This document shows positions 1-64,000 of a stretch of DNA of 64,000 nt, piece after piece (the first letter of the stretch is position 1; each line of letters opens with the position of its first letter). The stretch covers positions 397 through 64,396 of the forward strand of contig JAURXY010000015.1 in the NCBI GenBank assembly GCA_030654225.1. Reading direction: 5' to 3'. Below the pieces are notes generated by a model, which was not told the DNA's origin, searched no databases, and saw only the letters and a program-made list of their open reading frames with translations. The position numbers were made by a program, and so were the translations under genes. This DNA comes from a bacterium. Its GTDB lineage: Bacteria; Patescibacteriota; Minisyncoccia; Moranbacterales; UBA2206.

Positions 1-440
1 ATATAAATTCCCATATCAGAAATTCTAATCTTGGTTCCCATTGGAAATTGTGGAGGGCACGCGATAGTTTCTTTTTCTTTGACTTTGAGGCCTGAAGCTG
101 TAATTCCATCAGACTTACCACATTCATCAGCGGCGGCAGTATAAGCCGAAGCATTGATGGTGAATTTCCCTTTTGGGTAATTTGCTTTTTTTCTTTTTTC
201 GGCATATCTCTCCAGGGCTTTTTCTCTTTTTGACTCTTCTTCGGTTTTTTGCGGTTCTTTCTCTTTTTTGAATCCTTCAAACTTATTATCATTATAAGCT
301 AGAAAAATATTACTTTGAGAAAAAACAGCTAAGTTTGTTTTTGTTTCATTAGATTCTTCTCCTTCAGCTGCCACTGCCACATTTGAAAAAATGATGACAA
401 TAGCGATTAGAAGCACAAAAGATGCACTAATGATACGCAT
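1..440 (-). CDS. 3D-domain protein, partial (C-terminus beyond window start). Signal peptide, Lys/Glu-rich linker, then 3D / MltA-like domain (ITASGLKV...CPPQFPMGTKIRISDMGIY).
   Basis: My own reverse-complement translation from the ATG at 440..438 runs open to the window edge. The N-terminus is hydrophobic. The 3D-domain motif is recognisable by eye. Confidence 0.55.
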   Translation of the reverse strand, partial: MRIISASFVLLIAIVIIFSNVAVAAEGEESNETKTNLAVFSQSNIFLAYNDNKFEGFKKEKEPQKTEEESKREKALERYAEKRKKANYPKGKFTINASAYTAAADECGKSDGITASGLKVKEKETIACPPQFPMGTKIRISDMGIY

Positions 441-668
441 GTACGATATTTGAATTATTAAAAATCTACTCTAGGCCAACTAAAAAAGGCTTTTGAGACC
501 CTATTTAATTGACTTAGGAGTATAGCAAATTATGGCCAATTAGTCAATGGCCAGAAATGCACTTTTGGCTTATTTAAGCCATTTATATTTTTAACTAAAC
601 TTATTTTGGCTTATATAAAACAAAATAAGCCATTTAGGCTTATTTTTGTCTTTTGGCTTATATAAAAG

Positions 669-1859
669 CTATTTCCTCCCAGATAAAATAGAATTTATTA
701 TTCCCTCATCCTGACACTTATATTTATTACTAGCGCTATAGAAACCGCTCTTTGGACCAAAGCAACCCTCATTTTTTTTGTAAAGCGTTGCCATCATTGG
801 CATAAGAAATCCCATATCTTTAGATGAAAAATAATTATGCAAATATTTGAGCGTTTCGGCTCTTTTTTGCCTGTCCATCCTAGCAAAAATACTCATATCA
901 TCATATGGCAATCCACTCCAATCTAAATGCAAAAGGACATTATTAGCCTTTGAGGCATATTTTTCATGCCAAAGAAGCGCCCAACAACTTTCTTTTTGAC
1001 TCCAGCAGGGTCCATTTTCAATTTTTCCATCTTCTCCTATCCCCACCCCTCCTTCGATATAGTCAAACATTCGCAAATATTTTTCATCAGTAATATTACC
1101 CGTTTGCGCTCCAATTACAATTTCAATACCTTTTTCCTTAGCATAGCTTCGCATATCATCCAAAACCTTAAGCATTCTTTCTTTTGTCGGATCAGAATTG
1201 TCTTGCATATAAACTTGTCCAAAAAGAAAACTTTGGATTCCTATGTCTATGGCTTCGTGAGTTATTTGCCTTATATATTCTCGATATTCTTTAGAATTTA
1301 CCCCCGCTTTGCAAGTGTTTCCTCCCCAAATATCTTTTGTATCATCTTGACACATATCAGAAAAATCAAATTCCTTGCCATCTTTTTCAAAAGAACGGTC
1401 CCCTCGCTTAATAGCTTCTGAAATAAACATTCCATAAATTATTCCTGGTTTTTTTATCTGAGCCATAATCTCTGTGGCTTTTTTGAAATCAGGCGTGTCT
1501 GCCCAAGTTTCTAAGGCGCGATGAAGATAGGTGCAATTTGAACGATTAATCATTGCAACGGCACTTTTTGTATCATCACCATACTGCGAAAGAATTCCAT
1601 CTGCCACACAACCCTGATTTTTTATCTTATCCATTGAAATCGGCCCAGGAGTATAAACATATTTGTATTTTGGCTTTGGTAATTCTTCTTCCTTAATTTC
1701 AGTTTTTACGATTCTTTTCGGGATAACAACCAATGCGGGCTCAATTTTTGAAATTTGGTCCATTTTCTCAGAAACCAAAAGCAACAGCACTATCGCCGGA
1801 AACAACAGAATAATCATCCCTAAAAAAGTTTCGACTTTTCTAGTTTTAAGATATGACAA
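669..1859 (-). CDS. Membrane-anchored hypothetical protein, possibly a glycoside-hydrolase-like TIM-barrel.
   Basis: 396-aa ORF with an N-terminal TM anchor. Composition (W/G/D/E-rich blocks) suggests a hydrolase fold, but I recognise no diagnostic motif. Confidence 0.5.
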   Translation of the reverse strand: MSYLKTRKVETFLGMIILLFPAIVLLLLVSEKMDQISKIEPALVVIPKRIVKTEIKEEELPKPKYKYVYTPGPISMDKIKNQGCVADGILSQYGDDTKSAVAMINRSNCTYLHRALETWADTPDFKKATEIMAQIKKPGIIYGMFISEAIKRGDRSFEKDGKEFDFSDMCQDDTKDIWGGNTCKAGVNSKEYREYIRQITHEAIDIGIQSFLFGQVYMQDNSDPTKERMLKVLDDMRSYAKEKGIEIVIGAQTGNITDEKYLRMFDYIEGGVGIGEDGKIENGPCWSQKESCWALLWHEKYASKANNVLLHLDWSGLPYDDMSIFARMDRQKRAETLKYLHNYFSSKDMGFLMPMMATLYKKNEGCFGPKSGFYSASNKYKCQDEGIINSILSGRK

Positions 1860-2020
1860 AAAACGCTCCCTCCTAGTTGGAACATACCCTTAATTTTCAA
1901 ATTGATTTGGGCTTAAATACATAACACTATTCTATTTATATTATACAATACCACTTAGTTCTTTATTTTACCACAAAAGTTGCATTTAGTATTTTTTTGC
2001 TTCATACTATAATATATTAG

Positions 2021-2163
2021 GACTTACACATTTGATTGCGGAAAAGATATTAACGCAGTCGCCAGAAAAATAATTTGTGTAAATAATTCTTAATTACTGG
2101 CAAGTTATTGCATTTCATAATCGCTTTCGCGACAAGCATATCTTGACGCGAGCAAATGTGTAA
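2021..2163. repeat. About 143-bp element bounded by a 14-bp perfect inverted repeat (GGACTTACACATTTG / CAAATGTGTAAGTC), immediately upstream of nspC.
   Basis: The inverted repeat was read directly from the sequence. It shares the ACTTACAC core and an internal ACTGGCAA(G/T)TAT block with the element at 3424-3561. Confidence 0.5.
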
Positions 2164-2192
2164 GTCTTATATATACAATTAATCATAAAACT

Positions 2193-3365
2193 ATGGACAT
2201 ATTTTGGGCAAAACCAGAAGATTGGAAAAATTTAGACACTAAAAAAATTGCCACTCCCTGTTATCTAATTTCCGAAAAACTTCTAGAAAGGAATCTTAGA
2301 ATTTTAGATTCCGTACAAAGAAAAACTGGCGCCAAAATAATTTTGGCTCTCAAGAGTTTTTCTATGTTTAGTGTTTTTCCAATAATCGCAAAATATCTCA
2401 ATGGCACTACCGCCAGCTCCCTCTTTGAGGCCAAGCTTGGCCGAGAAGAATTTGGCAAAGAAGTACATATTTTTGCGCCGGCCTACAAGCCAGAAGAATT
2501 TGATGAGATTATGAAACTTAGTGATCATATTGTTTTCAATTCTTTCTCACAGTGGAAAATGTTTAGAAATAAAATTGCATCGTCCAGAAAAAAAATTCAT
2601 TGTTCTTTGCGAGTTAACCCACAGCATTCTGAAGTAGAAACTGCTCTCTATGATCCTTGTGACAAAAATTCCCGCCTTGGGATAAAATTAGAAGATTTCA
2701 AAAAATCAGAACTTTCTGGCATAACGGGATTGCATTTTCATAACCTGTGTGAATGCGGAGCGGATTCATTCAAAAGAACACTAGCTTTTTTTGAAAAAAA
2801 ATTTGGCAAGTTTCTTTTTGAGATGAAATTTGTTAATTTTGGCGGAGGCCATCACATTACTCGATCAGATTATGATGCCGCACTACTTTGCAAAACAATC
2901 AATGATTTCAAAAAGCGTTATCCGCACTTAGAAATTTATCTAGAACCGGGCGAGGCAGTGGTGCTAAATGCTGGAATTCTAATTTCATCTGTTCTAGATT
3001 TAATTGAAAGTAAATCAAAAATTGCCATCCTTGATGCTTCCGCTGCCACACATATGCCAGACACCTTGGAAATGCCCTATCGCGCAGAAATTGTTGGTGC
3101 CAAAGAACCCAAGAAATATCCGCACACCTATCGCCTCGGTGCACTAACTTGTCTAGCTGGTGATATTATGGGAGATTATTCTTTCAAAAAACCGCTAAAA
3201 ATTGGCGACAAATTAATTTTCCTAGATATGGCGCACTATACAATGGTGAAAAACAATACCTTCAACGGCATCAATCTTCCTTCAATTCTTATCCAAAAGA
3301 AAAATGGAAAAATAATCGTGCAAAAAAAATTCGGCTATTTGGATTTCAAAAATAGACTTTCCTGA
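2193..3365 (+). CDS. nspC: Carboxynorspermidine/carboxyspermidine decarboxylase-like PLP (fold type III) decarboxylase.
   Basis: 390 aa. Overall similarity pattern to NspC/diaminopimelate-decarboxylase-type enzymes (FGGGHHITR..., EPGEAVV, GxLTCLAGD). Confidence 0.75.
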   Translation: MDIFWAKPEDWKNLDTKKIATPCYLISEKLLERNLRILDSVQRKTGAKIILALKSFSMFSVFPIIAKYLNGTTASSLFEAKLGREEFGKEVHIFAPAYKPEEFDEIMKLSDHIVFNSFSQWKMFRNKIASSRKKIHCSLRVNPQHSEVETALYDPCDKNSRLGIKLEDFKKSELSGITGLHFHNLCECGADSFKRTLAFFEKKFGKFLFEMKFVNFGGGHHITRSDYDAALLCKTINDFKKRYPHLEIYLEPGEAVVLNAGILISSVLDLIESKSKIAILDASAATHMPDTLEMPYRAEIVGAKEPKKYPHTYRLGALTCLAGDIMGDYSFKKPLKIGDKLIFLDMAHYTMVKNNTFNGINLPSILIQKKNGKIIVQKKFGYLDFKNRLS

Positions 3366-3423
3366 AACAATTGCAGTTATTCTATTTTCGTGATAAAATT
3401 AATTTTGTTATCCTTAAATCATA

Positions 3424-3561
3424 CAGAACTTACACGCTTGATGAGAAATTACTCATAACTGGCAATTATTTACAAGTATTAGCTTTGAGTAAACCAGCAG
3501 GAATCTAATTTCTATGCGAAAATTACGCTTTAGTAATTTTGAATCGAGCGTGTAAGTTCTA
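3424..3561. repeat. About 138-bp element bounded by a 17-bp inverted repeat (AGAACTTACACGCTTGA / TCGAGCGTGTAAGTTCT, 1 mismatch), followed by an A-run. It is a relative of the 2021-2163 element.
   Basis: Inverted repeat and shared internal block seen in the sequence. It lies immediately downstream of nspC. Confidence 0.5.
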
Positions 3562-3573
3562 ATAAAAAAACAC

Positions 3574-3927
3574 ATGCGAGACATCCAAGAAATTTTCAAT
3601 GAAATTGAAACTCTAAAAATTGAACAAAAAGAAATCAGAAAAGATTACAAGGAAACATTAGAAGGCACAGATCACTATGAAGAAACAGTAGAAGAGGCCA
3701 AGGTTTTACGCGAAAAGAAAAAACAAATTGAAGCGACTGTCCAAGGTCAACTCGGCTTACGCTATCAAAGATTTGAAGAAATCAAAGGTAAAATTGATGA
3801 ACTGCAAGAAATGCTCACCGATGTCGCCATGACTACCCTTATGGACGGCAAAACTATTTCAATCAAAGATAGCAACCAAAACGAATACGAACCAGTCTAC
3901 AAAATTACTTTCAAAAAAAGGACTTAG
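3574..3927 (+). CDS. Small charged coiled-coil protein, hypothetical.
   Basis: 117-aa ORF, Glu/Lys-rich with heptad-like pattern. No overlapping better ORF. Confidence 0.45.
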   Translation: MRDIQEIFNEIETLKIEQKEIRKDYKETLEGTDHYEETVEEAKVLREKKKQIEATVQGQLGLRYQRFEEIKGKIDELQEMLTDVAMTTLMDGKTISIKDSNQNEYEPVYKITFKKRT

Positions 3928-4142
3928 TTACTTCTTTTATAAAACCACTACTTATTGAATTATCTAGTGGTTTTTAATTTGACTAATATTACTCAAGGGA
4001 GTATTATTTTTTATAGTTGTCAACCAATTAACCTTAACAAAGGAGGTGCCAACATCAGCAAAAAATAGTAGTTCTTTTAGAATTTAATAAAATTATAGTA
4101 TTAAAGAGTATTTTTAGTTTCTGTCAAGAAAGGATACCCATC

Positions 4143-4694
4143 ATGTCAAAAACAAAAGTAGCAGTACTTGTAGATTTAGCTAATATTAGTTGTGCGTTCG
4201 ATATCATAAAGACTACTTATAAGATGGACTATAGAACTAGAATTGATTACAATAAATTAATTTCCGCAGTTACTCTTGGAAGTGAGGTAATTTCAAAATC
4301 CGTTTATGTCGGAACCAAGAAAACTGCCGATGAAAAAGCACAAAAAAGTTTTCTAAATTATTTTTCTAAAAGCGGTTTCAAGGTTGTCACCAAAGAATGC
4401 AAAGTCATTCGCCTTGATGATGGCACAACTAAAAATAAAGCTAATTTCGATGTTGAAATTACGCTAGATACCTGTTGTCATATTTGGAAACGGGAATGTA
4501 GCGAAGTAATTTTGATTTCCGGCGATTCTGATTTTGCCTATCTCGTTGATACAGCAAAGGAATTGGATTTCAAAATAACCGTTGTTTCATCTAAGGCAAC
4601 AATTTCCACAGAGCTGCGTGAAAAAGCAGATCGTCTAATTCTACTAGATGATCTAGACCTAAAATATCTTGCTTTTAGTAAGAACGGCTCATAA
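4143..4694 (+). CDS. NYN / LabA-like domain protein (predicted RNase-like).
   Basis: VAVLVDLANI, DVEITLD and ILISGDSDF blocks are typical of the LabA/NYN (DUF88) family. Confidence 0.75.
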   Translation: MSKTKVAVLVDLANISCAFDIIKTTYKMDYRTRIDYNKLISAVTLGSEVISKSVYVGTKKTADEKAQKSFLNYFSKSGFKVVTKECKVIRLDDGTTKNKANFDVEITLDTCCHIWKRECSEVILISGDSDFAYLVDTAKELDFKITVVSSKATISTELREKADRLILLDDLDLKYLAFSKNGS

Positions 4695-4710
4695 ACTATA
4701 ATCTTATCAA

Positions 4711-4748
4711 AAAGTCCCCCTAGCTGAAACAGCTAGCGGGACTTTTTT
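4711..4748. terminator. Bidirectional intrinsic terminator hairpin between convergent genes.
   Basis: GTCCCCCTAGCTG-aaac-AGCTAGCGGGAC stem-loop followed by a T-run; A-rich on the other side. Confidence 0.5.
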
Positions 4749-4758
4749 ATTGCTATAA

Positions 4759-5529
4759 CTAAAGAATAGTTTTTTTAATTTGATTTTTTTCATCTGGACA
4801 AAAATCACCAATCTTTTCTAATAGTCTACCCCCGTCACTAAATTCAGTTTGCGCATTCATAAGACAACCGGAAATTGCGTTATGCCCTAGTCCAAGTTGA
4901 TGGCCAAATTCATGCAGTAGTAAACTTGACATATGCGTGTCGAGATTTATTTGAGTATCATTTCGCATACTATTGGAAAGTGAATTTTTAAATATTACTA
5001 TTCCATTTTCTAAAAGTGTTGACCCCAAATTTGCACTATCATCTTTTTTCTGGCTTGCGATAAAAACATAGATGATTGCTCCTTGTGAAGATGGGGAAGA
5101 ATTATTTTTCTCTAATTCTTTTTGCAAATCTCCCATATTTATCGAGGCCTCATATTTGATACCTGGTCGAAATAAATAGATTGTTTTTTTCCCAGTTATC
5201 TCTTCAACTTTTTTTGCAAAAATTTTGGCGGTTTCATCGCTAATTTCCAACCCATTCATAGCAACAATTTTTATGCTTATATTTTTATATCTGTCTCCCA
5301 GATAGTCCGCCTTTGCATCCCCATCAAAATGAAGCCCGAGAGCTTGGCGCATCATTGGATAACGCGCAAACTTGTATCGCAAATTATCATTGAAAAAATT
5401 GCTTCCAGTGTCCAGTGCTGAAAACCTAAAATACATAAAGATGGCTAGGCCAGAAATGGAAAGAAGTAAAATAATTACAAATAGAAATTTTACTATACGC
5501 ATATTGATTTTATATCTCAATCCTATCAC
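4759..5529 (-). CDS. Membrane-anchored metzincin-type zinc metalloprotease (HEFGHQLGLGHN).
   Basis: HExxHxxGxxH zinc-binding motif near the C-terminus; N-terminal TM helix. Confidence 0.75.
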   Translation of the reverse strand: MIGLRYKINMRIVKFLFVIILLLSISGLAIFMYFRFSALDTGSNFFNDNLRYKFARYPMMRQALGLHFDGDAKADYLGDRYKNISIKIVAMNGLEISDETAKIFAKKVEEITGKKTIYLFRPGIKYEASINMGDLQKELEKNNSSPSSQGAIIYVFIASQKKDDSANLGSTLLENGIVIFKNSLSNSMRNDTQINLDTHMSSLLLHEFGHQLGLGHNAISGCLMNAQTEFSDGGRLLEKIGDFCPDEKNQIKKTIL

Positions 5530-5561
5530 AAAAAGTTCGCGCTGTCTTTGTTAATACAAAA

Positions 5562-5592
5562 AATAATCCCGATTACTCGGGATCATTTTTCA
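5562..5592. terminator. Hairpin ATCCCGA-TTAC-TCGGGAT flanked by A-run and T-run, a putative bidirectional terminator.
   Basis: Perfect 7-bp stem with poly-T downstream on both strands. Confidence 0.4.
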
Positions 5593-5678
5593 CTGAGCTG
5601 GGAAGTTTACCCCGTAGTTATTTATATACTTCTGGGGTGCATATAGTTCGGACTGGGCTTGGGAAGAAGTGCTTTGTG

Positions 5679-6709
5679 GCTTAATTAAAAATATGGGAGG
5701 CTAAAATTATCAATTTGTGGCATACTAAAGCTACAAATCGACTAATAATTATGAAGCTCCGTAATATGTTTAAAAAAAATGCCCCCAATGCAATTTCAGG
5801 AAAGTAAAAAAGAATGGAAAACGAAGAGGATTACAAAGATACAAATGCCAAAAATGTGGATTACAATTTCAAAGCAAGGGACGTCCAAATAGGGAGAAGA
5901 ATAAATTATGGAATCAGTATGTCTGGGGCAAGCAAACACTAAAACAATTATCAATTACATTTAAGAAGTGTATTCCAGCTATTCAGAAAAAATTAGATAG
6001 TCATGTGTTAGAAAAAAATGAAGTATCTCCACAACCCTTAGTACTCATCGCAGATGTAACATTTTTTGGAAGAAGCTATGGAATATTAGTTTTCAGATCT
6101 CAGTTACTTAAAAGAAATATATATTACAGAGAAATTAAGCGAGAGAATCCAGAAGTTTACAGACAGGCAAAAATTGAGTTAGAAAACAAAGGATTTATCA
6201 TTACAGGCATTGTTTTAGACGGCAAAAGAGGCATACGCGAAGTATTTCCGAATATTCCGGCTCAGATGTGTCAGTTTCACCAAACAGCTATTTTGAAACG
6301 CTATTTGACCTCTAGACCGAAAACAAAAGCAGGACAAGAATTGCGAGCAATTGGATTGGCGCTAACAATTTTAACAGAAAAAGATTTTGAAACATTATTA
6401 AATGAATGGTACGAAAGATGGAAAGATTTTATTAAAGAAAAAACATTTGCCTCCGATGGAAAACATTGGAATTACACTCATCGCAGAATGCGATCCGCAT
6501 ACCGAAGTCTGAAAACAAACACTCCGTTTTTATTCACACATCAAAAATATCCGGAACTCAATATTCCAAACACTACAAATTCGCTGGATGGATTTTTTGG
6601 AAAAATAAAAACGCTCCTGCGTGTCCATAAAGGACTAACACAAGAGCGTAGGTACAAAATTATTCAAGAAATTTTGGAAAAATAGCCTCCCAATTATTTA
6701 ATTAAACCA
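5679..6709 (+). mobile_element. IS1-family-like insertion sequence of about 1.03 kb with imperfect 25-bp terminal inverted repeats (GCTTAATTAAAAATATGGGAGGCTA ... TAGCCTCCCAATTATTTAATTAAAC).
   Basis: Terminal inverted repeats identified by eye. They enclose a single transposase gene with an IS1 InsA-like zinc finger. Confidence 0.6.
5751..6685 (+). CDS. Transposase, IS1-like (InsA-type CPxC...QRYxCxxC zinc ribbon fused in frame to the catalytic body). Full-length reading needs a -1 shift within an A8 run at 5772-5779.
   Basis: Frame 0 reads MKLRNMFKKNAPNAISGK-stop. The -1 frame from the A-run reads KKCPQCNFRKVKKNGKRRGLQRYKCQKCGLQF... and runs uninterrupted into the tracked ORF 6005..6685. The zinc-finger pattern matches IS1 InsA. 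Confidence 0.6.
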
Positions 6710-6714
6710 GCTTT

Positions 6715-6906
6715 TCGAAAAGCCTAGGCTCCACCCCAAAGCTCAACTTTTTAGGACGCCTTCATTGAATTTTTTTCCCCGTTATTCCGCGTCAAGTCTG
6801 CGTAAGTCCGCGGTGTAAACACACTAATCTGCAGGCAAGAATCCGAACTAGGAGCTCAGAAAAAGAAACAACATCGAGGTACGACTCAGCCGAAACCAAA
6901 TCGCCC
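6715..6906 (-). ncRNA. GC-rich structured non-coding segment abutting the IS right end. It is a candidate ncRNA, possibly a disrupted tmRNA-like gene, but unassigned.
   Basis: No ORF here. GC is well above the local background. The minus-strand reading begins GGGCGAUUUGGUUUCGGCUGAG, reminiscent of the tmRNA 5' tRNA-like motif (GGGGnnGAUUnnGGAUUCGAC). Several local helices are present (CCGCG...CGCGG). A 14-nt perfect palindrome GCTTTTCGAAAAGC lies at the IS junction. Confidence 0.2.
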
Positions 6907-7062
6907 ATATCTTGAAAAATGTTTCTATATTGATGACAAAAGATAGAAGTCACCAATTGCCTGCAATTTACTGCTAATCATCTCAAAAACATTAAGTTTC
7001 AAGATGACTTTGGAGCATAGCATAAGTTGGAAATTTTGTCAAATGGGTGTACAATTGGAATT

Positions 7063-8067
7063 ATGATAACAACATCCAACGAACAACCTGAAGACCTAAC
7101 TTTCGATGTCACTCTTCGCCCACAAAATTTCAACGATTATGTGGGGCAAGTTAAGGTTAAGAAAAATTTGGACATTTTGATTCAAGCGGCCAAGCACAGA
7201 AAGGAGTCTATTGAACATGTTTTGCTTTATGGCCCAGCCGGCCTTGGCAAAACAACGCTGGCCAATATCATCGCCAAGGAAATGGGCGTCAACATCAAAA
7301 CTACTTCCGGCCCAGCTATTGAACGCGTGGGTGATTTTGGCTCAATTCTCACCAATCTTTCTGACGGAGACATTCTTTTCATCGATGAAATTCATCGCCT
7401 CAATAAATCCATCGAAGAAATTCTCTATCCAGCTATGGAAGATTATAAATTGGACATTATTATCGGCAAAGGTCCGTCAGCTCGAACTATTCAACTTGAT
7501 TTGCCAAAATTCACTTTGATTGGCGCGACCACCAAACTGGGTTCTATTTCCAATCCTCTCCGCAATCGTTTTGGCGCCATTCATCGTTTGGAATTTTATA
7601 CCAACCCAGAAATCAAAAAAATTCTTGAGCGCAGTGCCAAAATTTTGGGCGTAGTCGCTGACGAAACCGGTCTTTCAAAAATTTCCGAATGTGCTCGCTC
7701 TACTCCTCGCGTGGCGAACCGTCTTTTGAAACGCGTGCGCGATTTTTCTCAAATAAAAAATCATGCTATTATAAACGAAGCAGTAGCAATCGAAGCGCTG
7801 GAAATGATTGATGTTGATCCGCTTGGACTTGAACCCGCAGACAAACATATTCTGCGAGTCATCATCGAGAAATTTAATGGTGGTCCTGTGGGACTAGGCA
7901 CAATCGCCGCCGCTACTTCGGAAGAAATCAAAACCATTGAAGATGTTTATGAACCATACCTAATTCAAATTGGATTTTTAGCCAGAACTCCACGTGGAAG
8001 AATCGCTACTGAAAGCGCTTATGATCATCTAGGAATAAAATATAACGGGGAGAAAAAATTATTTTAA
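7063..8067 (+). CDS. ruvB: Holliday junction branch-migration ATPase RuvB.
   Basis: [36 protein letters not shown] and the C-terminal winged helix are a classic RuvB signature. The start was moved to the internal ATG (MITTSNEQ...). Confidence 0.93.
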
Positions 8068-8076
8068 AATAATCAA

Positions 8077-8160
8077 TGTCATTCCCGTGAAAACGGGAAT
8101 CTAGTCTCAGGACTTTTAGTTTCTACACTAGATCCCCGCATTCGCGAGGATGACAATAGC
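8077..8160. repeat. MITE-like palindromic element (TGTCATTCC-CGTGAAAACGGG-AATCTAGT...ACTAGAT...GGATGACA), copy A.
   Basis: Nested inverted repeats seen directly. A second, reverse-oriented and larger copy lies at 45245-45368. Confidence 0.55.
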
Positions 8161-8169
8161 AAAAAAAAT

Positions 8170-8397
8170 ATGTTTTACATTGTCCTCGCTCTTTATGCCA
8201 TCATCCTTATCACCTATCTTTTTCTATTCTTTTTTATCATCTATCATCTTTCTCGCTATTCCATAAATGCCAAAACTAACAGGATAATTTTGCCTATTTT
8301 TATCGTTGTTTCGGTTCTGCTTTTTCTTTCCAATATCATGCTATTTTTTTCGGTTGATTGGAACGCGCTAATTTTAAAACTAATTTTTCAATATTAA
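8170..8397 (+). CDS. Small hydrophobic protein (2 TM), hypothetical.
   Basis: 75-aa ORF just upstream of and co-oriented with the bPH-domain gene. Weak support. Confidence 0.3.
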   Translation: MFYIVLALYAIILITYLFLFFFIIYHLSRYSINAKTNRIILPIFIVVSVLLFLSNIMLFFSVDWNALILKLIFQY

Positions 8398-8401
8398 TTT
8401 T

Positions 8402-8992
8402 ATGCAACCAACCTTCACTCACTACCATTTTGAAGGACAAAAAAATGGTGAGGAGATTCTTATGGTAATCCATCGCCACTGGTTTAATATCCTTACCCAC
8501 TTTTCTGTGATTTTCTTTATGATACTTTTTCTTTTTGGCAGTTATTTTCTCACTGCTATTTTGTTTGATGAATTTAGCGAGCAACTACTCCTCAACCTCA
8601 CCGCCTTTATGCGTAGTCTTTTTTTCACTTTCCTCTGGTTACTTTTTTTTGCCATCTGGATTGACTACTATTTTGATGTCTGGATAGTCACCAGTGAAAG
8701 AATAATAAACATTGAACAAAAAGGGCTTTTCACTCGCGTCGTGAGCGAGTTGGAATTGGAAAAAATTCAAGATGTCACCACAGATGTTCGTGGAGTTATA
8801 CCAACTTTTCTCAATTATGGTCATATCCTCATTCAAACCGCCGGTGAAAGAGAACGCTTCATTTTCCGAAACGTTCCCGATCCTTATGCTATCAAAGACA
8901 CTATTATGAAACTGCAAAATGAATTGGAAAACAAAGAAGAAAATCAATTCGGAGAAATGCTACGAGAAAAAATTCATCACGAAAATACTTAA
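8402..8992 (+). CDS. Membrane protein with a bacterial PH (bPH_2 / YdbS-YdbT-like) domain.
   Basis: Two N-terminal TM helices followed by a domain with the bPH_2 pattern (WIVTSERIINIEQKGLF...TDVRGVIPTFLNYGHILIQTAG). Confidence 0.7.
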   Translation: MQPTFTHYHFEGQKNGEEILMVIHRHWFNILTHFSVIFFMILFLFGSYFLTAILFDEFSEQLLLNLTAFMRSLFFTFLWLLFFAIWIDYYFDVWIVTSERIINIEQKGLFTRVVSELELEKIQDVTTDVRGVIPTFLNYGHILIQTAGERERFIFRNVPDPYAIKDTIMKLQNELENKEENQFGEMLREKIHHENT

Positions 8993-8994
8993 TA

Positions 8995-9045
8995 GCCTCC
9001 AAGGCGGACAGTCCGCTAATCTTAGCGGACTGTCCGCTTGCTTTG
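8995..9045. terminator. Terminator-like long palindrome GCGGACAGTCCGC...GCGGACTGTCCGC.
   Basis: 13-bp inverted repeat pair immediately after the stop codon. Confidence 0.4.
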
Positions 9046-9050
9046 TTTAA

Positions 9051-10583
9051 ATGCAAGCAAAAAACAAAATAAAAATTTTTGTTTTTCTTTTTATCTTGCT
9101 TCTGGCAGGTTTTTTTAGTTTTAAAATAAATTGTAAAGCAGAAGAATTTCCACCGGAAGAAACGGAGGATTATTCAAAAATCAAAATCAATGAAATCTAT
9201 CCCGCTCCCAACACCAAAATTGGCGAGGAAGAATTTGTGGAGATAATAGATGAAAGCGAAGAAGAAATTGATTTTTCCAATTGGATAATCAAAGATTCCA
9301 AAGGAGCTAAAGGAAAAATTTCCAAAACCAAAAAGGATGGCGGTTTCGTTGTTTTTTATGGTTCTTTTTCACTTAACAATGATTCTAATGGCGACACAGT
9401 TTTTCTTTATGACAAAAAAGATGCCTTAATCACTAGTCAAAAATATTCCGCTGGGAAAACTGCCTATTCCTATTCCTTTGATGGATCAGCTTGGCGCTGG
9501 ACTTCTTTTGCCACCCCAGGAAAAGAAAATTCTTTTGACAAAATTTTGTCAGGAAAAATAATCCTGAGCGAAAAAATATATCCTAAGATTTATGCTTATT
9601 TTGACGTCAAAACTGACCGCGATGCCCAAAAATTCACTTGGAATTTTGGTGATGGCCACAAAAGTTATTTGAAATCCACCAAACATAAATATGAAAAAAC
9701 TGGAGAATATTCTGCTAGTCTCAAAATTACTGGAAACGGCGAAGACGCGCTTTATGATTTTGTCGTTAAGGTAGAAAAATATAGCGCACCAAAAATTAGT
9801 ATTGTGAATCTTTCTCCGAATCCCAAAGGCAGTGATACAAAAAAAGAATGGATTGAAATTAAAAATGAATCCAAGAAAAAAGTAAATCTCAAGGGTTGGT
9901 CAATTGCTACGGGATGGAAAAAACTCATCAATCATCCTATTCGCGAAAAATTTGAAATCAAGCCCGGCAAAACCAAAAAACTTCTGCGCGACATTTGCGC
10001 CTTTACTCTGGTCAACACCAAAGACAAAATTGAACTGCGTGATCCATCCGGCAAAACTGTGCAAAAAATAAAATATGATCACGGCAAAAAATCCGTTAGC
10101 GAAGACGGGACTTATTCAAAGATTAATGGTAGCTGGGAGTGGATAGAGACACAAAATGACACAGAATTAAAACAGAACAACACAGAAGCCATTGAAAATC
10201 CCCTTCTCCCTCTGGGAGAAGGTGCCCGAAGGGCGGATGAGGGGGCTAGTGCCACAACAGAGGAAGATATTCTTATTATCCCCGACTCCGAAATCCAAGC
10301 CAATCTCGGAAAATATACTACTTCACCAGATTGGCAAAAAAAGCAAAAAGACCGCCTAATTTTGGCTTATTCAAAGCACACCATAACTTTTACCGAAAAC
10401 TTACTCTCTCAAAATACTAGGGTTTTAGGTGTAATGACAGGTTTTAAACCTGTTTCTACGGAAAATTATTATTCTTTCACTACTCCATCAAACCAAAAGC
10501 ATTGGGCAACTTCGTTTTTTGATTCAATTTGGCTAAAGTTAAATTTTTCCATAAATTATATCCTCTTGAAAATTGCAATCTAA
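9051..10583 (+). CDS. Secreted multidomain protein: lamin-tail domain (LTD), PKD domain, second LTD.
   Basis: Signal/TM at the N-terminus. LTD pattern (INEIYPAPN...EFVEI...NWIIKD) appears twice. PKD pattern (WNFGDGHKS...YEKTGEYSASLKITG) lies between them. Confidence 0.7.
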   Translation: MQAKNKIKIFVFLFILLLAGFFSFKINCKAEEFPPEETEDYSKIKINEIYPAPNTKIGEEEFVEIIDESEEEIDFSNWIIKDSKGAKGKISKTKKDGGFVVFYGSFSLNNDSNGDTVFLYDKKDALITSQKYSAGKTAYSYSFDGSAWRWTSFATPGKENSFDKILSGKIILSEKIYPKIYAYFDVKTDRDAQKFTWNFGDGHKSYLKSTKHKYEKTGEYSASLKITGNGEDALYDFVVKVEKYSAPKISIVNLSPNPKGSDTKKEWIEIKNESKKKVNLKGWSIATGWKKLINHPIREKFEIKPGKTKKLLRDICAFTLVNTKDKIELRDPSGKTVQKIKYDHGKKSVSEDGTYSKINGSWEWIETQNDTELKQNNTEAIENPLLPLGEGARRADEGASATTEEDILIIPDSEIQANLGKYTTSPDWQKKQKDRLILAYSKHTITFTENLLSQNTRVLGVMTGFKPVSTENYYSFTTPSNQKHWATSFFDSIWLKLNFSINYILLKIAI

Positions 10584-10668
10584 ACTGCTAAGATTAAATT
10601 ATATAATATGCACTAACAATTTCGTACGGAACAATAATTATTGTTCCCTAGCGTAATTTCATGAATCT

Positions 10669-11388
10669 ATGTCAGGACACTCACATTGGGCGGGAATCAA
10701 ACAAAGAAAAGGGGTAAATGACGCTAAGCGCGCCAAGATTTTCACAAAGCTCGCCAAGCCAATTGTCATTGCCGCGCGTGAAGGTGGTGGCAACCCAGAC
10801 ACAAATTTCAAGCTTCGCATGGCTATGAAAAAAGCTCAGGAATTCAATATGCCTAAAGACAATATTGACAAAGCAGTCAAAAAAGGCACAGGTGAAATGA
10901 GTGGCGCAGAAATTGTTGAAATCATCTACGAAGCCAAAGGTCCTGGAAACATCATGATGCTTATCAAGACTTCCACCGACAACAAAAACCGTACAGTGAG
11001 CGAAATCAAAAGCATTCTCACTAAAGCTGGTGGGAAATTTGGTGAATCAGGCAGTTCCATGTGGAATTTTGAGCAAGTCGGTGAAATCACTATTGATCTA
11101 TCCGGCAAAGATGCTGACGAACTCGAAATGCTCGCCATCGAAGCTGGTGCCAAAGACACGAAAATTGATGGCAACTTGCTTTTTGTCTATACCGAAACCC
11201 AAGACCTGCAAAAAGTCCAAGAAAAATTAATGGCAAATAATATTGAAATTTCTGAATCAAATTTAACTTTCCTTCCAAAATCTACCGTCGAAATTGACTC
11301 CGCCACCCAAGAAAGCTACGACAAACTTCTCGAAACTCTTGATGATCAAGAAGATGTGGAGGAGATTTTTGATAATATCGCATCATAA
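10669..11388 (+). CDS. yebC: YebC/PmpR-family transcriptional regulator (TACO1 family).
   Basis: MSGHSHWAGIKQRKG...AKRAKIFTKLAK...REGGGNPDTNFKLR is the invariant YebC N-terminus. Confidence 0.95.
   Translation: MSGHSHWAGIKQRKGVNDAKRAKIFTKLAKPIVIAAREGGGNPDTNFKLRMAMKKAQEFNMPKDNIDKAVKKGTGEMSGAEIVEIIYEAKGPGNIMMLIKTSTDNKNRTVSEIKSILTKAGGKFGESGSSMWNFEQVGEITIDLSGKDADELEMLAIEAGAKDTKIDGNLLFVYTETQDLQKVQEKLMANNIEISESNLTFLPKSTVEIDSATQESYDKLLETLDDQEDVEEIFDNIAS
11342..11380. repeat. Direct repeat copy 1 (39 bp, the yebC 3' end: CTTGATGATCAAGAAGATGTGGAGGAGATTTTTGATAAT).
   Basis: A near-identical copy (2 mismatches) lies at 12598-12636. The two copies bracket the DUF4143 ATPase gene. Confidence 0.7.
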
Positions 11389-11453
11389 TCAGACTTGACA
11401 AATAACTATATTAGATTTAATATAGGGAATATAATACCTAAATTAAGCGTAAT

Positions 11454-12581
11454 ATGAAGAATAGAATCATCAAAAAAGCCCTACAAAAGCAGTTTTTTCA
11501 AGGAAAAGCGATTATTTTAGTTGGCGCAAGACAAGTAGGTAAAACTACCTTAACCCAAGATCTAATTAGTAAAAAAGACACTTTGTTTTTTAACTGCGAT
11601 AACCCAAGCGAGCGCGAATCTCTCAATGAAAAAGATTTGGATTATCTAGAAAAAATTATTGATTCAAAAAAAATAATTTTTATTGACGAAGGTCAAAAAG
11701 TAAAAAGTATTGGGCAAACCGTCAAACTTTTAGTGGATAGATTTAAAAAAGAAAAACAAATAATCATCACCGGCTCTTCCAGCATGAATCTGCTTGACCA
11801 GACAGCTGAGGCACTCACAGGAAGAAAAATTGTTTTTAACTTATTTCCGTTAAGTTTAGAAGAGCTTTTTCCTAAAAAAAATCCATTAGAAATTTCAAAA
11901 AATTTGGAAAGTTTGCTTATCTTTGGATCATATCCGGAAGTAATCAACCAAAAATCTTTTGACAAAAAAAGAAACATTTTGGAAGAATTATCTTCATCGA
12001 ATTTATATAAAGACATTTTAGAATTTCAACAAATAAGAAATTCCGCCGTGATTTTCAATCTTCTCAAAGCGCTGGCTTTTCAAGTCGGTTCAGAAGTTTC
12101 CTACAATGAGCTGTCCAATACTATTGGAATAGACAAGAAAACAGTTGAAAAATATATCGATTTGTTGGAAAAAAATTATATCCTCTTTCGTTTACCACCA
12201 TATTACAAAAACAAAAGAAAAGAAATTTCCCAATCTAAAAAAATTTATTTTTACGATCTGGGAATTAGAAATGCTATTATCAATAATTTTAATTTATTGG
12301 ATTTTCGCGATGATATTGGAGCACTTTGGGAAAATTTCATAATCAATGAACGCCTAAAATACCAATCCTATCATAAAATTTATTCCAACAACTATTTTTG
12401 GAGAACCTATACCGGCGTTGAAGTAGATTGGATAGAAGAGCATGATGGAAAACTTTTTGGCTTTGAATTCAAATTTAATCCTAAGAAAAAAATAAAAGCT
12501 CCCGCCTCTTGGCTAGAAACATATCCCGAATCTTCTTGGAAACTAATAAACAAAGAAAACTTCACAGATTTTATCGCATAA
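11454..12581 (+). CDS. AAA-family ATPase with a DUF4143 C-terminal domain.
   Basis: Walker A ILVGARQVGKTTL, Walker B IFIDEGQ, and the conserved C-terminal architecture of the AAA_14+DUF4143 family. Confidence 0.8.
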   Translation: MKNRIIKKALQKQFFQGKAIILVGARQVGKTTLTQDLISKKDTLFFNCDNPSERESLNEKDLDYLEKIIDSKKIIFIDEGQKVKSIGQTVKLLVDRFKKEKQIIITGSSSMNLLDQTAEALTGRKIVFNLFPLSLEELFPKKNPLEISKNLESLLIFGSYPEVINQKSFDKKRNILEELSSSNLYKDILEFQQIRNSAVIFNLLKALAFQVGSEVSYNELSNTIGIDKKTVEKYIDLLEKNYILFRLPPYYKNKRKEISQSKKIYFYDLGIRNAIINNFNLLDFRDDIGALWENFIINERLKYQSYHKIYSNNYFWRTYTGVEVDWIEEHDGKLFGFEFKFNPKKKIKAPASWLETYPESSWKLINKENFTDFIA

Positions 12582-12597
12582 TTATTTTTGAAATCCT

Positions 12598-12636
12598 TGA
12601 TGATCAAGAAGATGTGAAGGAAATTTTTGATAATTT
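12598..12636. repeat. Direct repeat copy 2, a displaced remnant of the yebC 3' end (encodes LDDQEDVKEIFDNL-stop).
   Basis: See 11342-11380. Confidence 0.7.
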
Positions 12637-13465
12637 ATAATTTCCCATTCTTTATCCTCGCTAATTCATCTCGAAGCATCATTAGCGTTTCTTGTTTCAA
12701 AATTTTTCGAATCATTTGAAAATTGTCATTTGACAAAAGCATATTCAAATCTTGATCGATAATTTCTTGGGTTATTTTATCTTCAACAAAAACCACCAAA
12801 TCCTCAAAGAATTTTTCTATTGAACATTTTCTTATGTCTTCTATAATTTTTGCATCATAGCGAAAACCATTCCAAAAAAAATAATGAACATCGTATACAT
12901 CGCGACCAGCAATACGGCCATTTTTTTCAAAGCGATTGATAAGTGCCACTAATTTATTCGCCACCATCGTTTCTCTCGTTTGGCAATTCACAATACGATC
13001 AATTTCCTCTAGCTGAGCGCTTTCATATTGATTAAATTGCGGGACAGGAAAGCATATATCTATTTTTAGCGTATTTCTTCCGCTCGCAGAAGTTGGATAT
13101 TTCAAAAAATATTGTGGGACATTACGACTCTTGTCTTTTATCTCCAAGCCAAGCTTTTGAAAAATTTCTTCCATTTTTTCTTGAACTTTTTTGATTTCTT
13201 CTTTTTCACTAATATAATCAAAATCCAAATCCACTGAAAATCGATCCAAAAATCCTCGCATAGCCGCGCAAGTTCCGCCTTTGAAATATAAAACTGTCGA
13301 CAAAAAGGCGTCGTCAAATAGTGCACTTAGAAGACGAAACATCCACGCTTTATGCTCGGCATCTTTTGCAGTTGGGGTAATCATTTTTTTTGTTTTTTTA
13401 ATTATTATTTTTATCGATTTTGTGGATAACCTATTTCTCTTTGAATGGCGCGCACTTTTTTCCAA
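12635..13465 (-). CDS. AbiEii/AbiGii-family nucleotidyltransferase toxin (type IV TA).
   Basis: YFKGGTCAAMRGFLDRFSVDLDFDY matches the DUF1814/AbiEii signature (FKGGTAL...RFSEDLDF). Confidence 0.78.
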   Translation of the reverse strand: MEKSARHSKRNRLSTKSIKIIIKKTKKMITPTAKDAEHKAWMFRLLSALFDDAFLSTVLYFKGGTCAAMRGFLDRFSVDLDFDYISEKEEIKKVQEKMEEIFQKLGLEIKDKSRNVPQYFLKYPTSASGRNTLKIDICFPVPQFNQYESAQLEEIDRIVNCQTRETMVANKLVALINRFEKNGRIAGRDVYDVHYFFWNGFRYDAKIIEDIRKCSIEKFFEDLVVFVEDKITQEIIDQDLNMLLSNDNFQMIRKILKQETLMMLRDELARIKNGKL

Positions 13466-13998
13466 TCAATCAAACGATCGCCGTCAAAATAACATCGGGG
13501 ATTGAAATATAAAATATCCGCCACCGCTCTTTCTGTTGACGCAACCTGCACCCCATTTTCCAAGACAATTCCAGCGTCATTATATAAATATTTATCCGCC
13601 AAACGACGACAACGATATTCTCGACCAGCAACAACAAAAGTTTTCGAAATAGAACTGATGATTGAAGTTTTTGGAATTTCTTGAAAAATTATTCCATTCC
13701 TAGCCAAAATTGTTTCGGTGCTAATATAAGCATAGCGATGCAATATTTTCACTCCCAAAAGAAAAGAATCGATTTTTTCCGCTGGCTGGAGAGAATAAAG
13801 ACCTCTTTGAATTCGCGTAATTAACCCCTCTTTAGCATATCGCTTGAGCGTAGTGTGTAGTGTATTGGGGTTTTTTATCTGCCATAAATTAGCCAAATCG
13901 TCGCAGTGAAAGACTAAAATGCCCATTTTAGCCAACTCAGCAAATCTTTGCTTATATGAGCCTTTATTTAATTTTACGGTATTTTTAACTGTACTCAT
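13411..13998 (-). CDS. AbiEi-family antitoxin / transcriptional regulator.
   Basis: Upstream of AbiEii and overlapping it by 55 nt; the size and N-terminal wHTH-like region fit. Confidence 0.7.
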   Translation of the reverse strand: MSTVKNTVKLNKGSYKQRFAELAKMGILVFHCDDLANLWQIKNPNTLHTTLKRYAKEGLITRIQRGLYSLQPAEKIDSFLLGVKILHRYAYISTETILARNGIIFQEIPKTSIISSISKTFVVAGREYRCRRLADKYLYNDAGIVLENGVQVASTERAVADILYFNPRCYFDGDRLIDWKKVRAIQREIGYPQNR

Positions 13999-14048
13999 AT
14001 GTACAGTATAGCAAACTTAGGATGTTTAGTCAACTACTTCCTGCGCGA

Positions 14049-14084
14049 ATCTTGCGCGAATCTTGCGTGAATGATTTATTTGTA
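14049..14084. promoter_or_regulatory. Three tandem 11-bp repeats (CTTGCGCGAAT) upstream of abiEi, a candidate operator.
   Basis: cctgcgcgaatcttgcgcgaatcttgcgtgaatga read directly. The AbiEi family is known to autoregulate through repeats in its promoter. Confidence 0.4.
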
Positions 14085-14175
14085 CTATATTTATCTCATA
14101 AATCAGCGACACCTGAATTATACTAAATGTTCACGTATAAACGAGATATTCAAAATATTATAAAAATTTAAAAAT

Positions 14176-14472
14176 ATGAACATCACTTTTGAAAAAATAG
14201 ACGAAATATTAAAAATTCTCAATATAGGGAAAAGTTTCCGTATTTTTGGTGGAATTGGGCTTTTAATATCTTTATGGACGACAAACGAACTAGCACTAAA
14301 AATATCTTTAATCACTTTCATTTTTGGAGCACTTTCTAGAATAGTAGAAATGATAAACAAAACTCAAAAAATAAAGGATAGTATCCTTTGGCAAATTACT
14401 TTTTGGATGATATTTTTAGTGCTATACACCGTATCAATTAATGTTCAACTAAATATTTTTAAATTTTTATAA
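14176..14472 (+). CDS. Small membrane protein, hypothetical.
   Basis: 98-aa ORF with 2-3 TM segments in an AT-rich accessory patch. Confidence 0.35.
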   Translation: MNITFEKIDEILKILNIGKSFRIFGGIGLLISLWTTNELALKISLITFIFGALSRIVEMINKTQKIKDSILWQITFWMIFLVLYTVSINVQLNIFKFL

Positions 14473-14529
14473 TACATCGCCTAACAAGAAATATTCGGTT
14501 CACAAAATTAATTAAATTATTTTAATCCT

Positions 14530-14745
14530 ATGAAGAAAAACTATGTCGTGCTCATCTTGGTTGCCCTTCTTATAGCTGGACTTGCTTTTTATCGATATGA
14601 TTATCGTCCATCTAAAATAAAGCGACAATGCTCCGCAGAAGCTAGATTCGCCTCAAGGGCGACTAATGAACCGAACGATGCAAAAAGACAAGAATACATA
14701 AATAGGTATTACGACGATTGCTTGATGCGATTCGGATTAAAATAA
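14530..14745 (+). CDS. Small exported or TM-anchored protein, hypothetical.
   Basis: 71 aa with an N-terminal hydrophobic helix. Followed by a 62-bp repeat that also follows the 15232 ORF. Confidence 0.35.
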   Translation: MKKNYVVLILVALLIAGLAFYRYDYRPSKIKRQCSAEARFASRATNEPNDAKRQEYINRYYDDCLMRFGLK

Positions 14746-14803
14746 TTTTATTTTTAACGCTTGCTCATCTAAATTTGTCTCCGCTACGCTACGCCAAACT
14801 TCG
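14742..14803. repeat. 62-bp direct repeat, copy 1 (TAATTTTATTTTTAACGCTTGCTCATCTAAATTTGTCTCCGCTACGCTACGCCAAACTTC).
   Basis: Identical copy at 15427-15490. Both sit immediately 3' of small ORFs. Confidence 0.6.
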
Positions 14804-14830
14804 GATATTCCTAGGCGTTAGCTGAAATAC

Positions 14831-15142
14831 ATGTTTTTTCAAGAATCTATATTTTTGATAATTAATAATCAAACGCATATGATAAACCCAGAAACAAAAA
14901 AAGAATTTACAGAAGCTGAATTATTGCATGTTATCATGGAAGATGTCGGGAGACTTGCAACAATAGAAAATACTCTTCGAGAAGAAGGTGAAAATTTACC
15001 TTTATACAACAGAGTCAGAGGCATTGAAATGCGCACCTATGAAACAGTGAATGTTTTGTTTGCAATAAAACGATTACTTACAGCTCTAACGTGTCTCGTA
15101 GCAGGAATTGCGCTATTATTATTTGCAAAATTCTTTTTTTGA
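14831..15142 (+). CDS. Small protein with a C-terminal TM helix, hypothetical.
   Basis: 103-aa ORF. Confidence 0.35.
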   Translation: MFFQESIFLIINNQTHMINPETKKEFTEAELLHVIMEDVGRLATIENTLREEGENLPLYNRVRGIEMRTYETVNVLFAIKRLLTALTCLVAGIALLLFAKFFF

Positions 15143-15231
15143 AGTTAAAAGTTTTAAAAACATGTACATCAGCTAACACGGCATAGCCGATTCGCTCACT
15201 AAACAAAATTATTTTTAAACTCTTTAAATTT

Positions 15232-15426
15232 ATGAAAGTATTTTTTGATCCAAGATCTTATAAAATTGCAAACGGCAAATGGGTGCCAAAATTCCATAAA
15301 ATCACTCGGGGGTATCCTACTAAGATACAAGAAAATGGTTTCGGCGATAAGCAATTTGACACCAAAGAAGAAGCAAATAAATATGTTATTGAATACTGTT
15401 TACAACAAGGCTATGTTCAGGTATAA
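15232..15426 (+). CDS. Small hypothetical protein.
   Basis: 64-aa ORF followed by the 62-bp repeat. Confidence 0.35.
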   Translation: MKVFFDPRSYKIANGKWVPKFHKITRGYPTKIQENGFGDKQFDTKEEANKYVIEYCLQQGYVQV

Positions 15427-15490
15427 AAAATAATTTTATTTTTAACGCTTGCTCATCTAAATTTGTCTCCGCTACGCTACGCCAAACTTC
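15427..15490. repeat. 62-bp direct repeat, copy 2.
   Basis: See 14742-14803. Confidence 0.6.
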
Positions 15491-15602
15491 TCGCATCACT
15501 AACGTTGTGTCGAAATGTCGCACGCTATAATTTTCATTAATAACCCTCCTGGGTTATTTTTTATCTCTAAAATAATTCACTGCCCTTTAAAAAAAATTCC
15601 TT

Positions 15603-16181
15603 TTGAGCTATAATATAGATATGAAAAATAAATCAAAAACTTCAAAATCAACTTTGCGAATCCTAGGTGTTGATCCTGGGACGGCCACCACTGGTTGGGC
15701 AATATTAGAAGAAAAAAGTGGCGAGATGAAACCCTTGGCCTATGGCCATATTAGCACCAGTCCCGAAAAATCAGATGACGAACGAATTTTGGAAATATCC
15801 AAAGATTTGAAAAATATTATTGAAAAATATCAACCTCAGGAAGCTGGCATTGAAGAAATTTTCTTCTTCAAAAATCAAAAAACCATCATTACTGTGGCTC
15901 AAGCTAGGGGAGCAATTCTATTGACATTAAGGCAAAATAATGTTAGAGTGTCCAATTACACTCCCCTCCAAGTCAAACAGGCGATCACGGGCTATGGGCG
16001 AGCGGATAAAAAACAAATGCAGACTATGACCAAGAGTATTTTGAATTTAGTAGAGTTGCCAAAGCCGGATGACACAGCCGATGCTATTGCGATTGCGCTT
16101 TGCCACATCAATAGTCGAAAAATTAATAACCTTAATCGCGATTCGAATCAACGAATGCATTCGAATCTACGAATAAACTAA
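15603..16181 (+). CDS. ruvC: Holliday junction resolvase RuvC. The C-terminal ~15 aa are encoded by the CGAAT repeat array and may be read-through.
   Basis: RILGVDPGTATTGWAIL, the catalytic Asp/Glu arrangement and ADAIAIALCH are a RuvC signature. Confidence 0.9.
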   Translation: MSYNIDMKNKSKTSKSTLRILGVDPGTATTGWAILEEKSGEMKPLAYGHISTSPEKSDDERILEISKDLKNIIEKYQPQEAGIEEIFFFKNQKTIITVAQARGAILLTLRQNNVRVSNYTPLQVKQAITGYGRADKKQMQTMTKSILNLVELPKPDDTADAIAIALCHINSRKINNLNRDSNQRMHSNLRIN

Positions 16182-16239
16182 ACAAAAATTCGTAGATTCG
16201 AGAATTCGCATATATTTGTAGATTCGAATCGGTATAATT
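16137..16239 (+). promoter_or_regulatory. Array of TTCG(A/T)AT / TTCGTAGATTCG repeats ending in TTCGTAGATTCGAATCGG-TATAAT-TATG, a promoter element for the 7TM gene.
   Basis: Read directly. The -10-like TATAAT lies 4 nt before the ATG. An almost identical element precedes the next gene (16897-16991). Confidence 0.5.
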
Positions 16240-16890
16240 ATGAATACTAGTCCAATAATTGATTTTTTTCTTGGCCAAGGAGTGCCATTCACCACAGTTA
16301 TTCTCATTCTAATGTTGCCAATAATTGCTACTTTCATCGCCTTCCTTCGCCAAGTAGTGGGCATTAAAGCTTTTGGAATTTATGCTCCATTGATCGTGAC
16401 TTTTGCCTTTCTGGCGACCAATGGCTTGAAATATGGTATCGCCATTTTTGTTACTGTCATTTTTTCTGGCATGCTGATGCGTTTTGTCTTGAAGCCTTTT
16501 CGTTTGCTCTACCTTCCTCGTGTGGCCATTATGCTCACGGCGGTGGCTATTTTGATTTTAGGAATTTTGGTTATTGGTGGAGAATTCAAAAGAACGGGGT
16601 TGGCGGCGGTTTCTATTTTCCCAATTCTAATTATGATAACGATTGTGGAAAAATTTGTAGCAGTGCAAATTGAAAAAGGTGACAAAGCGGCAATAGTTTT
16701 GGCTATTGAAACTTTGGTCATTTCTATTCTAGGTTTTTTTATCGCGAGCTCCAGTACCCTCATTCACTTTTTAGCCCTTTATCCTTGGGCAGTGCTTTTT
16801 ACTATTCCTATTAATATAATGCTCGGCAAATGGACGGGACTGCGCGTTAGCGAATATTTTCGCTTTCGCAAGATAATGAAGAATCTATGA
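16240..16890 (+). CDS. Seven-transmembrane protein, a 7TM_transglut-like module without the transglutaminase domain.
   Basis: Seven hydrophobic helices counted in 216 aa. It sits immediately upstream of the ATP-grasp/DUF785 gene, the conserved partner arrangement. Confidence 0.65.
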   Translation: MNTSPIIDFFLGQGVPFTTVILILMLPIIATFIAFLRQVVGIKAFGIYAPLIVTFAFLATNGLKYGIAIFVTVIFSGMLMRFVLKPFRLLYLPRVAIMLTAVAILILGILVIGGEFKRTGLAAVSIFPILIMITIVEKFVAVQIEKGDKAAIVLAIETLVISILGFFIASSSTLIHFLALYPWAVLFTIPINIMLGKWTGLRVSEYFRFRKIMKNL

Positions 16891-16896
16891 CCGACA

Positions 16897-16991
16897 CGAA
16901 ATTACGAAACAAGAACGAATCTACGAACAAAAATCAAAAAACATTTTCGTAGATTCGCATTAAATTCGTAGATTCGCATCGGACAATTATT
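16897..16991 (+). promoter_or_regulatory. Second copy of the repeat promoter element (...TTCGTAGATTCGCAT TAAA TTCGTAGATTCGCATCGGACAATTATTATG).
   Basis: Read directly; the last 30 nt are near-identical to the element at 16210-16239. Confidence 0.5.
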
Positions 16992-18401
16992 ATGTTTGAA
17001 TTTTTTAGATTAAGTCGACAAATTCTTGGCATGAATGCTCGGAACCTGAAATATATCAGGCCGTTTAATTTGTCGCGCGCCAAAAAATTAGCTGACAACA
17101 AACTGCTCAGCAAAAAAATTCTAGCTAAAAACAACATCTCTGTGCCAAAACTAATTGCCAAAATTCGCACCGTGGAAGAATTGGAAAATTTTGATTGGCA
17201 ATCTTTGCCAGAAGGTTTTGCTCTAAAACCTAATCGCGGTTTTGGTGGTGAAGGAATTTTGGTAGTTTATGGAAAGAAAAAGAATTCCGATAATATTTGG
17301 ATTAAAGCTGACCGATCAAGTGTCACCGTGGAAGATCTAAAAACACATGTTCGAAATATTTTGGACGGTTCCTTTTCTCTTTCTGGCACACCGGACATTG
17401 CTTTTTTTGAAGAGCGCTTGCAACTTTTGAAACTATTTAAGCCCTATTCATACAAAGGTATCCCTGATATCCGCGTGATTGTTTTCAATAAAGTTCCACT
17501 GATGGCCATGCTTCGCCTGCCAACCAAATCGTCTTCTGGTAAGGCTAACTTACAACAAGGTGCTATTGGCGTGGGAATCGACATTGCCACGGGCACAACT
17601 ACCACCGCCGTTCTGGGGAAAAACAAGATAATTGAATATGTTCCTGGGACAAGACTACTTTTGTCTGGAATCAAACTTCCCTATTGGAATGATATTTTGA
17701 AATTAGCTGTACGCGCACAAGAAATTTCTGGTCTTGGTTTTCTTGGTGCCGACATTGCCATAGACAAAGTCAATGGACCAACCATAATTGAACTCAATGC
17801 CCGCCCAGGACTTTCCATTCAAGTGGCCAACTTAGCCGGCCTCAAAGAGCGACTGGAAAAAGCTGCTGGGATAAAAATCAAAACCGCTGAAAAAGGCATC
17901 CGCGTTGGTAAAGATCTTTTTGGTGGAGAAATTGAAGAAGAATTGGAAGAAATTTCCGGGCGTAAAGTTATTGGCACTGTGGAAAAAGTAAAGCTTATTG
18001 GCAAAGATGGAAAGGAAATTGAAGTGGAAGCTAAGATTGACACGGGGGCATATTCAACTTCAATCGATACTGAGTTAGCTAAGGAATTAGGTTTTGAAAA
18101 AACATTAAATGATTTTGAAAATATATCCCTAACTGGTTATATTATAAATCCAGAAAATGAAAGTTTCATAAAAAAAGATATTTTGGAAAAACATAAAGAA
18201 TCTATACCGGATTTAGATGATATAGCTATAATTTTTTCAGCCAGTGGATCATCCATTCGACCCGTTGTAGCCCTAGAATTAATTTTGGATGAAACAAAAC
18301 TTTTTTCTAAAGTCAATGTAACAAAACGAAATGACTTAAAATATCCAATGATAATTGGAAAAAGAAGCCTGAGTAAATTTCTAATTGATGTTAATAAATA
18401 A
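16992..18401 (+). CDS. Fusion protein: RimK-like ATP-grasp amidoligase (N-terminus) plus retropepsin-like aspartyl protease domain (DUF785/RimB-like, KIDTGAYSTSID) (C-terminus).
   Basis: ATP-grasp blocks (ALKPNRGFGGEGI..., IIELNARPGLS). The C-terminal D-T-G motif lies in a DUF785-like context. Confidence 0.75.
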   Translation: MFEFFRLSRQILGMNARNLKYIRPFNLSRAKKLADNKLLSKKILAKNNISVPKLIAKIRTVEELENFDWQSLPEGFALKPNRGFGGEGILVVYGKKKNSDNIWIKADRSSVTVEDLKTHVRNILDGSFSLSGTPDIAFFEERLQLLKLFKPYSYKGIPDIRVIVFNKVPLMAMLRLPTKSSSGKANLQQGAIGVGIDIATGTTTTAVLGKNKIIEYVPGTRLLLSGIKLPYWNDILKLAVRAQEISGLGFLGADIAIDKVNGPTIIELNARPGLSIQVANLAGLKERLEKAAGIKIKTAEKGIRVGKDLFGGEIEEELEEISGRKVIGTVEKVKLIGKDGKEIEVEAKIDTGAYSTSIDTELAKELGFEKTLNDFENISLTGYIINPENESFIKKDILEKHKESIPDLDDIAIIFSASGSSIRPVVALELILDETKLFSKVNVTKRNDLKYPMIIGKRSLSKFLIDVNK

Positions 18402-18416
18402 ACTAACAAAAAGTCT

Positions 18417-19376
18417 ATGCGAATTTTAAAAAAAGAAGAGATAACTAATTTCAAAGCAGGAACACAATCAATTTTGAAGGCGGCTTTTGATAAGGGAGCT
18501 ACTGTTCATAAAGTCCTCGATGATGATCGTGTTTTTATTTTGGAAAAAAATGGAAAAAAGTTTTGGTTTAGAGGACCTCGTCTTTCAATTTCCAACCCTG
18601 TTTCATTATGGATAATAAGAGATAAATATTTAACCAAAAAAGTTTTAAAAGAAATTGGTGTTCCACACCCAGAAGGATATTGTGCAAAAACGATAGAAGA
18701 AGCTCAAGAAATTGCAAAAAAAATCGGTTTTCCATTAGTTATGAAACCTCGTTGCTATGAAGGCGGGTTGGGTGTATTTTTAAATGTAGATTCGCCTGAA
18801 AAAGTAGCTAGTTTTTTTGGAAAAAGCTCACAGTATGACAAGTATGTTCTTTTGGAAAAATATGTTGATGGAAAATATTATAGAATTACTATGGTCAATA
18901 ATAAAATATCTGGAATATTAGAAACAAAAGGCATAACGCTAACAGGAGATGGTAGCCAAACTGTTCTAGAATTAGTTTCTAAATACAATGCAAGCGCAGA
19001 AGAAGCTTATGAAATAACGGATAAAACAAAAGATATTTTACTTTTTCAAAACTTATCTCTTAAAAGTATTCCGTCTATAAATAATGAATTTATTTTAGGT
19101 TTTAGCGGAGCAGAAGGAGGAGATTGGATAGACCGAACGGATGATATATGCAAAGAAAATTCTGACTTACTGATTAAAATGACAAAATATTTAGACCTTC
19201 CTATGATTGGACTAGACCTAATAGCAAAAGATATTTCGCTACCTATTACAGCCACAGATTCCCCTGGATTTGTTTTAGAGATAAATGGTGCGCCAGATTT
19301 CTTGTTTCATTTAAACCCCACCGAAGGAAAACCAAGAAATATCGGGAAAGATATTGTTGATATGTTATTTAATTAA
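18417..19376 (+). CDS. ATP-grasp family ligase (glutathione-synthetase/RimK-like fold).
   Basis: VMKPRCYEGGLGVF, YVLLEKYVDGKYYRI and FVLEINGAPDF follow the ATP-grasp pattern. Confidence 0.65.
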   Translation: MRILKKEEITNFKAGTQSILKAAFDKGATVHKVLDDDRVFILEKNGKKFWFRGPRLSISNPVSLWIIRDKYLTKKVLKEIGVPHPEGYCAKTIEEAQEIAKKIGFPLVMKPRCYEGGLGVFLNVDSPEKVASFFGKSSQYDKYVLLEKYVDGKYYRITMVNNKISGILETKGITLTGDGSQTVLELVSKYNASAEEAYEITDKTKDILLFQNLSLKSIPSINNEFILGFSGAEGGDWIDRTDDICKENSDLLIKMTKYLDLPMIGLDLIAKDISLPITATDSPGFVLEINGAPDFLFHLNPTEGKPRNIGKDIVDMLFN

Positions 19377-19396
19377 TAATTTATAAATTTATTCTT

Positions 19397-20326
19397 ATGA
19401 AAATTTGTGTTATATGTGTTGAAAAAACAGACTATGCTCCAAAGAGAATAATGCAGGAAGGTAAAAAAAGAGGACATGAAATGTATATAACTTCTTGGTT
19501 GGATGTTGTAGTAAAGGTTGATAAAAATAAGATATATATTGGAGATAATAAAAAAGACTTTAAACAATTTGACGCTATCATTCCTCGAAGTCCCAGTTTC
19601 AGCCTAACAGAAAAATACAAAAAAAATATCAAAAAACTTGGCACTATTTTAAAGCTAATAATTGAGTATTCTAAAGATAACAATTTTATTGTTTTAAATG
19701 ATAAATATTTCACACACTACCAAAGCCTAGATAAGCTATCTCAACAATATTTTTTCTTTAAAAATAATCTTCCTGGGATTCCAACAAAATATTTTTCCAG
19801 ATTACCTGAAAAAATAAGCTTTCCTATTATCTCGAAAACTGCCCAAGGTAGTTTAGGTTCTGGCGTCTTTATGACAAAAAATCAAAATGACCTAAAGAAA
19901 ATAATTGAAGATTCGAATACTGTGGGGAAAAACTTTATTTATCAAAAATACTACCCTATCAGTTACGATTATCGCATTCTGGTAGTAGATAAAAAGGCGA
20001 TGGGTGTTATGAAAAGAATTTCTAGTGGAAACGAATGGCGAACAAATGTATCCTTGGGTGGAGAGGCTCATAAATTTGATGCACCGGAAGCAAAAAAAAT
20101 AAAATATTTAGCTGAAAAAGTTGCAAAAAAAATGCTTTTTGATTATGTTGGAGTTGACATATTGGAACACCAAGGAAACTACCATATAATTGAAGTTAAT
20201 TCACTGGCTCAGTTTGAAGGATTTGAAAAGGCCTATTCAAATATGAATGTCGCAGGAAAACTAATTGAATTTGTAGAGAAAAAAATGAAAAAAGAATATG
20301 AAGCAAAGACTAATAATAAACGCTGA
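19397..20326 (+). CDS. RimK-family alpha-L-glutamate ligase-like ATP-grasp protein.
   Basis: The RimK hallmark EWRTNVSLGG plus PIISKTAQGSLGSGVF and HIIEVNSLAQF. Confidence 0.78.
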   Translation: MKICVICVEKTDYAPKRIMQEGKKRGHEMYITSWLDVVVKVDKNKIYIGDNKKDFKQFDAIIPRSPSFSLTEKYKKNIKKLGTILKLIIEYSKDNNFIVLNDKYFTHYQSLDKLSQQYFFFKNNLPGIPTKYFSRLPEKISFPIISKTAQGSLGSGVFMTKNQNDLKKIIEDSNTVGKNFIYQKYYPISYDYRILVVDKKAMGVMKRISSGNEWRTNVSLGGEAHKFDAPEAKKIKYLAEKVAKKMLFDYVGVDILEHQGNYHIIEVNSLAQFEGFEKAYSNMNVAGKLIEFVEKKMKKEYEAKTNNKR

Positions 20327-20927
20327 TGATTATGGAATGTCTTCCCCTTGGAATAGGGGCATTTTAGAATTAGCCACAAAAAAGCTAATCACTAGTATAT
20401 CCGTGATGATAAAAAGGGATCATATAGAAATTTCTGATTTAATAAATCTAACAGATATATCACTCGGTCTTCATTTAGAATTGAAAAATAATAATCCAAA
20501 AAAAGAAATTATACATCAAATAACTCTCTTTGAAAAAAAATTTAAAAGATTGCCATCTCACTTGGATAGCCACCGCCATCTACATTTAAATGAAAGTATT
20601 CTAACTGAAGTTGCTACTGTCGCCAAAGATTATAATTTACCAGTGAGATCCCTTTTTGCCGAAAAAAGAAACCTTTTGAAAAAAAATAAAATAAAAACTC
20701 CAGATGATTATATTGATTGGCATCCTGATCAAAAAAATAAACTCTTTGAAAACCTAACCCAATCTACAAGCACTGTGATTGAACTTGTTTGCCACCCTGG
20801 ATATTTTGATAAAAACTGTGATTATATATATAATAAAAACCGAAAAAAAGAGTTAGAAATTTTAAAAAGTCAAACTTTTAAAAAAATAATCAATCGATTT
20901 AAACTTATTAATTATTCCCAAATATAA
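20298..20927 (+). CDS. YdjC/ChbG-family carbohydrate deacetylase-like protein.
   Basis: INADDYGMS, LGLHLEL, HLDSHRHLHL and VCHPGYFD match YdjC conserved motifs. Confidence 0.75.
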   Translation: MKQRLIINADDYGMSSPWNRGILELATKKLITSISVMIKRDHIEISDLINLTDISLGLHLELKNNNPKKEIIHQITLFEKKFKRLPSHLDSHRHLHLNESILTEVATVAKDYNLPVRSLFAEKRNLLKKNKIKTPDDYIDWHPDQKNKLFENLTQSTSTVIELVCHPGYFDKNCDYIYNKNRKKELEILKSQTFKKIINRFKLINYSQI

Positions 20928-21013
20928 CTACCTGCCTTCTTTTCTTTGCCTTGATAACCTTTCTCTTTTATAATATAATATAGAATGCTTTATAAATAAG
21001 CTAAATAAATTGT

Positions 21014-23578
21014 ATGTATATTTTCACACCAAAAAATTCTAATAATTCTTCTGGTAAAAAAAGATTCAGAATCAATTGGAAACTCTTGAGAAAATCAATC
21101 CTGATTTTTAGCGGTGCTGTACTGCTTTTTGTTATTGGTGTTTTTGCCTGGTTCGCCAAGGATTTGCCGAGTCCCGGAAATCTCAATGAGCGCTTTGTTA
21201 TTCAATCAACAAAAATTTATGATCGGACAGGAAGTCATATTCTTTATGAAGTTCACGGCGAAGAAAAAAGAACGGAAATCCCCTTTTCCCAAATGCCAGA
21301 AAGCCTGCGTTATGCCACTATTGCACTAGAAGATCAAAGTTTTTATAGCCACGTTGGCATTCAACCTAAAAGTATTTTGCGTGCTGTATTCAAGGATATT
21401 TTTAATTTTGGCGCTACTCAAGGTGGCTCAACCATTACTCAGCAACTAATTAAACAATCCCTTCTGACTTCGGAAAAAACTTTTACCCGAAAAATAAAGG
21501 AGGTTATTCTAGCTATTGAAATTGAGCAAAAATTTTCCAAGGATGAAATTATGGGGATGTATCTCAATGAAATTCCTTATGGCTCCAATGCTTATGGAGT
21601 TGAAGCAGCTGCTCAAACTTTTTTTGGAAAACACGCGAGTGAGCTTACGCTTGATGAATCAGCTATTCTCGCATCATTGCCTCAAGCTCCTTCTCGTTAT
21701 TCGCCTTATGGAACACACACCGAAAACCTCAAGGCTCGTCAAGAATACGCCCTCGATCAAATGGCGCGCCTAGGTTATATCACCGGAGAACAAGCCAATG
21801 AGGCTAAGCAAGTGGATATTTTTTCTAAGATAAAAACTTTTTCCGACAATATCAGCGCTCCGCATTTTGTGATGTATATTAAAGAATCTTTAGAAAAAAA
21901 ATATGGCGCTGAAGCAGTCGAACAAGGAGGATTAAAAGTTTATACTACACTCGATTGGGATAAACAAAAAATTGCCGAGGAAGCTATCAAAAATCATTCC
22001 GAAAAAGATGCTACGACTTACAAATCTAATAATCAAGCGCTGGTAGCAATGGATCCAAAAACTGGACAAATTTTGGCTATGGTAGGCTCCAAAGATTATT
22101 TTGGCAAAGCCACTCCGACAGGTTGTATTTCTGGAAAAAATTGTCAATTTGAAGGGAATTTTAATGTCGCCACAGCACTTCGTCAACCAGGGTCATCTTT
22201 CAAGCCTTATGTATATCTCACTGCATTTTCCAAAGGATATACACCAGAAACTAATCTTTGGGATGTGGACACTAATTTTTCTACTGACGATGGCAAGACA
22301 TATGATCCGAAAAATTATGATGGAAAAAATCGTGGACTACTTCAAATGAAAAATGCTCTAGCAATGTCGCTCAATGTGCCCGCAGTAAAAACGCTCTATT
22401 TGGCTGGAGTGCAGAATTCTATCGATACCGCTCATAAGATGGGGATCACCACTCTCAACAAAACTGCTGATTATGGACTGTCTTTGGTTCTTGGTGGAGG
22501 AGAAGTGAAGCTTCTGGATCATGTCAATGCTTTTTCGACTTTTGCTACTGGTGGAATTCATCACCCTACTGTGTCTATTCTTAAGGTAGAAAATGGCGAT
22601 GGAGAAGTGCTTGAGCAATATAAACAAAGTGAAGGACAGAGAGTAATTGAAGAAAAATATGTGGCTATGATAGATTATATTCTTTCCACCAACGAACTGC
22701 GCGCGCCAGTTTTTGGGGATAACAACCCTTTGCGTTTTGACAATCGCCCCGTAGCTGCTAAAACTGGCACCACCAATGAATGGCGTGACGGTTGGACCGT
22801 TGGCTATACTCCTTCACTTTCTGCTGGAGTCTGGGCAGGGAATAATGATAATTCTATAATGGCACAAGGAGCAGATGGATCATTTGTCGCAGCGCCAATT
22901 TGGCGAGAATTTATGGATAAAGCTTTGGCAAATTATAATGTCGATCAATTTCCTAAATATGAGAAAGAGGAAACAGGCAAAGATGTACTTGATGGAAAAC
23001 TAGAAGCCAAAAGAGAAGTCAAGGTTTGCAAGATTCCTGGTTCCAAAAATGATTATTGTTTAGCTAACGACAATTGCCCATCTTCCGAAGTGGAAAAAAA
23101 GAAATTTTCCGACGCTCATTCCATTCTATATTATGTCAAAAAAGATGACCCGCGCGGAGACGCGCCAGAAAAACCAAGTGATGATCCGCAGTTTAAAAAT
23201 TGGGAAAAAGCTATTGAGAAATGGCTAGATGATGAAAAAGGTTATTCTTCTAATTCAACTCCAACTGAAGAATGCCGATTAGATGACTTCAAAAAATTTG
23301 GACCGGAGGTAAGCATCTCCGCTCCTTCTGACGGAAGCTCTATTACTTCATCTTCTTTTACTATTAAGGTGAAAAGTGATGCGCCTTTTGGAGTTGAAAA
23401 AATAACTTTGTCTGTAGCAGGTGATGATGTCACCTCCTCTTCGGATTCTTCTTTTGAATATACCTACTCTGTTCCGGATTCAAAAAAGAATTCCAATATT
23501 TCTATCGAGGCTTCCGTCGAAGATAAAAAAGGCAACACTGATTCAGCTAGCATCTCCGTGCAAACAAATATTCCTTAA
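21014..23578 (+). CDS. Class A penicillin-binding protein (GT51 transglycosylase plus transpeptidase) with a C-terminal extension.
   Basis: EDQSFYSHVGI...GGSTITQQLIK (GT51) and the downstream SxxK/SxN/KTG-type transpeptidase region (KTGTTNE). Confidence 0.9.
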   Translation: MYIFTPKNSNNSSGKKRFRINWKLLRKSILIFSGAVLLFVIGVFAWFAKDLPSPGNLNERFVIQSTKIYDRTGSHILYEVHGEEKRTEIPFSQMPESLRYATIALEDQSFYSHVGIQPKSILRAVFKDIFNFGATQGGSTITQQLIKQSLLTSEKTFTRKIKEVILAIEIEQKFSKDEIMGMYLNEIPYGSNAYGVEAAAQTFFGKHASELTLDESAILASLPQAPSRYSPYGTHTENLKARQEYALDQMARLGYITGEQANEAKQVDIFSKIKTFSDNISAPHFVMYIKESLEKKYGAEAVEQGGLKVYTTLDWDKQKIAEEAIKNHSEKDATTYKSNNQALVAMDPKTGQILAMVGSKDYFGKATPTGCISGKNCQFEGNFNVATALRQPGSSFKPYVYLTAFSKGYTPETNLWDVDTNFSTDDGKTYDPKNYDGKNRGLLQMKNALAMSLNVPAVKTLYLAGVQNSIDTAHKMGITTLNKTADYGLSLVLGGGEVKLLDHVNAFSTFATGGIHHPTVSILKVENGDGEVLEQYKQSEGQRVIEEKYVAMIDYILSTNELRAPVFGDNNPLRFDNRPVAAKTGTTNEWRDGWTVGYTPSLSAGVWAGNNDNSIMAQGADGSFVAAPIWREFMDKALANYNVDQFPKYEKEETGKDVLDGKLEAKREVKVCKIPGSKNDYCLANDNCPSSEVEKKKFSDAHSILYYVKKDDPRGDAPEKPSDDPQFKNWEKAIEKWLDDEKGYSSNSTPTEECRLDDFKKFGPEVSISAPSDGSSITSSSFTIKVKSDAPFGVEKITLSVAGDDVTSSSDSSFEYTYSVPDSKKNSNISIEASVEDKKGNTDSASISVQTNIP

Positions 23579-23588
23579 GCTAAAAGTT

Positions 23589-24035
23589 TTACACTTCTTT
23601 TTTGATTGGCTTTTCAATGTTGCCAATTTGGTTTTTGCTGAAAAAATAGAAAAACGGGATGACTACAAGAAGTGAAACTAGATGCATCGAAGAAAAAATA
23701 TAATTCATCACACTACTTCCGTCAAAAAAGAGAATTCTAAAAACAACTAGAAACACACAAAGATATATTGTGGAAATCCTTACGATATTTATATTATTTT
23801 TTATGACAAAAGTTTTGTTTATAAATTTTGCCGAATAAATTATACTTGTCCAAACGAGAAAAAATTTCACCGCTTCACCAAGGATGGCCAACCAAACAAT
23901 CACTCCGAAATTATTGGCGATGCCTTTTACTATTTGTCCAAAAATTGCACTAAACAGAAATGGTGCAAAGATTCCAGCAAGCAACCAATGAACCAAAGCG
24001 ATTTGCCAATCTGAAATTTTCTTTTTCTTTTTCAT
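23589..24035 (-). CDS. Polytopic membrane protein, hypothetical.
   Basis: 148 aa with 4 predicted TM helices. Confidence 0.45.
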   Translation of the reverse strand: MKKKKKISDWQIALVHWLLAGIFAPFLFSAIFGQIVKGIANNFGVIVWLAILGEAVKFFLVWTSIIYSAKFINKTFVIKNNINIVRISTIYLCVFLVVFRILFFDGSSVMNYIFSSMHLVSLLVVIPFFYFFSKNQIGNIEKPIKKEV

Positions 24036-24096
24036 AATTATTTTTATCTTTTTTTATTATACAATATTTTTTCAAATTAACCAAACTAAGATTTTT

Positions 24097-24378
24097 TTAT
24101 TTTAATTTTATCTCTTTTATTATTCCTTCACCAAATTCTTTATTTAGCTTTTTCATAATCGTATTACGATTAGAAAAAAGCTCACTTGCCCAAGCTGAGC
24201 TATAACATTTAATGAAAATAGTTTTATTTTTGAAATAATCCGCTTTGAGTTTTGACGCCCCAACATTACCAAACTCTTCTTTGATAACTCGATTAAAAAT
24301 ATAAAAAATATCCTTGTCAGTTAGGGATATCTTGTGAATACTTTTTCTTTTATATAAAAGATTTTTTAGCGATTTCAT
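24097..24378 (-). CDS. DUF721 (DciA-like / YaaB-like) protein.
   Basis: The C-terminal pattern IFIKCYSSAWASELFSNRNTIMKKLNKEFGEGIIKEIKL matches DUF721 (VxVxSSxWxxEL...I..kLN...G...I..I.f). Confidence 0.55.
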   Translation of the reverse strand: MKSLKNLLYKRKSIHKISLTDKDIFYIFNRVIKEEFGNVGASKLKADYFKNKTIFIKCYSSAWASELFSNRNTIMKKLNKEFGEGIIKEIKLK

Positions 24379-24444
24379 AATACTTTATCCTCTAAAACTT
24401 TTTATCGTCTCCGGCAAATTCAAAATACATTTAACTTCCATTTT

Positions 24445-25056
24445 TTAGTTTTGAAAATTATTCAAATCATTTAAAGCAATTTCAAGCGCGCCCGATGAAA
24501 CGCCAAAGCGCAAAGATATATAGCCAGCTAAATAAGAATTTACTGTTTTTTCGTCAATATTTTCTATATTATGTTTTTTGTTTATTTCTTGCAAGACTTC
24601 GACTTTAATTTTAATAAGCGTTTCCCTTGGGATCAAAAAGTAATTGGCAAATTTATTAGCTTGAGTTTCTAAATTAGCATATTCCCTAGTATCGATTTCG
24701 CCAATAAATGCAAAGATATCAGCCAGTTCTTGAATTTTTAAGTGTTTATAAAAATCTTTATGTAATATAAAATGTCCGAGTTCATGGGCAAGTGAGAATC
24801 TAAAACGATTAGTATCATTTTCATAATTTTTTTGATCAACATAAATTGCTGAAAAATCAGAAGTAATTTGCGCATCCACTCCGCATTGTTCCATTAAGTT
24901 CGGTATCGGAATAATTTTTATTTTTAACTTTATTTCTATTATTTCTTCTATCTCAATCGGAATATCTTTTTTCCAAAATTCAAATCTGCATTTGTCCGCT
25001 TTGTTTTTTATCTCTCTATTGCCAATAAAAGCAATGTCTATGTTTTTGTATTTCAT
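24445..25056 (-). CDS. ImmA/IrrE-family (DUF955, M78) metallopeptidase.
   Basis: HELGHFILH HExxH motif in a DUF955 context. It is paired with an upstream XRE regulator. Confidence 0.75.
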   Translation of the reverse strand: MKYKNIDIAFIGNREIKNKADKCRFEFWKKDIPIEIEEIIEIKLKIKIIPIPNLMEQCGVDAQITSDFSAIYVDQKNYENDTNRFRFSLAHELGHFILHKDFYKHLKIQELADIFAFIGEIDTREYANLETQANKFANYFLIPRETLIKIKVEVLQEINKKHNIENIDEKTVNSYLAGYISLRFGVSSGALEIALNDLNNFQN

Positions 25057-25074
25057 TCTGTTTAATCTAAAAAG

Positions 25075-25458
25075 TTAGGCGTTTTTTACCATATTTATTA
25101 TTTTACTTATTTCTTCTTTGCTAGGCTTTTTATTTTTCAAAGTTCGAAAAAATGCCGGCAAAGCTGCCACCAATTCTTTTTCTTCCATAATTTCAAACGG
25201 AATTATCCCCTGGGCGATTTCCGCTTGATAGATAAATTCCTTGAATTCTTGGCTATCTTTTTTCAAACCTAATGTTTTTGCCCAAAGTTCCAACATTTTC
25301 TTGTCTGATGGAGGCGACATTTTTCCTCTTTCAATTTTACTCCAATTACTCGGATCAAAATTCACTCTCCGACACATCTCGCGAAGTGTTATTTCTTTTT
25401 TAATCCGGAGATCATATAGAAATTCTCCGAATTTTTTCAAGCTTTCATTTATTTTCAT
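25075..25458 (-). CDS. XRE-family helix-turn-helix transcriptional regulator.
   Basis: ITLREMCRRVNFDPSNWSKIERGKMSP is the HTH_XRE pattern. Confidence 0.75.
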   Translation of the reverse strand: MKINESLKKFGEFLYDLRIKKEITLREMCRRVNFDPSNWSKIERGKMSPPSDKKMLELWAKTLGLKKDSQEFKEFIYQAEIAQGIIPFEIMEEKELVAALPAFFRTLKNKKPSKEEISKIINMVKNA

Positions 25459-25799
25459 AGAGTTTTTATTAATATTTATCCCTGTGGTATAATATTACCA
25501 CACTAAATATTACTGTCAAGCACCTAAATTTATTTCGTAGTCTCCCCTTGAACATCAGCAAATCCTACAGCAATATGAATTTTGATAATAAGAATGTAGT
25601 TGCTGAAAAAATAGAAAAAGGGGAAAGAAGATAATGACCTAGATTATTAGGCGAAGCAATAAAAAAATTTGAGAAAATAAAAATCGGCAGGCACCACGAT
25701 GGACACCTGCTTTTTTTATGAAATTATTTTCCGAGAAAATAAAAAGGCCAAGTTTGTGTGATAACAAACTTGACCTGAATTTTTGTGGTTAGCGAGTTT

Positions 25800-26339
25800 T
25801 TACTTTATAGGCCGACTCGCTTTCGCCTTTATTTCCTCCAGGGTTTCTCGCGAAACCCCAAGTTTATTCATTGCATACCAATCACATATTCTTCTTCTTC
25901 TTTCCTTTTTAAATGACTCAACAATCAACTCCTCAATCACTCCACTCTCAACTCCACCTTTTTCTGCCACTTCCGCGGCATACTTAATTTCCCCCCTTTT
26001 AAGAAACCTCCTCACTAGATTATTTTTAAATTCGGGTGTAATTGGATAATATGTAAGTGTCATAAACTCGACACGTACCTCATCTCCTACGAAACACTCT
26101 TCAATTAGTGCCTCAACAATTTTTTCCGGATTAGGCACACTCAGTGCCCTTTTCATAACTCTTTCTTTTATATACAGAGAGACATCATCCCTCTGCATAT
26201 AAATAACAAAAGCTTCCCGGACAAGGGCGTAACCCCTATCCTCTTTGAGTTTGTGTGCAAATTCGAGAGCTTTTTCAAGCTCTCCAATTTTCAGATACTC
26301 ATTAATTAAGGACAATAATAATTCTTTTATTTTTTCCAT
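25800..26339 (-). CDS. Hypothetical protein encoded in a locally GC-elevated segment.
   Basis: 179-aa ORF. No recognisable motif. Its composition is distinct from the neighbours. Confidence 0.45.
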   Translation of the reverse strand: MEKIKELLLSLINEYLKIGELEKALEFAHKLKEDRGYALVREAFVIYMQRDDVSLYIKERVMKRALSVPNPEKIVEALIEECFVGDEVRVEFMTLTYYPITPEFKNNLVRRFLKRGEIKYAAEVAEKGGVESGVIEELIVESFKKERRRRICDWYAMNKLGVSRETLEEIKAKASRPIK

Positions 26340-26615
26340 TTTCCTCTCCTTTTTCGCCTAATTTTCATTAGGCTAAAATTTTTCCGCCAGTGTAGCTCCC
26401 GACCATCCCGATACTATATCGGGACCGGGCCTTGGCGATTATTTAGTTTTAAACGAGCTTGTTAAGATTTTTTCGCTTTTCATCTTAACAGCACAGTATA
26501 GCACTAAATTAGCCAGCTGTCAATATTATCAGTCTATTTTATGAATAAATATTGCTATTGACTTTATTTGAGCCATAATGTATACTATATTTGACGACTA
26601 ATTTATTCGACATTT

Positions 26616-27407
26616 ATGGAAGAAATAACCAAACAACTTGAAATTATTGGTATAAACGGCAAAGATGCTGATATCTATATTGAATTACTCAAAACCAAAG
26701 AAGCTACTGTGATTCAGTTGTCGCAAAAAACCGCTATCAAAAGAACTAGCGTCTATTATTGCCTAGATTCCCTCATAAAAAAGGGTGTTGTTGGTATGAC
26801 GATAAGAAATAACAAAAAATTATACTATATCGAAAATCCAAAAAGTAGTTTGAACAATATTATAGTTCAGCAACAATCGGCCATCACTGAATTGTTGCCT
26901 AAAATTCAAGATCTCTATGGGAAAGGCTCTAGCCTGCCGGAAATAAAGCTATACTATAACTTGGCCGGCATAAAAAATATTTTTGAAGATGTTTTGACTT
27001 GCAAGGAAAAAGTAGCGCGTTATTACATTGCCGATTCCAGTGTGGATGAAATGCTGGGAGAAGATTTTTTGAAAGCGTTTGTTAAAAAAAGAATTGCTCT
27101 AAAAATAAAAAGTCTATCACTTAGATCTGCTGGTTATGCCCCAGAAAGAGAAACCAACTATCAACTGCGTGAAATCAGGCAAATGCCCAAAGATTTATTT
27201 TTTTCTTCCTATATGTGCCTCTATGATAATAAATCCGTTGTAATTTTGGCAAAAGAAAAAATTGGGTTTATTATTGAATCTAATGAATACGCCCAAGCAC
27301 AAAAAACTATTTTCAATACGATTTGGAATATCAGCGCATCACAAAAAGATATTATCAATACAACCCAAGAAAAAGAAGACGATCTAGATTATTGGGCGAA
27401 GCAATAA
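26616..27407 (+). CDS. TrmB-family transcriptional regulator.
   Basis: N-terminal TrmB-type wHTH (ADIYIELLKTKEATVIQLSQKTAIKRTSVYYCLDSLIKKGVV) plus a C-terminal effector-like domain. Confidence 0.7.
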   Translation: MEEITKQLEIIGINGKDADIYIELLKTKEATVIQLSQKTAIKRTSVYYCLDSLIKKGVVGMTIRNNKKLYYIENPKSSLNNIIVQQQSAITELLPKIQDLYGKGSSLPEIKLYYNLAGIKNIFEDVLTCKEKVARYYIADSSVDEMLGEDFLKAFVKKRIALKIKSLSLRSAGYAPERETNYQLREIRQMPKDLFFSSYMCLYDNKSVVILAKEKIGFIIESNEYAQAQKTIFNTIWNISASQKDIINTTQEKEDDLDYWAKQ

Positions 27408-27412
27408 CAATT

Positions 27413-28360
27413 TCATTGTGCTTTATTTTTCTTCAAAAAATTATAAATTCCTCGTACGGCAATCGCCCCTTCAGAAGCGGCGGTGATAACTTGGCGAAAT
27501 TTGTCGGAGCCATCTGTGATGTCACCAGCTGAAAAAACTCCTGCCACATTTGTTGCGCCAGTTTTTTGAATTTTAATATAACCCGCTTCATCCAATTCAA
27601 TTCCTAGTTCACTAAAATATTCCACCGCTGGATCTGAACCCGCTTCAATAAAAAGACCGTCTAAATTTAATTCGTTGGAATTATTGTAAGCTTTGTCGAG
27701 TTTTACTTTTTCCAATTTTTGCTCACCCAAAATTTCCACCACATTAGTTTCATAAAGCACTTCTATTTTTTTATTATTCTTAATTAAATTTACCCAAAAA
27801 GGTTCAGCGCGCAATTCTTTTTTTCGATAAATCAAGTATACTTTCTCTGCTAAATCAGCTAAATATAAAGTCGCGGTCGCTGCGCTATCTGATCCACCAA
27901 TCACTCCCACGATTTTATTTTTATAAAAAAATCCATCACAAGTAGCACAATATGACACACCTTTTCCAAAAAATTCTTTTTCTCCAATAATATTTAATTT
28001 TCTTTTTTTTGTGCCAGTCGCCAAAAGAATTGTTTTTGAATATAAAATATTTTTATTCGCCAAGGTTATAGAAAAAATATTATTTTCTTTTTTTATGTTT
28101 TCAACTAAGTCCGGCAAAATTTCCACCCCATATTTTTTGGCGTGATTTCCCCATTTCTCCGAAAACTCAAATCCGCTCATATCTTCCATTCCGGGATAAT
28201 TGTCAATTTTATGCGTCTCACTAATTTGTCCACCTAAAAGCGCGCCCACAATTTTATGCTTAACTCCATAACGCGAAGCATAAATCGAAGCACTAAGCCC
28301 CGCCGGCCCCGCCCCAATAATTATTAAGTCGTGAATTTTCTCTCTTGTTTCATGTTTCAT
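27413..28360 (-). CDS. trxB: Thioredoxin-disulfide reductase.
   Basis: IIGAGPAG FAD motif, CATC redox centre, second GxGxxA NADPH motif. Confidence 0.9.
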   Translation of the reverse strand: MKHETREKIHDLIIIGAGPAGLSASIYASRYGVKHKIVGALLGGQISETHKIDNYPGMEDMSGFEFSEKWGNHAKKYGVEILPDLVENIKKENNIFSITLANKNILYSKTILLATGTKKRKLNIIGEKEFFGKGVSYCATCDGFFYKNKIVGVIGGSDSAATATLYLADLAEKVYLIYRKKELRAEPFWVNLIKNNKKIEVLYETNVVEILGEQKLEKVKLDKAYNNSNELNLDGLFIEAGSDPAVEYFSELGIELDEAGYIKIQKTGATNVAGVFSAGDITDGSDKFRQVITAASEGAIAVRGIYNFLKKNKAQ

Positions 28361-28378
28361 GCTATATGTTTTATGTTT

Positions 28379-29536
28379 TTAATTCTTTATCGGCATCACG
28401 ATATATGTGAAATTATCCAAAACTTCCCCAGATTTTTCATTAATTTCACGAACTGCTACGGGAGTAGCTTCACTATTTAGCAAGATTGCCACTTGAGAGG
28501 TAGTGGTAGCGTTAATTCCATCTAAAAGATACTTAGCGTTAAAAACAACTTCTTGAGATGGTCCTGTGATGTCAAATTTGAGCTCAGCTGAATTTTCTCC
28601 CACCTCAGCGCTAGAAGATAGAATAAAAATTTTTTCTTCCTCTTGGCTAATTTTGAGCGTTATCTCATTTGATCCCCCTGCAGAAAAAACACTCGCCATC
28701 TTAATAGCATTTTGCAAAACTTGTTTTTCCCCTACTATTCTCGTTTTATATTCCGCCGGCATTATATGTTTATATTCTGGATATTTTCCATTTATAAGCC
28801 TAGAGACTAACTTAATACCATCTATTTCAAAAAATATTTGCCCCTCTTCAATAGTTATTTTTACTCGATTGTCAATGTCAGGCGCCAGCATCCGATTTAA
28901 TTCCCCTAAAACATTAGCTGGGATAATCACATTTTCATTTTTTTCAATAAAAAGCTTATAAGTTTCCTTATTTATATTAATTTCTTCTATTTTTATTTGA
29001 CATTCTGAAAGACGAAAACTATCTGTGGCCGCAAAAATAAGCTCTTTTTCTTTTAATATAAGGTTTATTCCTGTAAGTTCTTGACGTGATTCATTAAACG
29101 CTACTGCTGGCATTACCTTTAAAATAGCGGTTTTTAACTCTAAACTAGAAAGATCTAATAAATATTCCGTTTTTCGTAGAGGTAGAAGAGGAAAATCTTC
29201 CGCGGAAATTCCTTTTATTATAGCTTTATTTATCCCACTTTTTATTTTCAGATTATTATCCACAAGTTCAAGGGAGATATTTTCTCCACTTGGAAGATTA
29301 GCCGAAAAATTACTAATAAGTTTAGCGGGGATTGTTATTCTACCCTCTTTTTCTATTTTTGCCCCTATTTTAGAAGAGACTCCAATTTCTAAATTAGTAG
29401 CAGATAGTTTTAATCCTCCTTTTTCTGTTTCAAAAAGAATATTATTTAGAATAGGTAGGGTGTTTTTCTTTGAAACTACTCTTTCACAATTAAAAATTGC
29501 TTTTTTAAAATTCACTTCCGTACAAATTAGTTTCAT
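28379..29536 (-). CDS. dnaN: DNA polymerase III beta sliding clamp.
   Basis: Position immediately downstream of dnaA; three-domain length and an N-terminus typical of DnaN. Confidence 0.9.
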   Translation of the reverse strand: MKLICTEVNFKKAIFNCERVVSKKNTLPILNNILFETEKGGLKLSATNLEIGVSSKIGAKIEKEGRITIPAKLISNFSANLPSGENISLELVDNNLKIKSGINKAIIKGISAEDFPLLPLRKTEYLLDLSSLELKTAILKVMPAVAFNESRQELTGINLILKEKELIFAATDSFRLSECQIKIEEININKETYKLFIEKNENVIIPANVLGELNRMLAPDIDNRVKITIEEGQIFFEIDGIKLVSRLINGKYPEYKHIMPAEYKTRIVGEKQVLQNAIKMASVFSAGGSNEITLKISQEEEKIFILSSSAEVGENSAELKFDITGPSQEVVFNAKYLLDGINATTTSQVAILLNSEATPVAVREINEKSGEVLDNFTYIVMPIKN

Positions 29537-29824
29537 ATTGTTTTATTTAGTATTTAATTATTCTTATTATTAGTATAAAGTTATTACTATTATTACATAA
29601 GGCGATAATGGGGTATAAGTGCTAATTTTGTTTTATATAAGCTAAAATATGTGTGGATAAGAATTGGATAAGTCTTTAGGTGGGGGTATTTTTTAAGTGG
29701 GATAATTTAGAGGGAAAAAATATATTTTAGAAATATTTCAACTTAGGAACAGGTCTTTTGATATTTTAAACACAGAGTTAATAGTGGGTTTTTAAGCTTC
29801 TTATCCACAAGATAAGCACTTTTA
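29537..29824. promoter_or_regulatory. dnaA-dnaN intergenic DnaA-box cluster with an AT-rich unwinding region (part of oriC).
   Basis: Perfect TTATCCACA boxes at 29652-29660 (minus orientation) and 29801-29809, plus 1-mismatch boxes at about 29666 and 29703. A highly AT-rich run lies at 29537-29640. Confidence 0.6.
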
Positions 29825-31204
29825 TTAGTTTATAGTATATAAAATATCGCGTAGGTGAGTAATTTCTTCGTCGAGTCTTTCGTCTAATTTGATTTCTTTG
29901 GAAATTTTTTCATAAGCATGCATAGCTGTAGTATGATCTCGTCCACCTAATTTATCGCCAATACCTGGGTAAGAGTAGGAAAGTTCACTACGCATAAGAA
30001 ACATAGCTATTTGACGGGGTTTTACCACTTCTTGCTTTCTGTTTTTTGCCACTAAATCAGCTGGAGATATTTCATAAAAATCAGAAACAGTCTTAATAAT
30101 ATGTTTATGATTAATGCCTTTTTTCTTGCCACTAGAGATAATATCAGATAATATTTGCTTTGTATAAGCTGAATCTAGTGATTTTTTAGTTAATTGGGCG
30201 CTCACAGATACGCGGTTTAGGGCACCTTCTAGCTCACGAATGTTGTTTTTAATATTAGTAGCGATAAATTCCAATGCCTCTTCGGTGATTTCCACTCCAT
30301 TTTGAAGGGCTTTTATCTTAAGAATAGCTAATCTAGTCTCAAGATCAGGCTTGGATACATCAGCAATCATCCCCCCTTCAAAGCGCGAACGCAGTCTTTC
30401 CTCGAGAATTTGGATAGCTTTAGGGGCTCGATCACTAGAAAGGACTATTTGCTTGTTGAGTTGGTAGAGATAATTGAAAATATGGAAAAATTCTTCTTGA
30501 GTTTTCTCTTTTCCTGAGATAAATTGAATATCATCAATGATAAGGAGGTCTATTTTTTGGTAATATTCCTTAAATTCTTGGATTTTCTGAGTTTTTATTG
30601 AATCTATTAGATCACTAGTGAATCTTTCTGAAGAAATGTATTTTATTCGAGTTTGGGGGTTTATTTTTAGTGCTTCATTGCCAATAGATTGAATAAGATG
30701 GGTTTTCCCTAAGCCCACTCCACCATAGATAAAAAGCGGATTATAAACGTTTCCAAGACTCTTTGAGACAGCATAGCAAGCAGCGCGAGCCAGCTCATTG
30801 CTTCCGCCGATAACAAAATTCTCAAAGGTATATTTTTGGTTTAAATTACTTTCTTGGCTTATTGGTGGCTTTTTTTCATAAAAAACAGGTGATTTTTTGG
30901 GAGCTTGAACAGCGTCGACAGTTATTTCTTTATTTGTTTGAGGAAAAGATTGAGTTGGACCGGAAGAAATCAGGCAAGAAACTGATTTTATATCGCCCTG
31001 AATATTTTTCAAGGCTCGTAGGATGTACAGATCATACTTATTTTCTAGCCATTCTTTAGCAAAGCCATTTGGAACACCAATAACTACATGGCCGTCCTTA
31101 AGGGAAAGAATAGAGGTGTTTTTAAACCAAGTGATAAAATTAGCCTTAGAAATAGAAAGCTCTATTTCCCCTAGGGCTGTTTGCCAAAGTTCCTCGTTGG
31201 TCAT
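29825..31204 (-). CDS. dnaA: Chromosomal replication initiator DnaA.
   Basis: AAA+ block GGVGLGKTHL, DnaA box-binding C-terminus. The start was set at the ATG giving MTNEELWQ; the longer tracked ORF begins with TTG. Confidence 0.9.
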   Translation of the reverse strand: MTNEELWQTALGEIELSISKANFITWFKNTSILSLKDGHVVIGVPNGFAKEWLENKYDLYILRALKNIQGDIKSVSCLISSGPTQSFPQTNKEITVDAVQAPKKSPVFYEKKPPISQESNLNQKYTFENFVIGGSNELARAACYAVSKSLGNVYNPLFIYGGVGLGKTHLIQSIGNEALKINPQTRIKYISSERFTSDLIDSIKTQKIQEFKEYYQKIDLLIIDDIQFISGKEKTQEEFFHIFNYLYQLNKQIVLSSDRAPKAIQILEERLRSRFEGGMIADVSKPDLETRLAILKIKALQNGVEITEEALEFIATNIKNNIRELEGALNRVSVSAQLTKKSLDSAYTKQILSDIISSGKKKGINHKHIIKTVSDFYEISPADLVAKNRKQEVVKPRQIAMFLMRSELSYSYPGIGDKLGGRDHTTAMHAYEKISKEIKLDERLDEEITHLRDILYTIN

Positions 31205-31255
31205 TTTATTGATTAAGTTAATAAAGAAAGTTTTACTAAAAAAAGTATAACACAA

Positions 31256-31377
31256 CTGAAAAATCTAGTCTAAGAAAAAGGGGGATAAAGGTGTGGACAA
31301 TGTGTGGAAAGAAATGTAAATTGACTTGTAGTCTATTAACTGGTAGAATTTTAAATGAATTAACTAATAATAATAAA
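31256..31377. promoter_or_regulatory. dnaA / rpmH divergent promoter region with degenerate DnaA boxes (TGTGGACAA, TGTGGAAAG).
   Basis: Read directly. Confidence 0.4.
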
Positions 31378-31512
31378 ATGAGCATAACTTACCAACCAAA
31401 AAGTGGAAAAAGAAAAAAAAGACACGGTTTTATCGAAAGAAACAGCACTAAAAACGGAAAAGCTGTCCTAAAAAGAAGAAGACAGGCCGGTCGAAAAAAA
31501 TTATCAGTATAA
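31378..31512 (+). CDS. rpmH: 50S ribosomal protein L34.
   Basis: [44 protein letters not shown] matches the L34 consensus. This is the internal start within the longer tracked ORF. Confidence 0.85.
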
Positions 31513-31522
31513 ATATAATTTT

Positions 31523-31864
31523 ATGCTTCCCCGCAAAAACAGGCTTTTAGCAACAAAGGACTTTGAGGCAATTAATCGTACAGGCAGTTTTTTTTCTTTT
31601 GGGGAGGTTTTTTTAAAAGTAAAGAGGAATAATAGCGAGGAAACCAGAATAGGTTTTTCTATCGGAATTAAGTTTTCTCCTAAGGCGGTGGAAAGGAATA
31701 GATTGAAAAGGCAACTGCGAGAAATATTTAGAAAATACATAAAAAAAATAGAAAAAGGACTGGACATAATGGTTTCTCTTAAAAAAGGTGGTAAAAAAGA
31801 ATTTTCGATTAATGAATTAGAGCGAGATGTTTTGGCAGTATTAAAAAAAGCAAAACTAATATAA
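31523..31864 (+). CDS. rnpA: RNase P protein component.
   Basis: Position after rpmH; KNRLKRQLRE motif. Confidence 0.85.
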   Translation: MLPRKNRLLATKDFEAINRTGSFFSFGEVFLKVKRNNSEETRIGFSIGIKFSPKAVERNRLKRQLREIFRKYIKKIEKGLDIMVSLKKGGKKEFSINELERDVLAVLKKAKLI

Positions 31865-31893
31865 ATAATTTTTAGTAAATTTTTAGAAAACAT

Positions 31894-32655
31894 ATGATAT
31901 CTTTTTTATTTGGAGAAACTGTTTATAGACCGATTTATAACTTTTTGATTTTTATTTACAATATTATCCCTCTACATGATTTTGGTGTAGCAATTATTGT
32001 GGTGACTTTAGTTTTGAAGTTTCTTTTGATTCCACTAAGTAAAAAACAAATTCAGTCGCAGAAGAAAATGCAAGAAATGCAGCCAAAAATCAAGGAAATT
32101 CAAGAAAAACACAAAAATGACAAGGAAAAGCAAAGTCGGGCGCTGATGGAATTTTATAAAACAAATAAAACCAACCCCTTTTCCGGCTGTCTGCCAACAA
32201 TTTTTCAGCTTATTTTTTTAATTGCAATTTATCAAGTGTTATTCAACATTTCAAAAGCGGGACTAGTGGTGGATCCAAAAGAACTATATTCATTTGTTCC
32301 AAATCCAGGACAAATTAATCAATATTTCTTTGGAATTATTGATCTTTCCAAAACAATCAATCTAAGTCAGTTGAATATCAAGGTTATTCCTCAGTTAATT
32401 TTGATTGTTTTAGCGGCACTGGCTCAATATGTGCAGATAAAAATGATGACACCTAAGACAAGCACGCAAGCTAAAGGAACAGAACCGGATATTTCGCAGA
32501 TAATGACGAAGCAAATGATGTATCTTGGGCCATTGCTAACACTTTTTATTGGAATAAAATTTCCTGCTGGGTTAGCTCTTTACTGGCTTGTTTCGACAGT
32601 TTTTGCTATAATTCAGCAGACGAAAGTTTTGAAAAAAGAAAAGATTAATAGTTAA
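31894..32655 (+). CDS. yidC: YidC/Oxa1-family membrane protein insertase (short form).
   Basis: Position in the rpmH-rnpA-yidC-jag operon; conserved GCLPTIFQLIFLIAIY helix. Confidence 0.85.
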   Translation: MISFLFGETVYRPIYNFLIFIYNIIPLHDFGVAIIVVTLVLKFLLIPLSKKQIQSQKKMQEMQPKIKEIQEKHKNDKEKQSRALMEFYKTNKTNPFSGCLPTIFQLIFLIAIYQVLFNISKAGLVVDPKELYSFVPNPGQINQYFFGIIDLSKTINLSQLNIKVIPQLILIVLAALAQYVQIKMMTPKTSTQAKGTEPDISQIMTKQMMYLGPLLTLFIGIKFPAGLALYWLVSTVFAIIQQTKVLKKEKINS

Positions 32656-32665
32656 TTTTAATAAT

Positions 32666-33154
32666 ATGGAAAACGAGAAAATAACGGCTGAAACAAAAGA
32701 AGAAATAAGAAAATCTATCGAAGAATTAGTTATGAAAATGGGATTTCAATGTCAAGTTGAAATTATAGAAACAAAAAACCAAGAGCAAGAGGAGTTAGTT
32801 TTTAACATTAAAACAGAAGAATCGAGCTATCTAATTGGACAATATGGAGTTAATCTTCAAGCCTTGCAACATATGGCCAGAATAATTTTTCGTGGAAAAA
32901 CGGAAAATAAAGCTAATTTTACCCTGGATGTTAATTCTTATCGACAAGAAAAAAATGAATCCGTCTTTGCTTTAGCAAAAAATATGGCCCAGACATCTCT
33001 TCGTGAAGGACGAGCAGTGGTAATGCGTCCAATGTCTCCATACGAAAGACGACTTGTGCATATGGAACTGGCTAAAAATGACCAAATTAAAACCGAAAGT
33101 ACTGGTGAGGGAGAAGATCGAAGAGTGGTTATCAAACCCGCTAGCTTAGCTTAA
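32666..33154 (+). CDS. jag: Jag-like KH plus R3H RNA-binding protein.
   Basis: C-terminal R3H pattern (MRPMSPYERRLVHMEL) and its position after yidC. Confidence 0.8.
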   Translation: MENEKITAETKEEIRKSIEELVMKMGFQCQVEIIETKNQEQEELVFNIKTEESSYLIGQYGVNLQALQHMARIIFRGKTENKANFTLDVNSYRQEKNESVFALAKNMAQTSLREGRAVVMRPMSPYERRLVHMELAKNDQIKTESTGEGEDRRVVIKPASLA

Positions 33155-33356
33155 AGTTTATTAAAGAATTATTTTTTTTTCGAAATTAACTCGAGCCCTA
33201 AAAATTATTACTAAAATTTTCCCTCAATCAACGGCGGTCATAGGAAAATTTTAGATAATTTTTGGACTCTCAAACAGAAATTTCTCAAAAAAGATAATTC
33301 TTTAATTATAATTTTGGCTTTTCGTAGTTTCGTTTATTTAGTAGTTCGTAAATTCT

Positions 33357-34778
33357 ATGGTTATAGCAAGAAAAATAGCTTATAATGTTCTAGTTAGCAG
33401 TTTTTCTAAAATTCTTTCAACTATCTTGGCTCTAGTTTCAATCGGGCTGATTACGAGGTATTTAGGGCAAGAAGGTTTTGGAAATTACGCCACTGTGTTG
33501 GCGTTTTTGTCTTTTTTCACTGCCATTGCTGATTTGGGGCTTTATTCTACTGTCACTCGAGAAATTTCTCGCGAAGGGGCGGATGAAGAAAAAATTGTGA
33601 GTAATATTTTCACTTTGCGAATAATAATTTCCTTAATTGTTCTAATTCTAGCCCCGGCAATTGTTTTTTTCTTTCCATATCCAGCAGAAGTCAAACAAGC
33701 AGTTATGATAGTAGCGCTATCCTTTCTTTTTTCTTCATCCTACCAAGTGTTAAATGGAGTGTTTCAGAAAAATTTAGCAATGGACAAGGTAGCCATCTCA
33801 GAATTAACTGGAAAAATTATCCAAGTAGTTTTTATTTTTTATGCTATAAAATTCCAGCTTAGTTTTCTTTGGATAATATCCTCACTTCTTTTAAATATGT
33901 CAGTTAGTTTTTTCTTAGTTTATTTTTGGTCTAAAAAATATATTTCTTTTTCATTTAAATTCGATTGGCCTTATTGGAAGAAATTTGTCAAAGAATCTTA
34001 TCCGCTAGGGATTGCCGCGGTCATTAGTTTTGTCTATTTCAAAATCGATACAATTCTTTTGTCTGTTTTGAAAACTAGTGCGGAAGTGGGAATATATAAT
34101 GTGGCTTATAAGGTGATTGAAAATATCACCTTTTTCCCAGCGATGATAGTGGGGTTGGTTTTTCCAATTATATCAAAAAATATTTTTTCTGATCGGGCGC
34201 GTTTTTGGGATATTTCTAACAAGACCTTTAAGGTTTTTTGGCTTTTTGTTATCCCGCTGATTATTGGCACTGTGTTTCTTTCAGATGGAATTGTTGAGTT
34301 AATTGGAGGAAAAGGATTTTTTGCTTCAAGTGTCATTCTTCGTATCCTAGTTTTTTCTTTGGGATGTATGTTTTTTAGCAACTTATTTAATGTTATTTTG
34401 ATTTCTGGCAACAAGCAAAAAAAATTAATGGTAATTATGGTGATAGCGGCCATTTTCAATGTGGGGGCTAATCTAATTTTTATCCCAATTTATTCCTATA
34501 TGGCGGCTGCAATAATTTCTGTGGCGACAGAATTTTTTGTGACCGTGGCTACGCTCTATGTCATAATTAGAGATTTGAAATATTTTCCTAAGGTGGAAAA
34601 GTTTTGGGCAATTGTTTTTTCTGGCATTATTATGGCCAGCTACTGTTTTATTTTTTCTGAAATTAATTTTTTTCTTTTGGCTTTTTCGGCTACAGCCGTT
34701 TATATCTTTTCAATTTGGTTATTTAGAGCGGTTAAAACAGAAGAAATTGCTAGTATAATTAGCAAAAATACAAAATGA
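33357..34778 (+). CDS. Wzx-type polysaccharide (O-unit) flippase.
   Basis: 12-14 TM helices; the N-terminal pattern is typical of Polysacc_synt flippases. Confidence 0.78.
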   Translation: MVIARKIAYNVLVSSFSKILSTILALVSIGLITRYLGQEGFGNYATVLAFLSFFTAIADLGLYSTVTREISREGADEEKIVSNIFTLRIIISLIVLILAPAIVFFFPYPAEVKQAVMIVALSFLFSSSYQVLNGVFQKNLAMDKVAISELTGKIIQVVFIFYAIKFQLSFLWIISSLLLNMSVSFFLVYFWSKKYISFSFKFDWPYWKKFVKESYPLGIAAVISFVYFKIDTILLSVLKTSAEVGIYNVAYKVIENITFFPAMIVGLVFPIISKNIFSDRARFWDISNKTFKVFWLFVIPLIIGTVFLSDGIVELIGGKGFFASSVILRILVFSLGCMFFSNLFNVILISGNKQKKLMVIMVIAAIFNVGANLIFIPIYSYMAAAIISVATEFFVTVATLYVIIRDLKYFPKVEKFWAIVFSGIIMASYCFIFSEINFFLLAFSATAVYIFSIWLFRAVKTEEIASIISKNTK

Positions 34779-35632
34779 GTACACCTAAGATTTTTATAAT
34801 AATCCTAAATTATAATGGGCAGGAAGTCTTAAAAAAAACACTCTCCAGTGTTTTCCAAGTGGATTATCCAAATTTTGAAATAGTTTTGGTGGATAACAAT
34901 TCCAAAGACGGTTCTTTTGAAGAGGCGCGCAGAATTTTTCCTAAGATAGCTTGTATAAAAAATAGTGAGAACCTTGGTTTTTCTGCCGGCAACAACATTG
35001 GGATTGAATATGCTTTGGAGCGCGGGGCGGATTATGTGTTGCTTTTGAATTATGATGCGGTAGTTAAAAAAGATTTCCTTTGGCCACTAATAGATCTGAT
35101 GGATAAAAATAAGAAAGTTGGCATTGCTAGCCCAGTGATTCTAAAAAATGAAACGTCAAATGTTTGGTTTTCAGGTGGAAAAATAAAGTGGCTCAAAATG
35201 AAAACAGAGCACCAAGAAAATAACTTGAAAGAAAATTATTTTCATTCAGACTACATCACTGGTTGCTCTATGATAATCAAAAAAGAGGTGTTTCGCAAAA
35301 TCGGACTTTTGGATGAAGACTATTTTTTATATTGGGAGGACGCTGACTTTAGTATTAGAGCCAAAAGGGCGGGGTATAAATTGGCAGTTTGTGCGGGCAG
35401 TCATGTTTGGCACTTGGAAAAAAGCCAAGAAAAAAAAGCTAATAAAATATATTGGCTGGTGCTTTCGGGACTCATTTTTTTTCGAAAAAACTCCCCAATG
35501 TATCTTCGACCATGGCTTTTTGTCTATGTTCTGCTACGCAAGATAAAAAATAGAAAAGACGTGAAGCGTCAAAAAACTCCTATTAATGAATCAGTGCAAA
35601 AAGCGTATAGAGATTTTAAAAAAGTAATTTAA
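34775..35632 (+). CDS. Family 2 glycosyltransferase.
   Basis: IIILNYNG...VLVDNNSKDGS and the DxD region. Confidence 0.8.
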   Translation: MSTPKIFIIILNYNGQEVLKKTLSSVFQVDYPNFEIVLVDNNSKDGSFEEARRIFPKIACIKNSENLGFSAGNNIGIEYALERGADYVLLLNYDAVVKKDFLWPLIDLMDKNKKVGIASPVILKNETSNVWFSGGKIKWLKMKTEHQENNLKENYFHSDYITGCSMIIKKEVFRKIGLLDEDYFLYWEDADFSIRAKRAGYKLAVCAGSHVWHLEKSQEKKANKIYWLVLSGLIFFRKNSPMYLRPWLFVYVLLRKIKNRKDVKRQKTPINESVQKAYRDFKKVI

Positions 35633-35638
35633 TTTCTG

Positions 35639-36391
35639 ATGGTATCAATAGTAATTGTCAATTATCGAAGTAAAATATATCTAGCTAAATGTTTATTTTC
35701 AATAAATAAATATTCTTTTAATGAAGAGTTGGAGATTATTGTGGTTAACAATGATCAGAAAGAAAAGTTGACCGAACTAGTTAATAAATATCCAAGAGTT
35801 AGATTGTATCAAAATAAAAAAAATACTGGATTTGGCGCTGCTTGTAATTTTGGAGCTCAAAAAGCTCAAGGAGAAAACATCCTCTTTCTAAATCCAGATA
35901 CTCAATTTCTGAATAACTATATAAAAGAAATTTTAATCAAAATACAGCGATATAAAGATAAAGTAATTATAATAGGTCCAAGACTAATAACTGATAAAGG
36001 GAAAACGCAAGAATGGGGCGCTGGCAAGGAAATTACTTTTACTCAAATAATAAAAAATAATCTCGGGATAATTGAAAGCCGTTCTTTATGGGAAAGTAAA
36101 CAAGACATTATGGTCGATTGGGTAAGTGGGGCGACATTGTTAATTAAAAAAAGTATTTTTGATAAATTGGGTGGCTTTGATGAAAATTTTTTTATGTATG
36201 CAGAAGATTTGGATTTATGTGTTCGAGCGAAAGACTTAAATTCAGAATTTCAAGTCTTGTATTCGCCAGAGCTAACCATTTTGCATAGCGGAGGGAAAAG
36301 TAGAGAAAGCTTAATTAAACAAAAAATTCAATTTTTTAAATCGTCTCTATATTATTTAATAAAAAGAAGAAAAAAACGAAATAAAAAATGA
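35639..36391 (+). CDS. Family 2 glycosyltransferase.
   Basis: SIVIVNYRS...IIVVNNDQ; YAEDLDLC. Confidence 0.75.
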   Translation: MVSIVIVNYRSKIYLAKCLFSINKYSFNEELEIIVVNNDQKEKLTELVNKYPRVRLYQNKKNTGFGAACNFGAQKAQGENILFLNPDTQFLNNYIKEILIKIQRYKDKVIIIGPRLITDKGKTQEWGAGKEITFTQIIKNNLGIIESRSLWESKQDIMVDWVSGATLLIKKSIFDKLGGFDENFFMYAEDLDLCVRAKDLNSEFQVLYSPELTILHSGGKSRESLIKQKIQFFKSSLYYLIKRRKKRNKK

Positions 36392-37638
36392 TATTTAATT
36401 TATTTTTATTCCTATGTTTATATCTGCCTTTTCAAATTGCGCTTAATCCGGCGGTGGGGATTGATTTGGCTTCGGTAAGAATTTTGATTCTGATTTTGTT
36501 TTTTGTTTGGGCATATGAGAAGATTAAAAATAAAAAAAAGTTAGTTTTGCTTGATACTCAATCGAAATTAGTTGTAATCTTTCTTTTGTTGGGCATTGCT
36601 TCTTTGTTTTTTGCTCAAAATTATGGCTGGGGGTTGAGGAAACTACTATATTTATTTTCTATTTTCCCACTTTATTTTATATCAAGGGATATTCTAAATA
36701 ATAGAGAGAAAGTGATAAAAACATTAAAGGCTTTAGTTTTGTCGGGTGCCTTGGTTTCGGTTGTTGGAATTATTCAATTTTGTGCTCAATTTTTTTGGAA
36801 TTATGAAAATATTTCAAAGGTATATTCCAATTATATCGGACCGATTTTTTGGGGAGAAAATTTGGCGCGGATGGTGTCGGATTATCCAAGCTGGTTAGTT
36901 GGTGTTTCGGGACAAAATTATTTTCGCGCAATTGGAACATTTCCTGATCCACATTCTTTCTCTTTGTTTTTGGGAATGATGTTGCCACTCTCGGTAACCT
37001 TGTTTTTTATTTCAAAAAAGAAAATTTTTTGGGCGCTTTCTACCGCAGTTATTTTTTTGGCGAATATTCTGACTTTTTCGCGTGGAGGATACGTGGCTAT
37101 TATAGTGGGGATAACAATTTTTGTCGGTGTTTTTTGGAATAAAACACAAGCAAGGCATAAATTAATGGCTGGCTTGGCAGTGATGATTCTTGCTTTGATG
37201 CTCACTGTTCCAGGGCCGGTTTCACAAAGGTTTGATTCAAGCTTTGATTTGCAAGAAGGATCAAATGCTGGGAGAATTGATATATGGCAAAAATCTTGGG
37301 AAACAATCAAAACAAAACCATTTCTTGGAACAGGAATCGGTAATTTTTCACTGGAAGTAGATAAGGAATTAGGCTATAGAAATCCGATTTATGCTCATAA
37401 TACTTATTTAGATATCGCTGTCGAAGAAGGTGTTTTAGCTAGCTTGGTATGGATGTTAATTTTATTTATAACGCTTATAAATTTTTGGATTTTTTCCAAA
37501 AAAGATATGATAAACTGCGGTTTTTTTATCAGTTTAATTATTTTTAGCGCTCATTCAATGGTAGAAACTGGTATTTATTCCCCTATGGTTTTGACACTTT
37601 TCCTCATTATCATCAGTCTGCAATATGAAAAAGAATAA
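36388..37638 (+). CDS. O-antigen ligase / Wzy-like polytopic membrane protein.
   Basis: Multiple TM helices with a Wzy_C-like central loop (TFSRGGYVAIIVG). Confidence 0.65.
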   Translation: MIFNLFLFLCLYLPFQIALNPAVGIDLASVRILILILFFVWAYEKIKNKKKLVLLDTQSKLVVIFLLLGIASLFFAQNYGWGLRKLLYLFSIFPLYFISRDILNNREKVIKTLKALVLSGALVSVVGIIQFCAQFFWNYENISKVYSNYIGPIFWGENLARMVSDYPSWLVGVSGQNYFRAIGTFPDPHSFSLFLGMMLPLSVTLFFISKKKIFWALSTAVIFLANILTFSRGGYVAIIVGITIFVGVFWNKTQARHKLMAGLAVMILALMLTVPGPVSQRFDSSFDLQEGSNAGRIDIWQKSWETIKTKPFLGTGIGNFSLEVDKELGYRNPIYAHNTYLDIAVEEGVLASLVWMLILFITLINFWIFSKKDMINCGFFISLIIFSAHSMVETGIYSPMVLTLFLIIISLQYEKE

Positions 37639-38779
37639 AATATTGGAAAATTTAATTTATTTGGCAGTGTTTTTTATTCCGCTTTATTTAGTGAGGATAA
37701 GAATAGGAAATTTTCCGACAAATGCTCTGGAAATAATGATCTTGGGAATTTTTTTTCTGTGGATTTTCACTGATAAGGAAAAAATAAAAGTTAGAGAGTT
37801 TTTTATTAAATATAAAAGGTATGTTATTTTTGGTACAATGATGTTTCTGGGTATTTTACTTTCAACTTTTTTTAGTGGAAACCAATTGCAATCGTGGGGC
37901 ATAATAAAAAGTTGGTTTTTGGTGCCATTGATTTTGTTTTTTCTCACTTGGAATATAATAGAAAAAGAAAAAATAAATCAAATTTTTCTAGTTTATTCTT
38001 TTTCTGCGTTTTTTGTGGCGCTAATTTCTTGTGGATATTATATTGCCAATTTTCTTACTTATGATAATCGATTAGCTGGAATATTTAACTCTCCAAATTA
38101 TCTGGCAATGTATTTGGCGCCGGCAATTATTATCTTAATTTTTCAAAAAAATAAACTCAAAATTGGCTATTTTTTGTTTTCGATTCCAATATTAGTGGCA
38201 TTATTTTTTACTTATTCTTACTCAGCTTGGTTTTCAGTCGTTGCATCGCTCATAGTGTTAGTTTTAATAAAGAATAAAAATATTTTCAAAAAAATAGCGA
38301 TAATAATAATTATTATTCTGGCACTTTTTCTTTCGCAGTTAAATAGCAAAAAATTAACAGATCTATTGTCGGCCAATCCCCGCTCATCACTGGCTTCTCG
38401 CAGGATGATTTGGCAAGCTTCAGGAAAAATGATTGAAAATAATTTTATTTTCGGTATCGGGCCGGGGAATTTTCAGCGCACATACTTAGAATATCAAAAA
38501 TTTTATCCACCCTATTTGGAATGGGCGGTACCGCATCCAAATAACTCGTATTTAACTTGGTGGCTTTATGGCGGAATGTTAGGTGCAGTTGGTTTTTTGG
38601 GCGTAGTATTTTTATTCTTGCGAGATGTCTCTATAAGGTCAAAAAAAGAGCCTAGACAGGTTCTTTTTGTAGCTTTGGGGATAATGCTAGTGATTCTAAT
38701 TCATGGAATTTTTGACACAACTTATTTCAAAAATGATTTAGCAATTATCTTTTGGTTGAATTTTTTAGTGTTGAAATAA
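37625..38779 (+). CDS. Second O-antigen ligase / polymerase-like polytopic membrane protein.
   Basis: Same architecture (YSYSAWFSVVASLIVL). Confidence 0.55.
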   Translation: MKKNKILENLIYLAVFFIPLYLVRIRIGNFPTNALEIMILGIFFLWIFTDKEKIKVREFFIKYKRYVIFGTMMFLGILLSTFFSGNQLQSWGIIKSWFLVPLILFFLTWNIIEKEKINQIFLVYSFSAFFVALISCGYYIANFLTYDNRLAGIFNSPNYLAMYLAPAIIILIFQKNKLKIGYFLFSIPILVALFFTYSYSAWFSVVASLIVLVLIKNKNIFKKIAIIIIIILALFLSQLNSKKLTDLLSANPRSSLASRRMIWQASGKMIENNFIFGIGPGNFQRTYLEYQKFYPPYLEWAVPHPNNSYLTWWLYGGMLGAVGFLGVVFLFLRDVSIRSKKEPRQVLFVALGIMLVILIHGIFDTTYFKNDLAIIFWLNFLVLK

Positions 38780-38782
38780 GTT

Positions 38783-38936
38783 TGGGGCTTGTACATTTGT
38801 CTATATCGAACGCGCTTCGGCACGAAAGTTTTTTTGTGAAATAAAATCCCGACAGTAATGCGGGATAGGCTATAGTTAATATTTTTTGCAATGCCTACGT
38901 ATGCTCTCGATATATCCAAACGTACAAGCCCCCTTA
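38783..38936. repeat. About 150-bp element bounded by an 11-bp perfect inverted repeat (GGGGCTTGTAC...GTACAAGCCCC) with an inner TATATCGA/TCGATATA pair and an internal ATCCCG...CGGGAT hairpin.
   Basis: Read directly; it lies between convergent genes. Confidence 0.5.
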
Positions 38937-38939
38937 AAA

Positions 38940-40091
38940 TTAGAGGATTATTTTGTATAATTTCTTATCTATCTTATTCACGAAGAAAAGCAAACTTTCG
39001 TCGGTATTGAGAAAAAAATCAGAAGCATCGAAGGTGCCTGAGATGTCGCTAGTTTCTACTAAGCGACTTTTTTCTCCTGTGGCTGTATCAATTTTCCAAA
39101 AAGTATCAGCAGTGGTGAATTTTCCAGTCTTATAATCATTAGGTAAAATAGAATTATCTGGAATATTTCCTGGAAGAGCGCAGAAAACTGTTTTATTGTC
39201 TTTTGACCAAACACATTTAGAAACAAATGTGGGCAAACCAAGATTTTTGTATTCTCCTCCATTATAATTCATAACGCCGAGCTGTATTTTTGTGCCACCT
39301 TTAACGTCTGTTTGACTAACTAAAACATGACTGCCTGAATTGTCCCAGAGATAATCGGCGCCAAAACTATCCTTATAGAGACTTTTAGTATCTTCACCAA
39401 GCAACGATACTGTTTGGAAAGCAGTTGGATAGTAGGCGTCGCCATTATTCCAAAAAGAAATCAGACCGGAGCGAGGAATTTGGGCAAAGGATATTTTATT
39501 ATGAGTCAAATCAAGAATTTTTTTCCAATTTTTTCCATCTGCATCAGAAACATTCAGGGAGCTTTTTTTGTTGGCAGAATCAAGATATTTATAGATTATT
39601 TTTGAAGACACTGCTTGCCAGGAAATTTCAGTGATGCTTTTGTTGAGCATAGTCAGTTGATCATTTTTAACATCAAAAAGCAAAAAATAACTTTCTATGG
39701 AATCTTTGTTGGTTTTCAGGAGGATTTTGGATTTATCTGGAGACCAAAATCCACTTATTAGGCTGATAATTTTTTTTTCGGTTAATTTTTTTGAAACGCT
39801 CCCGACAAGATCAGTTTCCTTTAGTTCTCCAGAAGCTCCAAAATACCAAATCTTATCACCAGTATTGGAAAGAGTTGGTGAAATAACTGGCTCATCTGAA
39901 GCGAGGGATATTTTTGCACTGGAAACAGCGGTAATTTTTGACAAATCTGGCGAGGCGGAATTGTTCAGTGGGATGATTGTTTTTTTAGGCAGTTCAGTTT
40001 TCTTGAAAGACAATGTATAAATACCCCAAAAAAGCAGGGACAAAAAAAGGATAAAAAGCGAAAAGAAAAATATTTTTTTGAGGGTGGACAT
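38940..40091 (-). CDS. Secreted or membrane-anchored hypothetical protein.
   Basis: N-terminal TM/signal; no recognisable motif. Confidence 0.5.
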   Translation of the reverse strand: MSTLKKIFFFSLFILFLSLLFWGIYTLSFKKTELPKKTIIPLNNSASPDLSKITAVSSAKISLASDEPVISPTLSNTGDKIWYFGASGELKETDLVGSVSKKLTEKKIISLISGFWSPDKSKILLKTNKDSIESYFLLFDVKNDQLTMLNKSITEISWQAVSSKIIYKYLDSANKKSSLNVSDADGKNWKKILDLTHNKISFAQIPRSGLISFWNNGDAYYPTAFQTVSLLGEDTKSLYKDSFGADYLWDNSGSHVLVSQTDVKGGTKIQLGVMNYNGGEYKNLGLPTFVSKCVWSKDNKTVFCALPGNIPDNSILPNDYKTGKFTTADTFWKIDTATGEKSRLVETSDISGTFDASDFFLNTDESLLFFVNKIDKKLYKIIL

Positions 40092-40105
40092 TTTTTAATA
40101 AATAA

Positions 40106-40747
40106 TTATGGCAATTTCTTATAATCATTATCATCAAATTTATAATGAGTGGCACCAGCTTGGTCGCAATTTTTTTTACAGGCATTTTCATCAATAACAT
40201 TTGTAGAATTTCCCACGGATGTATATTTAGAAGAAACAACTTCGAAATTGGCACAAGAGCAAGGCATGAGATCAGAGGGCTTATTAGCGGAGCTTTGGGT
40301 GGAACACTCGAATTTGTTCCAAGCTTTTCTTTCTATATTTGTAGCTTTGGGATCGGTTATAGATTCCGGATCAGCTGAAAGAATCCACATGACACTATTT
40401 ACTATAAACCAAGCCATTAGTGTGATGGTAAAGCCCATAAGACTAGTGGTGAGAAAGGCTTTGGCGTTTTTCATCATTTCTTCTGAACCGGAAGAAATGA
40501 TATACATCACTCCCGCAATGAAAATTCCCACTGCTGCGACAGTGATAAGCAGTTTCAAACCAAAAGAAACGATATTTTGTATCCCAACGATTAGATGACA
40601 AAGAGTACAGGCGCCAGTTTGGTCACCGGCTAAATCTGCATCATCTACGCTTAGTCCGCAAGGCACAATTCCAGCACTGGCCGAAAAAATTGGCAAAAAA
40701 ATTCCCACGAATAACAAAAAAACAGCGATTTTTATTTTAGTTTGCAT
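40106..40747 (-). CDS. VirB2/TrbC-like pilin-type protein with a Cys-rich C-terminal extension.
   Basis: Signal peptide, then two hydrophobic helices separated by a short charged loop, the VirB2/TrbC topology. Confidence 0.5.
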   Translation of the reverse strand: MQTKIKIAVFLLFVGIFLPIFSASAGIVPCGLSVDDADLAGDQTGACTLCHLIVGIQNIVSFGLKLLITVAAVGIFIAGVMYIISSGSEEMMKNAKAFLTTSLMGFTITLMAWFIVNSVMWILSADPESITDPKATNIERKAWNKFECSTQSSANKPSDLMPCSCANFEVVSSKYTSVGNSTNVIDENACKKNCDQAGATHYKFDDNDYKKLP

Positions 40748-40768
40748 AATAAAATTTAAATTATTTTT

Positions 40769-41776
40769 TTATTGGCTTTTATATATGCCATTGCCTTTCC
40801 ATGCATAATGGATTGATTCATCTAACTCTCCAGGTTTGAAACAGCATTGAAAAGCTAGTGCATTGTTGCAGTCATTACTTTTGGCTAAAGATGGTAGTTT
40901 TCCTTCTGGTGTTTTTGATGTCCCGTAGCCACTATTATAGCCAGCAAAAATTTTTACAGGATCATTTTTATGATTAGATGTGTTATCTTTTATGTATTTA
41001 GCAGCTAATTCTATGGATAATCTATCATTAGATATTAAATCTTGACATGATCTTTTCGCGGTAGATGGTTTAATTTGCATTATTCCACAGGCCTTGTCGT
41101 CATTAGATAAAACCTTAGCTTTTGGATTTGTGCCACAAGATGATTCTAGCTCGGCTACGGTTCTTAATATTTCTTTTGAGATACCGCCAACATCATCAGG
41201 AATTAAACTTTTGCAAACAGAACTAGCGCTCGTTGCTGGTGATTTAGAGAAATCAATTGGAGTTTTTGAGGTTGGATCTGGACAAGCTTGATTATAACCA
41301 GCATATTTACTTGGTCCTGTGGTTTTATCATCAGTTCCGGTTATTGCAGATGATGGTGTGGATGTGATGCCTTGCAATGGTTTGAATTGTACCAGTTCTG
41401 GATTGATTGTGTAGAGTAAAACATAAGAAACTAGAGCTAGAATTAGTCCGGCGATGGCGTCGGTGATGATTCCTTTGGCTTTTCCGGTTTGGGAGTTGTT
41501 GCCGGCAGAAGTGAGATACATATATCCGCCAATCATAATCATAAACATTGCGGAAGTGCCAATCGCCCAAAGTCCGAATTTGTATATACTCATCAGATAG
41601 GCTGGAAAATCAGCCGGATCTTCAAATCCCGGAATTTTTTCCATTGGAACATATGTATCTGCAGCCAAGCAAAAAACAGGAATCAAATTAACCAGTAATA
41701 AAAGCAGAAAGATTATTTTTGTTTTTGTTATTTTCATTTTGTTTTTTAAAAAATGGGTGAATCTAATCTTCTTCAC
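40769..41776 (-). CDS. VirB2/TrbC-like pilin module fused to a VirB1-like lytic transglycosylase (SLT) domain.
   Basis: N-terminus: signal plus two-helix pilin topology. C-terminus: the SLT motifs ES (AELESSCG), GIMQI and AGYNSGYG. Confidence 0.6.
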   Translation of the reverse strand: MKKIRFTHFLKNKMKITKTKIIFLLLLLVNLIPVFCLAADTYVPMEKIPGFEDPADFPAYLMSIYKFGLWAIGTSAMFMIMIGGYMYLTSAGNNSQTGKAKGIITDAIAGLILALVSYVLLYTINPELVQFKPLQGITSTPSSAITGTDDKTTGPSKYAGYNQACPDPTSKTPIDFSKSPATSASSVCKSLIPDDVGGISKEILRTVAELESSCGTNPKAKVLSNDDKACGIMQIKPSTAKRSCQDLISNDRLSIELAAKYIKDNTSNHKNDPVKIFAGYNSGYGTSKTPEGKLPSLAKSNDCNNALAFQCCFKPGELDESIHYAWKGNGIYKSQ

Positions 41777-44636
41777 GATAATTAATTTGTGGAGTAAACG
41801 AGAAAACTATTTTAGTGACAAATAGGATTAGGGAAATTGTGAGAACTATTCGAAGGAGAAATGCAAGGTATGCAGGAGTGGAAGAATAGATAGTGGCGAA
41901 TATTTTTTTTGGTTTTATGCTACCTTCTTTTGTTTCGGGAGGATCTTGCATAGTGATGATGGCATCATCAGAAACTGCTTTTTCATAAAATTGGTTATAG
42001 GTGACGCCCCAAATAGCACTCAGCGCTTTTTTGACTAAATTATTTTGCGTGTAGAGTGTGCCAACTGATATGTTATAACTTTCGCCTTGTTTTTCCTTGG
42101 ACTTTAAAGTCAAGATGCCAGCATCGTCAATCTTGAATCCATACACATTGGCATTGGCAGAATTTATCGAATCACCATCAATTTCCCAGTTCAAATTTTC
42201 CGGCGAAACGGGAAATCCATTCGTGGTAGCTTGTAATTTTATTTTGGAATTAGTGTAGGCCCAAAAATTAAGGAGGCTGTAGTCAGGGAATGATTCGCCA
42301 TTAACATCAAAATATTGCCCCAAAACTGTTTGCTTGCAAACTGTTTCATCGGCTGAGCGGATGGTAATTTCTGGATCGACTACTTGAAAATTTCTGCTAA
42401 TATTTATTTTTTTACCAGCTTTATTAGTGGCAATTAGGTTCACGGCATATTGTTCGCCAACTTCTTTGAGAATTGGAAAATAGGCAACATTAATTTGTTT
42501 GTTTAAATTTTCGTCTTCTTCTCCTTCTGATTTACACCCTTCGAAAAAACAATACTGATAGGTAAAAGGCTTGCCATCGATTGTCCAGAGAAAGTCAGGA
42601 TCGGTTTTATCTTCAAAATGATCTTTTGGGACGGATATTGCGATAATTTGATTTTTGGTCACAGGGCAAAGAGCTTTTTCTATCGGATTTTGGTCATCAT
42701 TGCAAATTTCATCTCCTAGTCCAAGCTCAATCCCAGAGGGATTATCAGTAAGAGAGGCAGTAGAAGCTACAGCAGAAGCAATATACGCACCTATTTTTTC
42801 CGTAGTAGAACTAATGGGAATAATTATATCCTGAGTGCTTTTGCGAGGATAGTCTTCACCGGTGTTTTCCGTGACAGTAAGAACAACTTTGAGATATTTA
42901 TTGGAATAGGTAGTTGCATCTGTATCATGAAGGCCTAATTTGAATTTGAAAGTGTCAATTCCGAGACCAACAGATTGGGTTGATTCTAATAAATCAGCTT
43001 TCAAAAGAGGCTCTCCCCAGATATCAGAACTAATATCTAGAGCAGTATAAACCTTCCAATTATATTGTAGGTAGTTAGTGTCTTTGGCATTAGGAATGGA
43101 AGCATGAATAGAAAGTAAGTCACCATCCCCATCGATTCCAGTCGGATCATTTATAGGATTATTTGGAGAATAGGAGAGAGTAATGTCGAGTTTATTGCTT
43201 CCGGGGGTATTTTCTTGGGGGGAAACTAGTGAATCATATAGAAAATTATCTAAATCTCGTGGTGTCTTGACTTGGTCACCATCAATATCAATTTCAAAAT
43301 CATCAAAGGAAAAAATTTCTGGGGAATAGGTGATGACTGGATTGGGGGCTTCTTCAGTTTCAGCTACATCGGTGTCGCTTATCTCATTATCATCAGCATC
43401 TTTCACGACATTATGCATTGTGATAGTGGTTTTGATACTACCAACGCCATTGACAACATCACCATCTATTTCTTGAAGGGTTGTTTTGGTGAGAGTAGTA
43501 GTGTAAGTTCCATCATTAGTAGTAGAAATAATTTCATTACTTGTTTTTGGATATTCATCATCAGTAAAATCAGTGTCAAAATCACCTATTTTTTCATTCA
43601 TTGCCCATGTGGTTTTATAAGAAGAATCATCTGTTGCAGGTGGTTCAGTAGAAACTCCTTCTACAGCTACACCAACCTTGTCGCCTTTTTGGTAGCTCCA
43701 GGTGAAGCTAGTGACTCCTAAACCGACCACATTAGCTTCATCGGGATGACCTAAATTAGCTGTGTCGTTACTATTAGGATCAGTGTGCCAAAATTTTTCT
43801 TCATCTTTGCCGAAATCTTCATCGCCAGTTTCTTTTTCTAAATTGATTGTGTCTCCCTTATTATCAACAAAATTTTTATATTTAGCGATAGGGAATAAGT
43901 GGCTATTTTTTGTGTCAGTACAATCTAGCTCATATTCTTTGCCAGATTCTGTATTACGAATATAACAATGAGGAATTTTTCCTTTTTGGTCATCACCGCC
44001 AGAAGGGGCTTCATATCCGTCATTATCAAAAGATGATTTGTAAATATCATCAGAGCTTATCATAAATCCTCCCTTAGCGATAATCCTCGTGGCTTTTATC
44101 TTATAATCATCTATGTCAACTTCGCCATCTTTATTCAAATCGCATTTCTCAAAATCATCACTTGCTTTGTATTCTGCTGTGTATTTTTTTTTATCTAATT
44201 TTTCATCAAAACAATAGCTATTTTTTAGAAACCAAGTGTAGAATAGATCATTAGGATCATTCATGAAATATGTTGGTGAAGCAGTGACGGTTATTTTTTC
44301 TCCTTCATCTGGATTGGCAGGAACGAAAAAAAGCGAAACTTGGGGTCCAGTTTTTTTCTGATCTTCAAAGTTGATAATCTGAGCTTGCTCCCTAACCTTG
44401 TTTTTGTCCACACCCAAATCACTAAAAATAGAATCCATAAAGCTAGAGGGATTGCTGGATCCCATAACGCTTCCAACGGATGTGGCTTGAGCTATCCCAG
44501 CTTGAGAGAAAAGTAACAACCCAATAAGAAGAAAATTAATGGCTGGATTTATTTTTTTGAACTTTTTATTTTTCATTTTAGATGATAAATTATAAAACTG
44601 TCTAAAATTACGAGTGAGAACAAAGCAACAATCCAA
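41763..44636 (-). CDS. Large (957 aa) secreted surface protein with a C-terminal TM anchor.
   Basis: Signal peptide, Asp/Thr-rich extracellular repeats, C-terminal hydrophobic anchor. Confidence 0.55.
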   Translation of the reverse strand: MDCCFVLTRNFRQFYNLSSKMKNKKFKKINPAINFLLIGLLLFSQAGIAQATSVGSVMGSSNPSSFMDSIFSDLGVDKNKVREQAQIINFEDQKKTGPQVSLFFVPANPDEGEKITVTASPTYFMNDPNDLFYTWFLKNSYCFDEKLDKKKYTAEYKASDDFEKCDLNKDGEVDIDDYKIKATRIIAKGGFMISSDDIYKSSFDNDGYEAPSGGDDQKGKIPHCYIRNTESGKEYELDCTDTKNSHLFPIAKYKNFVDNKGDTINLEKETGDEDFGKDEEKFWHTDPNSNDTANLGHPDEANVVGLGVTSFTWSYQKGDKVGVAVEGVSTEPPATDDSSYKTTWAMNEKIGDFDTDFTDDEYPKTSNEIISTTNDGTYTTTLTKTTLQEIDGDVVNGVGSIKTTITMHNVVKDADDNEISDTDVAETEEAPNPVITYSPEIFSFDDFEIDIDGDQVKTPRDLDNFLYDSLVSPQENTPGSNKLDITLSYSPNNPINDPTGIDGDGDLLSIHASIPNAKDTNYLQYNWKVYTALDISSDIWGEPLLKADLLESTQSVGLGIDTFKFKLGLHDTDATTYSNKYLKVVLTVTENTGEDYPRKSTQDIIIPISSTTEKIGAYIASAVASTASLTDNPSGIELGLGDEICNDDQNPIEKALCPVTKNQIIAISVPKDHFEDKTDPDFLWTIDGKPFTYQYCFFEGCKSEGEEDENLNKQINVAYFPILKEVGEQYAVNLIATNKAGKKINISRNFQVVDPEITIRSADETVCKQTVLGQYFDVNGESFPDYSLLNFWAYTNSKIKLQATTNGFPVSPENLNWEIDGDSINSANANVYGFKIDDAGILTLKSKEKQGESYNISVGTLYTQNNLVKKALSAIWGVTYNQFYEKAVSDDAIITMQDPPETKEGSIKPKKIFATIYSSTPAYLAFLLRIVLTISLILFVTKIVFSFTPQINYREED

Positions 44637-45241
44637 GAATAGAATATGGAGCGACTCTTATATACTATTATACCAGAAAACAGAGAAATTACGAGAGTGG
44701 GTGTCATTTGCCAAAAAGAATTTCCGGTTGGGATAAGAATTAGTACAAAAAGAAAAAATTGCAAAAAAATTGAGAGTAGACCTATTTTTTTGGAAAAATA
44801 AAGCAAAATAAATCCACGCCAGAAAAACTCTTGGATAAAAACAAAAAGATTAGCAAGGATAAGTTCATAAAGCAGAAAAATCCAGAAATTATGCACAACA
44901 TAGGACGAAAGTAAATAGTTTTTTCGGAAATCTGTATAAGTATAGAGCATAAAAAAAGTCAAAAGGGTGGCCAAAAACAGCAATATTCCCCAGAAAATGC
45001 CAGCTTGTTTGTTGCCTAAGGTCAATCCAAAAGTGGAAATATTTTTTTTGAGAATAAATTTATAATAAAGAATTGGAACGATAATTAGAAAGAAAATATT
45101 TCGAGTGAGAAGTTGGGCGGAGTTTTGCACTGGGAAAAAAAGAGACAACAACAAACAAAAAACAATCACAAGAGAAGTTGTTGCGATTTCTTTATTTTCA
45201 ATTAGGCGAGTGGATAGTTTTTTTTTGTGATAATAGCGCAT
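44573..45241 (-). CDS. CPBP-family (CAAX-protease-like) intramembrane protein, tentative.
   Basis: Polytopic, with EFFWRG (the EExxxR-like motif 1) and a distal His. Confidence 0.35.
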   Translation of the reverse strand: MRYYHKKKLSTRLIENKEIATTSLVIVFCLLLSLFFPVQNSAQLLTRNIFFLIIVPILYYKFILKKNISTFGLTLGNKQAGIFWGILLFLATLLTFFMLYTYTDFRKNYLLSSYVVHNFWIFLLYELILANLFVFIQEFFWRGFILLYFSKKIGLLSIFLQFFLFVLILIPTGNSFWQMTPTLVISLFSGIIVYKSRSIFYSWIVALFSLVILDSFIIYHLK

Positions 45242-45244
45242 TGG

Positions 45245-45368
45245 TTTTTATGATTGTCATTCCTGCCCGCTTCGCCAAAGCTTCAGCGAGGCGAGCGAAA
45301 GCAGGAATCCAGTCTCAAAGTTTTAAGTTTATACACTAGATTCTCGTTTTCACGGGAATGACAGAGAT
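45245..45368. repeat. MITE-like palindromic element copy B (GTCATTCC...GCAGGAATC...ACACTAGATTCTCGTTTTCACGGGAATGACA). It is reverse-oriented and longer than copy A at 8077.
   Basis: Alignment by eye of the reverse complement against 8077-8160 shows shared termini and the CGTGAAAACG(G/A)G core. Confidence 0.55.
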
Positions 45369-45369
45369 T

Positions 45370-45870
45370 TTACGCATAGCCTTGCTCAATTTTTTGAGCG
45401 TTCTGTTTTCTTTTTTTCAAGACTGTGAGATATATCATTGTCACAAGACCCATAGTTGCTGGCAAAAAACTTATCCCAGGGAGAATTTCCACCGCTGTTC
45501 CTCCGAAAAGCATTAGTAATATATTTATCCCTCCACCTCCACCCATAGAAACTCCAATCATTACCATAAATCCAATAAAGATAAAAATCAAAATAGTCAT
45601 TATGATTACCAAGGCATAACCTACTCCTGTCGCTTGGAAAAGATCTAATATGTCCTTTAGTCCTGCAGCAATGAAAGCAATGGCAAAAACCGGATCGGAT
45701 TTTTTGATTTGAGAAAACCGAGAAGTTTTCTTGGCGGGTTTTTGAGGGGCATTATCAACAGGTGGAACAGTTTTTTTGGCTTGTTCTTTTTCCTCAACTT
45801 TTTTTTGCTGGTCTTTTTGTTTAGCATCCTCTAATTCTTGTTGTTTTTGTGGGTCGTAATTCATAATCAA
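45370..45870 (-). CDS. Membrane protein with a Gly-rich loop, hypothetical (inside the T4SS-like island).
   Basis: 166-aa ORF with a charged N-terminus followed by TM helices. Confidence 0.45.
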   Translation of the reverse strand: MIMNYDPQKQQELEDAKQKDQQKKVEEKEQAKKTVPPVDNAPQKPAKKTSRFSQIKKSDPVFAIAFIAAGLKDILDLFQATGVGYALVIIMTILIFIFIGFMVMIGVSMGGGGGINILLMLFGGTAVEILPGISFLPATMGLVTMIYLTVLKKRKQNAQKIEQGYA

Positions 45871-45955
45871 TATTCAATAAACAATGAGCAAAGATCAATA
45901 ATACGAATAATTATCTAGCTTATTTATTGTTCATTGTTCATTGATCCTTGTTTTT

Positions 45956-47779
45956 TTATTCTTCATTAAATTCTTTCTTGGCTCTTTCAATTTCCAGCAT
46001 TTGCGCTGGATCAGTGGTGATTATCTGGTCTTCCGAATAGGAGGCTACCACTTTAATTGCCACATGATTGGTGCCGGCGAAAAAAATTCCTTCTCCAACA
46101 TTAGATTCAAGAAGCAGAAATTTTTCTTGATCAGTAAGATAGAATGTTTCACTGATAACATCCACGGCTGCAGGCGATTGTTTCAAAAGCAGTTGAATGG
46201 AGGAATTGGTGACAATAGCTTTGCCATAGCGGGAGCTCAAAAAGTCGTTGACATCCTGAGTGACGGTGGTGAGTCCCGTATAATATTTTCGACAACGCTT
46301 AGCAATTCCAAAAAGAAAAGAAGCGGCGTCATCATATTTCATCATCACCCAAGCTTCATCAGCCAGAACTAATCTTTTTTTGAGGTTAGTGCGCATTTCA
46401 TTCCAAATAAATTGCATCACCATATACATAGCAATTGGCCTGAGTTCTTCTTCCATATCGCGAATGTTGAAAACCATCATTGGATTGTCTACCACAACAT
46501 TGGTAATGTTATTTAGAAAACCGGAAAAAATTCCTTCAGTATATTTTTCCATTCTAATGGCTAAATTTTCTCCACCATCCATACTGCGCAAAATTTGGTA
46601 TAGATCAGACATAGTTGGATAGGCTTCTTTGGTGAGAGAGTTGAAATTAGTTTCGGCGGAAATATCTCGAACAGCATATGTTTCCTTGATGGCTCGTCCA
46701 AGAATTGAATCTTCTTCTGGTGTGATGTTGCCGAGCATGATGTGGAGTAGTCCAAGAAGATTGGCAATGTTATTGCGCAATACATCTTCTGGATCTTCAT
46801 CTTCTTTGATGTGCGGAAGGTCGAAAGGATTGATGTGATTGTTAGAGTTAAGAGAGATTTTTATGAAAGTTCCGCCCACTGTGTCACAAAGATGTTTATA
46901 TTCATTTTCTGGATCAATAATAATCACATCAGTTCCCATCATAAGAGATCGAAGCACTTCCAGTTTTATAGTATAACTTTTTCCAGCGCCAGACTTGGCA
47001 AAAACAACCATATTGGCATTTTCCATTTTGAAACGATCAAAAATGATCAAGCTATTGTTATGGCGATTTATTCCATAAAGAATTCCTTCGTTGGAAGACA
47101 GTGTGGAAGAAACAAAAGGAAAAGTCGTAGAAAGCGGAGCGCTGTTCATACTAGATCCTATGTCCAGTTCATCATTGGCCAATGGCAATGTTGAATTGAA
47201 ACCTTGTTCAGATTTGAAGATAGCAGGTTTCACATAGACTAGTTGAGCTTCCAAAATAGCTTCAATTGAACGAGTGATATCAGAAAGTTCTTTTTCGTTT
47301 TCGCCGTAAGCGGTGATATAGAGTCCAAAGCGGAAAAATTTTTCTGTGCCTTGTTGCAGATTGCTTCGTAGTTCATCAATGTCTTGAATGGCAGTTTCAA
47401 GAGCGGGATCACGAATCATACCTTTTTCTTGTTCGATATGAATTTGTGATTCAACTCGGGTGGCATTTTTTTTGAGATCTTTCAAAATATCATAAGTTTC
47501 AATCGGGTGGACAAACATTGAGATATCGATTGGCAAATCGATATTAATAATTGGAGAAAACCAATTGCTATTGAGAAAGCGTGGATAAGCCACCACAAAA
47601 ATAGTTTGTGCCAATGTTTCTCCGACACGAATGAATTTTGGCATTATTTTTATCGCAGCGGGAGCCAGAAGGTCATTGAGACGCGAAACGCCTTCTTGAT
47701 AGTATTTTTCACCCTCAAGAATCTCGTTGGTTTTAACGGGCGGTTTGGGGTTGGTATTTTTTTTGAATAGGTGGAACAT
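45956..47779 (-). CDS. VirB4/TrbE-family type IV secretion ATPase (ATPase domain).
   Basis: Walker A FAKSGAGKSYT and Walker B LVLADEAWVMM, with overall VirB4 C-terminal layout. Confidence 0.8.
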   Translation of the reverse strand: MFHLFKKNTNPKPPVKTNEILEGEKYYQEGVSRLNDLLAPAAIKIMPKFIRVGETLAQTIFVVAYPRFLNSNWFSPIINIDLPIDISMFVHPIETYDILKDLKKNATRVESQIHIEQEKGMIRDPALETAIQDIDELRSNLQQGTEKFFRFGLYITAYGENEKELSDITRSIEAILEAQLVYVKPAIFKSEQGFNSTLPLANDELDIGSSMNSAPLSTTFPFVSSTLSSNEGILYGINRHNNSLIIFDRFKMENANMVVFAKSGAGKSYTIKLEVLRSLMMGTDVIIIDPENEYKHLCDTVGGTFIKISLNSNNHINPFDLPHIKEDEDPEDVLRNNIANLLGLLHIMLGNITPEEDSILGRAIKETYAVRDISAETNFNSLTKEAYPTMSDLYQILRSMDGGENLAIRMEKYTEGIFSGFLNNITNVVVDNPMMVFNIRDMEEELRPIAMYMVMQFIWNEMRTNLKKRLVLADEAWVMMKYDDAASFLFGIAKRCRKYYTGLTTVTQDVNDFLSSRYGKAIVTNSSIQLLLKQSPAAVDVISETFYLTDQEKFLLLESNVGEGIFFAGTNHVAIKVVASYSEDQIITTDPAQMLEIERAKKEFNEE

Positions 47780-47783
47780 AGAC

Positions 47784-48485
47784 TTATTGTAATTCTAATT
47801 TTTCTACATTTTTTAACTCTGACGCGTTGAAAATTTCTGGGTTGTATGAATTGAAAAGCAGTTCAATGAGTTCTTCGGTTTTGAGTGGAGCGATGCGCAA
47901 ACCAATTCCAGAAAGAGCGGCGATGATGTGATCAACTCTTTGAAGAAGTTGATTTTTGTAGGTTTCAAAATTTTCATTTTTTTCGATGATATTTTTTTGC
48001 GGATTCATTAGACTGCCAATGTTTGAGAAAAATCCCTTTTCTTTATTTTCAATGGGAGAAAATGGAATGATAATATAAAAATTCTTTTCCATAATATTGG
48101 AACCACTCACGAGTTGTTCGATGAAACTTCTATATTCAGATAATTGCAAACGAAGAAGTTCACTCGGTTGGGTTTTTTCTTTGCTCACAATGAAATCGAA
48201 ATATTTTCGCATATCTAGTTTTCGCGAGCTCACAAGTATTTGTACTGGAAAATCTACAGAGTTCAAGAAGTTTTGATATTGATTGATGATTGCTTCTTGT
48301 TCTTGGGTTGATTTCAAATCAAAGTTAATTGCCGACACAGCCAAAACAGAGCGCATAGCGCCTGATTTCAAAATAACTGTGTCATCTTTGACTTCTGCCA
48401 CATCCAGATATTTTTGAGTTGGCGAAGAGGACGGTTCGGTAGAGAGTTTTTTTGAGTGTAAAAATTCCATAGTATCAATAATCAA
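47784..48485 (-). CDS. VirB4 N-terminal-domain-like protein. It ends 4 nt before the ATPase ORF starts, so VirB4 is either split or frameshifted.
   Basis: Adjacency and combined length (233+607 aa is about the size of full VirB4). Confidence 0.45.
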   Translation of the reverse strand: MIIDTMEFLHSKKLSTEPSSSPTQKYLDVAEVKDDTVILKSGAMRSVLAVSAINFDLKSTQEQEAIINQYQNFLNSVDFPVQILVSSRKLDMRKYFDFIVSKEKTQPSELLRLQLSEYRSFIEQLVSGSNIMEKNFYIIIPFSPIENKEKGFFSNIGSLMNPQKNIIEKNENFETYKNQLLQRVDHIIAALSGIGLRIAPLKTEELIELLFNSYNPEIFNASELKNVEKLELQ

Positions 48486-48540
48486 TAATCAAAGAACAAC
48501 AATCAATGATCAATAAATACAAAATAAAAAAATTCTGTCT

Positions 48541-48993
48541 TTATTGTTCATTGTTCATTGATCCTTGTTCTCTGTTTAATCTTTTTGTTAATTCTTCTAT
48601 TTTTTTATTATCTAAAACTTTTCTTTTGACAATAGTTTCTTCTTTAGGTTTTTGGATTTTCTTGTTTGCTTTCATATTATCATAATATCGTTTCCAAACA
48701 TAGACCTTAGGTTTCATAAAAAAGTTTACTCCGGACATTAGAAAGTTGAGAAGTGGTTGATTGTATGGTTTGTAGAAAGCTAGGGCGCCAAAAATTCCCA
48801 AAGTGATAATGGCTACGGGAAGAAAAGTAGAAAAAACCAAAGTACTCCAAAAAATCAAAAGCAAAACCCCGGCAATTCCAAGCCAGCCAAGTTGTTTGGC
48901 AGTGAGCGGACCGACGATCTTATCTTCGATGTCGATGAATTGTGGGACGTTAAACAACATAATCAATGAGCAATGAACAATGATCAATATCAC
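48541..48993 (-). CDS. VirB3-like small membrane protein.
   Basis: About 150 aa with two TM helices, located immediately upstream of VirB4. Confidence 0.45.
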   Translation of the reverse strand: MILIIVHCSLIMLFNVPQFIDIEDKIVGPLTAKQLGWLGIAGVLLLIFWSTLVFSTFLPVAIITLGIFGALAFYKPYNQPLLNFLMSGVNFFMKPKVYVWKRYYDNMKANKKIQKPKEETIVKRKVLDNKKIEELTKRLNREQGSMNNEQ

Positions 48994-49382
48994 GATTCAT
49001 TACTGGGTTTATTATTAATAGTGTTTATACTGGACCAAAGCATTTTGCTTACTTCTTCAGCATTATTATAAAAATCCATATAATCTTCTTTATTTATGTA
49101 ATTTCTCTTATACGCGAAATATATTTGGTATTTTGCTTCAGCACATGATCCGTAGGCAATTTCTAATTGATTTAGAAATACTTTGCTTCTGTTTCTAGAA
49201 TATCCCTCAATAATATTTGATGGGACTGAAATTAGGGCTCTTCTGACTTGAGAAGTTAGGCAATATAATTCTTCTTTTGGAAATTTATATGTCAGATCAT
49301 AACCCTTGTGCGCCAACGCATCAGCTTTTCTTTTTAGAATATCTTTATCTCTTATTGTATTTTTTGTGTCTATATTGTTCAT
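48990..49382 (-). CDS. Four-helix-bundle protein (the family often found in 23S rRNA intervening sequences).
   Basis: LTSQVRRALISVPSNIIEGYSR matches the family signature (LTSQ.RRA..SI..NIAEG). Confidence 0.7.
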   Translation of the reverse strand: MNNIDTKNTIRDKDILKRKADALAHKGYDLTYKFPKEELYCLTSQVRRALISVPSNIIEGYSRNRSKVFLNQLEIAYGSCAEAKYQIYFAYKRNYINKEDYMDFYNNAEEVSKMLWSSINTINNKPSNES

Positions 49383-49392
49383 TGCTCGTTGA

Positions 49393-50754
49393 TTATTGAT
49401 CCTTGAGGTTGACTATATTCCCCGGTGGAACGTTGCTGTTTCGCAGATTTTGTGAGGAAATGCGCATTGGTTGCGGACTCGGAACTGGTTTTTGGGGTTG
49501 TTGAATTGGCTGAGGTTGAATCGTTTGTTTTTCATATGGCAATTTTTGCGGAGAGCTGAAATTTATATTGCCTGCATTTCTATTTTCTGTGGCTAATCTT
49601 TCTTCTTTGAAAATATCATTCGGTTTTGTTTCTTGTTTTTGAAAATTATAAACTTCTTGGATATTTCTTTGCGGTGCTTGGAATTGCGGATTATTTATTA
49701 TTGTTCCTTGTTCATTGATTCTTGTTTCATGTTTCGGAAAAACAATTTGCTTAGTATTGACATTAACATCCACGAGTGAATTTTCATCATAAGCTTTCAA
49801 AAGAAAAGAAATTTTTTCGCGGTCAGTTGAATTTAGGACTTTGGCATTTTCATTGCGAAAAAGATATGTTCCGCGATCCATAGCGCTGTGTGATTCAAAT
49901 CCCAAACTAAATGTATAATCTGAAAGCCAATTGTTGATTGATGGTCGCACAGGTTCTGGAAAATTTTTGAGTTTGATGCGCATTGAGGTGATAAGTTGTT
50001 CGCCGAGTTCGGGAAATTTTTTGAGAGCGTCGGAAAGGGAAAGTTGTTCTATTCTTGATTGCTCTTGTTGATTATATGGATTGTATTCTTGCGGAATATA
50101 ATTATGTAGAGTTTGAGGTTGTGGAGATAAATTATTTTGTGATAACTCTGCTTCGGAAGGTGAAAAACTTAGAATTTCATCAAGAACTGGCCCAGTAGCT
50201 GGTAATGTAGTGATAAGTAAATAATCATAAGTATGAATCAATTCTTTTAGTTGGCTTTTTTCAATAGGATTTAGTGTCGTGGCATTTCGATTTGTGTTTA
50301 CAAAATCAACGCAAGCAGATAAATTTCTAGTTTTGACATTATAATTCTTTTCAAATTCAGTTAACCATTGTGAGACTGTAAGAAGCCCAAGTTTTTGTTG
50401 ATTTTCCATAAGTGCTCGCTTGAGTTTTTCTCGAAGTTCGTCACGAGGAATTTCTGGCACAGAAAAAAGTTTCACAGTTAATCTATTTTCCATATCAATT
50501 TCAATTCTATATGATTCCAAATAATAATTGCGAAATACATTAACCACTTCTTCATCAGACAATTGAGGAATAGCGACAATCTTTAGATGGATTAATAATC
50601 TTTGTAATTGTTGAAATAAAGGAGGATTATTTTTTTGAATATCTGGAGACATTAAAAAACTTTCTAATTCTTTGATTAGTTTTTTTGCTACTACATCATC
50701 ATAATGACGAATAGCATCTTGAGATTTTTCTAAAAATTGATTTGAAAAATTCAT
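49393..50754 (-). CDS. Gln/Pro-rich hypothetical protein (T4SS-like island).
   Basis: 453-aa ORF with a low-complexity P/Q-rich C-terminus. Confidence 0.5.
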   Translation of the reverse strand: MNFSNQFLEKSQDAIRHYDDVVAKKLIKELESFLMSPDIQKNNPPLFQQLQRLLIHLKIVAIPQLSDEEVVNVFRNYYLESYRIEIDMENRLTVKLFSVPEIPRDELREKLKRALMENQQKLGLLTVSQWLTEFEKNYNVKTRNLSACVDFVNTNRNATTLNPIEKSQLKELIHTYDYLLITTLPATGPVLDEILSFSPSEAELSQNNLSPQPQTLHNYIPQEYNPYNQQEQSRIEQLSLSDALKKFPELGEQLITSMRIKLKNFPEPVRPSINNWLSDYTFSLGFESHSAMDRGTYLFRNENAKVLNSTDREKISFLLKAYDENSLVDVNVNTKQIVFPKHETRINEQGTIINNPQFQAPQRNIQEVYNFQKQETKPNDIFKEERLATENRNAGNINFSSPQKLPYEKQTIQPQPIQQPQKPVPSPQPMRISSQNLRNSNVPPGNIVNLKDQ

Positions 50755-50772
50755 TTTATATTTGTATATAAA

Positions 50773-53055
50773 TTAGCCCTTTTTAATTCTATCCGCTTGT
50801 GCACGTACTGGATCCATTCCTTTTCTTTCTCTTACTCTATCGGCGAATTCTCTGATTATTTTAGCTTGTTCTGGATTCGCTTTTACTGCTGGTATTTCTG
50901 GAGTTGTTGCTGTTGCTGCTACTATGGGTGTGCCAGCTTCAATTTTGTTTGCATATATATCTATAGCTTCAACTTGAGTTATTAATCCGTCAAAAAAGTC
51001 ATCTCGTACTCGATTTAATTGATCAAGAACGGCCGTATTTAGTTGCTCTAATTGAATTTCTCCAAACCTATGAAGTTTGCCAGCATTACCATCAGTATCC
51101 TGTTGAAGAAATGAATTCCAATGCCATAAGTCAGTTTTTGTTTGCGCTTTAATGTTCTTTGCTTTTCCACGAGATAATTCTATTTGTTTATCATCAGATG
51201 TTTCGGCATAATTTCCTTTTGCATCGATTGCACTCATGCCATATAATTGATAATTTCCTTTTCCATAAGCGATTTCTCCCATATCTGCAATGTGTTTGCC
51301 AGCTTCTGATTCTTGCATTCCAACTTTCTTAAGTCTTTTAAATAATTCTCTTTTTAATTCAAATGGATCCATAACAAATCCTTCTTCCTTGGAAAAAGAA
51401 TTAAATTCATTGGTTTTGGCGATAATTCTAAGCATAGCTGCCATCTTTTCTTTGTCTTTGGCTTTTTCAGCCATTTTATATTCTCCATAGATATAAGCGA
51501 AATCAGTACTCACTGCTTCGGCATCTTTTTCATGCTGAGCAACCAATGATTGAATAGCTGCTTCGCCGTGTCTGGATTGGCGGTTCATCCATTTTTTTGG
51601 ATTTACTGTCCAAAATCTATTGAGAGTATCTCTCCAATTGCCAGTTGCCGGCCCAAAAGCTTTTTTGTCCAATTCTTCTTCTCTTTGTTTCCAAGCAGTC
51701 TTTAGTGCTGTTGGACTAAGATATTGCAATGGGCGAAAGATTTTATTTTTTGATCTTCCAGTGCTAGCCAATCCTCTATCTGCTTTATGACCAAGCCATT
51801 TTGCAGTTCCCTTCATAAACCCTTGCGCTTTGCCGACGACGGCGCTTCCGGCTGAGCCACTCATTTCTTTAGCAATGCCTAAACCTATCCAGAGGATTAT
51901 AATAGGAAGGAAAAAAAAGGCAAGCGTGGCAATGTACTCTGGATCGGAGGTACTCTTATTAGCTAAGGTTTCCATATCTAAAATTCCATTTTTTTGAATT
52001 TCATTCATAAGGGAAGATGCAATATACATCATAAAAAGCATAATCGGACCAAAAAAAGAATAATCAAAAAGTTTTTTCCACCAATCGCTAGAATGTTTAG
52101 CCAGTGGCGGAACGGCAGCACCTACAAAGGCTAATGAAGAAAAAATAATTAAAACTGCCAAGGCGAGAGTGCGGATGACAAAAAGAACGGAAATAGTCAA
52201 CATAGTCACCATAAAGATGAAGACAAAAACGACCGCTGCCAAAAGACTAGCCGTATCTTTTCCTACTGCTGGATGCATTATGCCTGGCAAATTAGAAATA
52301 CTGGCAAAGCTAACAAAAGTATCTACTTTATTAGAGCCTATTTCTAGGACAGTGACAAAGTAATACATCAGCATATTAGAAGTATCAATGATGAAACGAG
52401 AAATTGGAAAACTGAAATTAACTAGAAGTGCCATAAGGACAATCTTTAAAAGTGTATTTTTGTAGTTATATTTGTCAATTTGAAAAACAGTAGCAAAAGC
52501 AGAAAAAAGCAGGAACATAATGAAAGAAACATTAAGTGCATCGCGCACCAATGCCCAACCACCATAAATAGCCTCACTACTAAGAATAGAACTGATACTA
52601 TTGGGTTCCATTATCCATTTAAAAAGAGCGCCAGCTAAAATTGTTAGCCGTACAAAAAATTCTAAAAGAGTAAGGAGGGTGCAGTCTATAGGGTCAAATA
52701 CAAAAGAACAGGAGGTGGAATTTCCAGGGTCTTTAACTACTGTTTGAGTTTTTTGATCAGTAGTGTTAGTTTTTTGATTAACTGGATTCCATATCATATC
52801 TCCACCGCCATGATTTGATTGTGATATTGTGGCTGCAGCTATACAAGCACTTTTTGTCATAGTTCCTAAATTATCATCAACTGTTAACGGTAATCCTGAG
52901 GCTGCATCAAATTCTGTGTATCGATTATAACATAAGCCAAGAGTAGTATCATCTTCCTCCGCCTCCGCCTTCTCCCCTTTCCCAAACCCAAAACCAAGCA
53001 CTAGGCAAAAAATAATTACTAATATAAATTTGGTTGTTGTTGATTTTTGTTTCAT
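50773..53055 (-). CDS. VirB6/TrbL-like polytopic membrane protein with a large C-terminal cytoplasmic domain.
   Basis: Signal peptide, extracellular Cys-containing segment, at least 6 TM helices, then a roughly 300-aa soluble tail. Confidence 0.5.
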   Translation of the reverse strand: MKQKSTTTKFILVIIFCLVLGFGFGKGEKAEAEEDDTTLGLCYNRYTEFDAASGLPLTVDDNLGTMTKSACIAAATISQSNHGGGDMIWNPVNQKTNTTDQKTQTVVKDPGNSTSCSFVFDPIDCTLLTLLEFFVRLTILAGALFKWIMEPNSISSILSSEAIYGGWALVRDALNVSFIMFLLFSAFATVFQIDKYNYKNTLLKIVLMALLVNFSFPISRFIIDTSNMLMYYFVTVLEIGSNKVDTFVSFASISNLPGIMHPAVGKDTASLLAAVVFVFIFMVTMLTISVLFVIRTLALAVLIIFSSLAFVGAAVPPLAKHSSDWWKKLFDYSFFGPIMLFMMYIASSLMNEIQKNGILDMETLANKSTSDPEYIATLAFFFLPIIILWIGLGIAKEMSGSAGSAVVGKAQGFMKGTAKWLGHKADRGLASTGRSKNKIFRPLQYLSPTALKTAWKQREEELDKKAFGPATGNWRDTLNRFWTVNPKKWMNRQSRHGEAAIQSLVAQHEKDAEAVSTDFAYIYGEYKMAEKAKDKEKMAAMLRIIAKTNEFNSFSKEEGFVMDPFELKRELFKRLKKVGMQESEAGKHIADMGEIAYGKGNYQLYGMSAIDAKGNYAETSDDKQIELSRGKAKNIKAQTKTDLWHWNSFLQQDTDGNAGKLHRFGEIQLEQLNTAVLDQLNRVRDDFFDGLITQVEAIDIYANKIEAGTPIVAATATTPEIPAVKANPEQAKIIREFADRVRERKGMDPVRAQADRIKKG

Positions 53056-53157
53056 AGTAGCGATGCGAATAATGCGAATAACATGCGAATGATGCGAAAT
53101 TGATTAGCGATGCGAATGATGCGAACTGCATGCGAATACCGCGAATGGTTAGGATGA
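53050..53157. repeat. Array of about 8 ATGCGAAT-type repeats at 9-11-bp spacing.
   Basis: gcgATGCGAATaATGCGAATaacATGCGAATgATGCGAAattgattagcgATGCGAATgATGCGAActgcATGCGAATaccGCGAAT read directly. Confidence 0.7.
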
Positions 53158-53541
53158 TTAGACTTTACTGTTGATGACTCGTTTGGGTTTTAAATAGGAT
53201 TCTCTGAAATTAATAAGCAAACCTAATTTTAATTTTGATGAAACTAAATATCTTTGCATTTGTCCATAGTCTTCTTTGGTGATAAACTTTTTTGCCTTAA
53301 AATCAATTAATAATTTTTCTTCGATTATAAAATCTACTATATTACCATTGATATCATTATTTTCTAATTTATTTAGTGCAAATTCCCTTTTGTATTTTAT
53401 CTTTTTTTCTATCAACCATTTTTCAAATTCATCAGAGTATTGTTTTTCTTTGCAAAATCGTCCTAGTCTATCTTGAATCTTAAAACAAATCCCAACAATC
53501 TCATAACACAAATCTTTATAAATTATTTTCTCTGATTCCAT
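53158..53541 (-). CDS. GxxExxY-family protein.
   Basis: LGRF..E..Y near the N-terminus and KLGLLINF near the C-terminus fit the family. Confidence 0.65.
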   Translation of the reverse strand: MESEKIIYKDLCYEIVGICFKIQDRLGRFCKEKQYSDEFEKWLIEKKIKYKREFALNKLENNDINGNIVDFIIEEKLLIDFKAKKFITKEDYGQMQRYLVSSKLKLGLLINFRESYLKPKRVINSKV

Positions 53542-53598
53542 TTTTTTATTTTTTGTATTTTGTTCGTTGCATTCGCATGTGTTCGCATATTCGCATCG

Positions 53599-54522
53599 CT
53601 ATTGTTTGACAGCATTCACTCCAAACCTCGCGGCTGGTCCGTAGGTGGTCATAGCTTGATTGGTAGCATTGGTATATTTGGTCACGCCGGCGGTGGCCTT
53701 GGCGGTTTTGGAACGAACACTCACGAATCCTTGTGTGATAGATTGGTTGATCATTTGAGTGACCAAGGCAGTGGTTACTTCTGGGATGCTGGAGGCGGCC
53801 TGAAGAATTTTGTTGGGCATATCTTGGGCGTTAGCCATTAATTCTTTGGTCAAAATACCAGGACTTGTAGCTGTACCGGGGAAACCTTGATTGGCTATGG
53901 CTTTATTTTGAGCAGCAAATTTCTTATTTTCAAACACTCGTTGTTGTTCAGCTTGAACAGCAATCTTAAAGCTCCAAGGATTGTTGACGCCAGAAAGATA
54001 GAGCTCCATATTTTTGAAATTGCCGGTTTGAAGCATTTGCGAAGGATCACCTTCATAGGATAGTTCTGGATTCTTGGCTTTACCCAAAATTCCTGCTGCT
54101 TGTCCAAGTTGGGCACCATAGTTGGCAGGACCGGAAAATCCTTCAGTGGAATAGAGTGAAGAAGAATTTCTTCCGCGAGTCATTTGGCTGATGTAGTCAT
54201 TCATATAGAGATTGGTTTCATTCATCGGTTCATCAACAAGATATGTTTCCCAATTAATGATGAAAGTCGGCTCGCCATCGGCGCCACTTCCCGCCAGTAT
54301 ATCCACTTGCGAGTTCAACATTTTGACAGCCTGTTGCTTCAAGGTGCCAACGATAAGACCATTGACCATTTCTAGAATTTTTTGCAAACCAGATGTGATT
54401 CCGGGGTCAACTGCTGGCCAAAAAGCTGCTTGAGATTTTGGTATATTATAAAAACAAAAAACAAACAGCAAAAAACCGGATAGAACTGTTCTTTTTATAA
54501 TTTTATTTTTAGTTGAATTCAT
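53599..54522 (-). CDS. Secreted hypothetical protein (T4SS-like island).
   Basis: Signal peptide; Ala/Gln/Asn-rich. Confidence 0.5.
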   Translation of the reverse strand: MNSTKNKIIKRTVLSGFLLFVFCFYNIPKSQAAFWPAVDPGITSGLQKILEMVNGLIVGTLKQQAVKMLNSQVDILAGSGADGEPTFIINWETYLVDEPMNETNLYMNDYISQMTRGRNSSSLYSTEGFSGPANYGAQLGQAAGILGKAKNPELSYEGDPSQMLQTGNFKNMELYLSGVNNPWSFKIAVQAEQQRVFENKKFAAQNKAIANQGFPGTATSPGILTKELMANAQDMPNKILQAASSIPEVTTALVTQMINQSITQGFVSVRSKTAKATAGVTKYTNATNQAMTTYGPAARFGVNAVKQ

Positions 54523-54526
54523 AATT

Positions 54527-55582
54527 TTAGTTTCCGAAAATATCTGCGCTTATCCCTTTGTCTTCCAATTTGCTTTGCACTTCACCATAATCGACGCCGT
54601 AACTTTCCAGTTTGCTTTTTATGTTATCATAAAAACTATTCAAACTTCCCACAAAGGTTGAGATTTTGGAATAGTTGGACAAATTGGCTAATGGATCAGT
54701 TGGATCAAGTTTGATTAGATTTTTCAATTCCTGAGCATACAGTGCATATTGCAAAGCCTCTATTTGCGTATCGACCATATCCTCTGGTACGGGCACTTCT
54801 TTTAATTGTTCATAAATTTTCTTTCCGCTTTGACTCAAATCATTGAGAATATCTGGATTGCCGGAAGCAAAAGATAGTATAATTTTTTGAACAGTTTTAT
54901 CAATGATTGAAATGACATCCGTGGAAGATGTGAGGGGATCCGGTGAGTTGCTGGCAAAAATATAAAGAATGGCCACGGAGTAATTGACAGCATCTTCTCT
55001 CATTTTTTCTTGGGCTTTTTCTTTGCTCAAATTTCCATAATTTTGTTTCAAAATTTTTATCTCATCTTTGGAAATTTCTGGTAATTCACTTTTGAAATTT
55101 TCTCCATTCATAATAGAATCAAGCAGTGTTTGAATTTCTTCGGTGTCAATTTCTTGATTTTCGGCGTCACTTTGATTTGTTAGGGCGGATATTTTCTGCG
55201 CTGTTTCTTGGGTTAGGTTAGGTTTTTCTTTTAGGGTGTTTAGCGAAGCCGTGGTACTTTCTCCTTTGACGCTAGCTGTTGGTGAAACAGTTAGTTTGTC
55301 CCCAGGGGCTTTTTTTAGTGGGTCGTACCCTGCTTTGATTTCGGCGCCGTCAGAATATCCATCACCATCTGTATCTGTTTTTTTCGGATCAGTGCCATAA
55401 GTTTTTTCTTCCGCGTCGGTGAGGCCGTCTTGATCACTATCAAGAAAAATATTTTTTGTGCCATTGGAATTTTCTTGGGCAGTCACAAAAAAAGCCAAGC
55501 TCAAACACAATAAGCTCACCAAAACAATTAGGGTTGCGTTGATATTTTTTAGTTTCATAATTGCAAATAAATTATACCACAA
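54527..55582 (-). CDS. Secreted protein with thrombospondin-type-3-like calcium-binding Asp repeats.
   Basis: DSDQDGLTDAEE...DTDGDGYSDGAE repeats after a signal peptide. Confidence 0.55.
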   Translation of the reverse strand: MWYNLFAIMKLKNINATLIVLVSLLCLSLAFFVTAQENSNGTKNIFLDSDQDGLTDAEEKTYGTDPKKTDTDGDGYSDGAEIKAGYDPLKKAPGDKLTVSPTASVKGESTTASLNTLKEKPNLTQETAQKISALTNQSDAENQEIDTEEIQTLLDSIMNGENFKSELPEISKDEIKILKQNYGNLSKEKAQEKMREDAVNYSVAILYIFASNSPDPLTSSTDVISIIDKTVQKIILSFASGNPDILNDLSQSGKKIYEQLKEVPVPEDMVDTQIEALQYALYAQELKNLIKLDPTDPLANLSNYSKISTFVGSLNSFYDNIKSKLESYGVDYGEVQSKLEDKGISADIFGN

Positions 55583-55692
55583 AAAAGAAAAATTTAAAAC
55601 AAATTTTAGGGTGTGGATAAGTTTTTGTAAATATTATTGTTAATAGACTTTTTCAAAATTCTTTGCTAAATTAGGTATGTGAATACTGCCTT

Positions 55693-57330
55693 ATGAATAG
55701 ACTTAAAAAAATAGAAAATTGCCTCGTCAGTTTATTTGAAAAAAGAGCTAGTCTTTTGTCTTGGACAATGGCTTTTTTGGGTATTATTTTTATCAGAGGC
55801 TTTATCGAGCAGTTTATCGCTTTTTCCAAGCCTCTTTCTCCATATGAGTCAGTTTTGGAATATGTGCATAATTTTTATTTTTTTTCACTGGCAATTCTCT
55901 TGATTTGGCTTTTTCTAAGTGTTATTTTGAAAATTAATCCAAAAAAACTATCAGGAGTGCTTATTTTTGCTTCAATATTCGCTCTTTTCCCGCCGATTAT
56001 CGATATGATCAGAACTGGCGGAGAAGTTTATTGGAGCTTTTATCTTTTTAGCGCTCCGCGAGATTTATTTTGGCAATATATCACTATTTTTGGTCATTTA
56101 CCTAGTGCTATTGTCTATTTTGGCACTAAAATCGTCTTCGTTCTTGTTATTTTGCTAACGACTGCAGTTGTTTGGATAAAAAGTCGCAATATAGTAAGAA
56201 CAATCTTTTCATCGATAGCAGTTTATTCAATTCTGTTCTTTTTAGGAGCTTTTCCTTCCTTGTTTTTCTATGCTTTTTCTTTTGTAACGCGCCAAAATGA
56301 AATAATGCAGATTCAGCCCTATCAAATTGCTCAATTTTTTGGAGGAATAAGCCAAACAATGGGAATTGATTTTTCAGCTCTCCATTATGCGCTAGCTTTG
56401 GCTTATCGAATTGATTTTATTTATTTTTTCTTGTTAATTTTTTCACTTTCTATCTTGTTTTGGCTTATTGATCGCCAAAAATTTGTGGCTGTTTGGAAAA
56501 ATGCCCGTTTTCCTCAATTACTCTATCACAGCGGACTTTTTTTTATTGGAATAGCTATTGGATCGTTGAATTATAGAAATAATTTGCATCTGGATTTTTT
56601 TTCTATTCTTTCAGTTGGCGTGCTTCTTGTGAGTATTTGGCTGGCTTGGCTAGCATCAGTGGTGGTCAATGATCTCAATGATTTTGCGATAGATTCTGTT
56701 TCTAACCCGGAGCGGCCATTGCAAAAAAGAATTTTTATGCGAGAGGAATATGCTCATTTAGGCTGGGCTTTCTTCACTCTTTCGATCATTGGTACTCTTT
56801 CAATCGGCTTTTCTTTCACTGCACTGATTATCGTCTATCAGATAATTGCTTGGGTATATTCAGCCGAACCATTTCGTCTTAAAAAATTTCCTATAGTTGG
56901 GACATTTATAAGTTCTTTGGCGCTTCTGGTAATTTTATTTTTAGGTTATATTTTGATGTCTGATGGGCAAACTATTCATGCTCTGTCTAGCCGAATTATT
57001 TTCCTTATGCTTATTTCTGGCACAATTTGTCTCCCAATTAAGGATTTTAAGGATATTGCTGGAGATAAATATGATAATATTTGGACATTGCCAGTTATTT
57101 TTGGAGAAAAAAAAGCCCGCCTAATGGTGGCTGTGGGATTATTTGTTTCTTTTATGTTAAGCGTTTTTCTTTTGAATGAACTTGGTCTTTTCTATTGGGC
57201 AATCATTTTTGGTACGCTAGCTTTTTTGATAGTGGTCTCAGAAAAAATAAAACCGCGCCAAATATTCTGGCCGGTTTTGGGAATCCTCTTTATTTATGGG
57301 TTAGTGATGATAAAGATTTTATTCTTTTAG
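55693..57330 (+). CDS. UbiA-family prenyltransferase with a long N-terminal polytopic extension.
   Basis: First Asp-rich motif NDLNDFAID...ERPL and second DFKDIAGDKYD in the C-terminal half. Confidence 0.6.
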   Translation: MNRLKKIENCLVSLFEKRASLLSWTMAFLGIIFIRGFIEQFIAFSKPLSPYESVLEYVHNFYFFSLAILLIWLFLSVILKINPKKLSGVLIFASIFALFPPIIDMIRTGGEVYWSFYLFSAPRDLFWQYITIFGHLPSAIVYFGTKIVFVLVILLTTAVVWIKSRNIVRTIFSSIAVYSILFFLGAFPSLFFYAFSFVTRQNEIMQIQPYQIAQFFGGISQTMGIDFSALHYALALAYRIDFIYFFLLIFSLSILFWLIDRQKFVAVWKNARFPQLLYHSGLFFIGIAIGSLNYRNNLHLDFFSILSVGVLLVSIWLAWLASVVVNDLNDFAIDSVSNPERPLQKRIFMREEYAHLGWAFFTLSIIGTLSIGFSFTALIIVYQIIAWVYSAEPFRLKKFPIVGTFISSLALLVILFLGYILMSDGQTIHALSSRIIFLMLISGTICLPIKDFKDIAGDKYDNIWTLPVIFGEKKARLMVAVGLFVSFMLSVFLLNELGLFYWAIIFGTLAFLIVVSEKIKPRQIFWPVLGILFIYGLVMIKILFF

Positions 57331-57415
57331 TATCGATGCGAACAATGCGAATTTTATGCGAATGCCACGAATTTATTTGCATCATTCGCATGTCATTCGT
57401 AGATTAGCATCGCTA
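57330..57415. repeat. ATGCGAA / TTCGCAT repeat array in inverted arrangement between convergent genes.
   Basis: gATGCGAAcaATGCGAAttttATGCGAATgccacgaat ... cATTCGCATgtCATTCGTAGattagcatcgc read directly. Confidence 0.6.
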
Positions 57416-58217
57416 TCTTTTTCCAATCTTCCACACTCAATTCTTGTGCTCTTTGATTTGGGGTTATGCCAATTTTTTTCAGTTTTTCTTCCACTTCTTT
57501 TTTATCTAATTTGAGACTAGCGGATAAATTATTGACCAGTGTTTTTCTTTTGGCCGAAAATCCCGCCTTCACAATTCTGAAAAAATGTTTCACCTCTTCT
57601 TTGTTGTTTATTATTTGTTGATTGTTAATCTTTGATATTTTAATCACAGCACTATCCACTTCCGGCACTGGAAAAAAACTTTTTTTGTTGACATAAAATA
57701 ATAATTCCGGCTTAGCATAATATTGAACACTCACAGCCAGAATGCTCATCTGTCCCACTCGCGCGCAAATACGCTCTGCTACTTCTTTTTGCACCATCAA
57801 AATCATTTCAGTTGGTGGAAACTTAGTTTCTAGAAAAAGTTGAATGATGGGCGAAGTAATGTAATATGGAATATTAGCAACAACTTTGTAGTTAATTTTT
57901 TCTTCTGTAGAGACGAGGCAGTGCCTCGTCTCTACCTTAAGTATTTCTGGTAAATTGATATTTAAAATATCAGCATTTATTATTTCTATTTTTTTACTAT
58001 CTTTGTATTGTTTTTTTAATTTGTTAGCTAGCGCACTATCAAGCTCAATAGCCAAAACTTTGCCAGCATGCTTAAATAATTTTTCCGTGAGCACGCCTTC
58101 TCCTGGTCCAATCTCAATCACAAGATCGTCCGATTTTAAGTTGGCGGATTGAATAATTTTTTCTAAAACATCTGTATCTCTTAGAAAATTTTGTCCTAAC
58201 GATTTTTTTGGTTTCAT
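57393..58217 (-). CDS. rsmA: 16S rRNA (adenine1518/1519-N6)-dimethyltransferase.
   Basis: LGQNFL...VIEIGPGEG... is the KsgA/RsmA signature. Confidence 0.9.
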   Translation of the reverse strand: MKPKKSLGQNFLRDTDVLEKIIQSANLKSDDLVIEIGPGEGVLTEKLFKHAGKVLAIELDSALANKLKKQYKDSKKIEIINADILNINLPEILKVETRHCLVSTEEKINYKVVANIPYYITSPIIQLFLETKFPPTEMILMVQKEVAERICARVGQMSILAVSVQYYAKPELLFYVNKKSFFPVPEVDSAVIKISKINNQQIINNKEEVKHFFRIVKAGFSAKRKTLVNNLSASLKLDKKEVEEKLKKIGITPNQRAQELSVEDWKKIAMLIYE

Positions 58218-58274
58218 ATGTTTTTCCTAAAGCTCGGCTTTTAAAATTCCTAAAGCCGAGCTTTAGGAAAAAAG

Positions 58275-59222
58275 CTAATTTAGCACTTCCTCCACCTTCA
58301 CCCCAATTACTCCAGCGCCAAGACTTGCAATCTTAGCGAAAGCCACCTTGTCTAGATCTATTATACGCCCTTTTCCTTGTGGTCCATAATCATTGATTTG
58401 CACTACGATGGATTTGCCGTTGGCGGTGTTGGTTACCTTGGCATAGTTTCCCCGTGGAATCGTTGTGCTAGCGGCAAACATTCCACCTTTCCAAGCATAC
58501 CATGTTCCTTGTCCCTTGGCAGCTCCACCCAGTTTCATATAGGTTCCTTGGACTTCTATTTGAGTGACCGGTTCAGCTAATATTTTTTGAGAAAGTTTTA
58601 TCCGAGAAATTTCTTTGCCATTTTTATAGGTTATTTTGTAAACTATTTCTTTGACTCCTTTGACTCCAGCCGTTTCAATTTTTTTCTCCCGCCAACCAAG
58701 TTTGGAAGCAGTTTTTTGAGTTGTCTTGAAATCGATTTCTTCTTTTTCTGTTTTTTCTTCGATATTAATTCTTGTCACAATAATTTCCGAATTGTTTTCT
58801 ACTGGAAAATTTAGTCGTGGTTCAGTTTTGTCTAGGCGCGTGAGCGTAATGTTGTTTTCTTCCAATGCTTCGCCAATATTTTTCCCCAGCGCATAAGTTT
58901 CAATTGTTTTTCCATCGACCTCAATTTTTATCTTAGCTGCTCGTTGAATTTTAATTTTTGAACCGGAAAAAATCTTCGCATTAATTTCCGGAATAATCTG
59001 ATCATGTTCAGTTATTTTTATATTTTTATCTTTAAGAAAATCGGAAATTGAATTGGCGGAAGTTGAACTTTTAAAAACCAGCCCATTGTCATTCGTAGTA
59101 ATTATTTTTTTATAATTCTCAAAATTTAATTCTCGACTAGGGGTTTTAAGGAAAAAATAAAAAATACAGTAAAAAAATAAAAGTACGATAAGTATCAGCA
59201 AAATTCTTTTTTTAGGGGTCAT
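58275..59222 (-). CDS. G5 domain plus RlpA-like double-psi beta-barrel (3D) domain protein (YabE-like).
   Basis: G5 pattern (VTRINIEEKTEKEEI...) and the C-terminal QGTWYAWKGG...GRIIDL pattern. Confidence 0.7.
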   Translation of the reverse strand: MTPKKRILLILIVLLFFYCIFYFFLKTPSRELNFENYKKIITTNDNGLVFKSSTSANSISDFLKDKNIKITEHDQIIPEINAKIFSGSKIKIQRAAKIKIEVDGKTIETYALGKNIGEALEENNITLTRLDKTEPRLNFPVENNSEIIVTRINIEEKTEKEEIDFKTTQKTASKLGWREKKIETAGVKGVKEIVYKITYKNGKEISRIKLSQKILAEPVTQIEVQGTYMKLGGAAKGQGTWYAWKGGMFAASTTIPRGNYAKVTNTANGKSIVVQINDYGPQGKGRIIDLDKVAFAKIASLGAGVIGVKVEEVLN

Positions 59223-59239
59223 TTTTTATCAATTATTTT

Positions 59240-60769
59240 TTATTCCGCCTTAAATCGATATTGCAAAGCTTCGGCGATGTGGGCGGGGGAAATTTTTTCG
59301 GCAAGTCCGAGATCGGCGATAGTGCGGGCGACTTTGATGATGCGATAGTAGGCGCGGGCGCTCAGGTGAAAATTGGAAACAGCTGATTTCATAAGTTCCA
59401 ATGATTCAGGCGTAAGCCGGCAGAAATTTTTGATTTGTTCACTGCCCATTTCACTATTGGAAATAGTTGTTGAATTTTGAAATCTTTCTTTTTGAATAGC
59501 GCGAGCTTTTTCGACGCGAACTCGAATGTCGCAAGATTTTTCTCCAAGGACGGCATCTTCGGAAAGTTTTTCAAATTTAATGCGCGGGACTTCGACGTGG
59601 AGATCGATTCTGTCCATAATCGGTCCGGAAATTTTTCGTTGATATTTTATGATCGAAGCTGGATTGCAGACACAAGTTTTTTCTGGATCGGTGGCGTTGC
59701 CACAGGGGCAAGGATTCATAGCGGCGACCAAAGTAAACCTCGCTGGAAATTCCATTGTGCCTTGGGCGCGAGAAATTGTTATTATCCCATCTTCCAATGG
59801 TTGTCTCAAATTTTCCAAAACAGCGCGAGAAAATTCAGGAAATTCATCAAGAAAAAGAATTCCGCGATGAGAAAGGCTAATTTCTCCTGGGCGTGGAAAA
59901 GTTCCTCCGCCAACCAAAGAAACCGAAGAAGCACTGTGATGAGGCGAGCGAAATTGTCGTTTAGTGATGAGCGCGCTGGAACGCTTGAGCTGTCCCGCAA
60001 TGGAAAATATCTTTGTCACTTCCAAGGCTTCGGGAATAGTGAGTTTGGGCAAAATTGAAGGCATTGTTTTGGCCAAGAGTGTTTTGCCACTCCCAGGAGG
60101 GCCATTCAAAATCACATTGTGTCCTCCGGCAGCTGCAATTTCCAGCGCGCGCTTAGCATGTTCTTGTCCACGAACATGTGACATATCCACGAGATAATCA
60201 TCATAAGAAAAAAGTTCTTCCAAGTTTATTTTTTCAGCCGGAATAATTTTTTGTTCTCCGGAAAGATGATCGATAAGTTCGATGAGAGTGGACACGGGAA
60301 AAATTTCCACACCTTCTATGACAGATGCCTCAACGGCGTTGTCTTTGGGGATATATAGTTCTTTGATGTTTTTTTCTTTGGCCAAAAGCGCCATTGGAAG
60401 CACTCCTTTGACCCCGCGTACTTTTCCATCCAGCGACAATTCGCCTAAAAATATTTTGTCTTTGAAATCAAATGTCAATTGATCCGTGGCCAAAAGAAAA
60501 CCCAGCGCAATTGGCAAATCATAAATAGGACCTTCTTTTTTGAGATCCGCAGGAGCTAAATTGACCGTCACTCGTCCGGCGCGATGAGGTGGCAAGAATC
60601 CGGAATTTCGAATAGCTGCGCTTACGCGATCGCGAGATTCTTTGATGGCCGTGTCGGGCAGTCCAACGATATTAAATTGATGAAGGCCGGCAGAAACTGT
60701 GTCAGCTTCCACTTCTACAATTTCACTTTTGAGACCAACTGTCGCAGCCGAAAAAACTTTACTAGACAT
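59240..60769 (-). CDS. comM: YifB/ComM-family Mg-chelatase-like AAA+ protein.
   Basis: N-terminal Lon-like domain, Walker A ILNGPPGSGKT, C-terminal Mg-chelatase ChlI-like region. Confidence 0.9.
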   Translation of the reverse strand: MSSKVFSAATVGLKSEIVEVEADTVSAGLHQFNIVGLPDTAIKESRDRVSAAIRNSGFLPPHRAGRVTVNLAPADLKKEGPIYDLPIALGFLLATDQLTFDFKDKIFLGELSLDGKVRGVKGVLPMALLAKEKNIKELYIPKDNAVEASVIEGVEIFPVSTLIELIDHLSGEQKIIPAEKINLEELFSYDDYLVDMSHVRGQEHAKRALEIAAAGGHNVILNGPPGSGKTLLAKTMPSILPKLTIPEALEVTKIFSIAGQLKRSSALITKRQFRSPHHSASSVSLVGGGTFPRPGEISLSHRGILFLDEFPEFSRAVLENLRQPLEDGIITISRAQGTMEFPARFTLVAAMNPCPCGNATDPEKTCVCNPASIIKYQRKISGPIMDRIDLHVEVPRIKFEKLSEDAVLGEKSCDIRVRVEKARAIQKERFQNSTTISNSEMGSEQIKNFCRLTPESLELMKSAVSNFHLSARAYYRIIKVARTIADLGLAEKISPAHIAEALQYRFKAE

Positions 60770-60831
60770 AAATCAGTGATCAATAATCAATGATCAGCGA
60801 ACAATAAAAACGAAATAATTATATTTATTGA

Positions 60832-61314
60832 TCATTGATCTTTGGTCATTGTTACTATTAATATTGTTATCACTCCTATTGTAATATAAATATCCGCCAA
60901 ATTAAATACCGGCCAGAATTTTAGATCTATAAAATCAATGACACAACCAATACAAAGCCTGTCGATAATGTTTGATATTCCCCCAGATAAAATTAAAATA
61001 GTTGCTATTAAGTTAATCTTGTTTAAATTTCTAATTTCTAACCTGCCTCGCCGGCAGGCGGGTTTCCAATTTCTAATCAAATTTCCAATTTTAAATTTAA
61101 AATTATAGATAAATAAAAATAAAGTAATTAATAATATAGCCGAAATAATTATATACGGACTTAATCCGAATGCCAAATCTTTATTACAAATATAAAATCC
61201 GCCTTTGGTGCGGATGATATATTTTGAAATCTGATCAAGAAAAATCAGGAAAGAAAAAATAAAAAAATATATTGTTTTTTTATATTTATACATTCTTAGT
61301 GATATTATTCGCAT
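60832..61314 (-). CDS. lspA: Lipoprotein signal peptidase II.
   Basis: NKDLAFGL, GGISNIIDR, FNLADIYI conserved blocks. Confidence 0.85.
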   Translation of the reverse strand: MRIISLRMYKYKKTIYFFIFSFLIFLDQISKYIIRTKGGFYICNKDLAFGLSPYIIISAILLITLFLFIYNFKFKIGNLIRNWKPACRRGRLEIRNLNKINLIATILILSGGISNIIDRLCIGCVIDFIDLKFWPVFNLADIYITIGVITILIVTMTKDQ

Positions 61315-61343
61315 GGGCGCATTCGTAGCGCGCTATTCGCATG

Positions 61344-61697
61344 CTAACAGTCAAGACAAACTCGTGCACTTGGATTAACTCGAAGTCTTTCCAGCGGAAT
61401 ATCCTTGGCACAATTTTCGCATTTTCCATAAGTACCTTTTTCTTGTTTTTCCAAAGCTTCAAGCACATCTTGTAATTGTTTTTCTAGAGAAGTTTCCACT
61501 GATAAATTTTGAGAATATTGATCAACTTCTGTTGCATTGTCATCTTTGTCAGTTCCAAGCTCCTCAAAAGAAGTTTCATAATCGCCCTCTTTTTTGTTGA
61601 TCGGTTTTGCAATGCGCCCTAAATTTTTTTCTAATTCTTCTTTTTCTCGAAGAAGCATCACTCTCAGTTCACCTAATGTTTTTTGGTCGATGGCCAT
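61344..61697 (-). CDS. DksA/TraR-family C4-type zinc-finger protein.
   Basis: A coiled-coil followed by CENCAKDIP...ARVCLDC. Confidence 0.8.
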   Translation of the reverse strand: MAIDQKTLGELRVMLLREKEELEKNLGRIAKPINKKEGDYETSFEELGTDKDDNATEVDQYSQNLSVETSLEKQLQDVLEALEKQEKGTYGKCENCAKDIPLERLRVNPSARVCLDC

Positions 61698-61764
61698 AAA
61701 TTTATCTTAATCTAATTATTACTTATCTCAATACAATTTTAGCAGAGAAAAAGTTTGGTGTCTA

Positions 61765-62148
61765 TCAGAGGCTAGGAATATGTTTTATCTTAGATTCTCC
61801 TGTTTCATTACTAATCCAAACAGAAATAGCGTCAAAGCGATAGGGTGCATTATTTAGATTCTTAATTCGCAGGTAAACACTAGCAATTTTGTTGAGTTTT
61901 CGCAGTTTGGCGCTTGTGATATTCTCCTCCGGCAGGGTATCTTTATATTTTTCGTAGTCCCTGGTCTTTACTTCCACAAAAACAATTTCACTATTTCTCA
62001 ATTCTTTGGCGATAATATCAATTTCTCCCAATCTTCGGCCAAGATTATTTTGAAAATTACGGTCTAGGATTTTGTAGCCATTATCTCGTAGGAATTTTAC
62101 CGCCGCCTCTTCACCGAGAAAGCCTAGGTTTTGTTTGGGTGCTAACAT
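61765..62148 (-). CDS. yraN: YraN-family (UPF0102) endonuclease.
   Basis: GEEAAVKFL...GEIDIIA...VFVEVKTR pattern. Confidence 0.85.
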   Translation of the reverse strand: MLAPKQNLGFLGEEAAVKFLRDNGYKILDRNFQNNLGRRLGEIDIIAKELRNSEIVFVEVKTRDYEKYKDTLPEENITSAKLRKLNKIASVYLRIKNLNNAPYRFDAISVWISNETGESKIKHIPSL

Positions 62149-62329
62149 AAATTCTTTCTTTACTAATTACCCGCCTCGCGTCGACGAGCAATCGTCTTGC
62201 GAGTCGAGGCGGGCTAATCAAATACTAATATACTAATTTTGTTTATATTAGTATATTCGTACAAAATTCGTAATTCGTAAAGAGGTAACAAAAAACACCC
62301 CAATCTTAGGTGCTTCAAAATCAAAATAA

Positions 62330-62480
62330 TAAAATTCTCTAGCTTCACCCGCCCGATTACGCATAAGGCCTGCCCGTAATGCTACGCACAAGCGTTGCAG
62401 GCGGGTATGGTAACCAGGCGCTTCAAACGCCCGAAATAAAAATTATAGGCTGGAAGCGCCCGGTGTTTGTCATGTATTAA
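62330..62480. ncRNA. GC-rich, strongly base-paired non-coding segment. Candidate structured RNA, unassigned.
   Basis: Nested complementary runs (CCCGCCCG...CAGGCGGG; GGCGCTTC...GAAGCGCC; GCCTGCCCGTAATGC). The only ORF here is a short low-complexity one that I reject. Confidence 0.25.
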
Positions 62481-62764
62481 CATATAATACGGAAATTTTT
62501 TAGCCCGGGTGAGAGGCATCGAAATTATAATATATATGTATTTTATATACATGCCACTGTTTTTAAGCATTTCCTGACTTTTTTTAATGCTTCTTCTTCT
62601 ACCGTCCTCTGGCACAAGGCCTTTGGTTTTTATAAAGAACTTATTTTTTATTTTTTGTTTTTATTTTAATAAAAAATGTTTTTGTTTTTGTTTTGGGTCT
62701 CCAAGGTCAGAAATCTTGGAGCGATCTCGACGCGTTGGTCGGGATACTTGGACAGCAGAATAGT

Positions 62765-62822
62765 TTTCAATCGTAAATAGGGGGAAATTACGATTGAAAA
62801 CTATTCTGCCATACCGCTGCGC
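62765..62822. repeat. Perfect 22-bp-stem hairpin (CAGCAGAATAGTTTTCAATCGTAA - ATAGGGGGAAA - TTACGATTGAAAACTATTCTGC) preceded by a 7-bp hairpin CTCCAAG...CTTGGAG.
   Basis: Read directly. Confidence 0.5.
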
Positions 62823-63019
62823 AAGTTTTTAATGTTCAATATAACTATTATATCAAAAAAATTAGTAAAAGTCAATTATTCGCATGAATAATAGCTAAAA
62901 AAACCTTTATATGCGCTGTTAAGTGATATTTTTTGAATACTTTTTATTTTTTATTCTTAAAAAATAAAAAATATCTATTTTTTAAATAAAAATTCTTTGT
63001 TTTTTGAGTTATCCACAGG

Positions 63020-63991
63020 TTATTCAGACAATCGATCTAAACTTGAAAATAGGGTGGTTTTGGTGGTTCCAATGACTAATTTATTCCCAATAGTCGCATA
63101 ATCTATGGCATAATCATCAGCTGAAGTGATATTCGCATAGCGGACAGCATGATTTTTGTATGTAGTAGAAGAAAAAGTGCTTATAGCAGGCGCAGTTATA
63201 GTAGGATAAAGTGGGGATAAGCTAACTGGAAGATTTTTTTCTTCTTTTGCGAGGGCGGTTTTCATGAGATTGTCGTTTAGTGTCGTCAAAAGTAGTCCAA
63301 ATCTGGTTTTATCGCCATAATTGTAAATATAAAGACTAAAATCTTGGCCGATTTGAGCGGATATTGCGGATGTCAGCTTTAAGCCTAGGGTTTCAGCAAA
63401 GTCTTGAAAAGTGACAGGGGTATTAGTTTCATCAGTTATTAGGAATTCAAAAACCCCTATTTCATTCGTCGCTAAAACTTTGGTAGCATAATTACCTAGT
63501 GTTTGTTTAAGGTTTTCAGTAGTCGCTTGTGTCAGATCGATTTGTAGATAATTGGAGTTTTGGGAGGATAATACTGAGGTTGTTTCCGTTTTCTCTTCTG
63601 GTAAAATTGTTTCCGGCTCAGCTGTGATAATATTTTGTTCTGATGGAGTAGACAAACGAGTCATCCAAAAATAATATCCACCAGCGCTAGCAATTATAAT
63701 GACAAAAATTAAAAATGAAAATGATGCAATTTTGTGCAAATTAATATCTTCCGGAGAGTATTCTTTTTTTGGAGTGGAGTTAATTTTCTTATCAAAAGAA
63801 TCATTTGGTAAGATATTTTTATTTTGGGGTTCTTTTGAAATTAGATGTGGGGCTGTGTTTACGTTGAACATTTGATCTGGATAATTTTTTCTTTCGAGTG
63901 CTTCCGGAAATGCTTTGTTGTTTTTTGTGGCTACAGGCGCAACCTCGCTGTCTGTTTTTAGGAAGGAGAAAAAGCTGTTAGAATTTTTCAT
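63020..63991 (-). CDS. Membrane-anchored hypothetical protein (single TM, Thr/Ser-rich).
   Basis: 323-aa ORF; one TM helix near residue 95. Confidence 0.5.
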   Translation of the reverse strand: MKNSNSFFSFLKTDSEVAPVATKNNKAFPEALERKNYPDQMFNVNTAPHLISKEPQNKNILPNDSFDKKINSTPKKEYSPEDINLHKIASFSFLIFVIIIASAGGYYFWMTRLSTPSEQNIITAEPETILPEEKTETTSVLSSQNSNYLQIDLTQATTENLKQTLGNYATKVLATNEIGVFEFLITDETNTPVTFQDFAETLGLKLTSAISAQIGQDFSLYIYNYGDKTRFGLLLTTLNDNLMKTALAKEEKNLPVSLSPLYPTITAPAISTFSSTTYKNHAVRYANITSADDYAIDYATIGNKLVIGTTKTTLFSSLDRLSE

Positions 63992-64000
63992 GGATTGTTT

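Follow-up and report, generated by a model that had tools for sequence, protein, structure and literature searches.

The analysed stretch of DNA (the window, 64,000 nt) carries a run of minus-strand genes from 55582 to 40106, probably continuing to 38940, and its open reading frames (ORFs) lie where the original prediction had placed them. The genes share one strand and are separated by spacers of -4 to about 130 nt, an operon-like layout. The lineage is Candidatus Moranbacteria (Parcubacteria/Paceibacteria), not the Saccharibacteria to which the apparatus had been attributed. Conservation and synteny counts were drawn from 80 related loci. From the upstream end, the features are:

55583..55692, no strand: divergent g01/UbiA intergenic region, likely operon promoter region
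54527..55582, minus: g01, secreted protein with two bacterial TSP3 calcium-binding repeats, first operon gene (Pfam TSP3_bac, 1.2e-13)
53599..54522, minus: g02, 307-aa secreted or membrane-anchored protein (synteny)
53158..53541, minus: g03, GxxExxY/PDDEXK_3 small-gene cassette (Pfam PDDEXK_3, 2.1e-19; NCBIfam GxxExxY, 2.8e-19)
50773..53055, minus: g04, extended VirB6-family polytopic membrane protein, 760 aa (VirB6 fold and family)
49393..50754, minus: g05, 453-aa soluble Q/P-rich protein (synteny, own homologue family)
48990..49382, minus: g06, four-helix-bundle (23S rRNA IVS protein / bAvd-like) cassette (Pfam 23S_rRNA_IVP, 2.1e-32; TIGR02436, 3e-32)
48541..48960, minus: g07, PrgI/VirB3-like small membrane protein (Pfam PrgI, 2.5e-9)
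47784..48470, minus: g08, TrsD-like protein, split-off VirB4 N-terminal domain (NCBIfam profiles)
45956..47779, minus: g09, VirB4-family ATPase, 607 aa (Pfam, NCBIfam, PDB sequence match, Walker motifs)
45370..45870, minus: g10, 166-aa membrane protein (TM scan, synteny)
44573..45241, minus: g11, CPBP/Rce1-like fold membrane protein (Pfam Rce1-like, 1.1e-6)
41763..44576, minus: g12, 937-aa surface protein (NCBI protein identity, AF2, Foldseek)
40769..41776, minus: g13, fusion of signal peptide, VirB2-like pilin hairpin and SLT lytic transglycosylase (Pfam SLT, T4SS_pilin)
40106..40747, minus: g14, VirB2-like pilin hairpin with Cys-rich C-terminal extension (Pfam T4SS_pilin, local pilin HMM)
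38940..40091, minus: f383, membrane-anchored beta-propeller protein, conserved last cluster gene (NCBIfam TolB propeller, 2.8e-5)

The TrsD-like ORF, the CPBP-fold membrane protein, the PDDEXK_3 and 23S_rRNA_IVP cassettes and the beta-propeller gene had been missed by the original prediction.

The predicted VirB4 ATPase was confirmed. The g09 protein exceeds the curated cutoff of the NCBIfam conju_CD1110 family (359.7 bits; cutoff 325), matches Pfam P-loop_TraG (3e-30) and AAA_10, has T. pseudethanolicus VirB4 as its top PDB sequence match (4AG5, 6e-50) and carries both Walker A (SGAGKS, residues 263-268) and Walker B (LVLADE, 470-475) motifs. Its alignment covers positions 186-734 of the CD1110 model, so the N-terminal part of that model has no counterpart in it. 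Ending 4 nt before virB4, the 233-aa ORF g08 (228 aa counted from its ATG) is, by its profile matches, a TrsD-like split VirB4 N-terminal domain. It best matches positions 87-284 of the 894-position NCBIfam model VirB4_plasma (Mbov_0397; 2.6e-11), and also TrsD (1.8e-7) and positions 21-121 of 752 in conju_CD1110 (2.9e-6); its orthologue in locus L081 bears PF26593 (TraC-like). The gene is present in 78 of the 80 loci (median identity 63-67%), and in 75 of 80 a counterpart of the expected VirB3-like gene, g07, lies directly upstream. The likely ATG of g07, at 48960, yields 139 aa, and its orthologues span about 131-139 aa. Fold and family both support the predicted VirB6-like protein, g04, as an extended VirB6. 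Besides a signal peptide and an N-terminal region that contains Cys, it has a membrane domain of VirB6 fold (about 120-430) and a helical C-terminal domain (about 440-760) that is modelled with confidence. No VirB8-like protein was recognised.

Two pilins of VirB2/TrbC topology had also been predicted. Both window proteins match Pfam T4SS_pilin weakly, at about 3e-4 and below the gathering cutoff (g13, 2.7e-4; g14, 3.8e-4), but 57 of 62 orthologous pilin ORFs match this family (best 4.3e-11), and a local pilin HMM finds 1-3 pilin ORFs per locus. In g14, the hairpin (about 50-124) precedes a Cys-rich extension of about 90 aa, and NCBIfam adds a weak match to the Mbov_0395 pilin-like family (0.013). 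In g13, the hairpin (about 56-125) is followed by an SLT domain (198-297; 1.2e-12) that has the catalytic motifs ELES (209), GIMQ (231) and GYNSG (279) and represents the VirB1 function. The predicted VirB1-like transglycosylase is real, not as a separate gene but as the C-terminal half of a pilin protein. This fusion recurs, with SLT in 15 and SLT_3 in 7 of 62 related pilin ORFs.

The cluster was originally called an island, but it is not one; it is a chromosomal locus close to the replication origin. No integrase is present among window ORFs of at least 100 aa, no tRNA gene lies in the window, and composition is uniform, without a clear GC shift. The gene order ksgA, UbiA, g01, g02, g04, g05, g07, g08, g09, g10, g11, g12, g13, g14, f383, Wzy is shared by about 40-50 Moranbacteria species, and the flanks (ksgA and UbiA on one side, Wzy on the other) are constant across dozens of species. 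Some 8 kb separate the start of the cluster from dnaA and from the GC-skew minimum; dnaA, dnaN, yidC and the skew minimum all lie 8-10 kb away. VirB4 is more conserved than KsgA (median identity 81% versus 63% in 28 species), which points to purifying selection, and the surface parts diverge fast (32-40%). The homologues of g09, at least 120 with 79-100% identity, are named only Moranbacteria, Parcubacteria, Patescibacteria or an unspecific 'bacterium'. A shared -35/-10 had been raised together with the operon structure. A promoter scan of the g01/UbiA intergenic region placed its two best minus-strand sigma-70-like matches at 55631-55603 and 55598-55571; shuffled sequence gives at least as many such matches in total, so the placement of the likely promoter there is suggestive only.

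These measurements bear on a further reading, in which the locus belongs to an ICE, either functional or decaying, that has its relaxase and coupling protein beyond the window; we consider this highly improbable. Such a reading would fit the score of g09, which passes the curated threshold for a family of conjugal-transfer ATPases, and the identity of its closest non-CPR relatives, which are conjugative plasmids and ICEs of Firmicutes (up to 36% identity); relaxases also occur in a few Patescibacteria according to the survey text of PMC12102498. However, a Pfam scan of window ORFs of at least 100 aa, taken as genes, found no relaxase, coupling protein (T4CP/VirD4), VirB11 or VirB9/10, as originally predicted. 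The missing integrase and tRNA gene, the uniform composition and the constant flanks likewise argue against an ICE, and the conservation of VirB4 is far too strong for a decaying element. In the same survey text, 3,035 genomes yielded only 109 relaxases, of which only 15 were near virB4 (PMC12102498). The ICE reading is largely refuted here.

Two of the small genes are sporadic, stem-flanked inserted cassettes unrelated to the secretion machinery. Only 4 of the 80 loci have a gene of the g03 type, not always in the same spacer, and g03 is flanked by inverted ATGCGAAT/ATTCGCAT arrays that include a perfect 14-nt pair (53058-53071 / 53588-53601). ORFs of the g06 type number 10 across the 80 loci; g06 is bracketed by a 23-nt inverted repeat (48959-48981 / 49374-49396; 96% complementary), and the predicted RNA of this region forms a closing stem (z-score -2.7). 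The original view that most components lack a role therefore stood in part, the exceptions being these cassettes, the extended VirB6 and the TrsD-like protein.

The remaining genes are conserved accessory and surface genes. The TSP3 repeats foreseen in a secreted protein are those of g01, which has motifs DSDQDGLTDAEE at 48 and DTDGDGYSDGAE at 70, a likely ATG at 55558, a hydrophobic N-terminal segment and syntenic counterparts in 41 related loci (median identity 45%). Also syntenic in 41 loci (about 32%), g02 has no match in Pfam, NCBIfam or PDB profile searches; it sits just upstream of VirB6, where classical virB operons hold VirB5, a likeness of position only. The g05 protein has no TM segment, a conserved core at about residues 228-345 and synteny in 50 loci; its unnamed family has no match in Pfam, NCBIfam or PDB and counts 1,089 cluster representatives at E<=1e-3 in a 1.84-billion-protein library. 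The TM scan gives g10 3-4 helices; its N-terminus is charged, it has no significant Pfam or NCBIfam family match, and it is syntenic in 46 loci (identity about 32%), including a second gene arrangement. Present in 48 loci and overlapping g12 by 4 nt, g11 partly keeps the EExxxR motif as QEFFWR, and no conserved His appears in the alignment of 48 orthologues; judged by these residues, it is probably not an active protease. The f383 gene lies beyond the originally predicted coordinates and extends the cluster: it follows g14 after 14 nt, is directly downstream on the same strand in 39 loci, and its orthologues match PD40, DUF5050 and other propeller families.

The predicted 957-aa surface protein, g12, is a real ORF of that length, while its likely start gives 937 aa, identical to an NCBI-annotated protein. 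Between its signal peptide and the TM anchor at its C-terminus, Ig/cadherin-like beta-sandwich domains form a chain, and its 58 homologues bear only Moranbacteria or unspecific names. The AF2 model (pLDDT 78) is mostly beta, and Foldseek matches cadherins, S-layer protein SbsB, PrgB Ig-like domains (8beg, 1.3e-6), SraP and an RTX adhesin, all generic Ig-like fold matches with low TM-scores; on this model, g12 is a candidate adhesin. The locus could be mainly an attachment organelle that translocates nothing and keeps the cell fixed to its host through the Ig-like adhesin and a pilus assembled by VirB4. The pilins and the Ig-like, TSP3 and propeller proteins, all operon-conserved and fast-evolving, would suit such a role. 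We judge it decidedly unlikely: inhibitor studies implicate type IV pili in Saccharibacteria host adhesion and twitching motility (PMC10633639). Moreover, the locus retains an extended VirB6 channel subunit and a split VirB4 under very strong conservation, a set that seems to go beyond the needs of adhesion.

Transport could instead serve DNA uptake, as in H. pylori ComB or archaeal Ced, importing DNA from the host or the environment to supply nucleotides or genes. The ComB system works without coupling protein, relaxase or VirB11. The minimal set here resembles it in these absences (a precedent cited in PMC11665869), nucleotide synthesis is missing in CPR bacteria (PMC11665869), a gene for a ComM/YifB helicase is located 3.7 kb upstream (59240-60769), and VirB4 shows weak similarity to CedB (9.6e-12). 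However, the CedB match is far weaker than that to conjugative VirB4 (3e-107), indicating general family homology, and the ComM gene is outside the operon, beyond the divergent UbiA gene and ksgA. Type IV pili underlie competence in S. epibionticum, where deleting comEC abolished competence and kept viability, while the T4SS is essential (PMC12857230). DNA uptake is therefore an unlikely function.

We consider it fairly probable that this origin-proximal, vertically inherited operon encodes a Patescibacteria-type T4SS, derived from monoderm MPF_FATA conjugation machinery, uncoupled from conjugation and serving host interaction. We observed its part identities, its conservation and, among window ORFs of at least 100 aa, an absence of conjugation genes. 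For assembly, substrate and transport direction, we infer a pilus or conduit that is powered by VirB4, is not conjugative and makes contact with the host. PrgI/VirB3, the split VirB4 (TrsD-like protein and ATPase) and the extended VirB6 would form the cytoplasmic-membrane translocon and motor, and the SLT domain, held by the pilin-like hairpin fused to it, would open peptidoglycan locally. The motor would polymerise VirB2-like pilins into a short pilus or conduit, with host-cell contact made through the fast-evolving surface proteins (the Ig-like adhesin g12, the TSP3 protein g01, g02 and the beta-propeller f383). Its cargo, passed to the host cell or taken from it, would be proteins or other molecules and not a plasmid or ICE. 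Against this reading stand the lack of a recognised VirB8-like protein, the scores of the window pilins below Pfam's gathering cutoff and the generic fold matches with low TM-scores behind the adhesin call for g12; other parts of the genome could also encode a T4CP or relaxase, as VirD4 homologues distant from virB4 are common in Patescibacteria (PMC12102498). Reviews assign this T4SS no role, calling it 'completely unknown' (PMC11665869).

Among known systems, the diderm ComB system, which has VirB7, VirB9 and VirB10 and no TrsD split, shares the VirB4, VirB3 and VirB6 families. Relative to R388/Agrobacterium VirB (MPF_T), the Moranbacteria locus lacks VirB7-VirB11 and VirD4, VirB5 was not identified, VirB6 has an extra C-terminal domain of about 320 aa, and the envelope is monoderm. 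The T4SSs of Mycoplasma/Spiroplasma ICEs share the best NCBIfam match of g08 (the Mbov_0397 N-terminal region), a 299-bit match of g09 to the Mbov_0397 VirB4 model and the weak Mbov_0395 match of g14, all scoring below curated cutoffs; these systems reside on mobile ICEs with conjugation functions, and their VirB4 is one polypeptide whereas the Moranbacteria VirB4 is split.

The MPF_FATA systems of monoderms (pGO1/pSK41 TrsC-TrsD-TrsE; CTn2 CD1110; pCF10 PrgH-PrgL, PrgB) share the CD1110-family ATPase, the pGO1 gene order VirB3-like, TrsD, VirB4, the lack of outer-membrane core proteins and, by generic fold matches of g12, a PrgB-like surface adhesin with Ig-like domains. Unlike them, the Moranbacteria locus has no relaxase, T4CP or recognised VirB8-like protein, is chromosomal and vertically inherited, and has a VirB4 of only 25-36% identity to theirs. 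It also has VirB2-like pilins, which Gram-positive systems lack.

The closest likeness is to the Patescibacteria-clade T4SS (Quinonero-Coronel et al. 2025, PMC12102498; S. epibionticum SEML1_0006-0019, Wang et al. 2023, PMC10633639), described there with a VirB4 and adjacent TrsD homologue, PrgI/VirB3, VirB6, VirB2-like pilins and a VirB1-type hydrolase, no relaxase, no T4CP nearby, and a chromosomal position near dnaA, dnaN and ksgA. The Moranbacteria locus thus belongs to an already described kind, matching the minimal VirB4-based T4SS/pilus-like apparatus of CPR bacteria that was predicted. That apparatus is poorly characterised only in part, as papers of 2023-2025 report its distribution and, for one species, its essentiality (PMC12102498; PMC10633639). 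The survey text reports the same architecture across 2,407 Patescibacteria genomes near dnaA and ksgA, and associates VirB1 with VirB4 in Paceibacteria (PMC12102498); the homologous S. epibionticum cluster, pilins included, is essential for epibiotic growth (PMC10633639; PMC12857230). Unlike the six-gene pilin array of S. epibionticum, the Moranbacteria locus has only two pilin genes, and it differs from the described systems in the fusion of its hydrolase to a pilin hairpin. A PrgB-type adhesin went undetected in the survey of PMC12102498, whereas g12 has a predicted Ig-like adhesin architecture, and g01, g02, g05, g10, g11, g12 and f383 are unnamed in the main-text sections of PMC12102498. 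What is new here is modest: these seven conserved, lineage-specific accessory genes and a recurrent pilin-SLT fusion.

The predicted secretion cluster consists of genes g01 to g14, numbered in order of transcription, and each ORF was found on the minus strand at the coordinates first proposed for it. A 383-aa gene, f383, follows 14 nt past g14.

Genes of the cluster (window coordinates)
55582-54527, minus strand: g01, TSP3_bac (1.2e-13)
54522-53599, minus strand: g02, signal or anchor segment, without family match
53541-53158, minus strand: g03, PDDEXK_3 (GxxExxY)
53055-50773, minus strand: g04, 760 aa, polytopic, VirB6
50754-49393, minus strand: g05, 453 aa, Q- and P-rich
49382-48990, minus strand: g06, 23S_rRNA_IVP, four-helix-bundle
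48960-48541, minus strand: g07, PrgI (2.5e-9)
48470-47784, minus strand: g08, 228 aa, TrsD-like
47779-45956, minus strand: g09, P-loop_TraG (3e-30), AAA_10
45870-45370, minus strand: g10, membrane protein
45241-44573, minus strand: g11, Rce1-like (1.1e-6)
44576-41763, minus strand: g12, 937 aa
41776-40769, minus strand: g13, T4SS_pilin and SLT
40747-40106, minus strand: g14, T4SS_pilin
38940-40091, minus strand: f383, predicted membrane-anchored beta-propeller

Intergenic distances between g01 and g14 run from a 4-nt overlap up to ~130 nt. Such short spacers on one strand are consistent with a single operon driven from the divergent region at 55583-55692. The two best minus-strand promoter-like matches of a promoter and terminator scan fall in this region, with match counts not above those of shuffled sequence, and we claim no shared -35/-10 element.

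We determined gene order by tblastn with every window protein across 80 related loci (L001-L080) from a scan of species-representative genomes. The loci are mostly labelled Moraniibacteriota, Parcubacteria or Patescibacteria, and several carry the MAG title 'uncultured Bdellovibrionales'. About 40-50 of them share one order: ksgA, UbiA (opposite strand), g01, g02, g04, g05, g07, g08 and g09, then g10, g11, g12, g13, g14, the 383-aa gene and Wzy (opposite strand). A further related locus, L081, shows identical order and tight spacing in the database's own gene calls. Because f383 is co-oriented with the cluster, lies 14 nt from g14 and is found in 39 loci, the cluster probably ends at 38940, giving a minus-strand T4SS operon of 16.6 kb to the right of the replication-origin region. 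A second arrangement, with a VirB4 ~70% identical, has the order pilins, PrgI, TrsD-like, VirB4 and g10, with ksgA further downstream. It occurs in L053-L076 (e.g. L056 7690-8583 and L064 2761-3738). There, PrgI is preceded by the pilin genes, and each locus has one ORF that encodes two pilin-hairpin domains in tandem within the same polypeptide.

The motor of the system is g09, a VirB4 with Walker A (263-268) and Walker B (470-475) motifs, as the original prediction had it. Its best curated family is the NCBIfam model 'VirB4-like conjugal transfer ATPase, CD1110 family' (conju_CD1110), matched at 359.7 bits against a cutoff of 325. Among solved structures, the nearest in sequence is the VirB4 C-terminal domain from Thermoanaerobacter pseudethanolicus (4AG5, 6e-50). 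A HerA- or FtsK-type ATPase, named at the outset as the assignment that would displace VirB4, is rejected: the HerA/DUF87 match is much weaker (4.9e-9, Pfam), and the VirB4 families score far above it.

The CD1110 match spans model positions 186-734 of 752 and, because it starts at position 186, this VirB4 is without the N-terminal part of the model; the TrwK alignment begins at TrwK residue 299. In the NCBIfam searches, g08 matches the N-terminal region of the VirB4 model Mbov_0397 (positions 87-284, 2.6e-11), CD1110 positions 21-121 (2.9e-6) and the TrsD family (1.8e-7), and its L081 orthologue carries PF26593 (TraC-like). Since g08 corresponds to the VirB4 N-terminal region and g09 is without it, the two together constitute a split VirB4, comparable to the TrsD and TrsE pair of pGO1. 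The TrsD homologue, which adjoins virB4, is present in 78 of the 80 loci, and PrgI in 75.

The remaining core parts also agreed with what had been proposed. The VirB3-like protein, g07, matches Pfam PrgI at 38 bits against a cutoff of 27, and the polytopic g04 falls within the VirB6 family, with fold-level comparison of its predicted structure confirming an extended VirB6. The K/R-rich segment after the last transmembrane helix would place its C-terminal domain in the cytoplasm. Profile searches with the VirB8, PrgL and TcpC families matched no cluster ORF.

The g13 and g14 proteins have the layout expected of VirB2-like pilins, a signal peptide followed by a two-helix hairpin. Taken alone, their Pfam T4SS_pilin matches are weak (~3e-4, below cutoff); together with matches in 57 of 62 orthologous ORFs (best 4.3e-11), they bear out the prediction of such pilins near virB4. 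The predicted VirB1-type lytic transglycosylase is also g13, whose SLT domain (1.2e-12) keeps the ES, GIMQ and YNSG motifs. Among the 62 orthologous ORFs, 15 carry SLT and 7 carry SLT_3; thus, the fusion of a pilin hairpin to a lytic transglycosylase is recurrent. The envelope of this lineage is monoderm according to the literature.

The nearest homologues of the VirB4 are 68-100% identical, and the taxa named among them are Moranbacteria, Parcubacteria, Paceibacteria and Patescibacteria. At least 120 homologues at 79-100% identity bear only the names Candidatus Moranbacteria/Moraniibacteriota, Parcubacteria, Patescibacteria or the unspecific 'bacterium'. These names point to Moranbacteria, Parcubacteria and Patescibacteria, and the Saccharibacteria lineage is rejected. 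The best matches from outside the CPR (Patescibacteria) are Firmicutes MPF_FATA VirB4 proteins, at no more than 36% identity.

Median identity to the window proteins in the 28 loci holding all genes
VirB4: 81%
g08 (TrsD-like): 67%
KsgA (reference): 63%
PrgI: 52%
f383: 47%
g01: 45%
g11: 42%
VirB6: 40%
g05: 40%
g12: 39%
g10: 33%
g02: 32%

By these identities the VirB4 motor is under tighter constraint than KsgA, a universal rRNA methyltransferase, and the surface parts are fast-evolving. Conserved, fast-evolving surface proteins are obvious candidates for host recognition. One of the secreted proteins, g01, does carry the TSP3 calcium-binding repeats ascribed to it. In the AF2 model of g12 (pLDDT 78), beta-sandwich domains follow one another in a chain, with a signal peptide in front of them and a C-terminal transmembrane anchor behind. 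Foldseek matches of this model, all with low TM-scores, include cadherins, the S-layer protein SbsB, the Ig-like domains of the pCF10 adhesin PrgB, SraP and an RTX adhesin. The modelled architecture is that of a generic adhesin, making g12 a candidate Ig-like adhesin; its family (58 matches) appears restricted to Moranbacteria.

A CPBP/Rce1 fold signal is carried by g11 (Pfam). A role as a pilin-maturing CPBP protease was considered and not adopted, since its orthologues have not kept the catalytic His motifs: among the motifs EExxxR, FxxxH and HxxxN, the first is degenerate (QEFFWR) and no conserved His was found in 48 orthologues. Neither Pfam nor NCBIfam gave a family match for g02, g05 or g10, and the PDB search gave none for g02 or g05; PDB sequence and profile searches returned nothing useful for g08, g04, g02, g05 or f383. 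When Pfam was run on 100 orthologues of g02, g05, g10 and f383, beta-propeller matches were obtained for f383 only, a membrane-anchored beta-propeller. The g05 family is large and unnamed; it numbers 1,089 cluster representatives (E<=1e-3).

The identities of these parts and their conservation are direct observations. We consider it probable that they make up a non-conjugative apparatus, with VirB4 driving the construction of a pilus or conduit for contact and exchange with the host; how the apparatus is assembled, its substrate and its direction of transport are what we infer. PrgI, the TrsD-VirB4 pair and VirB6 would make up the membrane core, the tethered SLT domain would open the wall, the pilins would build the fibre, and g12, g01, g02 and f383 would face the host. 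The adhesin-like g12 also bears on a reading of the cluster as an organelle for adhesion only; the same operon holds the split VirB4, and we regard that reading as quite unlikely.

We examined the chromosomal setting by running Pfam on those further ORFs of the window that reach 100 aa and that we took as genes. These ORFs are housekeeping genes, and those encoded include RuvB, RuvC, YebC, PBP1 and thioredoxin reductase as well as KsgA, an Rpf-like protein, ComM/YifB, LspA and a DksA-type protein.

Landmarks around the cluster (window coordinates)
28379-29536: dnaN
29825-31255, minus strand: dnaA
33357-38779: polysaccharide gene block
57393-58217: ksgA

The origin region, at 28379-32655, holds dnaN and dnaA (minus strand), then yidC and jag (plus strand), and the cumulative GC-skew minimum lies at ~29-30 kb, beside dnaA and dnaN. 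The cluster begins ~8 kb from this likely origin and, as a minus-strand operon to its right, would be transcribed head-on to replication. The divergent flank is a UbiA-family prenyltransferase of 545 aa that begins with a long membrane extension at its N-terminus (55693-57330), and the convergent flank is formed by two Wzy_C/O-antigen-ligase-like genes (36388-38779). Because the UbiA and Wzy_C flanks are constant, the cluster is embedded among cell-envelope synthesis genes in related species.

Among window ORFs of at least 100 aa, Pfam found no relaxase, VirD4, VirB11 or VirB9/10, just as originally reported, and no TcpA or integrase; the window contains no tRNA gene. The cluster has a GC content of 0.33-0.38 and the rest of the window one of 0.29-0.40, with no clear compositional shift. 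The description of the cluster as an island therefore does not stand: it has neither integrase, tRNA gene nor clear compositional shift, and it has the same flanking genes in ~40-50 species. With those shared flanks and no tRNA gene or conjugation genes, an ordinary ICE or nearby conjugative module is rejected for the window. A conjugative element whose relaxase and T4CP are located distally would also leave the window free of both, and we hold it to be very improbable.

Two of the genes, g03 and g06, were rejected as T4SS components because they are sporadic and variable in position. Such cassettes, small g03- and g06-type genes in operon spacers, comprise 4 GxxExxY/PDDEXK_3 ORFs and 10 four-helix-bundle ORFs in 12 of the 80 loci (L001, L002, L008, L010, L014, L016, L018, L024, L027, L028, L052 and L080). 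All are co-oriented with the operon, and the spacers that hold them vary, mostly g02/g04 and g05/g07.

Cassettes in the window
53056-53601: g03 cassette
48959-49396: g06 cassette

The g02/g04 spacer holds a GxxExxY gene in the window and in L001, a four-helix-bundle gene in L002 and L018, a 98-nt palindrome alone in L003, and is nearly empty (36 nt) in L004. A 23-nt inverted-repeat pair, 96% complementary (48959-48981 / 49374-49396), brackets g06, and RNA folding predicts that the g06 transcript forms a long closing stem. Inverted arrays of ATGCGAAT/ATTCGCAT bracket g03 (stem 53058-53071 / 53588-53601). The cassettes look like the stem-plus-ORF intervening sequences of 23S rRNA, here in mRNA spacers, and may be mobile and RNase III substrates. 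A limited literature search on the cassette families returned nothing relevant.

Several other genes were noted in the window. An AbiEii nucleotidyltransferase toxin gene (1.9e-25) and an AbiEi-like antitoxin gene that overlaps it on the upstream side (weak match, 4.3e-4) form a type IV toxin-antitoxin/abortive-infection pair at 12635-13998, adjoined by a DUF4143/AAA_14 ATPase gene (11454-12581). A cluster at 16240-20927 encodes a 7TM_transglut membrane protein, an ATPgrasp_ST and Zn_protease fusion, two more ATP-grasp/RimK-like ligases and a YdjC-like deacetylase, and could be a peptide- or amino-acid-ligase module. The 510-aa protein encoded at 9051-10583, with a PKD and two lamin-tail (LTD) domains, is likely a surface protein. 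The ComM/YifB Mg-chelatase-like AAA ATPase (59240-60769, TIGR00368, 614 bits) is encoded 3.7 kb upstream of the operon, with UbiA, ksgA and the gene of an Rpf-like G5/DPBB protein in between. ComM has a role in natural transformation in other bacteria.

A broader interpretation would join several of these points, and we offer it tentatively, as doubtful in its entirety: a fixed 13-gene Moranbacteria module, seven unassigned genes as conduit parts, a new SLT tether and cassettes as a mobile class. The 13 conserved genes, with their cassette insertions, may be the Moranbacteria version of the Patescibacteria T4SS. The seven unassigned products, namely the TSP3 protein, g02 in the VirB5 position, the widespread g05 family, g10, the inactive CPBP-fold scaffold, the Ig-like adhesin and the beta-propeller, may truly belong, as structural or host-recognising components, to a pilus-tipped conduit for feeding or injection. 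If true, the pilin-hairpin and SLT fusion would be a new tether of the wall-cutting enzyme to the assembly site. Separately, the cassettes may be a mobile element class spreading to operon spacers as well as rRNA genes and, if so, could trigger RNase III processing of the operon mRNA.

The locus brings no new principle, the class of system being already published. It is a clean, strongly syntenic Moranbacteria example in which the core parts are told apart from inserted cassettes, with the split VirB4 (TrsD plus ATPase) confirmed, and the extended VirB6 by predicted fold. What it adds is modest: the conserved Moranbacteria accessory set, a pilin-SLT fusion that recurs, confirmation of the extended VirB6 at the level of fold, the Ig-like adhesin candidate and the inserted cassettes. 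Moranbacteria are uncultivated, so the locus alone leaves function beyond testing; the parts list is useful for cryo-ET, complex prediction and host-range comparison.

Few envelope machines are conserved in the Patescibacteria, which are estimated to make up about one quarter of bacterial diversity, and this T4SS is one of them. In the single species tested, S. epibionticum, a homologous cluster including the pilins was essential for epibiotic growth by Tn-seq (PMC10633639). For the present locus, the conservation of VirB4 above that of KsgA would be an indirect sign of such a requirement. Its function is stated to be unknown (PMC12857230, PMC11665869), and the roles proposed, namely delivery of effectors, uptake of nutrients or DNA and a pilus conduit, are speculative. 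DNA uptake would be the task of a ComB- or Ced-like importer, which we consider unlikely here. The ComB-type system has a VirB7, VirB9 and VirB10 core; Pfam found no VirB9 or VirB10 match in the window.

The closest counterpart of the cluster is the T4SS described in a survey of 3,035 Patescibacteria genomes. That paper (PMC12102498) reports a monophyletic VirB4 clade nested in MPF_FATA and present in 2,407 genomes, with TrsD, VirB3/PrgI and VirB6 adjacent, VirB2-like pilins, VirB1 near VirB4 mainly in Paceibacteria, and dnaA, dnaN and ksgA often close. According to the same paper, relaxases are almost absent, T4CPs are rarely nearby, VirB8 is rarely detected and the split-off TrsD is the most abundant T4SS component in Patescibacteria. 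The original prediction was sound in its observations and in its choice of a CPR T4SS-like apparatus, and mistaken as to lineage and island. Clade placement aside, the cluster shares the chromosomal position near dnaA, dnaN and ksgA, the adjacent TrsD, PrgI and VirB6, the VirB2-like pilins and VirB1, and, within the window, the lack of a relaxase and of a nearby T4CP.

What the first reader, a model, noticed from the sequence alone, without database searches (positions are those of the whole stretch)
40769..41776. Pilin-like module fused to a VirB1-type lytic transglycosylase
The N-terminal 130 aa have the signal-peptide-plus-two-helix topology of VirB2/TrbC pilins and are paralogous in layout to the adjacent gene 40106-40747. 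The C-terminal half carries the SLT catalytic motifs (E-S, GIMQ, AGYNSGYG). A covalently tethered peptidoglycan-cutting enzyme on a pilin-like membrane anchor is an unusual way to localise wall remodelling to the secretion/pilus assembly site.
Basis: partly seen in the sequence, partly recalled or inferred. Interest (0 to 1): 0.6.

Follow-up and report, generated by a model that had tools for sequence, protein, structure and literature searches.

The report
Pilin-like hairpin fused to wall-cutting enzyme
A gene in the type IV secretion cluster of an uncultured ultrasmall (Moranbacteria-like) bacterium joins a pilin-family two-helix membrane module to a cell-wall-cutting enzyme; this is a conserved but undescribed design that may explain why these bacteria seemed to lack the usual secretion-system wall hydrolase.

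Summary
Window 40769-41737 (-) (alternative GTG start at 41776) encodes a 322-aa protein with four parts:
- a signal peptide;
- a two-helix hydrophobic hairpin of the Patescibacteria "T4SS_pilin" family (PF18895);
- a disordered Ser/Thr-rich linker;
- a GH23 lytic-transglycosylase domain with the E-S, G-x-M-Q and A-x-Y-N-x-G motifs.

The next gene (40106-40747) carries a paralogous hairpin of a second subtype. Both lie in a chromosomal monoderm-type T4SS cluster (VirB6-like, PrgI, TrsD, VirB4) about 9.5 kb from dnaA.

The design is not a one-off. In 53 related clusters, mostly Moranbacteria, the same gene slot holds hairpin+SLT in 31. In most others it holds the hairpin with SLT_3-like or Hedgehog/LAS-peptidase-like domains. 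The hairpin is better conserved than the enzyme domain.

Most likely this is the cluster's VirB1 equivalent: a wall hydrolase docked at the machine through a VirB2-family hairpin rather than a plain anchor. Its target (own wall or host wall), any proteolytic processing and pilus incorporation are untested.

The link to proven VirB2 pilins is indirect. I found no paper describing the fusion. I rate it a new variant of a known kind, of moderate interest.

The parts
40769..41737 (-). CDS of the hairpin-SLT fusion protein (322 aa plus stop). The alternative GTG start at 41776 would add 13 residues.
   Evidence: ORF list. An identical 322-aa NCBI protein, P0001, and the N-termini of homologues support the ATG at 41737.
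41663..41737 (-). Signal peptide (residues 1-25: MKITKTK, hydrophobic core, CLA|AD).
   Evidence: Hydropathy and charge analysis; helix 5-23 in the AF2 model. The cleavage site is inferred, not predicted by a dedicated tool.
41384..41662 (-). PF18895-type hairpin module (residues 26-118). It comprises an acidic N-terminal segment with Y-x-PME-x-IPG, helix 1, a basic SAGN...KAK loop, helix 2 and the INPEL end motif.
   Evidence: profile score 143 bits; AF2 helices 44-76 and 81-111. It is the most conserved part of the protein, with 64% mean identity to the window.
41303..41383 (-). Flexible Ser/Thr/Gly-rich linker (residues 119-145).
   Evidence: pLDDT below 50 for residues 120-136. Its length and sequence vary among homologues.
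40772..41302 (-). GH23 (SLT) lysozyme-like catalytic domain (residues 146-322). Catalytic E198 lies at 41144-41146, GIMQ at 41075-41086 and AGYNSGYG at 40922-40945. Six Cys are conserved.
   Evidence: Pfam SLT E=1.2e-12; PDB profile hits MltC 3e-13, MltE and Slt70; Foldseek hits LtgA, Slt and MltD; invariant residues; coordinates.
40106..40747 (-). Adjacent paralogous hairpin protein (213 aa). It has a signal peptide, a VPCG..CTLCH-type PF18895 hairpin and a roughly 90-aa Cys-rich C-terminal module.
   Evidence: Homologues in the same slot of related clusters carry other C-terminal modules.
41763..44636 (-). Conserved 957-aa secreted, C-terminally anchored protein immediately upstream. It has no Pfam hit and appears tightly coupled to the fusion gene.
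   Evidence: synteny in L001, L002, L004, L005 and about 46 species loci.
44573..45241 (-). Rce1-like / CPBP intramembrane protease conserved in the cluster. It is a candidate maturation protease (inferred).
   Evidence: PF02517 E=1.1e-6. Homologues at 34-89% identity occur in nearly all VirB4-linked loci.
45956..48485 (-). VirB4 ATPase (45956-47779, CD1110 family) preceded by the separate TrsD / TraC-like N-terminal protein (47784-48485).
   Evidence: NF045971 E=3e-107. PF26593 is annotated on the homologous gene in L001, L002, L004 and L005.
48541..48993 (-). PrgI (VirB3-like) membrane protein.
   Evidence: PF12666 E=2.5e-9.
50773..53055 (-). 760-aa polytopic membrane protein, VirB6/TrbL-like by position and by a weak TrbL_3 hit on its homologue.
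   Evidence: sequence; weak TrbL_3 on the L002 homologue; conserved in the related loci.

Best explanation
The gene encodes the peptidoglycan-cleaving component of a chromosomal, monoderm-type type IV secretion system of a Moranbacteria-like Patescibacterium.

Proposed steps (inferred unless marked as shown):
1. After Sec export and signal-peptide removal, the two hydrophobic helices insert as a hairpin. Both ends face outside and the short basic loop faces the cytoplasm. This is the topology of VirB2-family pilins.
2. The hairpin belongs to the PF18895 family, which the field treats as the VirB2-like pilins of Patescibacteria (shown). It is the best-conserved part of the protein (shown).
3. 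I therefore infer that it acts as a docking module. It would place the protein at the VirB6-like / PrgI / VirB4 membrane complex or in the pilin pool that feeds it, rather than acting as a passive anchor.
4. A flexible linker of about 27 residues holds a GH23 lytic-transglycosylase domain with a complete catalytic motif set on the outer face of the membrane (domain and motifs shown).
5. From there the enzyme can cut glycan strands locally and open the wall for the secretion channel or pilus.

On this reading the protein is a covalent VirB2-VirB1 fusion. It would replace the targeting that Gram-positive systems obtain from a single-pass anchor plus binding to a VirB8-like partner.

Shown: domain architecture, catalytic motifs, predicted topology, family conservation and strict synteny.
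Inferred: enzymatic activity, docking through the hairpin, and that the substrate is the cell's own wall.
For: Architecture:
- SLT domain above the Pfam cut-off.
- Catalytic E-S, GxMQ and AxYNxG motifs invariant in 51 homologues and aligned to MltC, MltE and Slt70.
- Lysozyme-like fold with lytic transglycosylases as top hits.
- AF2 model, pLDDT 85, with helical hairpin, disordered linker and globular domain.
- Charge distribution puts the loop inside and both termini outside. Six conserved Cys in the enzyme domain fit an extracytoplasmic location.

Hairpin identity:
- All 23 hairpins hit PF18895, and 14 of 23 hit the Mycoplasma ICE 'pilin-like' model NF045849.
- In S. epibionticum, short PF18895 proteins in the T4SS locus are essential, and two of them also hit TrbC/VirB2 PF04956 (PMC10633639).

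Context:
- The gene lies in a tight co-directional array with VirB6-like, PrgI, TrsD and VirB4.
- The gene order recurs in L001, L002, L004 and L005 and in about 46 species-level genomes with VirB4 at 80-99% identity.
- Every SLT-type homologue with enough contig upstream, except a 28%-identical Saccharibacteria match (L069), follows the 957-aa gene.
- In 53 clusters the slot holds hairpin+SLT in 31, hairpin+SLT_3-like in 9 and hairpin+Hedgehog/LAS-peptidase-like in 5.
- This parallels the glycosidase-plus-peptidase pairs of PrgK and TraG, and the separate lysozyme and M15B genes next to virB4 in S. epibionticum.

Other points:
- The hairpin is more conserved than the enzyme domain (64% against 44% mean identity), which argues against a passive anchor.
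- The organism makes peptidoglycan: a class A PBP lies at 21014-23578.
- VirB1 and VirB8 homologues are reported as rarely detectable near virB4 in Patescibacteria (PMC12102498).
Against: - There are no experimental data for any member of this family.
- No VirB1-specific model matched.
- The hairpin has no detectable similarity to TrbC/VirB2 PF04956 or to solved pilins. Its fold is generic.
- Five of 53 clusters have a first-slot hairpin gene with no C-terminal domain, and at least one (L031) has no recognisable hydrolase on either hairpin gene. A fused hydrolase is therefore not obligatory.
- The catalytic domain is swapped or diverges much faster than the core machine. For example, L024 has VirB4 at 95% identity and the hairpin at 82%, but no SLT. 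This fits a target outside the cell as well as, or better than, housekeeping of the cell's own wall.
- A related hairpin+SLT protein (P0089) is encoded away from any T4SS genes.
- The 'SLT' domain of PrgK proved to be a muramidase, so the chemistry cannot be read from the family name (PMC11323569).
Confidence: 0.5

Rival explanations
1. Host-directed weapon. The hairpin is a true pilin subunit, minor or tip-proximal. It is incorporated into a VirB2-type filament or surface structure, so the tethered hydrolase is displayed outside the cell and cuts the peptidoglycan of the bacterial host to which the epibiont attaches.
For: - Both termini of the hairpin are predicted to be extracellular.
- Extra modules are attached to either the N- or the C-terminus in relatives, as expected for a display scaffold.
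- The catalytic domain is exchanged among SLT, SLT_3-like, LAS-like, NlpC/P60, CHAP and C39-like types, while the hairpin and the machine stay conserved. This is the pattern of effector-like modules.
- Patescibacterial lytic transglycosylases have been proposed to compromise host envelopes (PMC11665869).
- T4SS and pilin genes are essential for epibiotic growth in S. epibionticum (PMC10633639).
- From my own knowledge: short epitopes fused to the C-terminus of F-pilin are displayed on F pili.
Against: - No pilus has been shown for any PF18895 protein.
- A 200-aa globular domain on a helical-pilus subunit is sterically demanding.
- The 64-kb window holds no 'naked' hairpin gene to act as major subunit, and in L002 the fusion is the only hairpin gene within 10 kb either side.
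- Gram-positive T4SS hydrolases that act on the donor's own wall are equally varied in their domains.
Confidence: 0.25
2. Pro-protein. The fusion is cleaved at the conserved boundary after helix 2 (INP-x-L). This would yield a mature pilin-like hairpin and a released hydrolase, analogous to VirB1 processing to VirB1* and to TrbC maturation. The conserved Rce1-like CPBP intramembrane protease of the cluster may be the processing enzyme.
For: - N112 and P113 are invariant and L115 is nearly invariant at the end of helix 2 in 51 homologues.
- Polyproteins exist with 3-17 tandem hairpins. In P0121 each unit ends in ILYTINPQL, and a terminal SLT domain follows.
- A CPBP/Rce1-like protease gene is conserved in essentially every VirB4-linked cluster.
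Against: - It rests on motif and context only.
- The motif could simply cap the helix at the membrane surface.
- No proteomic evidence exists.
- Tandem hairpins are topologically viable without cleavage.
Confidence: 0.15
3. Ordinary housekeeping membrane-anchored lytic transglycosylase for growth and division. On this reading the N-terminus is a generic anchor, and it lies near T4SS genes by chance.
For: - SLT-domain proteins are ubiquitous.
- The NCBI annotation is only 'transglycosylase SLT domain-containing protein'.
- P0089 lies outside a T4SS cluster.
Against: - The hairpin is homologous to PF18895 modules and more conserved than the enzyme domain.
- The position directly after the 957-aa gene is kept in dozens of species.
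- The same slot takes different hydrolase domains on the same hairpin.
Confidence: 0.05
4. Remnant of a phage lysis cassette: a holin-like two-helix segment fused to an endolysin.
For: A two-TM segment plus a lysozyme-like domain superficially resembles holin-endolysin or membrane-tethered endolysins. There are weak PHROG hits to T7 gp16-like and endolysin families.
Against: - PHROG hits cover only the SLT domain, and no holin family hits the hairpin.
- No phage genes flank it. The context is chromosomal, near dnaA, inside a T4SS operon.
- There is a cleavable signal peptide before the hairpin.
Confidence: 0.01

Closest known systems
PrgK (pCF10), TraG (pIP501) and CwlT (ICEBs1): membrane-associated peptidoglycan hydrolases of Gram-positive conjugative T4SSs
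   Same: - All are T4SS-encoded, extracytoplasmic wall hydrolases held at the membrane of a monoderm cell.
- They carry an SLT/lysozyme-like glycosidase, paired in the system with a peptidase activity.
- They are needed to get the channel through the wall (PMC11323569; reference list of PMC12102498).
   Different: - PrgK has a cytoplasmic domain, one transmembrane helix and three hydrolase-type domains in one chain. It is targeted through PrgL, a VirB8-like protein.
- Here a cleaved signal peptide and a conserved PF18895 two-helix hairpin carry a single catalytic domain.
- In related clusters, second hydrolase-type domains sit on separate hairpin proteins.
- Sequence similarity is limited to the GH23 core.
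VirB1 of Agrobacterium and the specialised lytic transglycosylases of diderm T4SS/T3SS (P19, IpgF, EtgA)
   Same: - GH23 family-1 fold and motifs.
- Encoded in the secretion-system operon.
- The presumed role is local wall opening.
- EtgA is a PDB sequence hit of the family profile at E=6e-7.
- From my own knowledge: VirB1 and its processed VirB1* fragment promote T-pilus formation. This functional link between VirB1 and VirB2 is mirrored here by a covalent fusion.
   Different: - VirB1 is a soluble periplasmic protein without a pilin-like module.
- No VirB1-specific NCBIfam model matches this protein.
- The host here is a monoderm.
PF18895 'T4SS_pilin' proteins of Patescibacteria (for example the essential pilin array SEML1_0014-0019 of Southlakia epibionticum)
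   Same: - Signal peptide, two hydrophobic helices and a short loop.
- Encoded beside virB4, prgI and a virB6-like gene.
- The same Pfam family (PMC10633639; PMC12102498).
   Different: - Those are short proteins (about 100-185 aa) without catalytic domains. In that organism the lysozyme and M15B-peptidase homologues are separate genes.
- Here the hydrolase is fused to the hairpin.
FlgJ of the flagellum, and the EscI-EtgA pair of the T3SS: a structural or assembly module coupled to a wall hydrolase
   Same: The logic is the same. A peptidoglycan-cleaving domain is tied, covalently in FlgJ and by binding in EscI-EtgA, to a component of the axial structure that has to cross the wall. PDB 8urn is an engineered EscI-EtgA fusion that appears among the sequence hits. 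The rest is from my own knowledge.
   Different: These are unrelated machines with different structural modules. They are periplasmic rather than membrane-embedded.
Phage T7 gp16 and other virion-borne lytic transglycosylases
   Same: They carry a GH23 domain on a protein that is part of a DNA/protein translocation device and acts on the target cell's wall (hits).
   Different: They lack the hairpin, are delivered from a virion, and match here only weakly.

Membership tests
GH23 family-1 lytic transglycosylase (Pfam SLT, PF01464) | Profile match above the curated threshold | tested here: met
   47.9 bits against a cut-off of 21.3, E=1.2e-12, residues 198-297 of the 335-aa form.
GH23 family-1 lytic transglycosylase (Pfam SLT, PF01464) | Catalytic Glu in an E-S motif, plus the G-L-M-Q and A-Y-N-x-G motifs | tested here: met
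   E198-S199, GIMQ 218-221 and AGYNSG 265-270. E198, Q221, Y267 and N268 are invariant in 51 homologues. They align to QIESS / GLMQ / AYNGG of MltC, whose aligned Glu I count as E217.
GH23 family-1 lytic transglycosylase (Pfam SLT, PF01464) | Lysozyme-like alpha-helical fold | tested here: met
   AF2 pLDDT is mostly above 90 in residues 140-322. Foldseek top hits are LtgA, Slt, MltD and MltF, probability 0.97-1.0, best E=6e-4.
GH23 family-1 lytic transglycosylase (Pfam SLT, PF01464) | Product is 1,6-anhydro-MurNAc (a true lytic transglycosylase rather than a muramidase) | not testable with these tools
   This needs a muropeptide analysis. The 'SLT' domain of PrgK proved to be a muramidase (PMC11323569).
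VirB1 (T4SS-specialised lytic transglycosylase) | Match to a VirB1-specific sequence model | tested here: not met
   No NCBIfam family at E<=0.1. The CONJScan VirB1, TrsG and CD419 profiles were not available.
VirB1 (T4SS-specialised lytic transglycosylase) | Encoded within a T4SS gene cluster | tested here: met
   It lies in the same strand array as VirB6-like, PrgI, TrsD and VirB4. The synteny is kept in dozens of genomes.
VirB1 (T4SS-specialised lytic transglycosylase) | Needed for assembly or function of the T4SS or pilus | not testable with these tools
   There is no genetic system for this lineage.
PF18895 T4SS_pilin (VirB2-like proteins of Patescibacteria) | Profile match | tested here: inconclusive
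   This protein scores 21.4 bits (24.1 for the hairpin alone) against a cut-off of 26.6. Relatives of the same hairpin reach 34.5 bits. Matches were 23 of 23 at E<=1 and 94 of 107 at E<=1e-3.
PF18895 T4SS_pilin (VirB2-like proteins of Patescibacteria) | Signal peptide, then two hydrophobic helices joined by a short basic loop, with both termini outside | tested here: met
   AF2 helices 44-76 and 81-111. The loop has 2 Lys and no acidic residues; the segment after the signal peptide has a net charge of -4.
PF18895 T4SS_pilin (VirB2-like proteins of Patescibacteria) | Small stand-alone protein (about 100-185 aa) | tested here: not met
   The protein is 322 aa, with a 200-aa enzyme domain after the hairpin. 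Among the 107 closest representatives, 89 also have at least 100 aa after the hairpin.
TrbC/VirB2 conjugative pilins (PF04956 and solved pilins) | Sequence similarity to PF04956 or to experimentally solved conjugative pilins | tested here: not met
   None of 23 hairpins hit PF04956 at E<=1. The profile search of PDB sequences found no pilin, only spurious repeat proteins. The only link is indirect: two S. epibionticum PF18895 pilins also hit PF04956.
TrbC/VirB2 conjugative pilins (PF04956 and solved pilins) | Pilin fold | tested here: inconclusive
   The hairpin model has no hit at E<=1e-3 and no pilin in the top 50. With the full-length model the A. pernix conjugation pilus appears only at E=4. 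A helical hairpin is not diagnostic.
TrbC/VirB2 conjugative pilins (PF04956 and solved pilins) | Polymerises into an extracellular filament | not testable with these tools
   No pilus has been demonstrated for any Patescibacteria T4SS (PMC12857230).
Gram-positive T4SS hydrolases of the PrgK/TraG type | Single-pass membrane anchor with two or more hydrolase-type domains in one polypeptide | tested here: not met
   Here there is a cleaved signal peptide, a two-helix hairpin and one catalytic domain. Peptidase-like domains occur on separate hairpin proteins in relatives.

The most novel reading that the evidence does not exclude
The PF18895 hairpins of this clade may be polymerisable or processable carrier units rather than mere anchors. 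On this reading the T4SS of these epibionts builds a short pilus or stalk whose subunits arrive with enzymes attached: a glycosidase on one hairpin and a LAS-type peptidase on the next. The enzymes would either be displayed on the structure to drill through the host's cell wall, or be released at its base by the cluster's conserved CPBP/Rce1-like intramembrane protease cutting at the INP-x-L boundary. Tandem-hairpin polyproteins ending in an SLT domain would be the extreme form of the same design. This would be a new principle for T4SS pili, and a direct mechanism for how ultrasmall bacteria breach their hosts.
Probability: 0.2. Interest if true: 0.85.

Novelty: new variant of a known kind. 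Interest (0 to 1): 0.55.

Why it matters
The Patescibacteria T4SS is essential for epibiotic growth in the one species tested. Its function is unknown, and its VirB2-like 'pilins' are the feature that sets it apart from all other monoderm systems (PMC10633639, PMC12857230).

[quoted passage not shown] This finding suggests that in a whole order-level lineage the wall hydrolase is not missing. It is fused to a VirB2-family hairpin, often in forms too divergent for VirB1 profiles.

Three consequences follow:
- It links two components that are separately essential in Saccharibacteria through a Rosetta-stone fusion.
- It shows that part of the 'pilin' repertoire consists of enzyme carriers.
- It gives concrete constructs for biochemistry (SLT residues 146-322 and an E198Q variant) and for testing whether the target is the epibiont's own wall or the host's.

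Tried and rejected
- Single-sequence search of PDB sequences with the whole protein found nothing.
- The hairpin profile against PDB sequences gave only spurious hits to designed 'Pizza' repeat proteins, from summed tiny repeat matches, and no pilin.
- Foldseek with the isolated hairpin model gave only generic helical hairpins (CnrX, coiled coils) at E>1, so the fold cannot settle pilin identity.
- tblastn against 72,556 plasmids found no match, so this is not a typical plasmid-borne T4SS part.
- PHROGs gave no holin-like hit for the hairpin, and the neighbouring genes had no phage hits, so I rejected the phage-lysis-cassette idea.
- Single-sequence PDB searches for the two unknown C-terminal domain types seen in relatives gave nothing. 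Only profiles reached the Hedgehog/LAS fold: E=5e-4 for one type and a marginal 0.08 for the other.
- Literature searches for the Pfam accessions and for VirB2/lysozyme/fusion terms found no description of the fusion. The supplement of PMC12102498 lists each protein under one label only.
- I considered a recent tandem duplication of the two hairpin genes and rejected it. They are 26% identical and belong to two subtypes, each widespread.
Full report
**What is there**

The minus strand of the window carries one uninterrupted ORF, 40769..41776, 335 aa from a GTG. An identical NCBI protein, "MAG: transglycosylase SLT domain-containing protein", is 322 aa. It and most of its 150-odd relatives begin at the internal ATG at 41737. 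I use the 322-aa numbering throughout.

The gene is packed between co-directional neighbours. The 957-aa gene upstream ends at 41763. The 213-aa gene downstream starts 21 nt after the stop, and the next gene starts 14 nt after that.

**The C-terminal half is a lytic-transglycosylase-type domain**

- Pfam SLT (PF01464) matches at E=1.2e-12, well above its cut-off.
- In an alignment of 51 full-length homologues, E198, Q221, Y267 and N268 are invariant. S199, G218, M220 and A265 are nearly so, and six cysteines are conserved.
- A profile of that alignment finds MltC (3e-13), MltE, Slt70, T7 gp16, EtgA, MltF and goose lysozyme among solved structures. The family's ES, GLMQ and AYNxG motifs sit on the corresponding motifs of MltC.
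- An AlphaFold2 model built on the alignment has mean pLDDT 85 and a confident globular domain from about residue 140.
- Its best Foldseek matches in the PDB are the lytic transglycosylases LtgA, Slt, MltD and MltF.
- Window coordinates of the motifs are given.
- Whether the enzyme makes anhydro-muropeptides or acts as a muramidase cannot be told from sequence. The "SLT" domain of PrgK turned out to be a muramidase (PMC11323569).

**The N-terminal third is a signal peptide plus a conserved two-helix hairpin**

- Residues 1-25 have a Lys-rich start, a hydrophobic core and CLA|AD.
- Residues 26-43 are acidic and contain the conserved Y-x-PME-x-IPG motif.
- Helices 44-76 and 81-111 are joined by the basic SAGN...KAK loop. 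Helix 2 ends in an invariant INP-x-L motif.
- By the positive-inside rule the loop is cytoplasmic and both ends of the hairpin, and therefore the enzyme domain, are outside.
- A disordered Ser/Thr-rich linker, residues 119-145, follows.

For this protein alone the PF18895 (T4SS_pilin) match is below threshold. Every one of 23 related hairpins hits PF18895, best E=8.5e-9. Fourteen of them also hit NF045849, the "pilin-like" protein of Mycoplasma ICEs. None hits TrbC/VirB2 PF04956.

A hairpin profile finds no solved pilin by sequence. The isolated hairpin model has only generic helical-hairpin neighbours.

The label "pilin-like" therefore rests on three things: membership of a predicted family, the topology and the genomic context. 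There is also one indirect link. In Southlakia epibionticum two of the essential PF18895 proteins also match PF04956.

**The neighbouring gene**

Gene 40106-40747 encodes a signal peptide, a hairpin of a second PF18895 subtype (VPCG...CTLCH) and a Cys-rich extension of about 90 aa. Its N-terminal 117 residues align with the target at 26% identity, E=1e-8. These two are the only hairpin modules in the 64-kb window. Both subtypes are widespread, and each is found fused to SLT domains somewhere (P0052 and P0089). This is old paralogy, not a recent duplication.

**Context**

The window is chromosomal DNA of about 35% G+C. It carries dnaA (29825-31255), dnaN, ruvB and a class A penicillin-binding protein.

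The target lies in a minus-strand array in this order:
- a 760-aa polytopic protein, VirB6/TrbL-like by its homologue;
- a 453-aa protein;
- PrgI (VirB3-like);
- a TrsD / TraC-like protein;
- VirB4 of the CD1110 family (E=3e-107);
- a 166-aa membrane protein;
- an Rce1-like CPBP protease;
- the 957-aa protein;
- the target;
- the second hairpin gene;
- a 383-aa protein.

No coupling protein or relaxase was seen among the cluster genes and other large ORFs scanned. This matches the published description of the Patescibacteria T4SS. That description covers its monoderm MPF-FATA ancestry, PF18895 "VirB2-like" genes near virB4, a position near dnaA, rnpA and ksgA, and a general absence of relaxases (PMC12102498).

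**Conservation and modularity**

The same gene order is found around four homologues from metagenomes. A scan of species-representative genomes returned 72 loci, almost all labelled Moranbacteria, Moraniibacteriota or Parcubacteria. In about 46 of them the hairpin gene directly follows a 957-aa homologue, with VirB4 at 80-99% identity.

Classifying 53 such clusters, the first hairpin gene is:

| First hairpin gene | Clusters |
|---|---|
| hairpin+SLT | 31 |
| hairpin+SLT_3-like | 9 |
| hairpin plus one of two further domain types | 5 |
| hairpin plus an unidentified C-terminal domain | 3 |
| hairpin only, or with N-terminal Cys-rich modules | 5 |

The second hairpin gene often carries one of the two further domain types. 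Profiles of those two types find the Hedgehog N-terminal domain, with its H...D...H zinc site aligned, at E=5e-4 and 0.08. This points to a LAS/M15-type peptidase fold, firmly for one type and marginally for the other.

A search of 1.84 billion representative proteins with the hairpin profile gives 74,757 hits at E<=1e-3. Among the 107 best single-hairpin hits, 89 have at least 100 residues after the hairpin. The recognisable domains are all wall hydrolases: SLT 20, SLT_3 10, NlpC/P60 3, and CHAP, destabilase and C39-like once each.

Within the SLT-type family the hairpin is more conserved than the enzyme domain, 64% against 44% mean identity to the window. Close relatives can differ in the cargo. 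L024 has VirB4 at 95% and the hairpin at 82% identity. Its first hairpin protein has no enzyme domain, and its second carries the LAS-like one.

**Most likely function**

I conclude that the protein is the wall-cleaving component of this T4SS. In effect it is a covalent fusion of a VirB2-family hairpin to a VirB1-type activity.

Gram-positive systems anchor their hydrolases with a single helix and target them through a VirB8-like partner; PrgK binding PrgL is the example (PMC11323569). VirB8 and VirB1 homologues are rarely detectable in Patescibacteria (PMC12102498). A hairpin that can enter the pilin-binding sites of the membrane complex would give the same localisation.

The architecture, motifs, topology and synteny are shown. 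Docking through the hairpin, enzymatic activity and the choice of substrate are inferred. I give this reading about 0.5.

**Rivals**

- Display on a pilus or surface structure to attack the host's wall, about 0.25. This is favoured by the fast exchange of catalytic domains and by modules attached to either terminus. It is disfavoured by the absence of any demonstrated pilus and of a "naked" hairpin gene in the window or in L002.
- A pro-protein cleaved at the INP-x-L boundary, perhaps by the conserved CPBP protease, about 0.15. This is suggested by polyproteins of 3-17 tandem hairpins, one of which (P0121) ends in an SLT domain.
- A housekeeping transglycosylase, 0.05, is poorly supported.
- A phage lysis remnant, 0.01, is also poorly supported.

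**Novelty**

Membrane-held T4SS wall hydrolases are well known, and PF18895 proteins are known. The consecutive Pfam families T4SS_pilin (PF18895) and SLT_3 (PF18896) co-occur in the same proteins.

I found no paper that describes a VirB2-like/hydrolase fusion or draws the consequence. The main survey instead inferred that the putative pilus needs no VirB1.

I class the finding as a new variant of a known kind, with moderate interest (0.55). Interest would be much higher if the enzyme-armed-pilus or processing models prove right.

Noticed in passing
window 44573-45241 (-): An Rce1-like / CPBP intramembrane protease (PF02517, E=1.1e-6) sits inside the T4SS cluster. It is conserved at the same position (34-89% identity) in nearly all VirB4-linked related loci, including an uncalled ORF in L002 at 6617-7285. 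It may be a maturation protease for the hairpin proteins.
   Followed up: partly
window 40106-40747 (-), C-terminal ~90 aa; L024 5737-6288; L031 5491-6282: A small Cys-rich module (C-x-C, about 22-26 residues, C-x3-C, 6-8 residues, then Y/H-Y) is attached C-terminally to the neighbour's hairpin here. In close relatives it is N-terminal to the first-slot hairpin, once in L024 and twice in L031. It has no Pfam hit and its function is unknown.
   Followed up: partly
P0121 (612 aa), P0137 (352 aa), P0131 (1775 aa, 17 matched stretches): Some proteins are made of 3-17 tandem PF18895-type hairpins. P0121 has four hairpins, each ending in ILYTINPQL, followed by an SLT domain. They could be polyproteins, covalent oligomers or gene-calling artefacts.
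   Followed up: partly
L001 11077-11955; L024 6302-7186; alignments A4 and A5: In related clusters, hairpin proteins carry C-terminal domains whose profiles match the Hedgehog N-terminal (LAS/DD-peptidase-like) zinc site (E=5e-4 and 0.08). No Pfam family detects them.
   Followed up: partly
window 41763-44636 (-): A 957-aa protein with an N-terminal signal sequence and a C-terminal hydrophobic anchor has no Pfam, NCBIfam or PHROG hit. It is always directly upstream of the hairpin-hydrolase gene, and its stop overlaps or abuts that gene's start.
   Followed up: no
window 45956-48485 (-): VirB4 is encoded as two genes: a 233-aa TrsD / TraC-like protein and a 607-aa ATPase. The split is the same in all related loci examined.
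   Followed up: partly
window 48990-49382 (-) and 53158-53541 (-): Two small genes are inserted between T4SS genes: a 23S rRNA intervening-sequence protein (PF05635) and a PD-(D/E)XK nuclease family protein (PF13366). The first is also present in L002, but absent from L001, L004 and L005.
   Followed up: no
window 29825-40091: The T4SS cluster lies about 9.5 kb from dnaA. ORFs corresponding by position and size to the polysaccharide-synthesis, glycosyltransferase, two Wzy_C-type, R3H and YidC genes of L001, L002 and L005 lie between. This matches the origin-proximal placement reported for Patescibacteria T4SSs.
   Followed up: partly
L022, L026, L035, L039, L043, L047, L049, L053, L067 (record titles): MAGs titled 'uncultured Bdellovibrionales' (and L042, titled 'Oscillospiraceae') carry the hairpin gene. 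Most of the Bdellovibrionales-titled ones also carry the Moranbacteria-type T4SS cluster, with VirB4 at about 67-83% identity to the window. The taxonomic labels are probably wrong.
   Followed up: no
L003 10001-11203 (P0089): A protein with the neighbour-type hairpin (VPCG..CTLCH) and an SLT domain is encoded between lepA and ligA, away from any T4SS genes. Not all hairpin-hydrolase fusions are cluster-bound.
   Followed up: no

Follow-up and report, generated by a model that had tools for sequence, protein, structure and literature searches.

Phased repeat arrays of a Moranbacteria genome as probable terminal arms of small palindromic insertion elements

A nuclease cassette and ORF-less hairpins in the window

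We have studied the short repeats containing TGCGAAT or its complement TTCGCAT that are clustered between the genes of a 64 kb stretch of one Moranbacteria MAG, hereafter called the window, within which all copies were counted. The arrays are found in 8 of the approximately 38 intergenic regions of at least 40 nt. They had been noted in a preliminary description, and the motifs that it reported are present at every site it listed.

One inverted pair of arrays, or arms, encloses a gene for a GxxExxY (PDDEXK_3) nuclease between positions 53060 and 53599. The gene (53158-53541, minus strand, 127 aa) matches Pfam PF13366 at 2e-19 and NCBIfam TIGR04256 at 3e-19. Its 5′ arm (53563-53599, minus strand) has the sequence GCGATGCGAAT-ATGCGAAC-ACATGCGAAT-GCAACGAA, and scores E = 3.8e-6 with a hidden Markov model (HMM) of the arm that is described below. 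This arm begins within the upstream 307 aa gene, its first G being also the third base of that gene's TAG stop codon. On the 3′ side are two arms, both on the plus strand. The outer (53060-53098, E = 6.8e-8) stops 4 nt short of the downstream 760 aa gene, whose ATG is at 53055-53053, while the inner (53107-53146, E = 4.6e-5) is an extra tandem copy that is missing from the orthologous cassette of the relative L127. The cluster of eight copies described earlier at 53050-53157 is made up of these two tandem four-repeat arms; the repeats themselves are present as reported. Comparison of the 5′ arm with the reverse-complemented 3′ arm gave 31/34 positions aligned (z = 17.7). When the whole cassette is folded, the MFE structure has the 5′ arm paired with the inner 3′ arm over the ORF (z = −2.6, with 0/100 shuffles equal).

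The GxxExxY protein is a bare nuclease domain of about 125 aa without a separate DNA-binding domain, and is predicted to be a minimal PD-(D/E)XK nuclease. The AF2 model has a pLDDT of 88.9; its matches to PD-(D/E)XK folds are weak, with I-Bth0305I among them, and no close solved relative was found (best Foldseek E = 2e-3, sequence search E = 0.34). The candidate catalytic residues are D70, K82 and K84, which are invariant, and D80, which is at least 90% conserved. The dN/dS of 0.058 measured against the 94% orthologue in L127 points to a gene that is under strong purifying selection. A Pfam scan of about 70 of the 79 window ORFs of at least 90 aa revealed no transposase, integrase or Y1-transposase domain.

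Elsewhere in the window, adjacent arm pairs form ORF-less hairpins of about 90 nt at 16138-16231, 16891-16982 and 57334-57413, with folds that beat those of shuffled sequences (z = −6.05, −7.12 and −3.81, respectively). The first lies at the RuvC/7TM_transglut junction (arm HMM E = 2.7e-4 and 3.2e-3; fold −38.7 kcal/mol). It is a TTC/CTACGAAT variant, and the RuvC frame runs 14 codons into it. The second, at the 7TM_transglut/ATP-grasp junction, has a degenerate left arm (right arm E = 1.5e-3; fold −31.2 kcal/mol). The third, where the UbiA and KsgA genes converge, consists of arms at 57334-57372 (plus) and 57375-57413 (minus) (E = 2.9e-5 and 1.3e-6; RNA fold −31 kcal/mol), and the arm has re-coded the C-terminus of KsgA.

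What is the structure common to these arrays? Each corresponds to an arm of about 40 nt of the form (A)GCGA-YNC-GAAT, ..RAAT, RCA-YNC-GAAT, GA-YNC-GAAT, that is, GCGA at the terminus and then four quasi-repeats ending in GAAT, with starts spaced by 8-9, 10-12 and 9 nt (consensus GCGA..C.AAT...C..A...CA..CGAATGA..CGAAT). The arms are arranged as inverted pairs. The arm HMM, trained on 71 arms from related elements, recognises 16138(+), 16231(−), 16981(−), 53060(+), 53107(+), 53599(−), 57334(+) and 57413(−). It gave no match at 14042-14072 or 62255-62279, and detected the array ending at 61345 only at E = 5; these three are candidate members only, as variants or degenerate copies. The array at 61307-61345 (minus strand; hairpin z = 0) is probably a degenerate solo arm, keeping the order R1 TGCGAAT, R2 CTACGAAT, R3 CATGCGAAT, with GC-rich inserts of 5-6 nt that widen the repeat spacing to 14 nt. 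The three TACGAAT repeats at 62255-62279 (minus strand) may represent a TACGAAT subfamily, as a solo arm; they adjoin a GC-rich hairpin at 62171-62213, and resemble the TACGAAT-arm hairpins of the relatives L208 and L209. The three 11 nt CTTGCGCGAAT repeats at 14042-14072 (plus strand) fall outside the family as the HMM delimits it. They are situated near AbiEi/AbiEii Pfam matches and, as read by eye, just upstream of a promoter-like site TTGACT-17-TATACT on the abiEi strand.

TGCGAAT occurs 23 times in the window against an expectation of 12.7, a count reached by 1 of 100 shuffles, and its overall abundance is therefore only mildly raised. Yet clustering and phasing are strong. Ten adjacent GCGAAY/RTTCGC pairs lie 8-12 nt apart, where 200 dinucleotide-preserving shuffles gave 0.23 on average and 3 at most, and the densest 100 nt holds seven motif matches against a shuffle maximum of four. 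The regular phasing claimed in the preliminary description is thus confirmed, with a mean spacing of 9-10 nt in place of its period of about 10.5 bp.

Occupied and empty junctions, and loci in other genomes

At three of the junctions occupied in the window, close relatives have empty spacers of 4-17 nt. At the site of the 16138 hairpin there is no element in L124 and L125, with a 17 nt spacer, or in L121, with 36 nt. The spacer orthologous to the 16891 hairpin is 4-5 nt in L124 and L126, and L121 has a composite element of another kind at this position. The whole cassette is present in the window and in L127, while L207 has a 6 nt spacer at that junction, its empty site being TAAAAGTAAATG. L207 also lacks the 57334 hairpin, and its KsgA and UbiA genes overlap. 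Since these sites are empty in close relatives, the arm-bearing units are taken to be insertion elements. No unambiguous target-site duplication was found at the copies compared with relatives. Some copies have TA on both sides and others do not; the flanking TA is itself a palindrome and could belong to the inverted repeat.

We favor, with a probability of about 0.75, a reading in which Patescibacteria (CPR) harbor a family of small palindromic insertion elements and the arrays form the inverted arms at their ends. The full form, with a total length of about 470-540 nt, comprises an arm, the GxxExxY gene (~125 aa) and a second arm in inverted orientation. The short form is a MITE-like hairpin of about 90 nt with two arms back to back, and the third is the solo arm. 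The spacers that the elements occupy between host genes are very short, and element and adjoining genes usually have the same orientation; transcription is thus probably by read-through.

Is the arrangement found beyond the window? We assembled 80 homologous metagenome loci of 52-94% identity, 76 of which have enough flank for the arms to be tested by comparing the 5′ flank with the reverse-complemented 3′ flank. Inverted arms (z > 4) were found at 63 of the 76 GxxExxY loci, and the Portnoybacteria locus L059 has the same arm-gene-arm arrangement. Falkow-, Portnoy-, Moran-, Sungii- and Spechtbacteria MAGs also contain hairpins built in the same way, as do MAGs that bear only the label Patescibacteria or Saccharibacteria. 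A co-oriented host ORF starts within 25 nt of the TCGC end (mode 3-5 nt) in 30 of 36 distinct cassettes, and in 25 of 34 a co-oriented stop codon falls in the interval from 9 nt within the arm to 14 nt upstream of its GCGA start. The flanking host genes vary from locus to locus. As judged from these comparisons, the arms and the GxxExxY gene are inherited as a single unit. At three GxxExxY genes on non-CPR plasmids the four-repeat arm is absent, with only short inverted or direct repeats present, and the association may be confined to this CPR clade.

These data bear on what the arrays might otherwise be. The preliminary description suggested binding by, for example, a nucleoid-associated protein, a global regulator or a partition system, with curved DNA as the other possibility. 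On such a reading the arrays would be stand-alone chromosomal sites that serve the cell. The phasing and the conserved GAAT core would suit such a role, and the repeats at 14042-14072, with a promoter-like site downstream, could be a real operator. However, the arrays pair into hairpins, their inverted pairs enclose one gene family at most of the loci tested, orthologous junctions in close relatives lack them, and most intergenic regions of the window have none. Moreover, part of each repeat varies among lineages and among elements of a single contig (see below), unlike a conserved site for a host protein. We therefore regard host binding sites or curved DNA as very improbable, and none of the observations calls for intrinsic curvature, while the earlier remark that the arrays are not simply promoters holds good.

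The presence or absence of the cassette between conserved genes might also be expected of a free-standing homing endonuclease that cuts cassette-free alleles and is copied in by repair, the arms being incidental or interrupting the target so that the occupied allele is spared. Some homing endonucleases use the PD-(D/E)XK fold, I-Bth0305I is one of the weak fold matches, and the gene is under purifying selection. But homing would account for one locus and not for the many unrelated junctions that hold arm pairs without an ORF, nor for four-repeat arms conserved on both sides of the gene in lineages that have diverged by 50%. Furthermore, the host flanks differ between loci, so there is no common target gene. 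We consider this explanation unlikely.

Less credible still is an independent origin at each site by slippage, or as ordinary terminator hairpins. The repeats are short and tandem, their copy number varies (as in the duplicated arm at 53107-53146), and chance tandem ATGCGAA repeats occur in many unrelated genomes, often in coding sequence. Such events would hardly generate, in dozens of CPR lineages, the same non-trivial 40 nt order of GCGA and four quasi-repeats at fixed spacing, tied to one gene family, and the ends of the window hairpins examined have no consistent T-run.

Concerted triplets and the possible action of the arms

Within one arm, repeats 1, 3 and 4 have a variable triplet in common. 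Repeats 1 and 3 have the same triplet in 66% of arms, compared with 15% between elements, and the triplet of repeat 1 is identical in the 5′ and 3′ arms in 75% of elements. At the variable positions, the pair has been kept through changes on both sides in 14-18 of 34 elements. The triplet differs among lineages, and even among elements of a single contig. Its class tracks the identity of the protein, which is 0.625 for same-class and 0.570 for different-class pairs (permutation p = 2e-4), and ORF-less hairpins neighboring a cassette mostly carry the cassette's triplet. Mismatches between arms divide 67 against 70, with no sense-strand bias toward those compatible with G:U pairing; the mismatch test therefore lends no support to selection of a stem in RNA. 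The fixed spacing and concerted triplets of the GAAT-ending repeats are best read as phased, sequence-specific protein binding.

What might bind? The phased repeats would be cognate sites, bound on the most economical view by the nuclease that the element itself encodes. We suggest, as a tentative scheme that we would put at rather less than even odds, that the nuclease assembles on both arms, cuts at the GCGA/TCGC termini and mobilizes full and ORF-less copies in trans, a logic familiar from REP/RAYT systems and from transposase/MITE pairs. Once transcribed by read-through, the arms could pair to form a stem of ~35-40 bp with the insert looped out. By analogy with 23S rRNA intervening sequences (IVS), this would be a substrate of RNase III type, and its processing would make insertion within an operon tolerable.

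A different view overlaps with this last part. The arms might act at the RNA level as an IVS-like insulator, with RNase III cutting the stem so that the insert leaves the operon mRNA; the repeats would then have no protein-binding role, the nuclease gene would be a passenger or unrelated to mobility, and spread would occur by a different route, for instance recombination or another enzyme. The long stems do fold well beyond shuffles, most cassettes are co-oriented with arm ends adjoining the upstream stop and downstream start, and the layout matches that of both the Coxiella 23S IVS (PMC4990558) and the 23S_rRNA_IVP gene of the window described below. A stem alone, however, does not explain why GAAT has been kept in all four phased repeats across CPR phyla, why repeats 1, 3 and 4 have a triplet in common, or how ORF-less copies reach new junctions, and the mismatch spectrum is that of no G:U bias. 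We find a purely RNA-level role possible, yet doubtful.

Related systems and a second cassette family

We found no description of these elements in the searchable literature, and if the ATGCGAAT clusters are element end-pieces they provide the first concrete genomic context for the orphan GxxExxY family. The best analogues are 23S rRNA IVS, MITEs and REP/RAYT units. The Coxiella 23S IVS is 428 nt long, with a 28 bp terminal stem, an ORF in the loop and heptameric direct repeats; its excision by RNase III has been shown, and such sequences are regarded as selfish, with the means of spread unknown (PMC4990558). ORFs of 23S_rRNA_IVP type have been reported inside CPR rRNA insertions (PMC11270868). 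The IVS with an S23p/23S_rRNA_IVP ORF (Coxiella, Leptospira, Salmonella) share with the GxxExxY elements a size of ~430-540 nt, complementary termini forming a long stem, an ORF of ~120-130 aa in the loop and, close to the 5′ end, short heptameric direct repeats. In contrast, the GxxExxY elements lie between protein-coding genes and not in rRNA helices, the ATGCGAAT-family ORF is a PD-(D/E)XK nuclease and not a four-helix bundle, and each arm has four phased quasi-repeats.

The Correia elements of Neisseria (~100-155 bp) have terminal inverted repeats and a TA target, are intergenic and co-transcribed, and form hairpins cleaved by RNase III; we know of no transposase for them. Like these and other MITEs, the ORF-less copies are multi-copy, intergenic, imperfect palindromes of ~90 nt that abut or slightly re-code gene ends and are polymorphic between relatives. 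Unlike MITEs, the ATGCGAAT elements have no recognised transposase partner, the ORF-bearing partner encoding a minimal nuclease, and no clear target-site duplication, and their arms are internally repetitive. In REP/BIME-RAYT systems ('REPtrons'), inverted copies of a scattered intergenic palindromic unit lie on both sides of a single enzyme gene, and this unit is lineage-specific and co-varies with the RAYT enzyme, as we see here. But RAYT is a Y1 (HUH) transposase and REP a single hairpin of 20-40 nt with a GTAG tetranucleotide, whereas the enzyme here is a PD-(D/E)XK nuclease, with Y1_Tnp not found in the scanned window ORFs, and the arm is a 40 nt four-repeat array. The ends of Tn7, Mu and plant hAT/CACTA elements carry several phased transposase-binding sites, and share with the arms short direct repeats at each end, inverted between ends, at roughly helical spacing. 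The present elements differ in being less than 0.6 kb in total, in lacking a DDE enzyme, and in having repeats 9-11 nt apart that fill the entire arm.

TIGR-Tas arrays, likewise of short period and weakly conserved, have been reported from CPR bacteria and their phages; their 36 nt unit has edge and loop repeats separated by two variable spacers of ~9 nt, and a Nop-domain tas gene adjoins the array (PMC12045711). We rejected this identity, as the variable part here is 1-3 nt, with no spacers and no tas gene.

The window holds a second cassette of analogous layout, a parallel case judged by its sequence. The 23S_rRNA_IVP cassette (48961-49403, minus strand) has ATCAATG/CATTGAT heptamer arms at 49374-49403 and 48961-48989 (inverted repeat I15, 23 nt, 96% complementary), the 3′ arm abutting the ATG of a PrgI-like gene. 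It encloses a 23S_rRNA_IVP gene (S23p, four-helix bundle; 48990-49382, minus strand; Pfam PF05635, 2e-32). In L209 no such gene was called between the flanking genes, and the 108 nt gap holds an ORF-less hairpin instead. Two ORF-less hairpins of the ATCAATG family are found in the window, at 48500-48567 and 60774-60851 (inverted repeats I25 and I8 cover both copies), and the latter ends 4 nt before the ATG of a 509 aa gene.

Phased repeats and the anatomy of the arms

The motifs reported in the preliminary description are present where it placed them, as seen by reading each set of coordinates directly, and their phasing is real: clustering is far beyond that of shuffled sequence. The word TGCGAAT alone is just mildly enriched, with 23 copies in the window against 12.7 expected. 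Neighbouring matches to GCGAAY/RTTCGC separated by 8-12 nt occur 10 times, whereas 200 dinucleotide-preserving shuffles gave 0.23 on average and never more than 3, and the densest 100 nt of the window contain 7 matches where the shuffle maximum is 4. Of the approximately 38 intergenic regions that are 40 nt or longer, 8 contain such clusters.

When the clusters of the window are lined up, they reveal a unit of ~40 nt that we term an arm. It begins (TA)GCGA and contains four quasi-repeats ending in GAAT, with distances of 8-9, 10-12 and 9 nt between successive repeat starts. The arm at 53060-53098, for example, reads GCGATGCGAAT-A-ATGCGAAT-AAC-ATGCGAAT-G-ATGCGAA, and the consensus of arms is GCGA..C.AAT...C..A...CA..CGAATGA..CGAAT. 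A hidden Markov model built from 71 arms of related elements (the arm model) has 8 matches in the 64 kb.

Arms occur as inverted pairs. Two arms placed back to back, matched on opposite strands with no gene between them, form ORF-less hairpins of 80-94 nt in the window. These lie at 16138-16231 (predicted folding energy -38.7 kcal/mol, z=-6.05), 16891-16982 (-31.2 kcal/mol, z=-7.12) and 57334-57413 (-31.0 kcal/mol, z=-3.81). In the stretch 53060-53599, a minus-strand ORF of 127 aa is enclosed by a single arm on one side and two arms on the other, with ~420-460 nt between them; we call this arrangement of arm, gene and inverted arm a cassette. In the predicted fold of the whole 561-nt cassette the ORF is spanned by pairing between the 5′ arm and a 3′ arm (z=-2.6), and no shuffle folds as well. 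At gathering thresholds Rfam gave no match in the whole window, including none to rRNA, and at permissive thresholds the elements returned sub-threshold matches to generic hairpins (miRNA precursors) alone. No tRNA or tmRNA was found in the window.

The arm model does not recognise three of the sites in the preliminary description, 14042-14072, 61307-61345 and 62255-62279, which may be degenerate copies or members of another subfamily. The first comprises three 11-nt CTTGCGCGAAT repeats directly upstream of TTGACT-17-TATACT, a promoter-like site read by eye on the abiEi strand. It may serve the neighbouring abiE promoter as an operator and not belong to the arm family. Adjoining the AbiEi/AbiEii toxin-antitoxin pair (12635-13998) is a variable islet. 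Here 22-nt inverted repeats at 14156-14474 and 14817-15177 (100% and 91% complementary) bracket small ORFs (14176-14472 and 14831-15142) that have no Pfam match, and a direct repeat of ~60 nt is present in two copies, at 14744-14803 and 15428-15490.

Insertion into operon spacers

The preliminary description had suggested that the arrays are sites for a host protein, such as a nucleoid protein, a global regulator or a partition system. Comparison with relatives at 88-93% protein identity argues against this, since the sites are missing at the orthologous junctions, and host binding arrays do not fit what is seen in the window. The spacers between the RuvC, 7TM and ATP-grasp genes are 17 and 4 nt on two contigs of relatives (L124 and L125) and 5 nt on a third (L126), where the window has hairpins of ~100 nt. 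At the junction between a 307-aa and a 760-aa gene, relative L207 has TAA-AAGTAA-ATG, whereas the window and relative L127 carry the whole cassette. The KsgA and UbiA genes overlap in L207; the window has the hairpin 57334-57413 there, and its arm supplies the final codons of KsgA. The RuvC reading frame likewise takes in 14 codons of the hairpin 16138-16231. The arm elements are insertions, and the orthologous junctions of close relatives are empty.

Junctions that are occupied in the window carry different palindromic elements in L121, L208 and L209, so the spacers are a shared niche; short operon spacers appear to be an insertion niche common to several element families. The other palindromic elements are at ~4966-5130 and 1131-1211 of L208 and at ~5005-5104 and 1090-1195 of L209, with termini GTAGAGGCGCGATTTATCGCG...CGCGATAAATCGCGTCTCTAC and TGTCATTCCCGCGAAAGCGGGAATCC...GGATCCCCGCATTCGCGAGGATGACA. 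A GC-rich hairpin, CCCGCCTCGCGTCGACGAGCAATCGTCTTGCGAGTCGAGGCGGG, is located at 62171-62213 of the window. Its near-identical copy at ~1470-1515 of L121 is nested within a CCGATTCGAATCTAC...GTAGATTCGCATCGC arm pair, and the hairpin appears to represent a third repeat family, nesting in arm elements.

No target-site duplication could be defined, and the empty sites are too diverged for base-by-base alignment. TA is present on both sides of some copies and absent from others, and a palindromic TA may extend the repeat (TAGCGA..TCGCTA). In 30 of 36 distinct cassettes a co-oriented host ORF starts within 25 nt past the TCGC end (mostly 1-8 nt), and in 25 of 34 a co-oriented stop codon falls in the interval that runs from 14 nt ahead of the GCGA start to 9 nt within the arm. 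The cassettes are thus wedged into operons, and no promoter of their own was recognised in them.

The enclosed genes and a possible route of mobilisation

The enclosed ORF (53158-53541) encodes a protein of the PDDEXK_3 or GxxExxY family (PF13366, 2e-19; TIGR04256), which a survey of the PD-(D/E)XK superfamily lists as being of unknown function (PMC3424549). An alignment of 25 GxxExxY homologues shows D70, K82 and K84 to be invariant and D80 to be at least 90% conserved; judged from sequence, these are candidate catalytic residues of the D...(D/E)xK motif. The predicted model of the protein (pLDDT 88.9) has the minimal PD-(D/E)XK fold with its order of strands and helices. Its best structural neighbours are PD-(D/E)XK enzymes, matched weakly (best E 2e-3, TM ~0.5), and the weak neighbours of solved structure comprise alkaline exonuclease, Cas4, lambda exonuclease, Hjc, tRNA-splicing endonuclease and I-Bth0305I. 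No close relative was found among solved structures, either by sequence or by fold. The conserved residues and the model together assign the protein to the PD-(D/E)XK superfamily as a predicted nuclease. Comparison of the window gene with that of L127 gave dN/dS = 0.058, indicating strong purifying selection. In many cassettes (L138, L146, L155, L180, L183 and others) the GxxExxY ORF continues into the 3′ arm, which encodes tails such as YSDNSDAHSD; in other cassettes the start codon is contained in the final repeat of the 5′ arm (CGAATG).

The window contains a second cassette at 48961-49403, between ordinary genes of a T4SS-like cluster. Its design is like that of the GxxExxY cassette, but motif and protein differ. 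The ORF (48990-49382) encodes 23S_rRNA_IVP (2e-32), an S23p or bAvd-like four-helix bundle. Its two inverted arms, which form inverted repeat I15 with 96% complementarity, consist of ATCAATG/CATTGAT heptamers. The 5′ arm contains the start codon of the ORF, and the 3′ arm adjoins the ATG of the following gene. The ATCAATG motif also forms ORF-less hairpins, at 48500-48567 and 60774-60851. At the junction of this cassette L207 has an S23p gene with an array of NNCCAAT repeats ahead of it, and L208 and L209 have an ORF-less TACGAAT hairpin resembling the ATTCGTA array at 62255-62279 of the window.

The three variable bases before GAAT, the YNC triplet, differ between elements (TGC, TAC, TCC, CAC, CGC or CCC) in a concerted manner. 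Repeats 1 and 3 share their triplet in 66% of arms, compared with 15% for arms of different elements, and repeats 1 and 4 agree in 49%. Repeat 1 agrees between the 5′ and 3′ arms in 75% of elements. When 34 arm pairs were aligned, pairing at the variable positions was found to be retained through two-sided changes in 14-18 elements (for example UA:18/CG:14 and CG:11/AU:9/GC:6). Protein identity follows triplet class (0.625 vs 0.570, permutation p=2e-4), and ORF-less hairpins on cassette contigs mostly have the cassette's own triplet. For a stem alone, complementarity between arms would suffice. That GAAT is invariant at all four phased positions, and that the repeats of an arm share a triplet, suggests that each repeat is recognised in a sequence-specific way. 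Sense-strand changes compatible with G:U pairing are not in excess among arm mismatches (67 vs 70), so that this test gives no RNA-specific signature, and the asymmetry between 5′ and 3′ arms in repeat 1 (CTAAT vs CGAAT) is not significant (p=0.23).

The elements resemble several known systems in part. Like MITEs, the ORF-less hairpins are smaller than ~600 bp, have terminal inverted repeats, lack coding capacity, and are multi-copy and polymorphic in insertion (8 arm matches in 64 kb, with junctions empty in L124, L125, L126 and L207). MITEs have a transposase-encoding partner with the same ends, whereas the sole ORF-bearing partner here encodes the GxxExxY PD-(D/E)XK protein, and no transposase, integrase or Y1-transposase domains were found in the ~70 ORFs scanned with Pfam, from the 79 listed window ORFs of at least 90 aa. 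The long terminal stem enclosing a small ORF in both the GxxExxY and 23S_rRNA_IVP cassettes is that of a 23S rRNA intervening sequence, but the latter sits in a helix of 23S or 16S rRNA while the window elements lie between protein-coding genes. In REP/RAYT systems the unit flanking the enzyme gene is also dispersed between genes with lineage-specific sequence, as are the arms; the gene flanked by inverted REPs encodes a Y1 (HUH) transposase, in contrast to the PF13366/TIGR04256 protein. REP/RAYT units and arm elements thus have the same logic with a different class of enzyme. TIGR-Tas arrays have 36-nt units with two variable spacers of ~9 nt and an adjacent Tas gene with a Nop domain (PMC12045711). 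A TIGR-Tas array was rejected, as the arms have a period of 8-12 nt with 1-3 variable bases and no Nop-domain gene is among the Pfam results. Integron cassettes do not fit the GxxExxY cassettes. We rate the GxxExxY cassettes as palindromic insertion elements, a kind already known, and there is a real chance that they constitute a new class of autonomous element. No publication on these arms or elements was found in a search that took in a minority of subscription journals.

The analysis establishes the anatomy of the elements, their gene association, concerted variation, insertion polymorphism and co-orientation, and the selection on the gene. Beyond this we propose, with a probability of little more than one in three, that the repeats bind the element's own nuclease. 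Gathered on both arms, the enzyme would cut at the termini and move full as well as ORF-less copies, much as RAYT acts on REP units or a transposase on MITEs. A wider suggestion, which we consider rather unlikely, is that GxxExxY is the mobility enzyme of a hitherto unrecognised class of very small autonomous elements. Several subunits of the bare 125-aa PD-(D/E)XK nuclease would then occupy the four phased repeats of each arm, with the YNC triplet serving as a co-evolving specificity code for GxxExxY binding, and cleavage at the GCGA/TCGC termini would mobilise the cassette together with its ORF-less hairpin derivatives. The 23S_rRNA_IVP cassettes, and hence rRNA intervening sequences, which have long lacked an explanation, would on this reading be a parallel branch with a shared lifestyle, in which an ORF in a repeat-armed hairpin is tolerated within transcripts. 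In a read-through transcript the arms could pair as a stem of ~35-40 bp, a possible substrate for RNase III given the precedent of intervening sequences (PMC4990558). Such a cut would remove the insert from the operon mRNA, bringing the upstream stop and downstream start again to within a few bases.

The large orphan family GxxExxY/PDDEXK_3, common in CPR bacteria, hereby gains a reproducible context: a cassette with hairpin arms and insertion polymorphism, accompanied by ORF-less derivatives. How rRNA intervening sequences arose and spread has been described as unclear (PMC4990558), and this question becomes testable with one S23p and one nuclease gene known from like cassettes between ordinary genes. 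The concerted triplet changes provide a natural series on shifts of specificity in a minimal nuclease, or in another binder of the arms. The elements lie inside operons of extremely compact genomes, where they re-code the ends of genes (RuvC, KsgA) and break assemblies, and they should be allowed for when CPR genomes are annotated or binned.

Occurrence in other genomes

We sampled 80 metagenome loci, on short contigs, encoding GxxExxY relatives of 52-94% identity, 76 of which had sufficient flank for the upstream sequence to be compared with the reverse complement of the downstream sequence. Inverted flanks with z>4 relative to shuffles were found in 63 of these 76, and in Portnoybacteria (L059) a GxxExxY homologue begins directly beside such an array. 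A collection of genomes was also scanned for three copies of ATGCGAA. Most of the 120 matches are chance tandem repeats, many of them coding and in unrelated phyla; the arm-family subset has an irregular spacing, with gaps of 2 and then 3-5 nt between copies. Hairpins with this spacing occur in MAGs of Falkow-, Portnoy-, Moran-, Sungii- and Spechtbacteria, and further examples are in MAGs labelled just Patescibacteria or Saccharibacteria. The window itself derives from a Moranbacteria MAG: its 7TM protein matches at 100% identity a protein of an NCBI MAG labelled 'bacterium', and the nearest relatives with a name are Moranbacteria. Exact look-ups gave no record for two proteins of the window, and the comparisons rest on homologues. 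No relatives of the GxxExxY protein were found on viral contigs, and a plasmid collection yielded three distant GxxExxY genes without four-repeat arms.

These plasmids (L210-L212), from Fusobacteria, Persicobacter and Treponema, carry non-CPR genes that have short flanking repeats: direct AGATTTAATCCGTGTACCTA in Fusobacteria, periodic AATCC runs in Persicobacter and an 11-nt inverted ACACGGATTCG/CGAATCCGTGT in Treponema. Flanking repeats of some form may be general to the GxxExxY family. Other arrays of ATGCGAA type are present in Bacteroidales MAGs (L010, L057, L017, L104, L089, L092 and L094), some with a period of 8 (ATGCGAAA x3, as inverted pairs) and others with a period of 11 (ATGCGAACGNN, with inverted TCGCAT repeats ahead); they may be an unrelated or distantly analogous phenomenon. 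In the window itself dnaN and dnaA are at 28379-31255 and the minimum of the cumulative GC skew is at ~28-30 kb, and the window probably spans the region of the replication origin.
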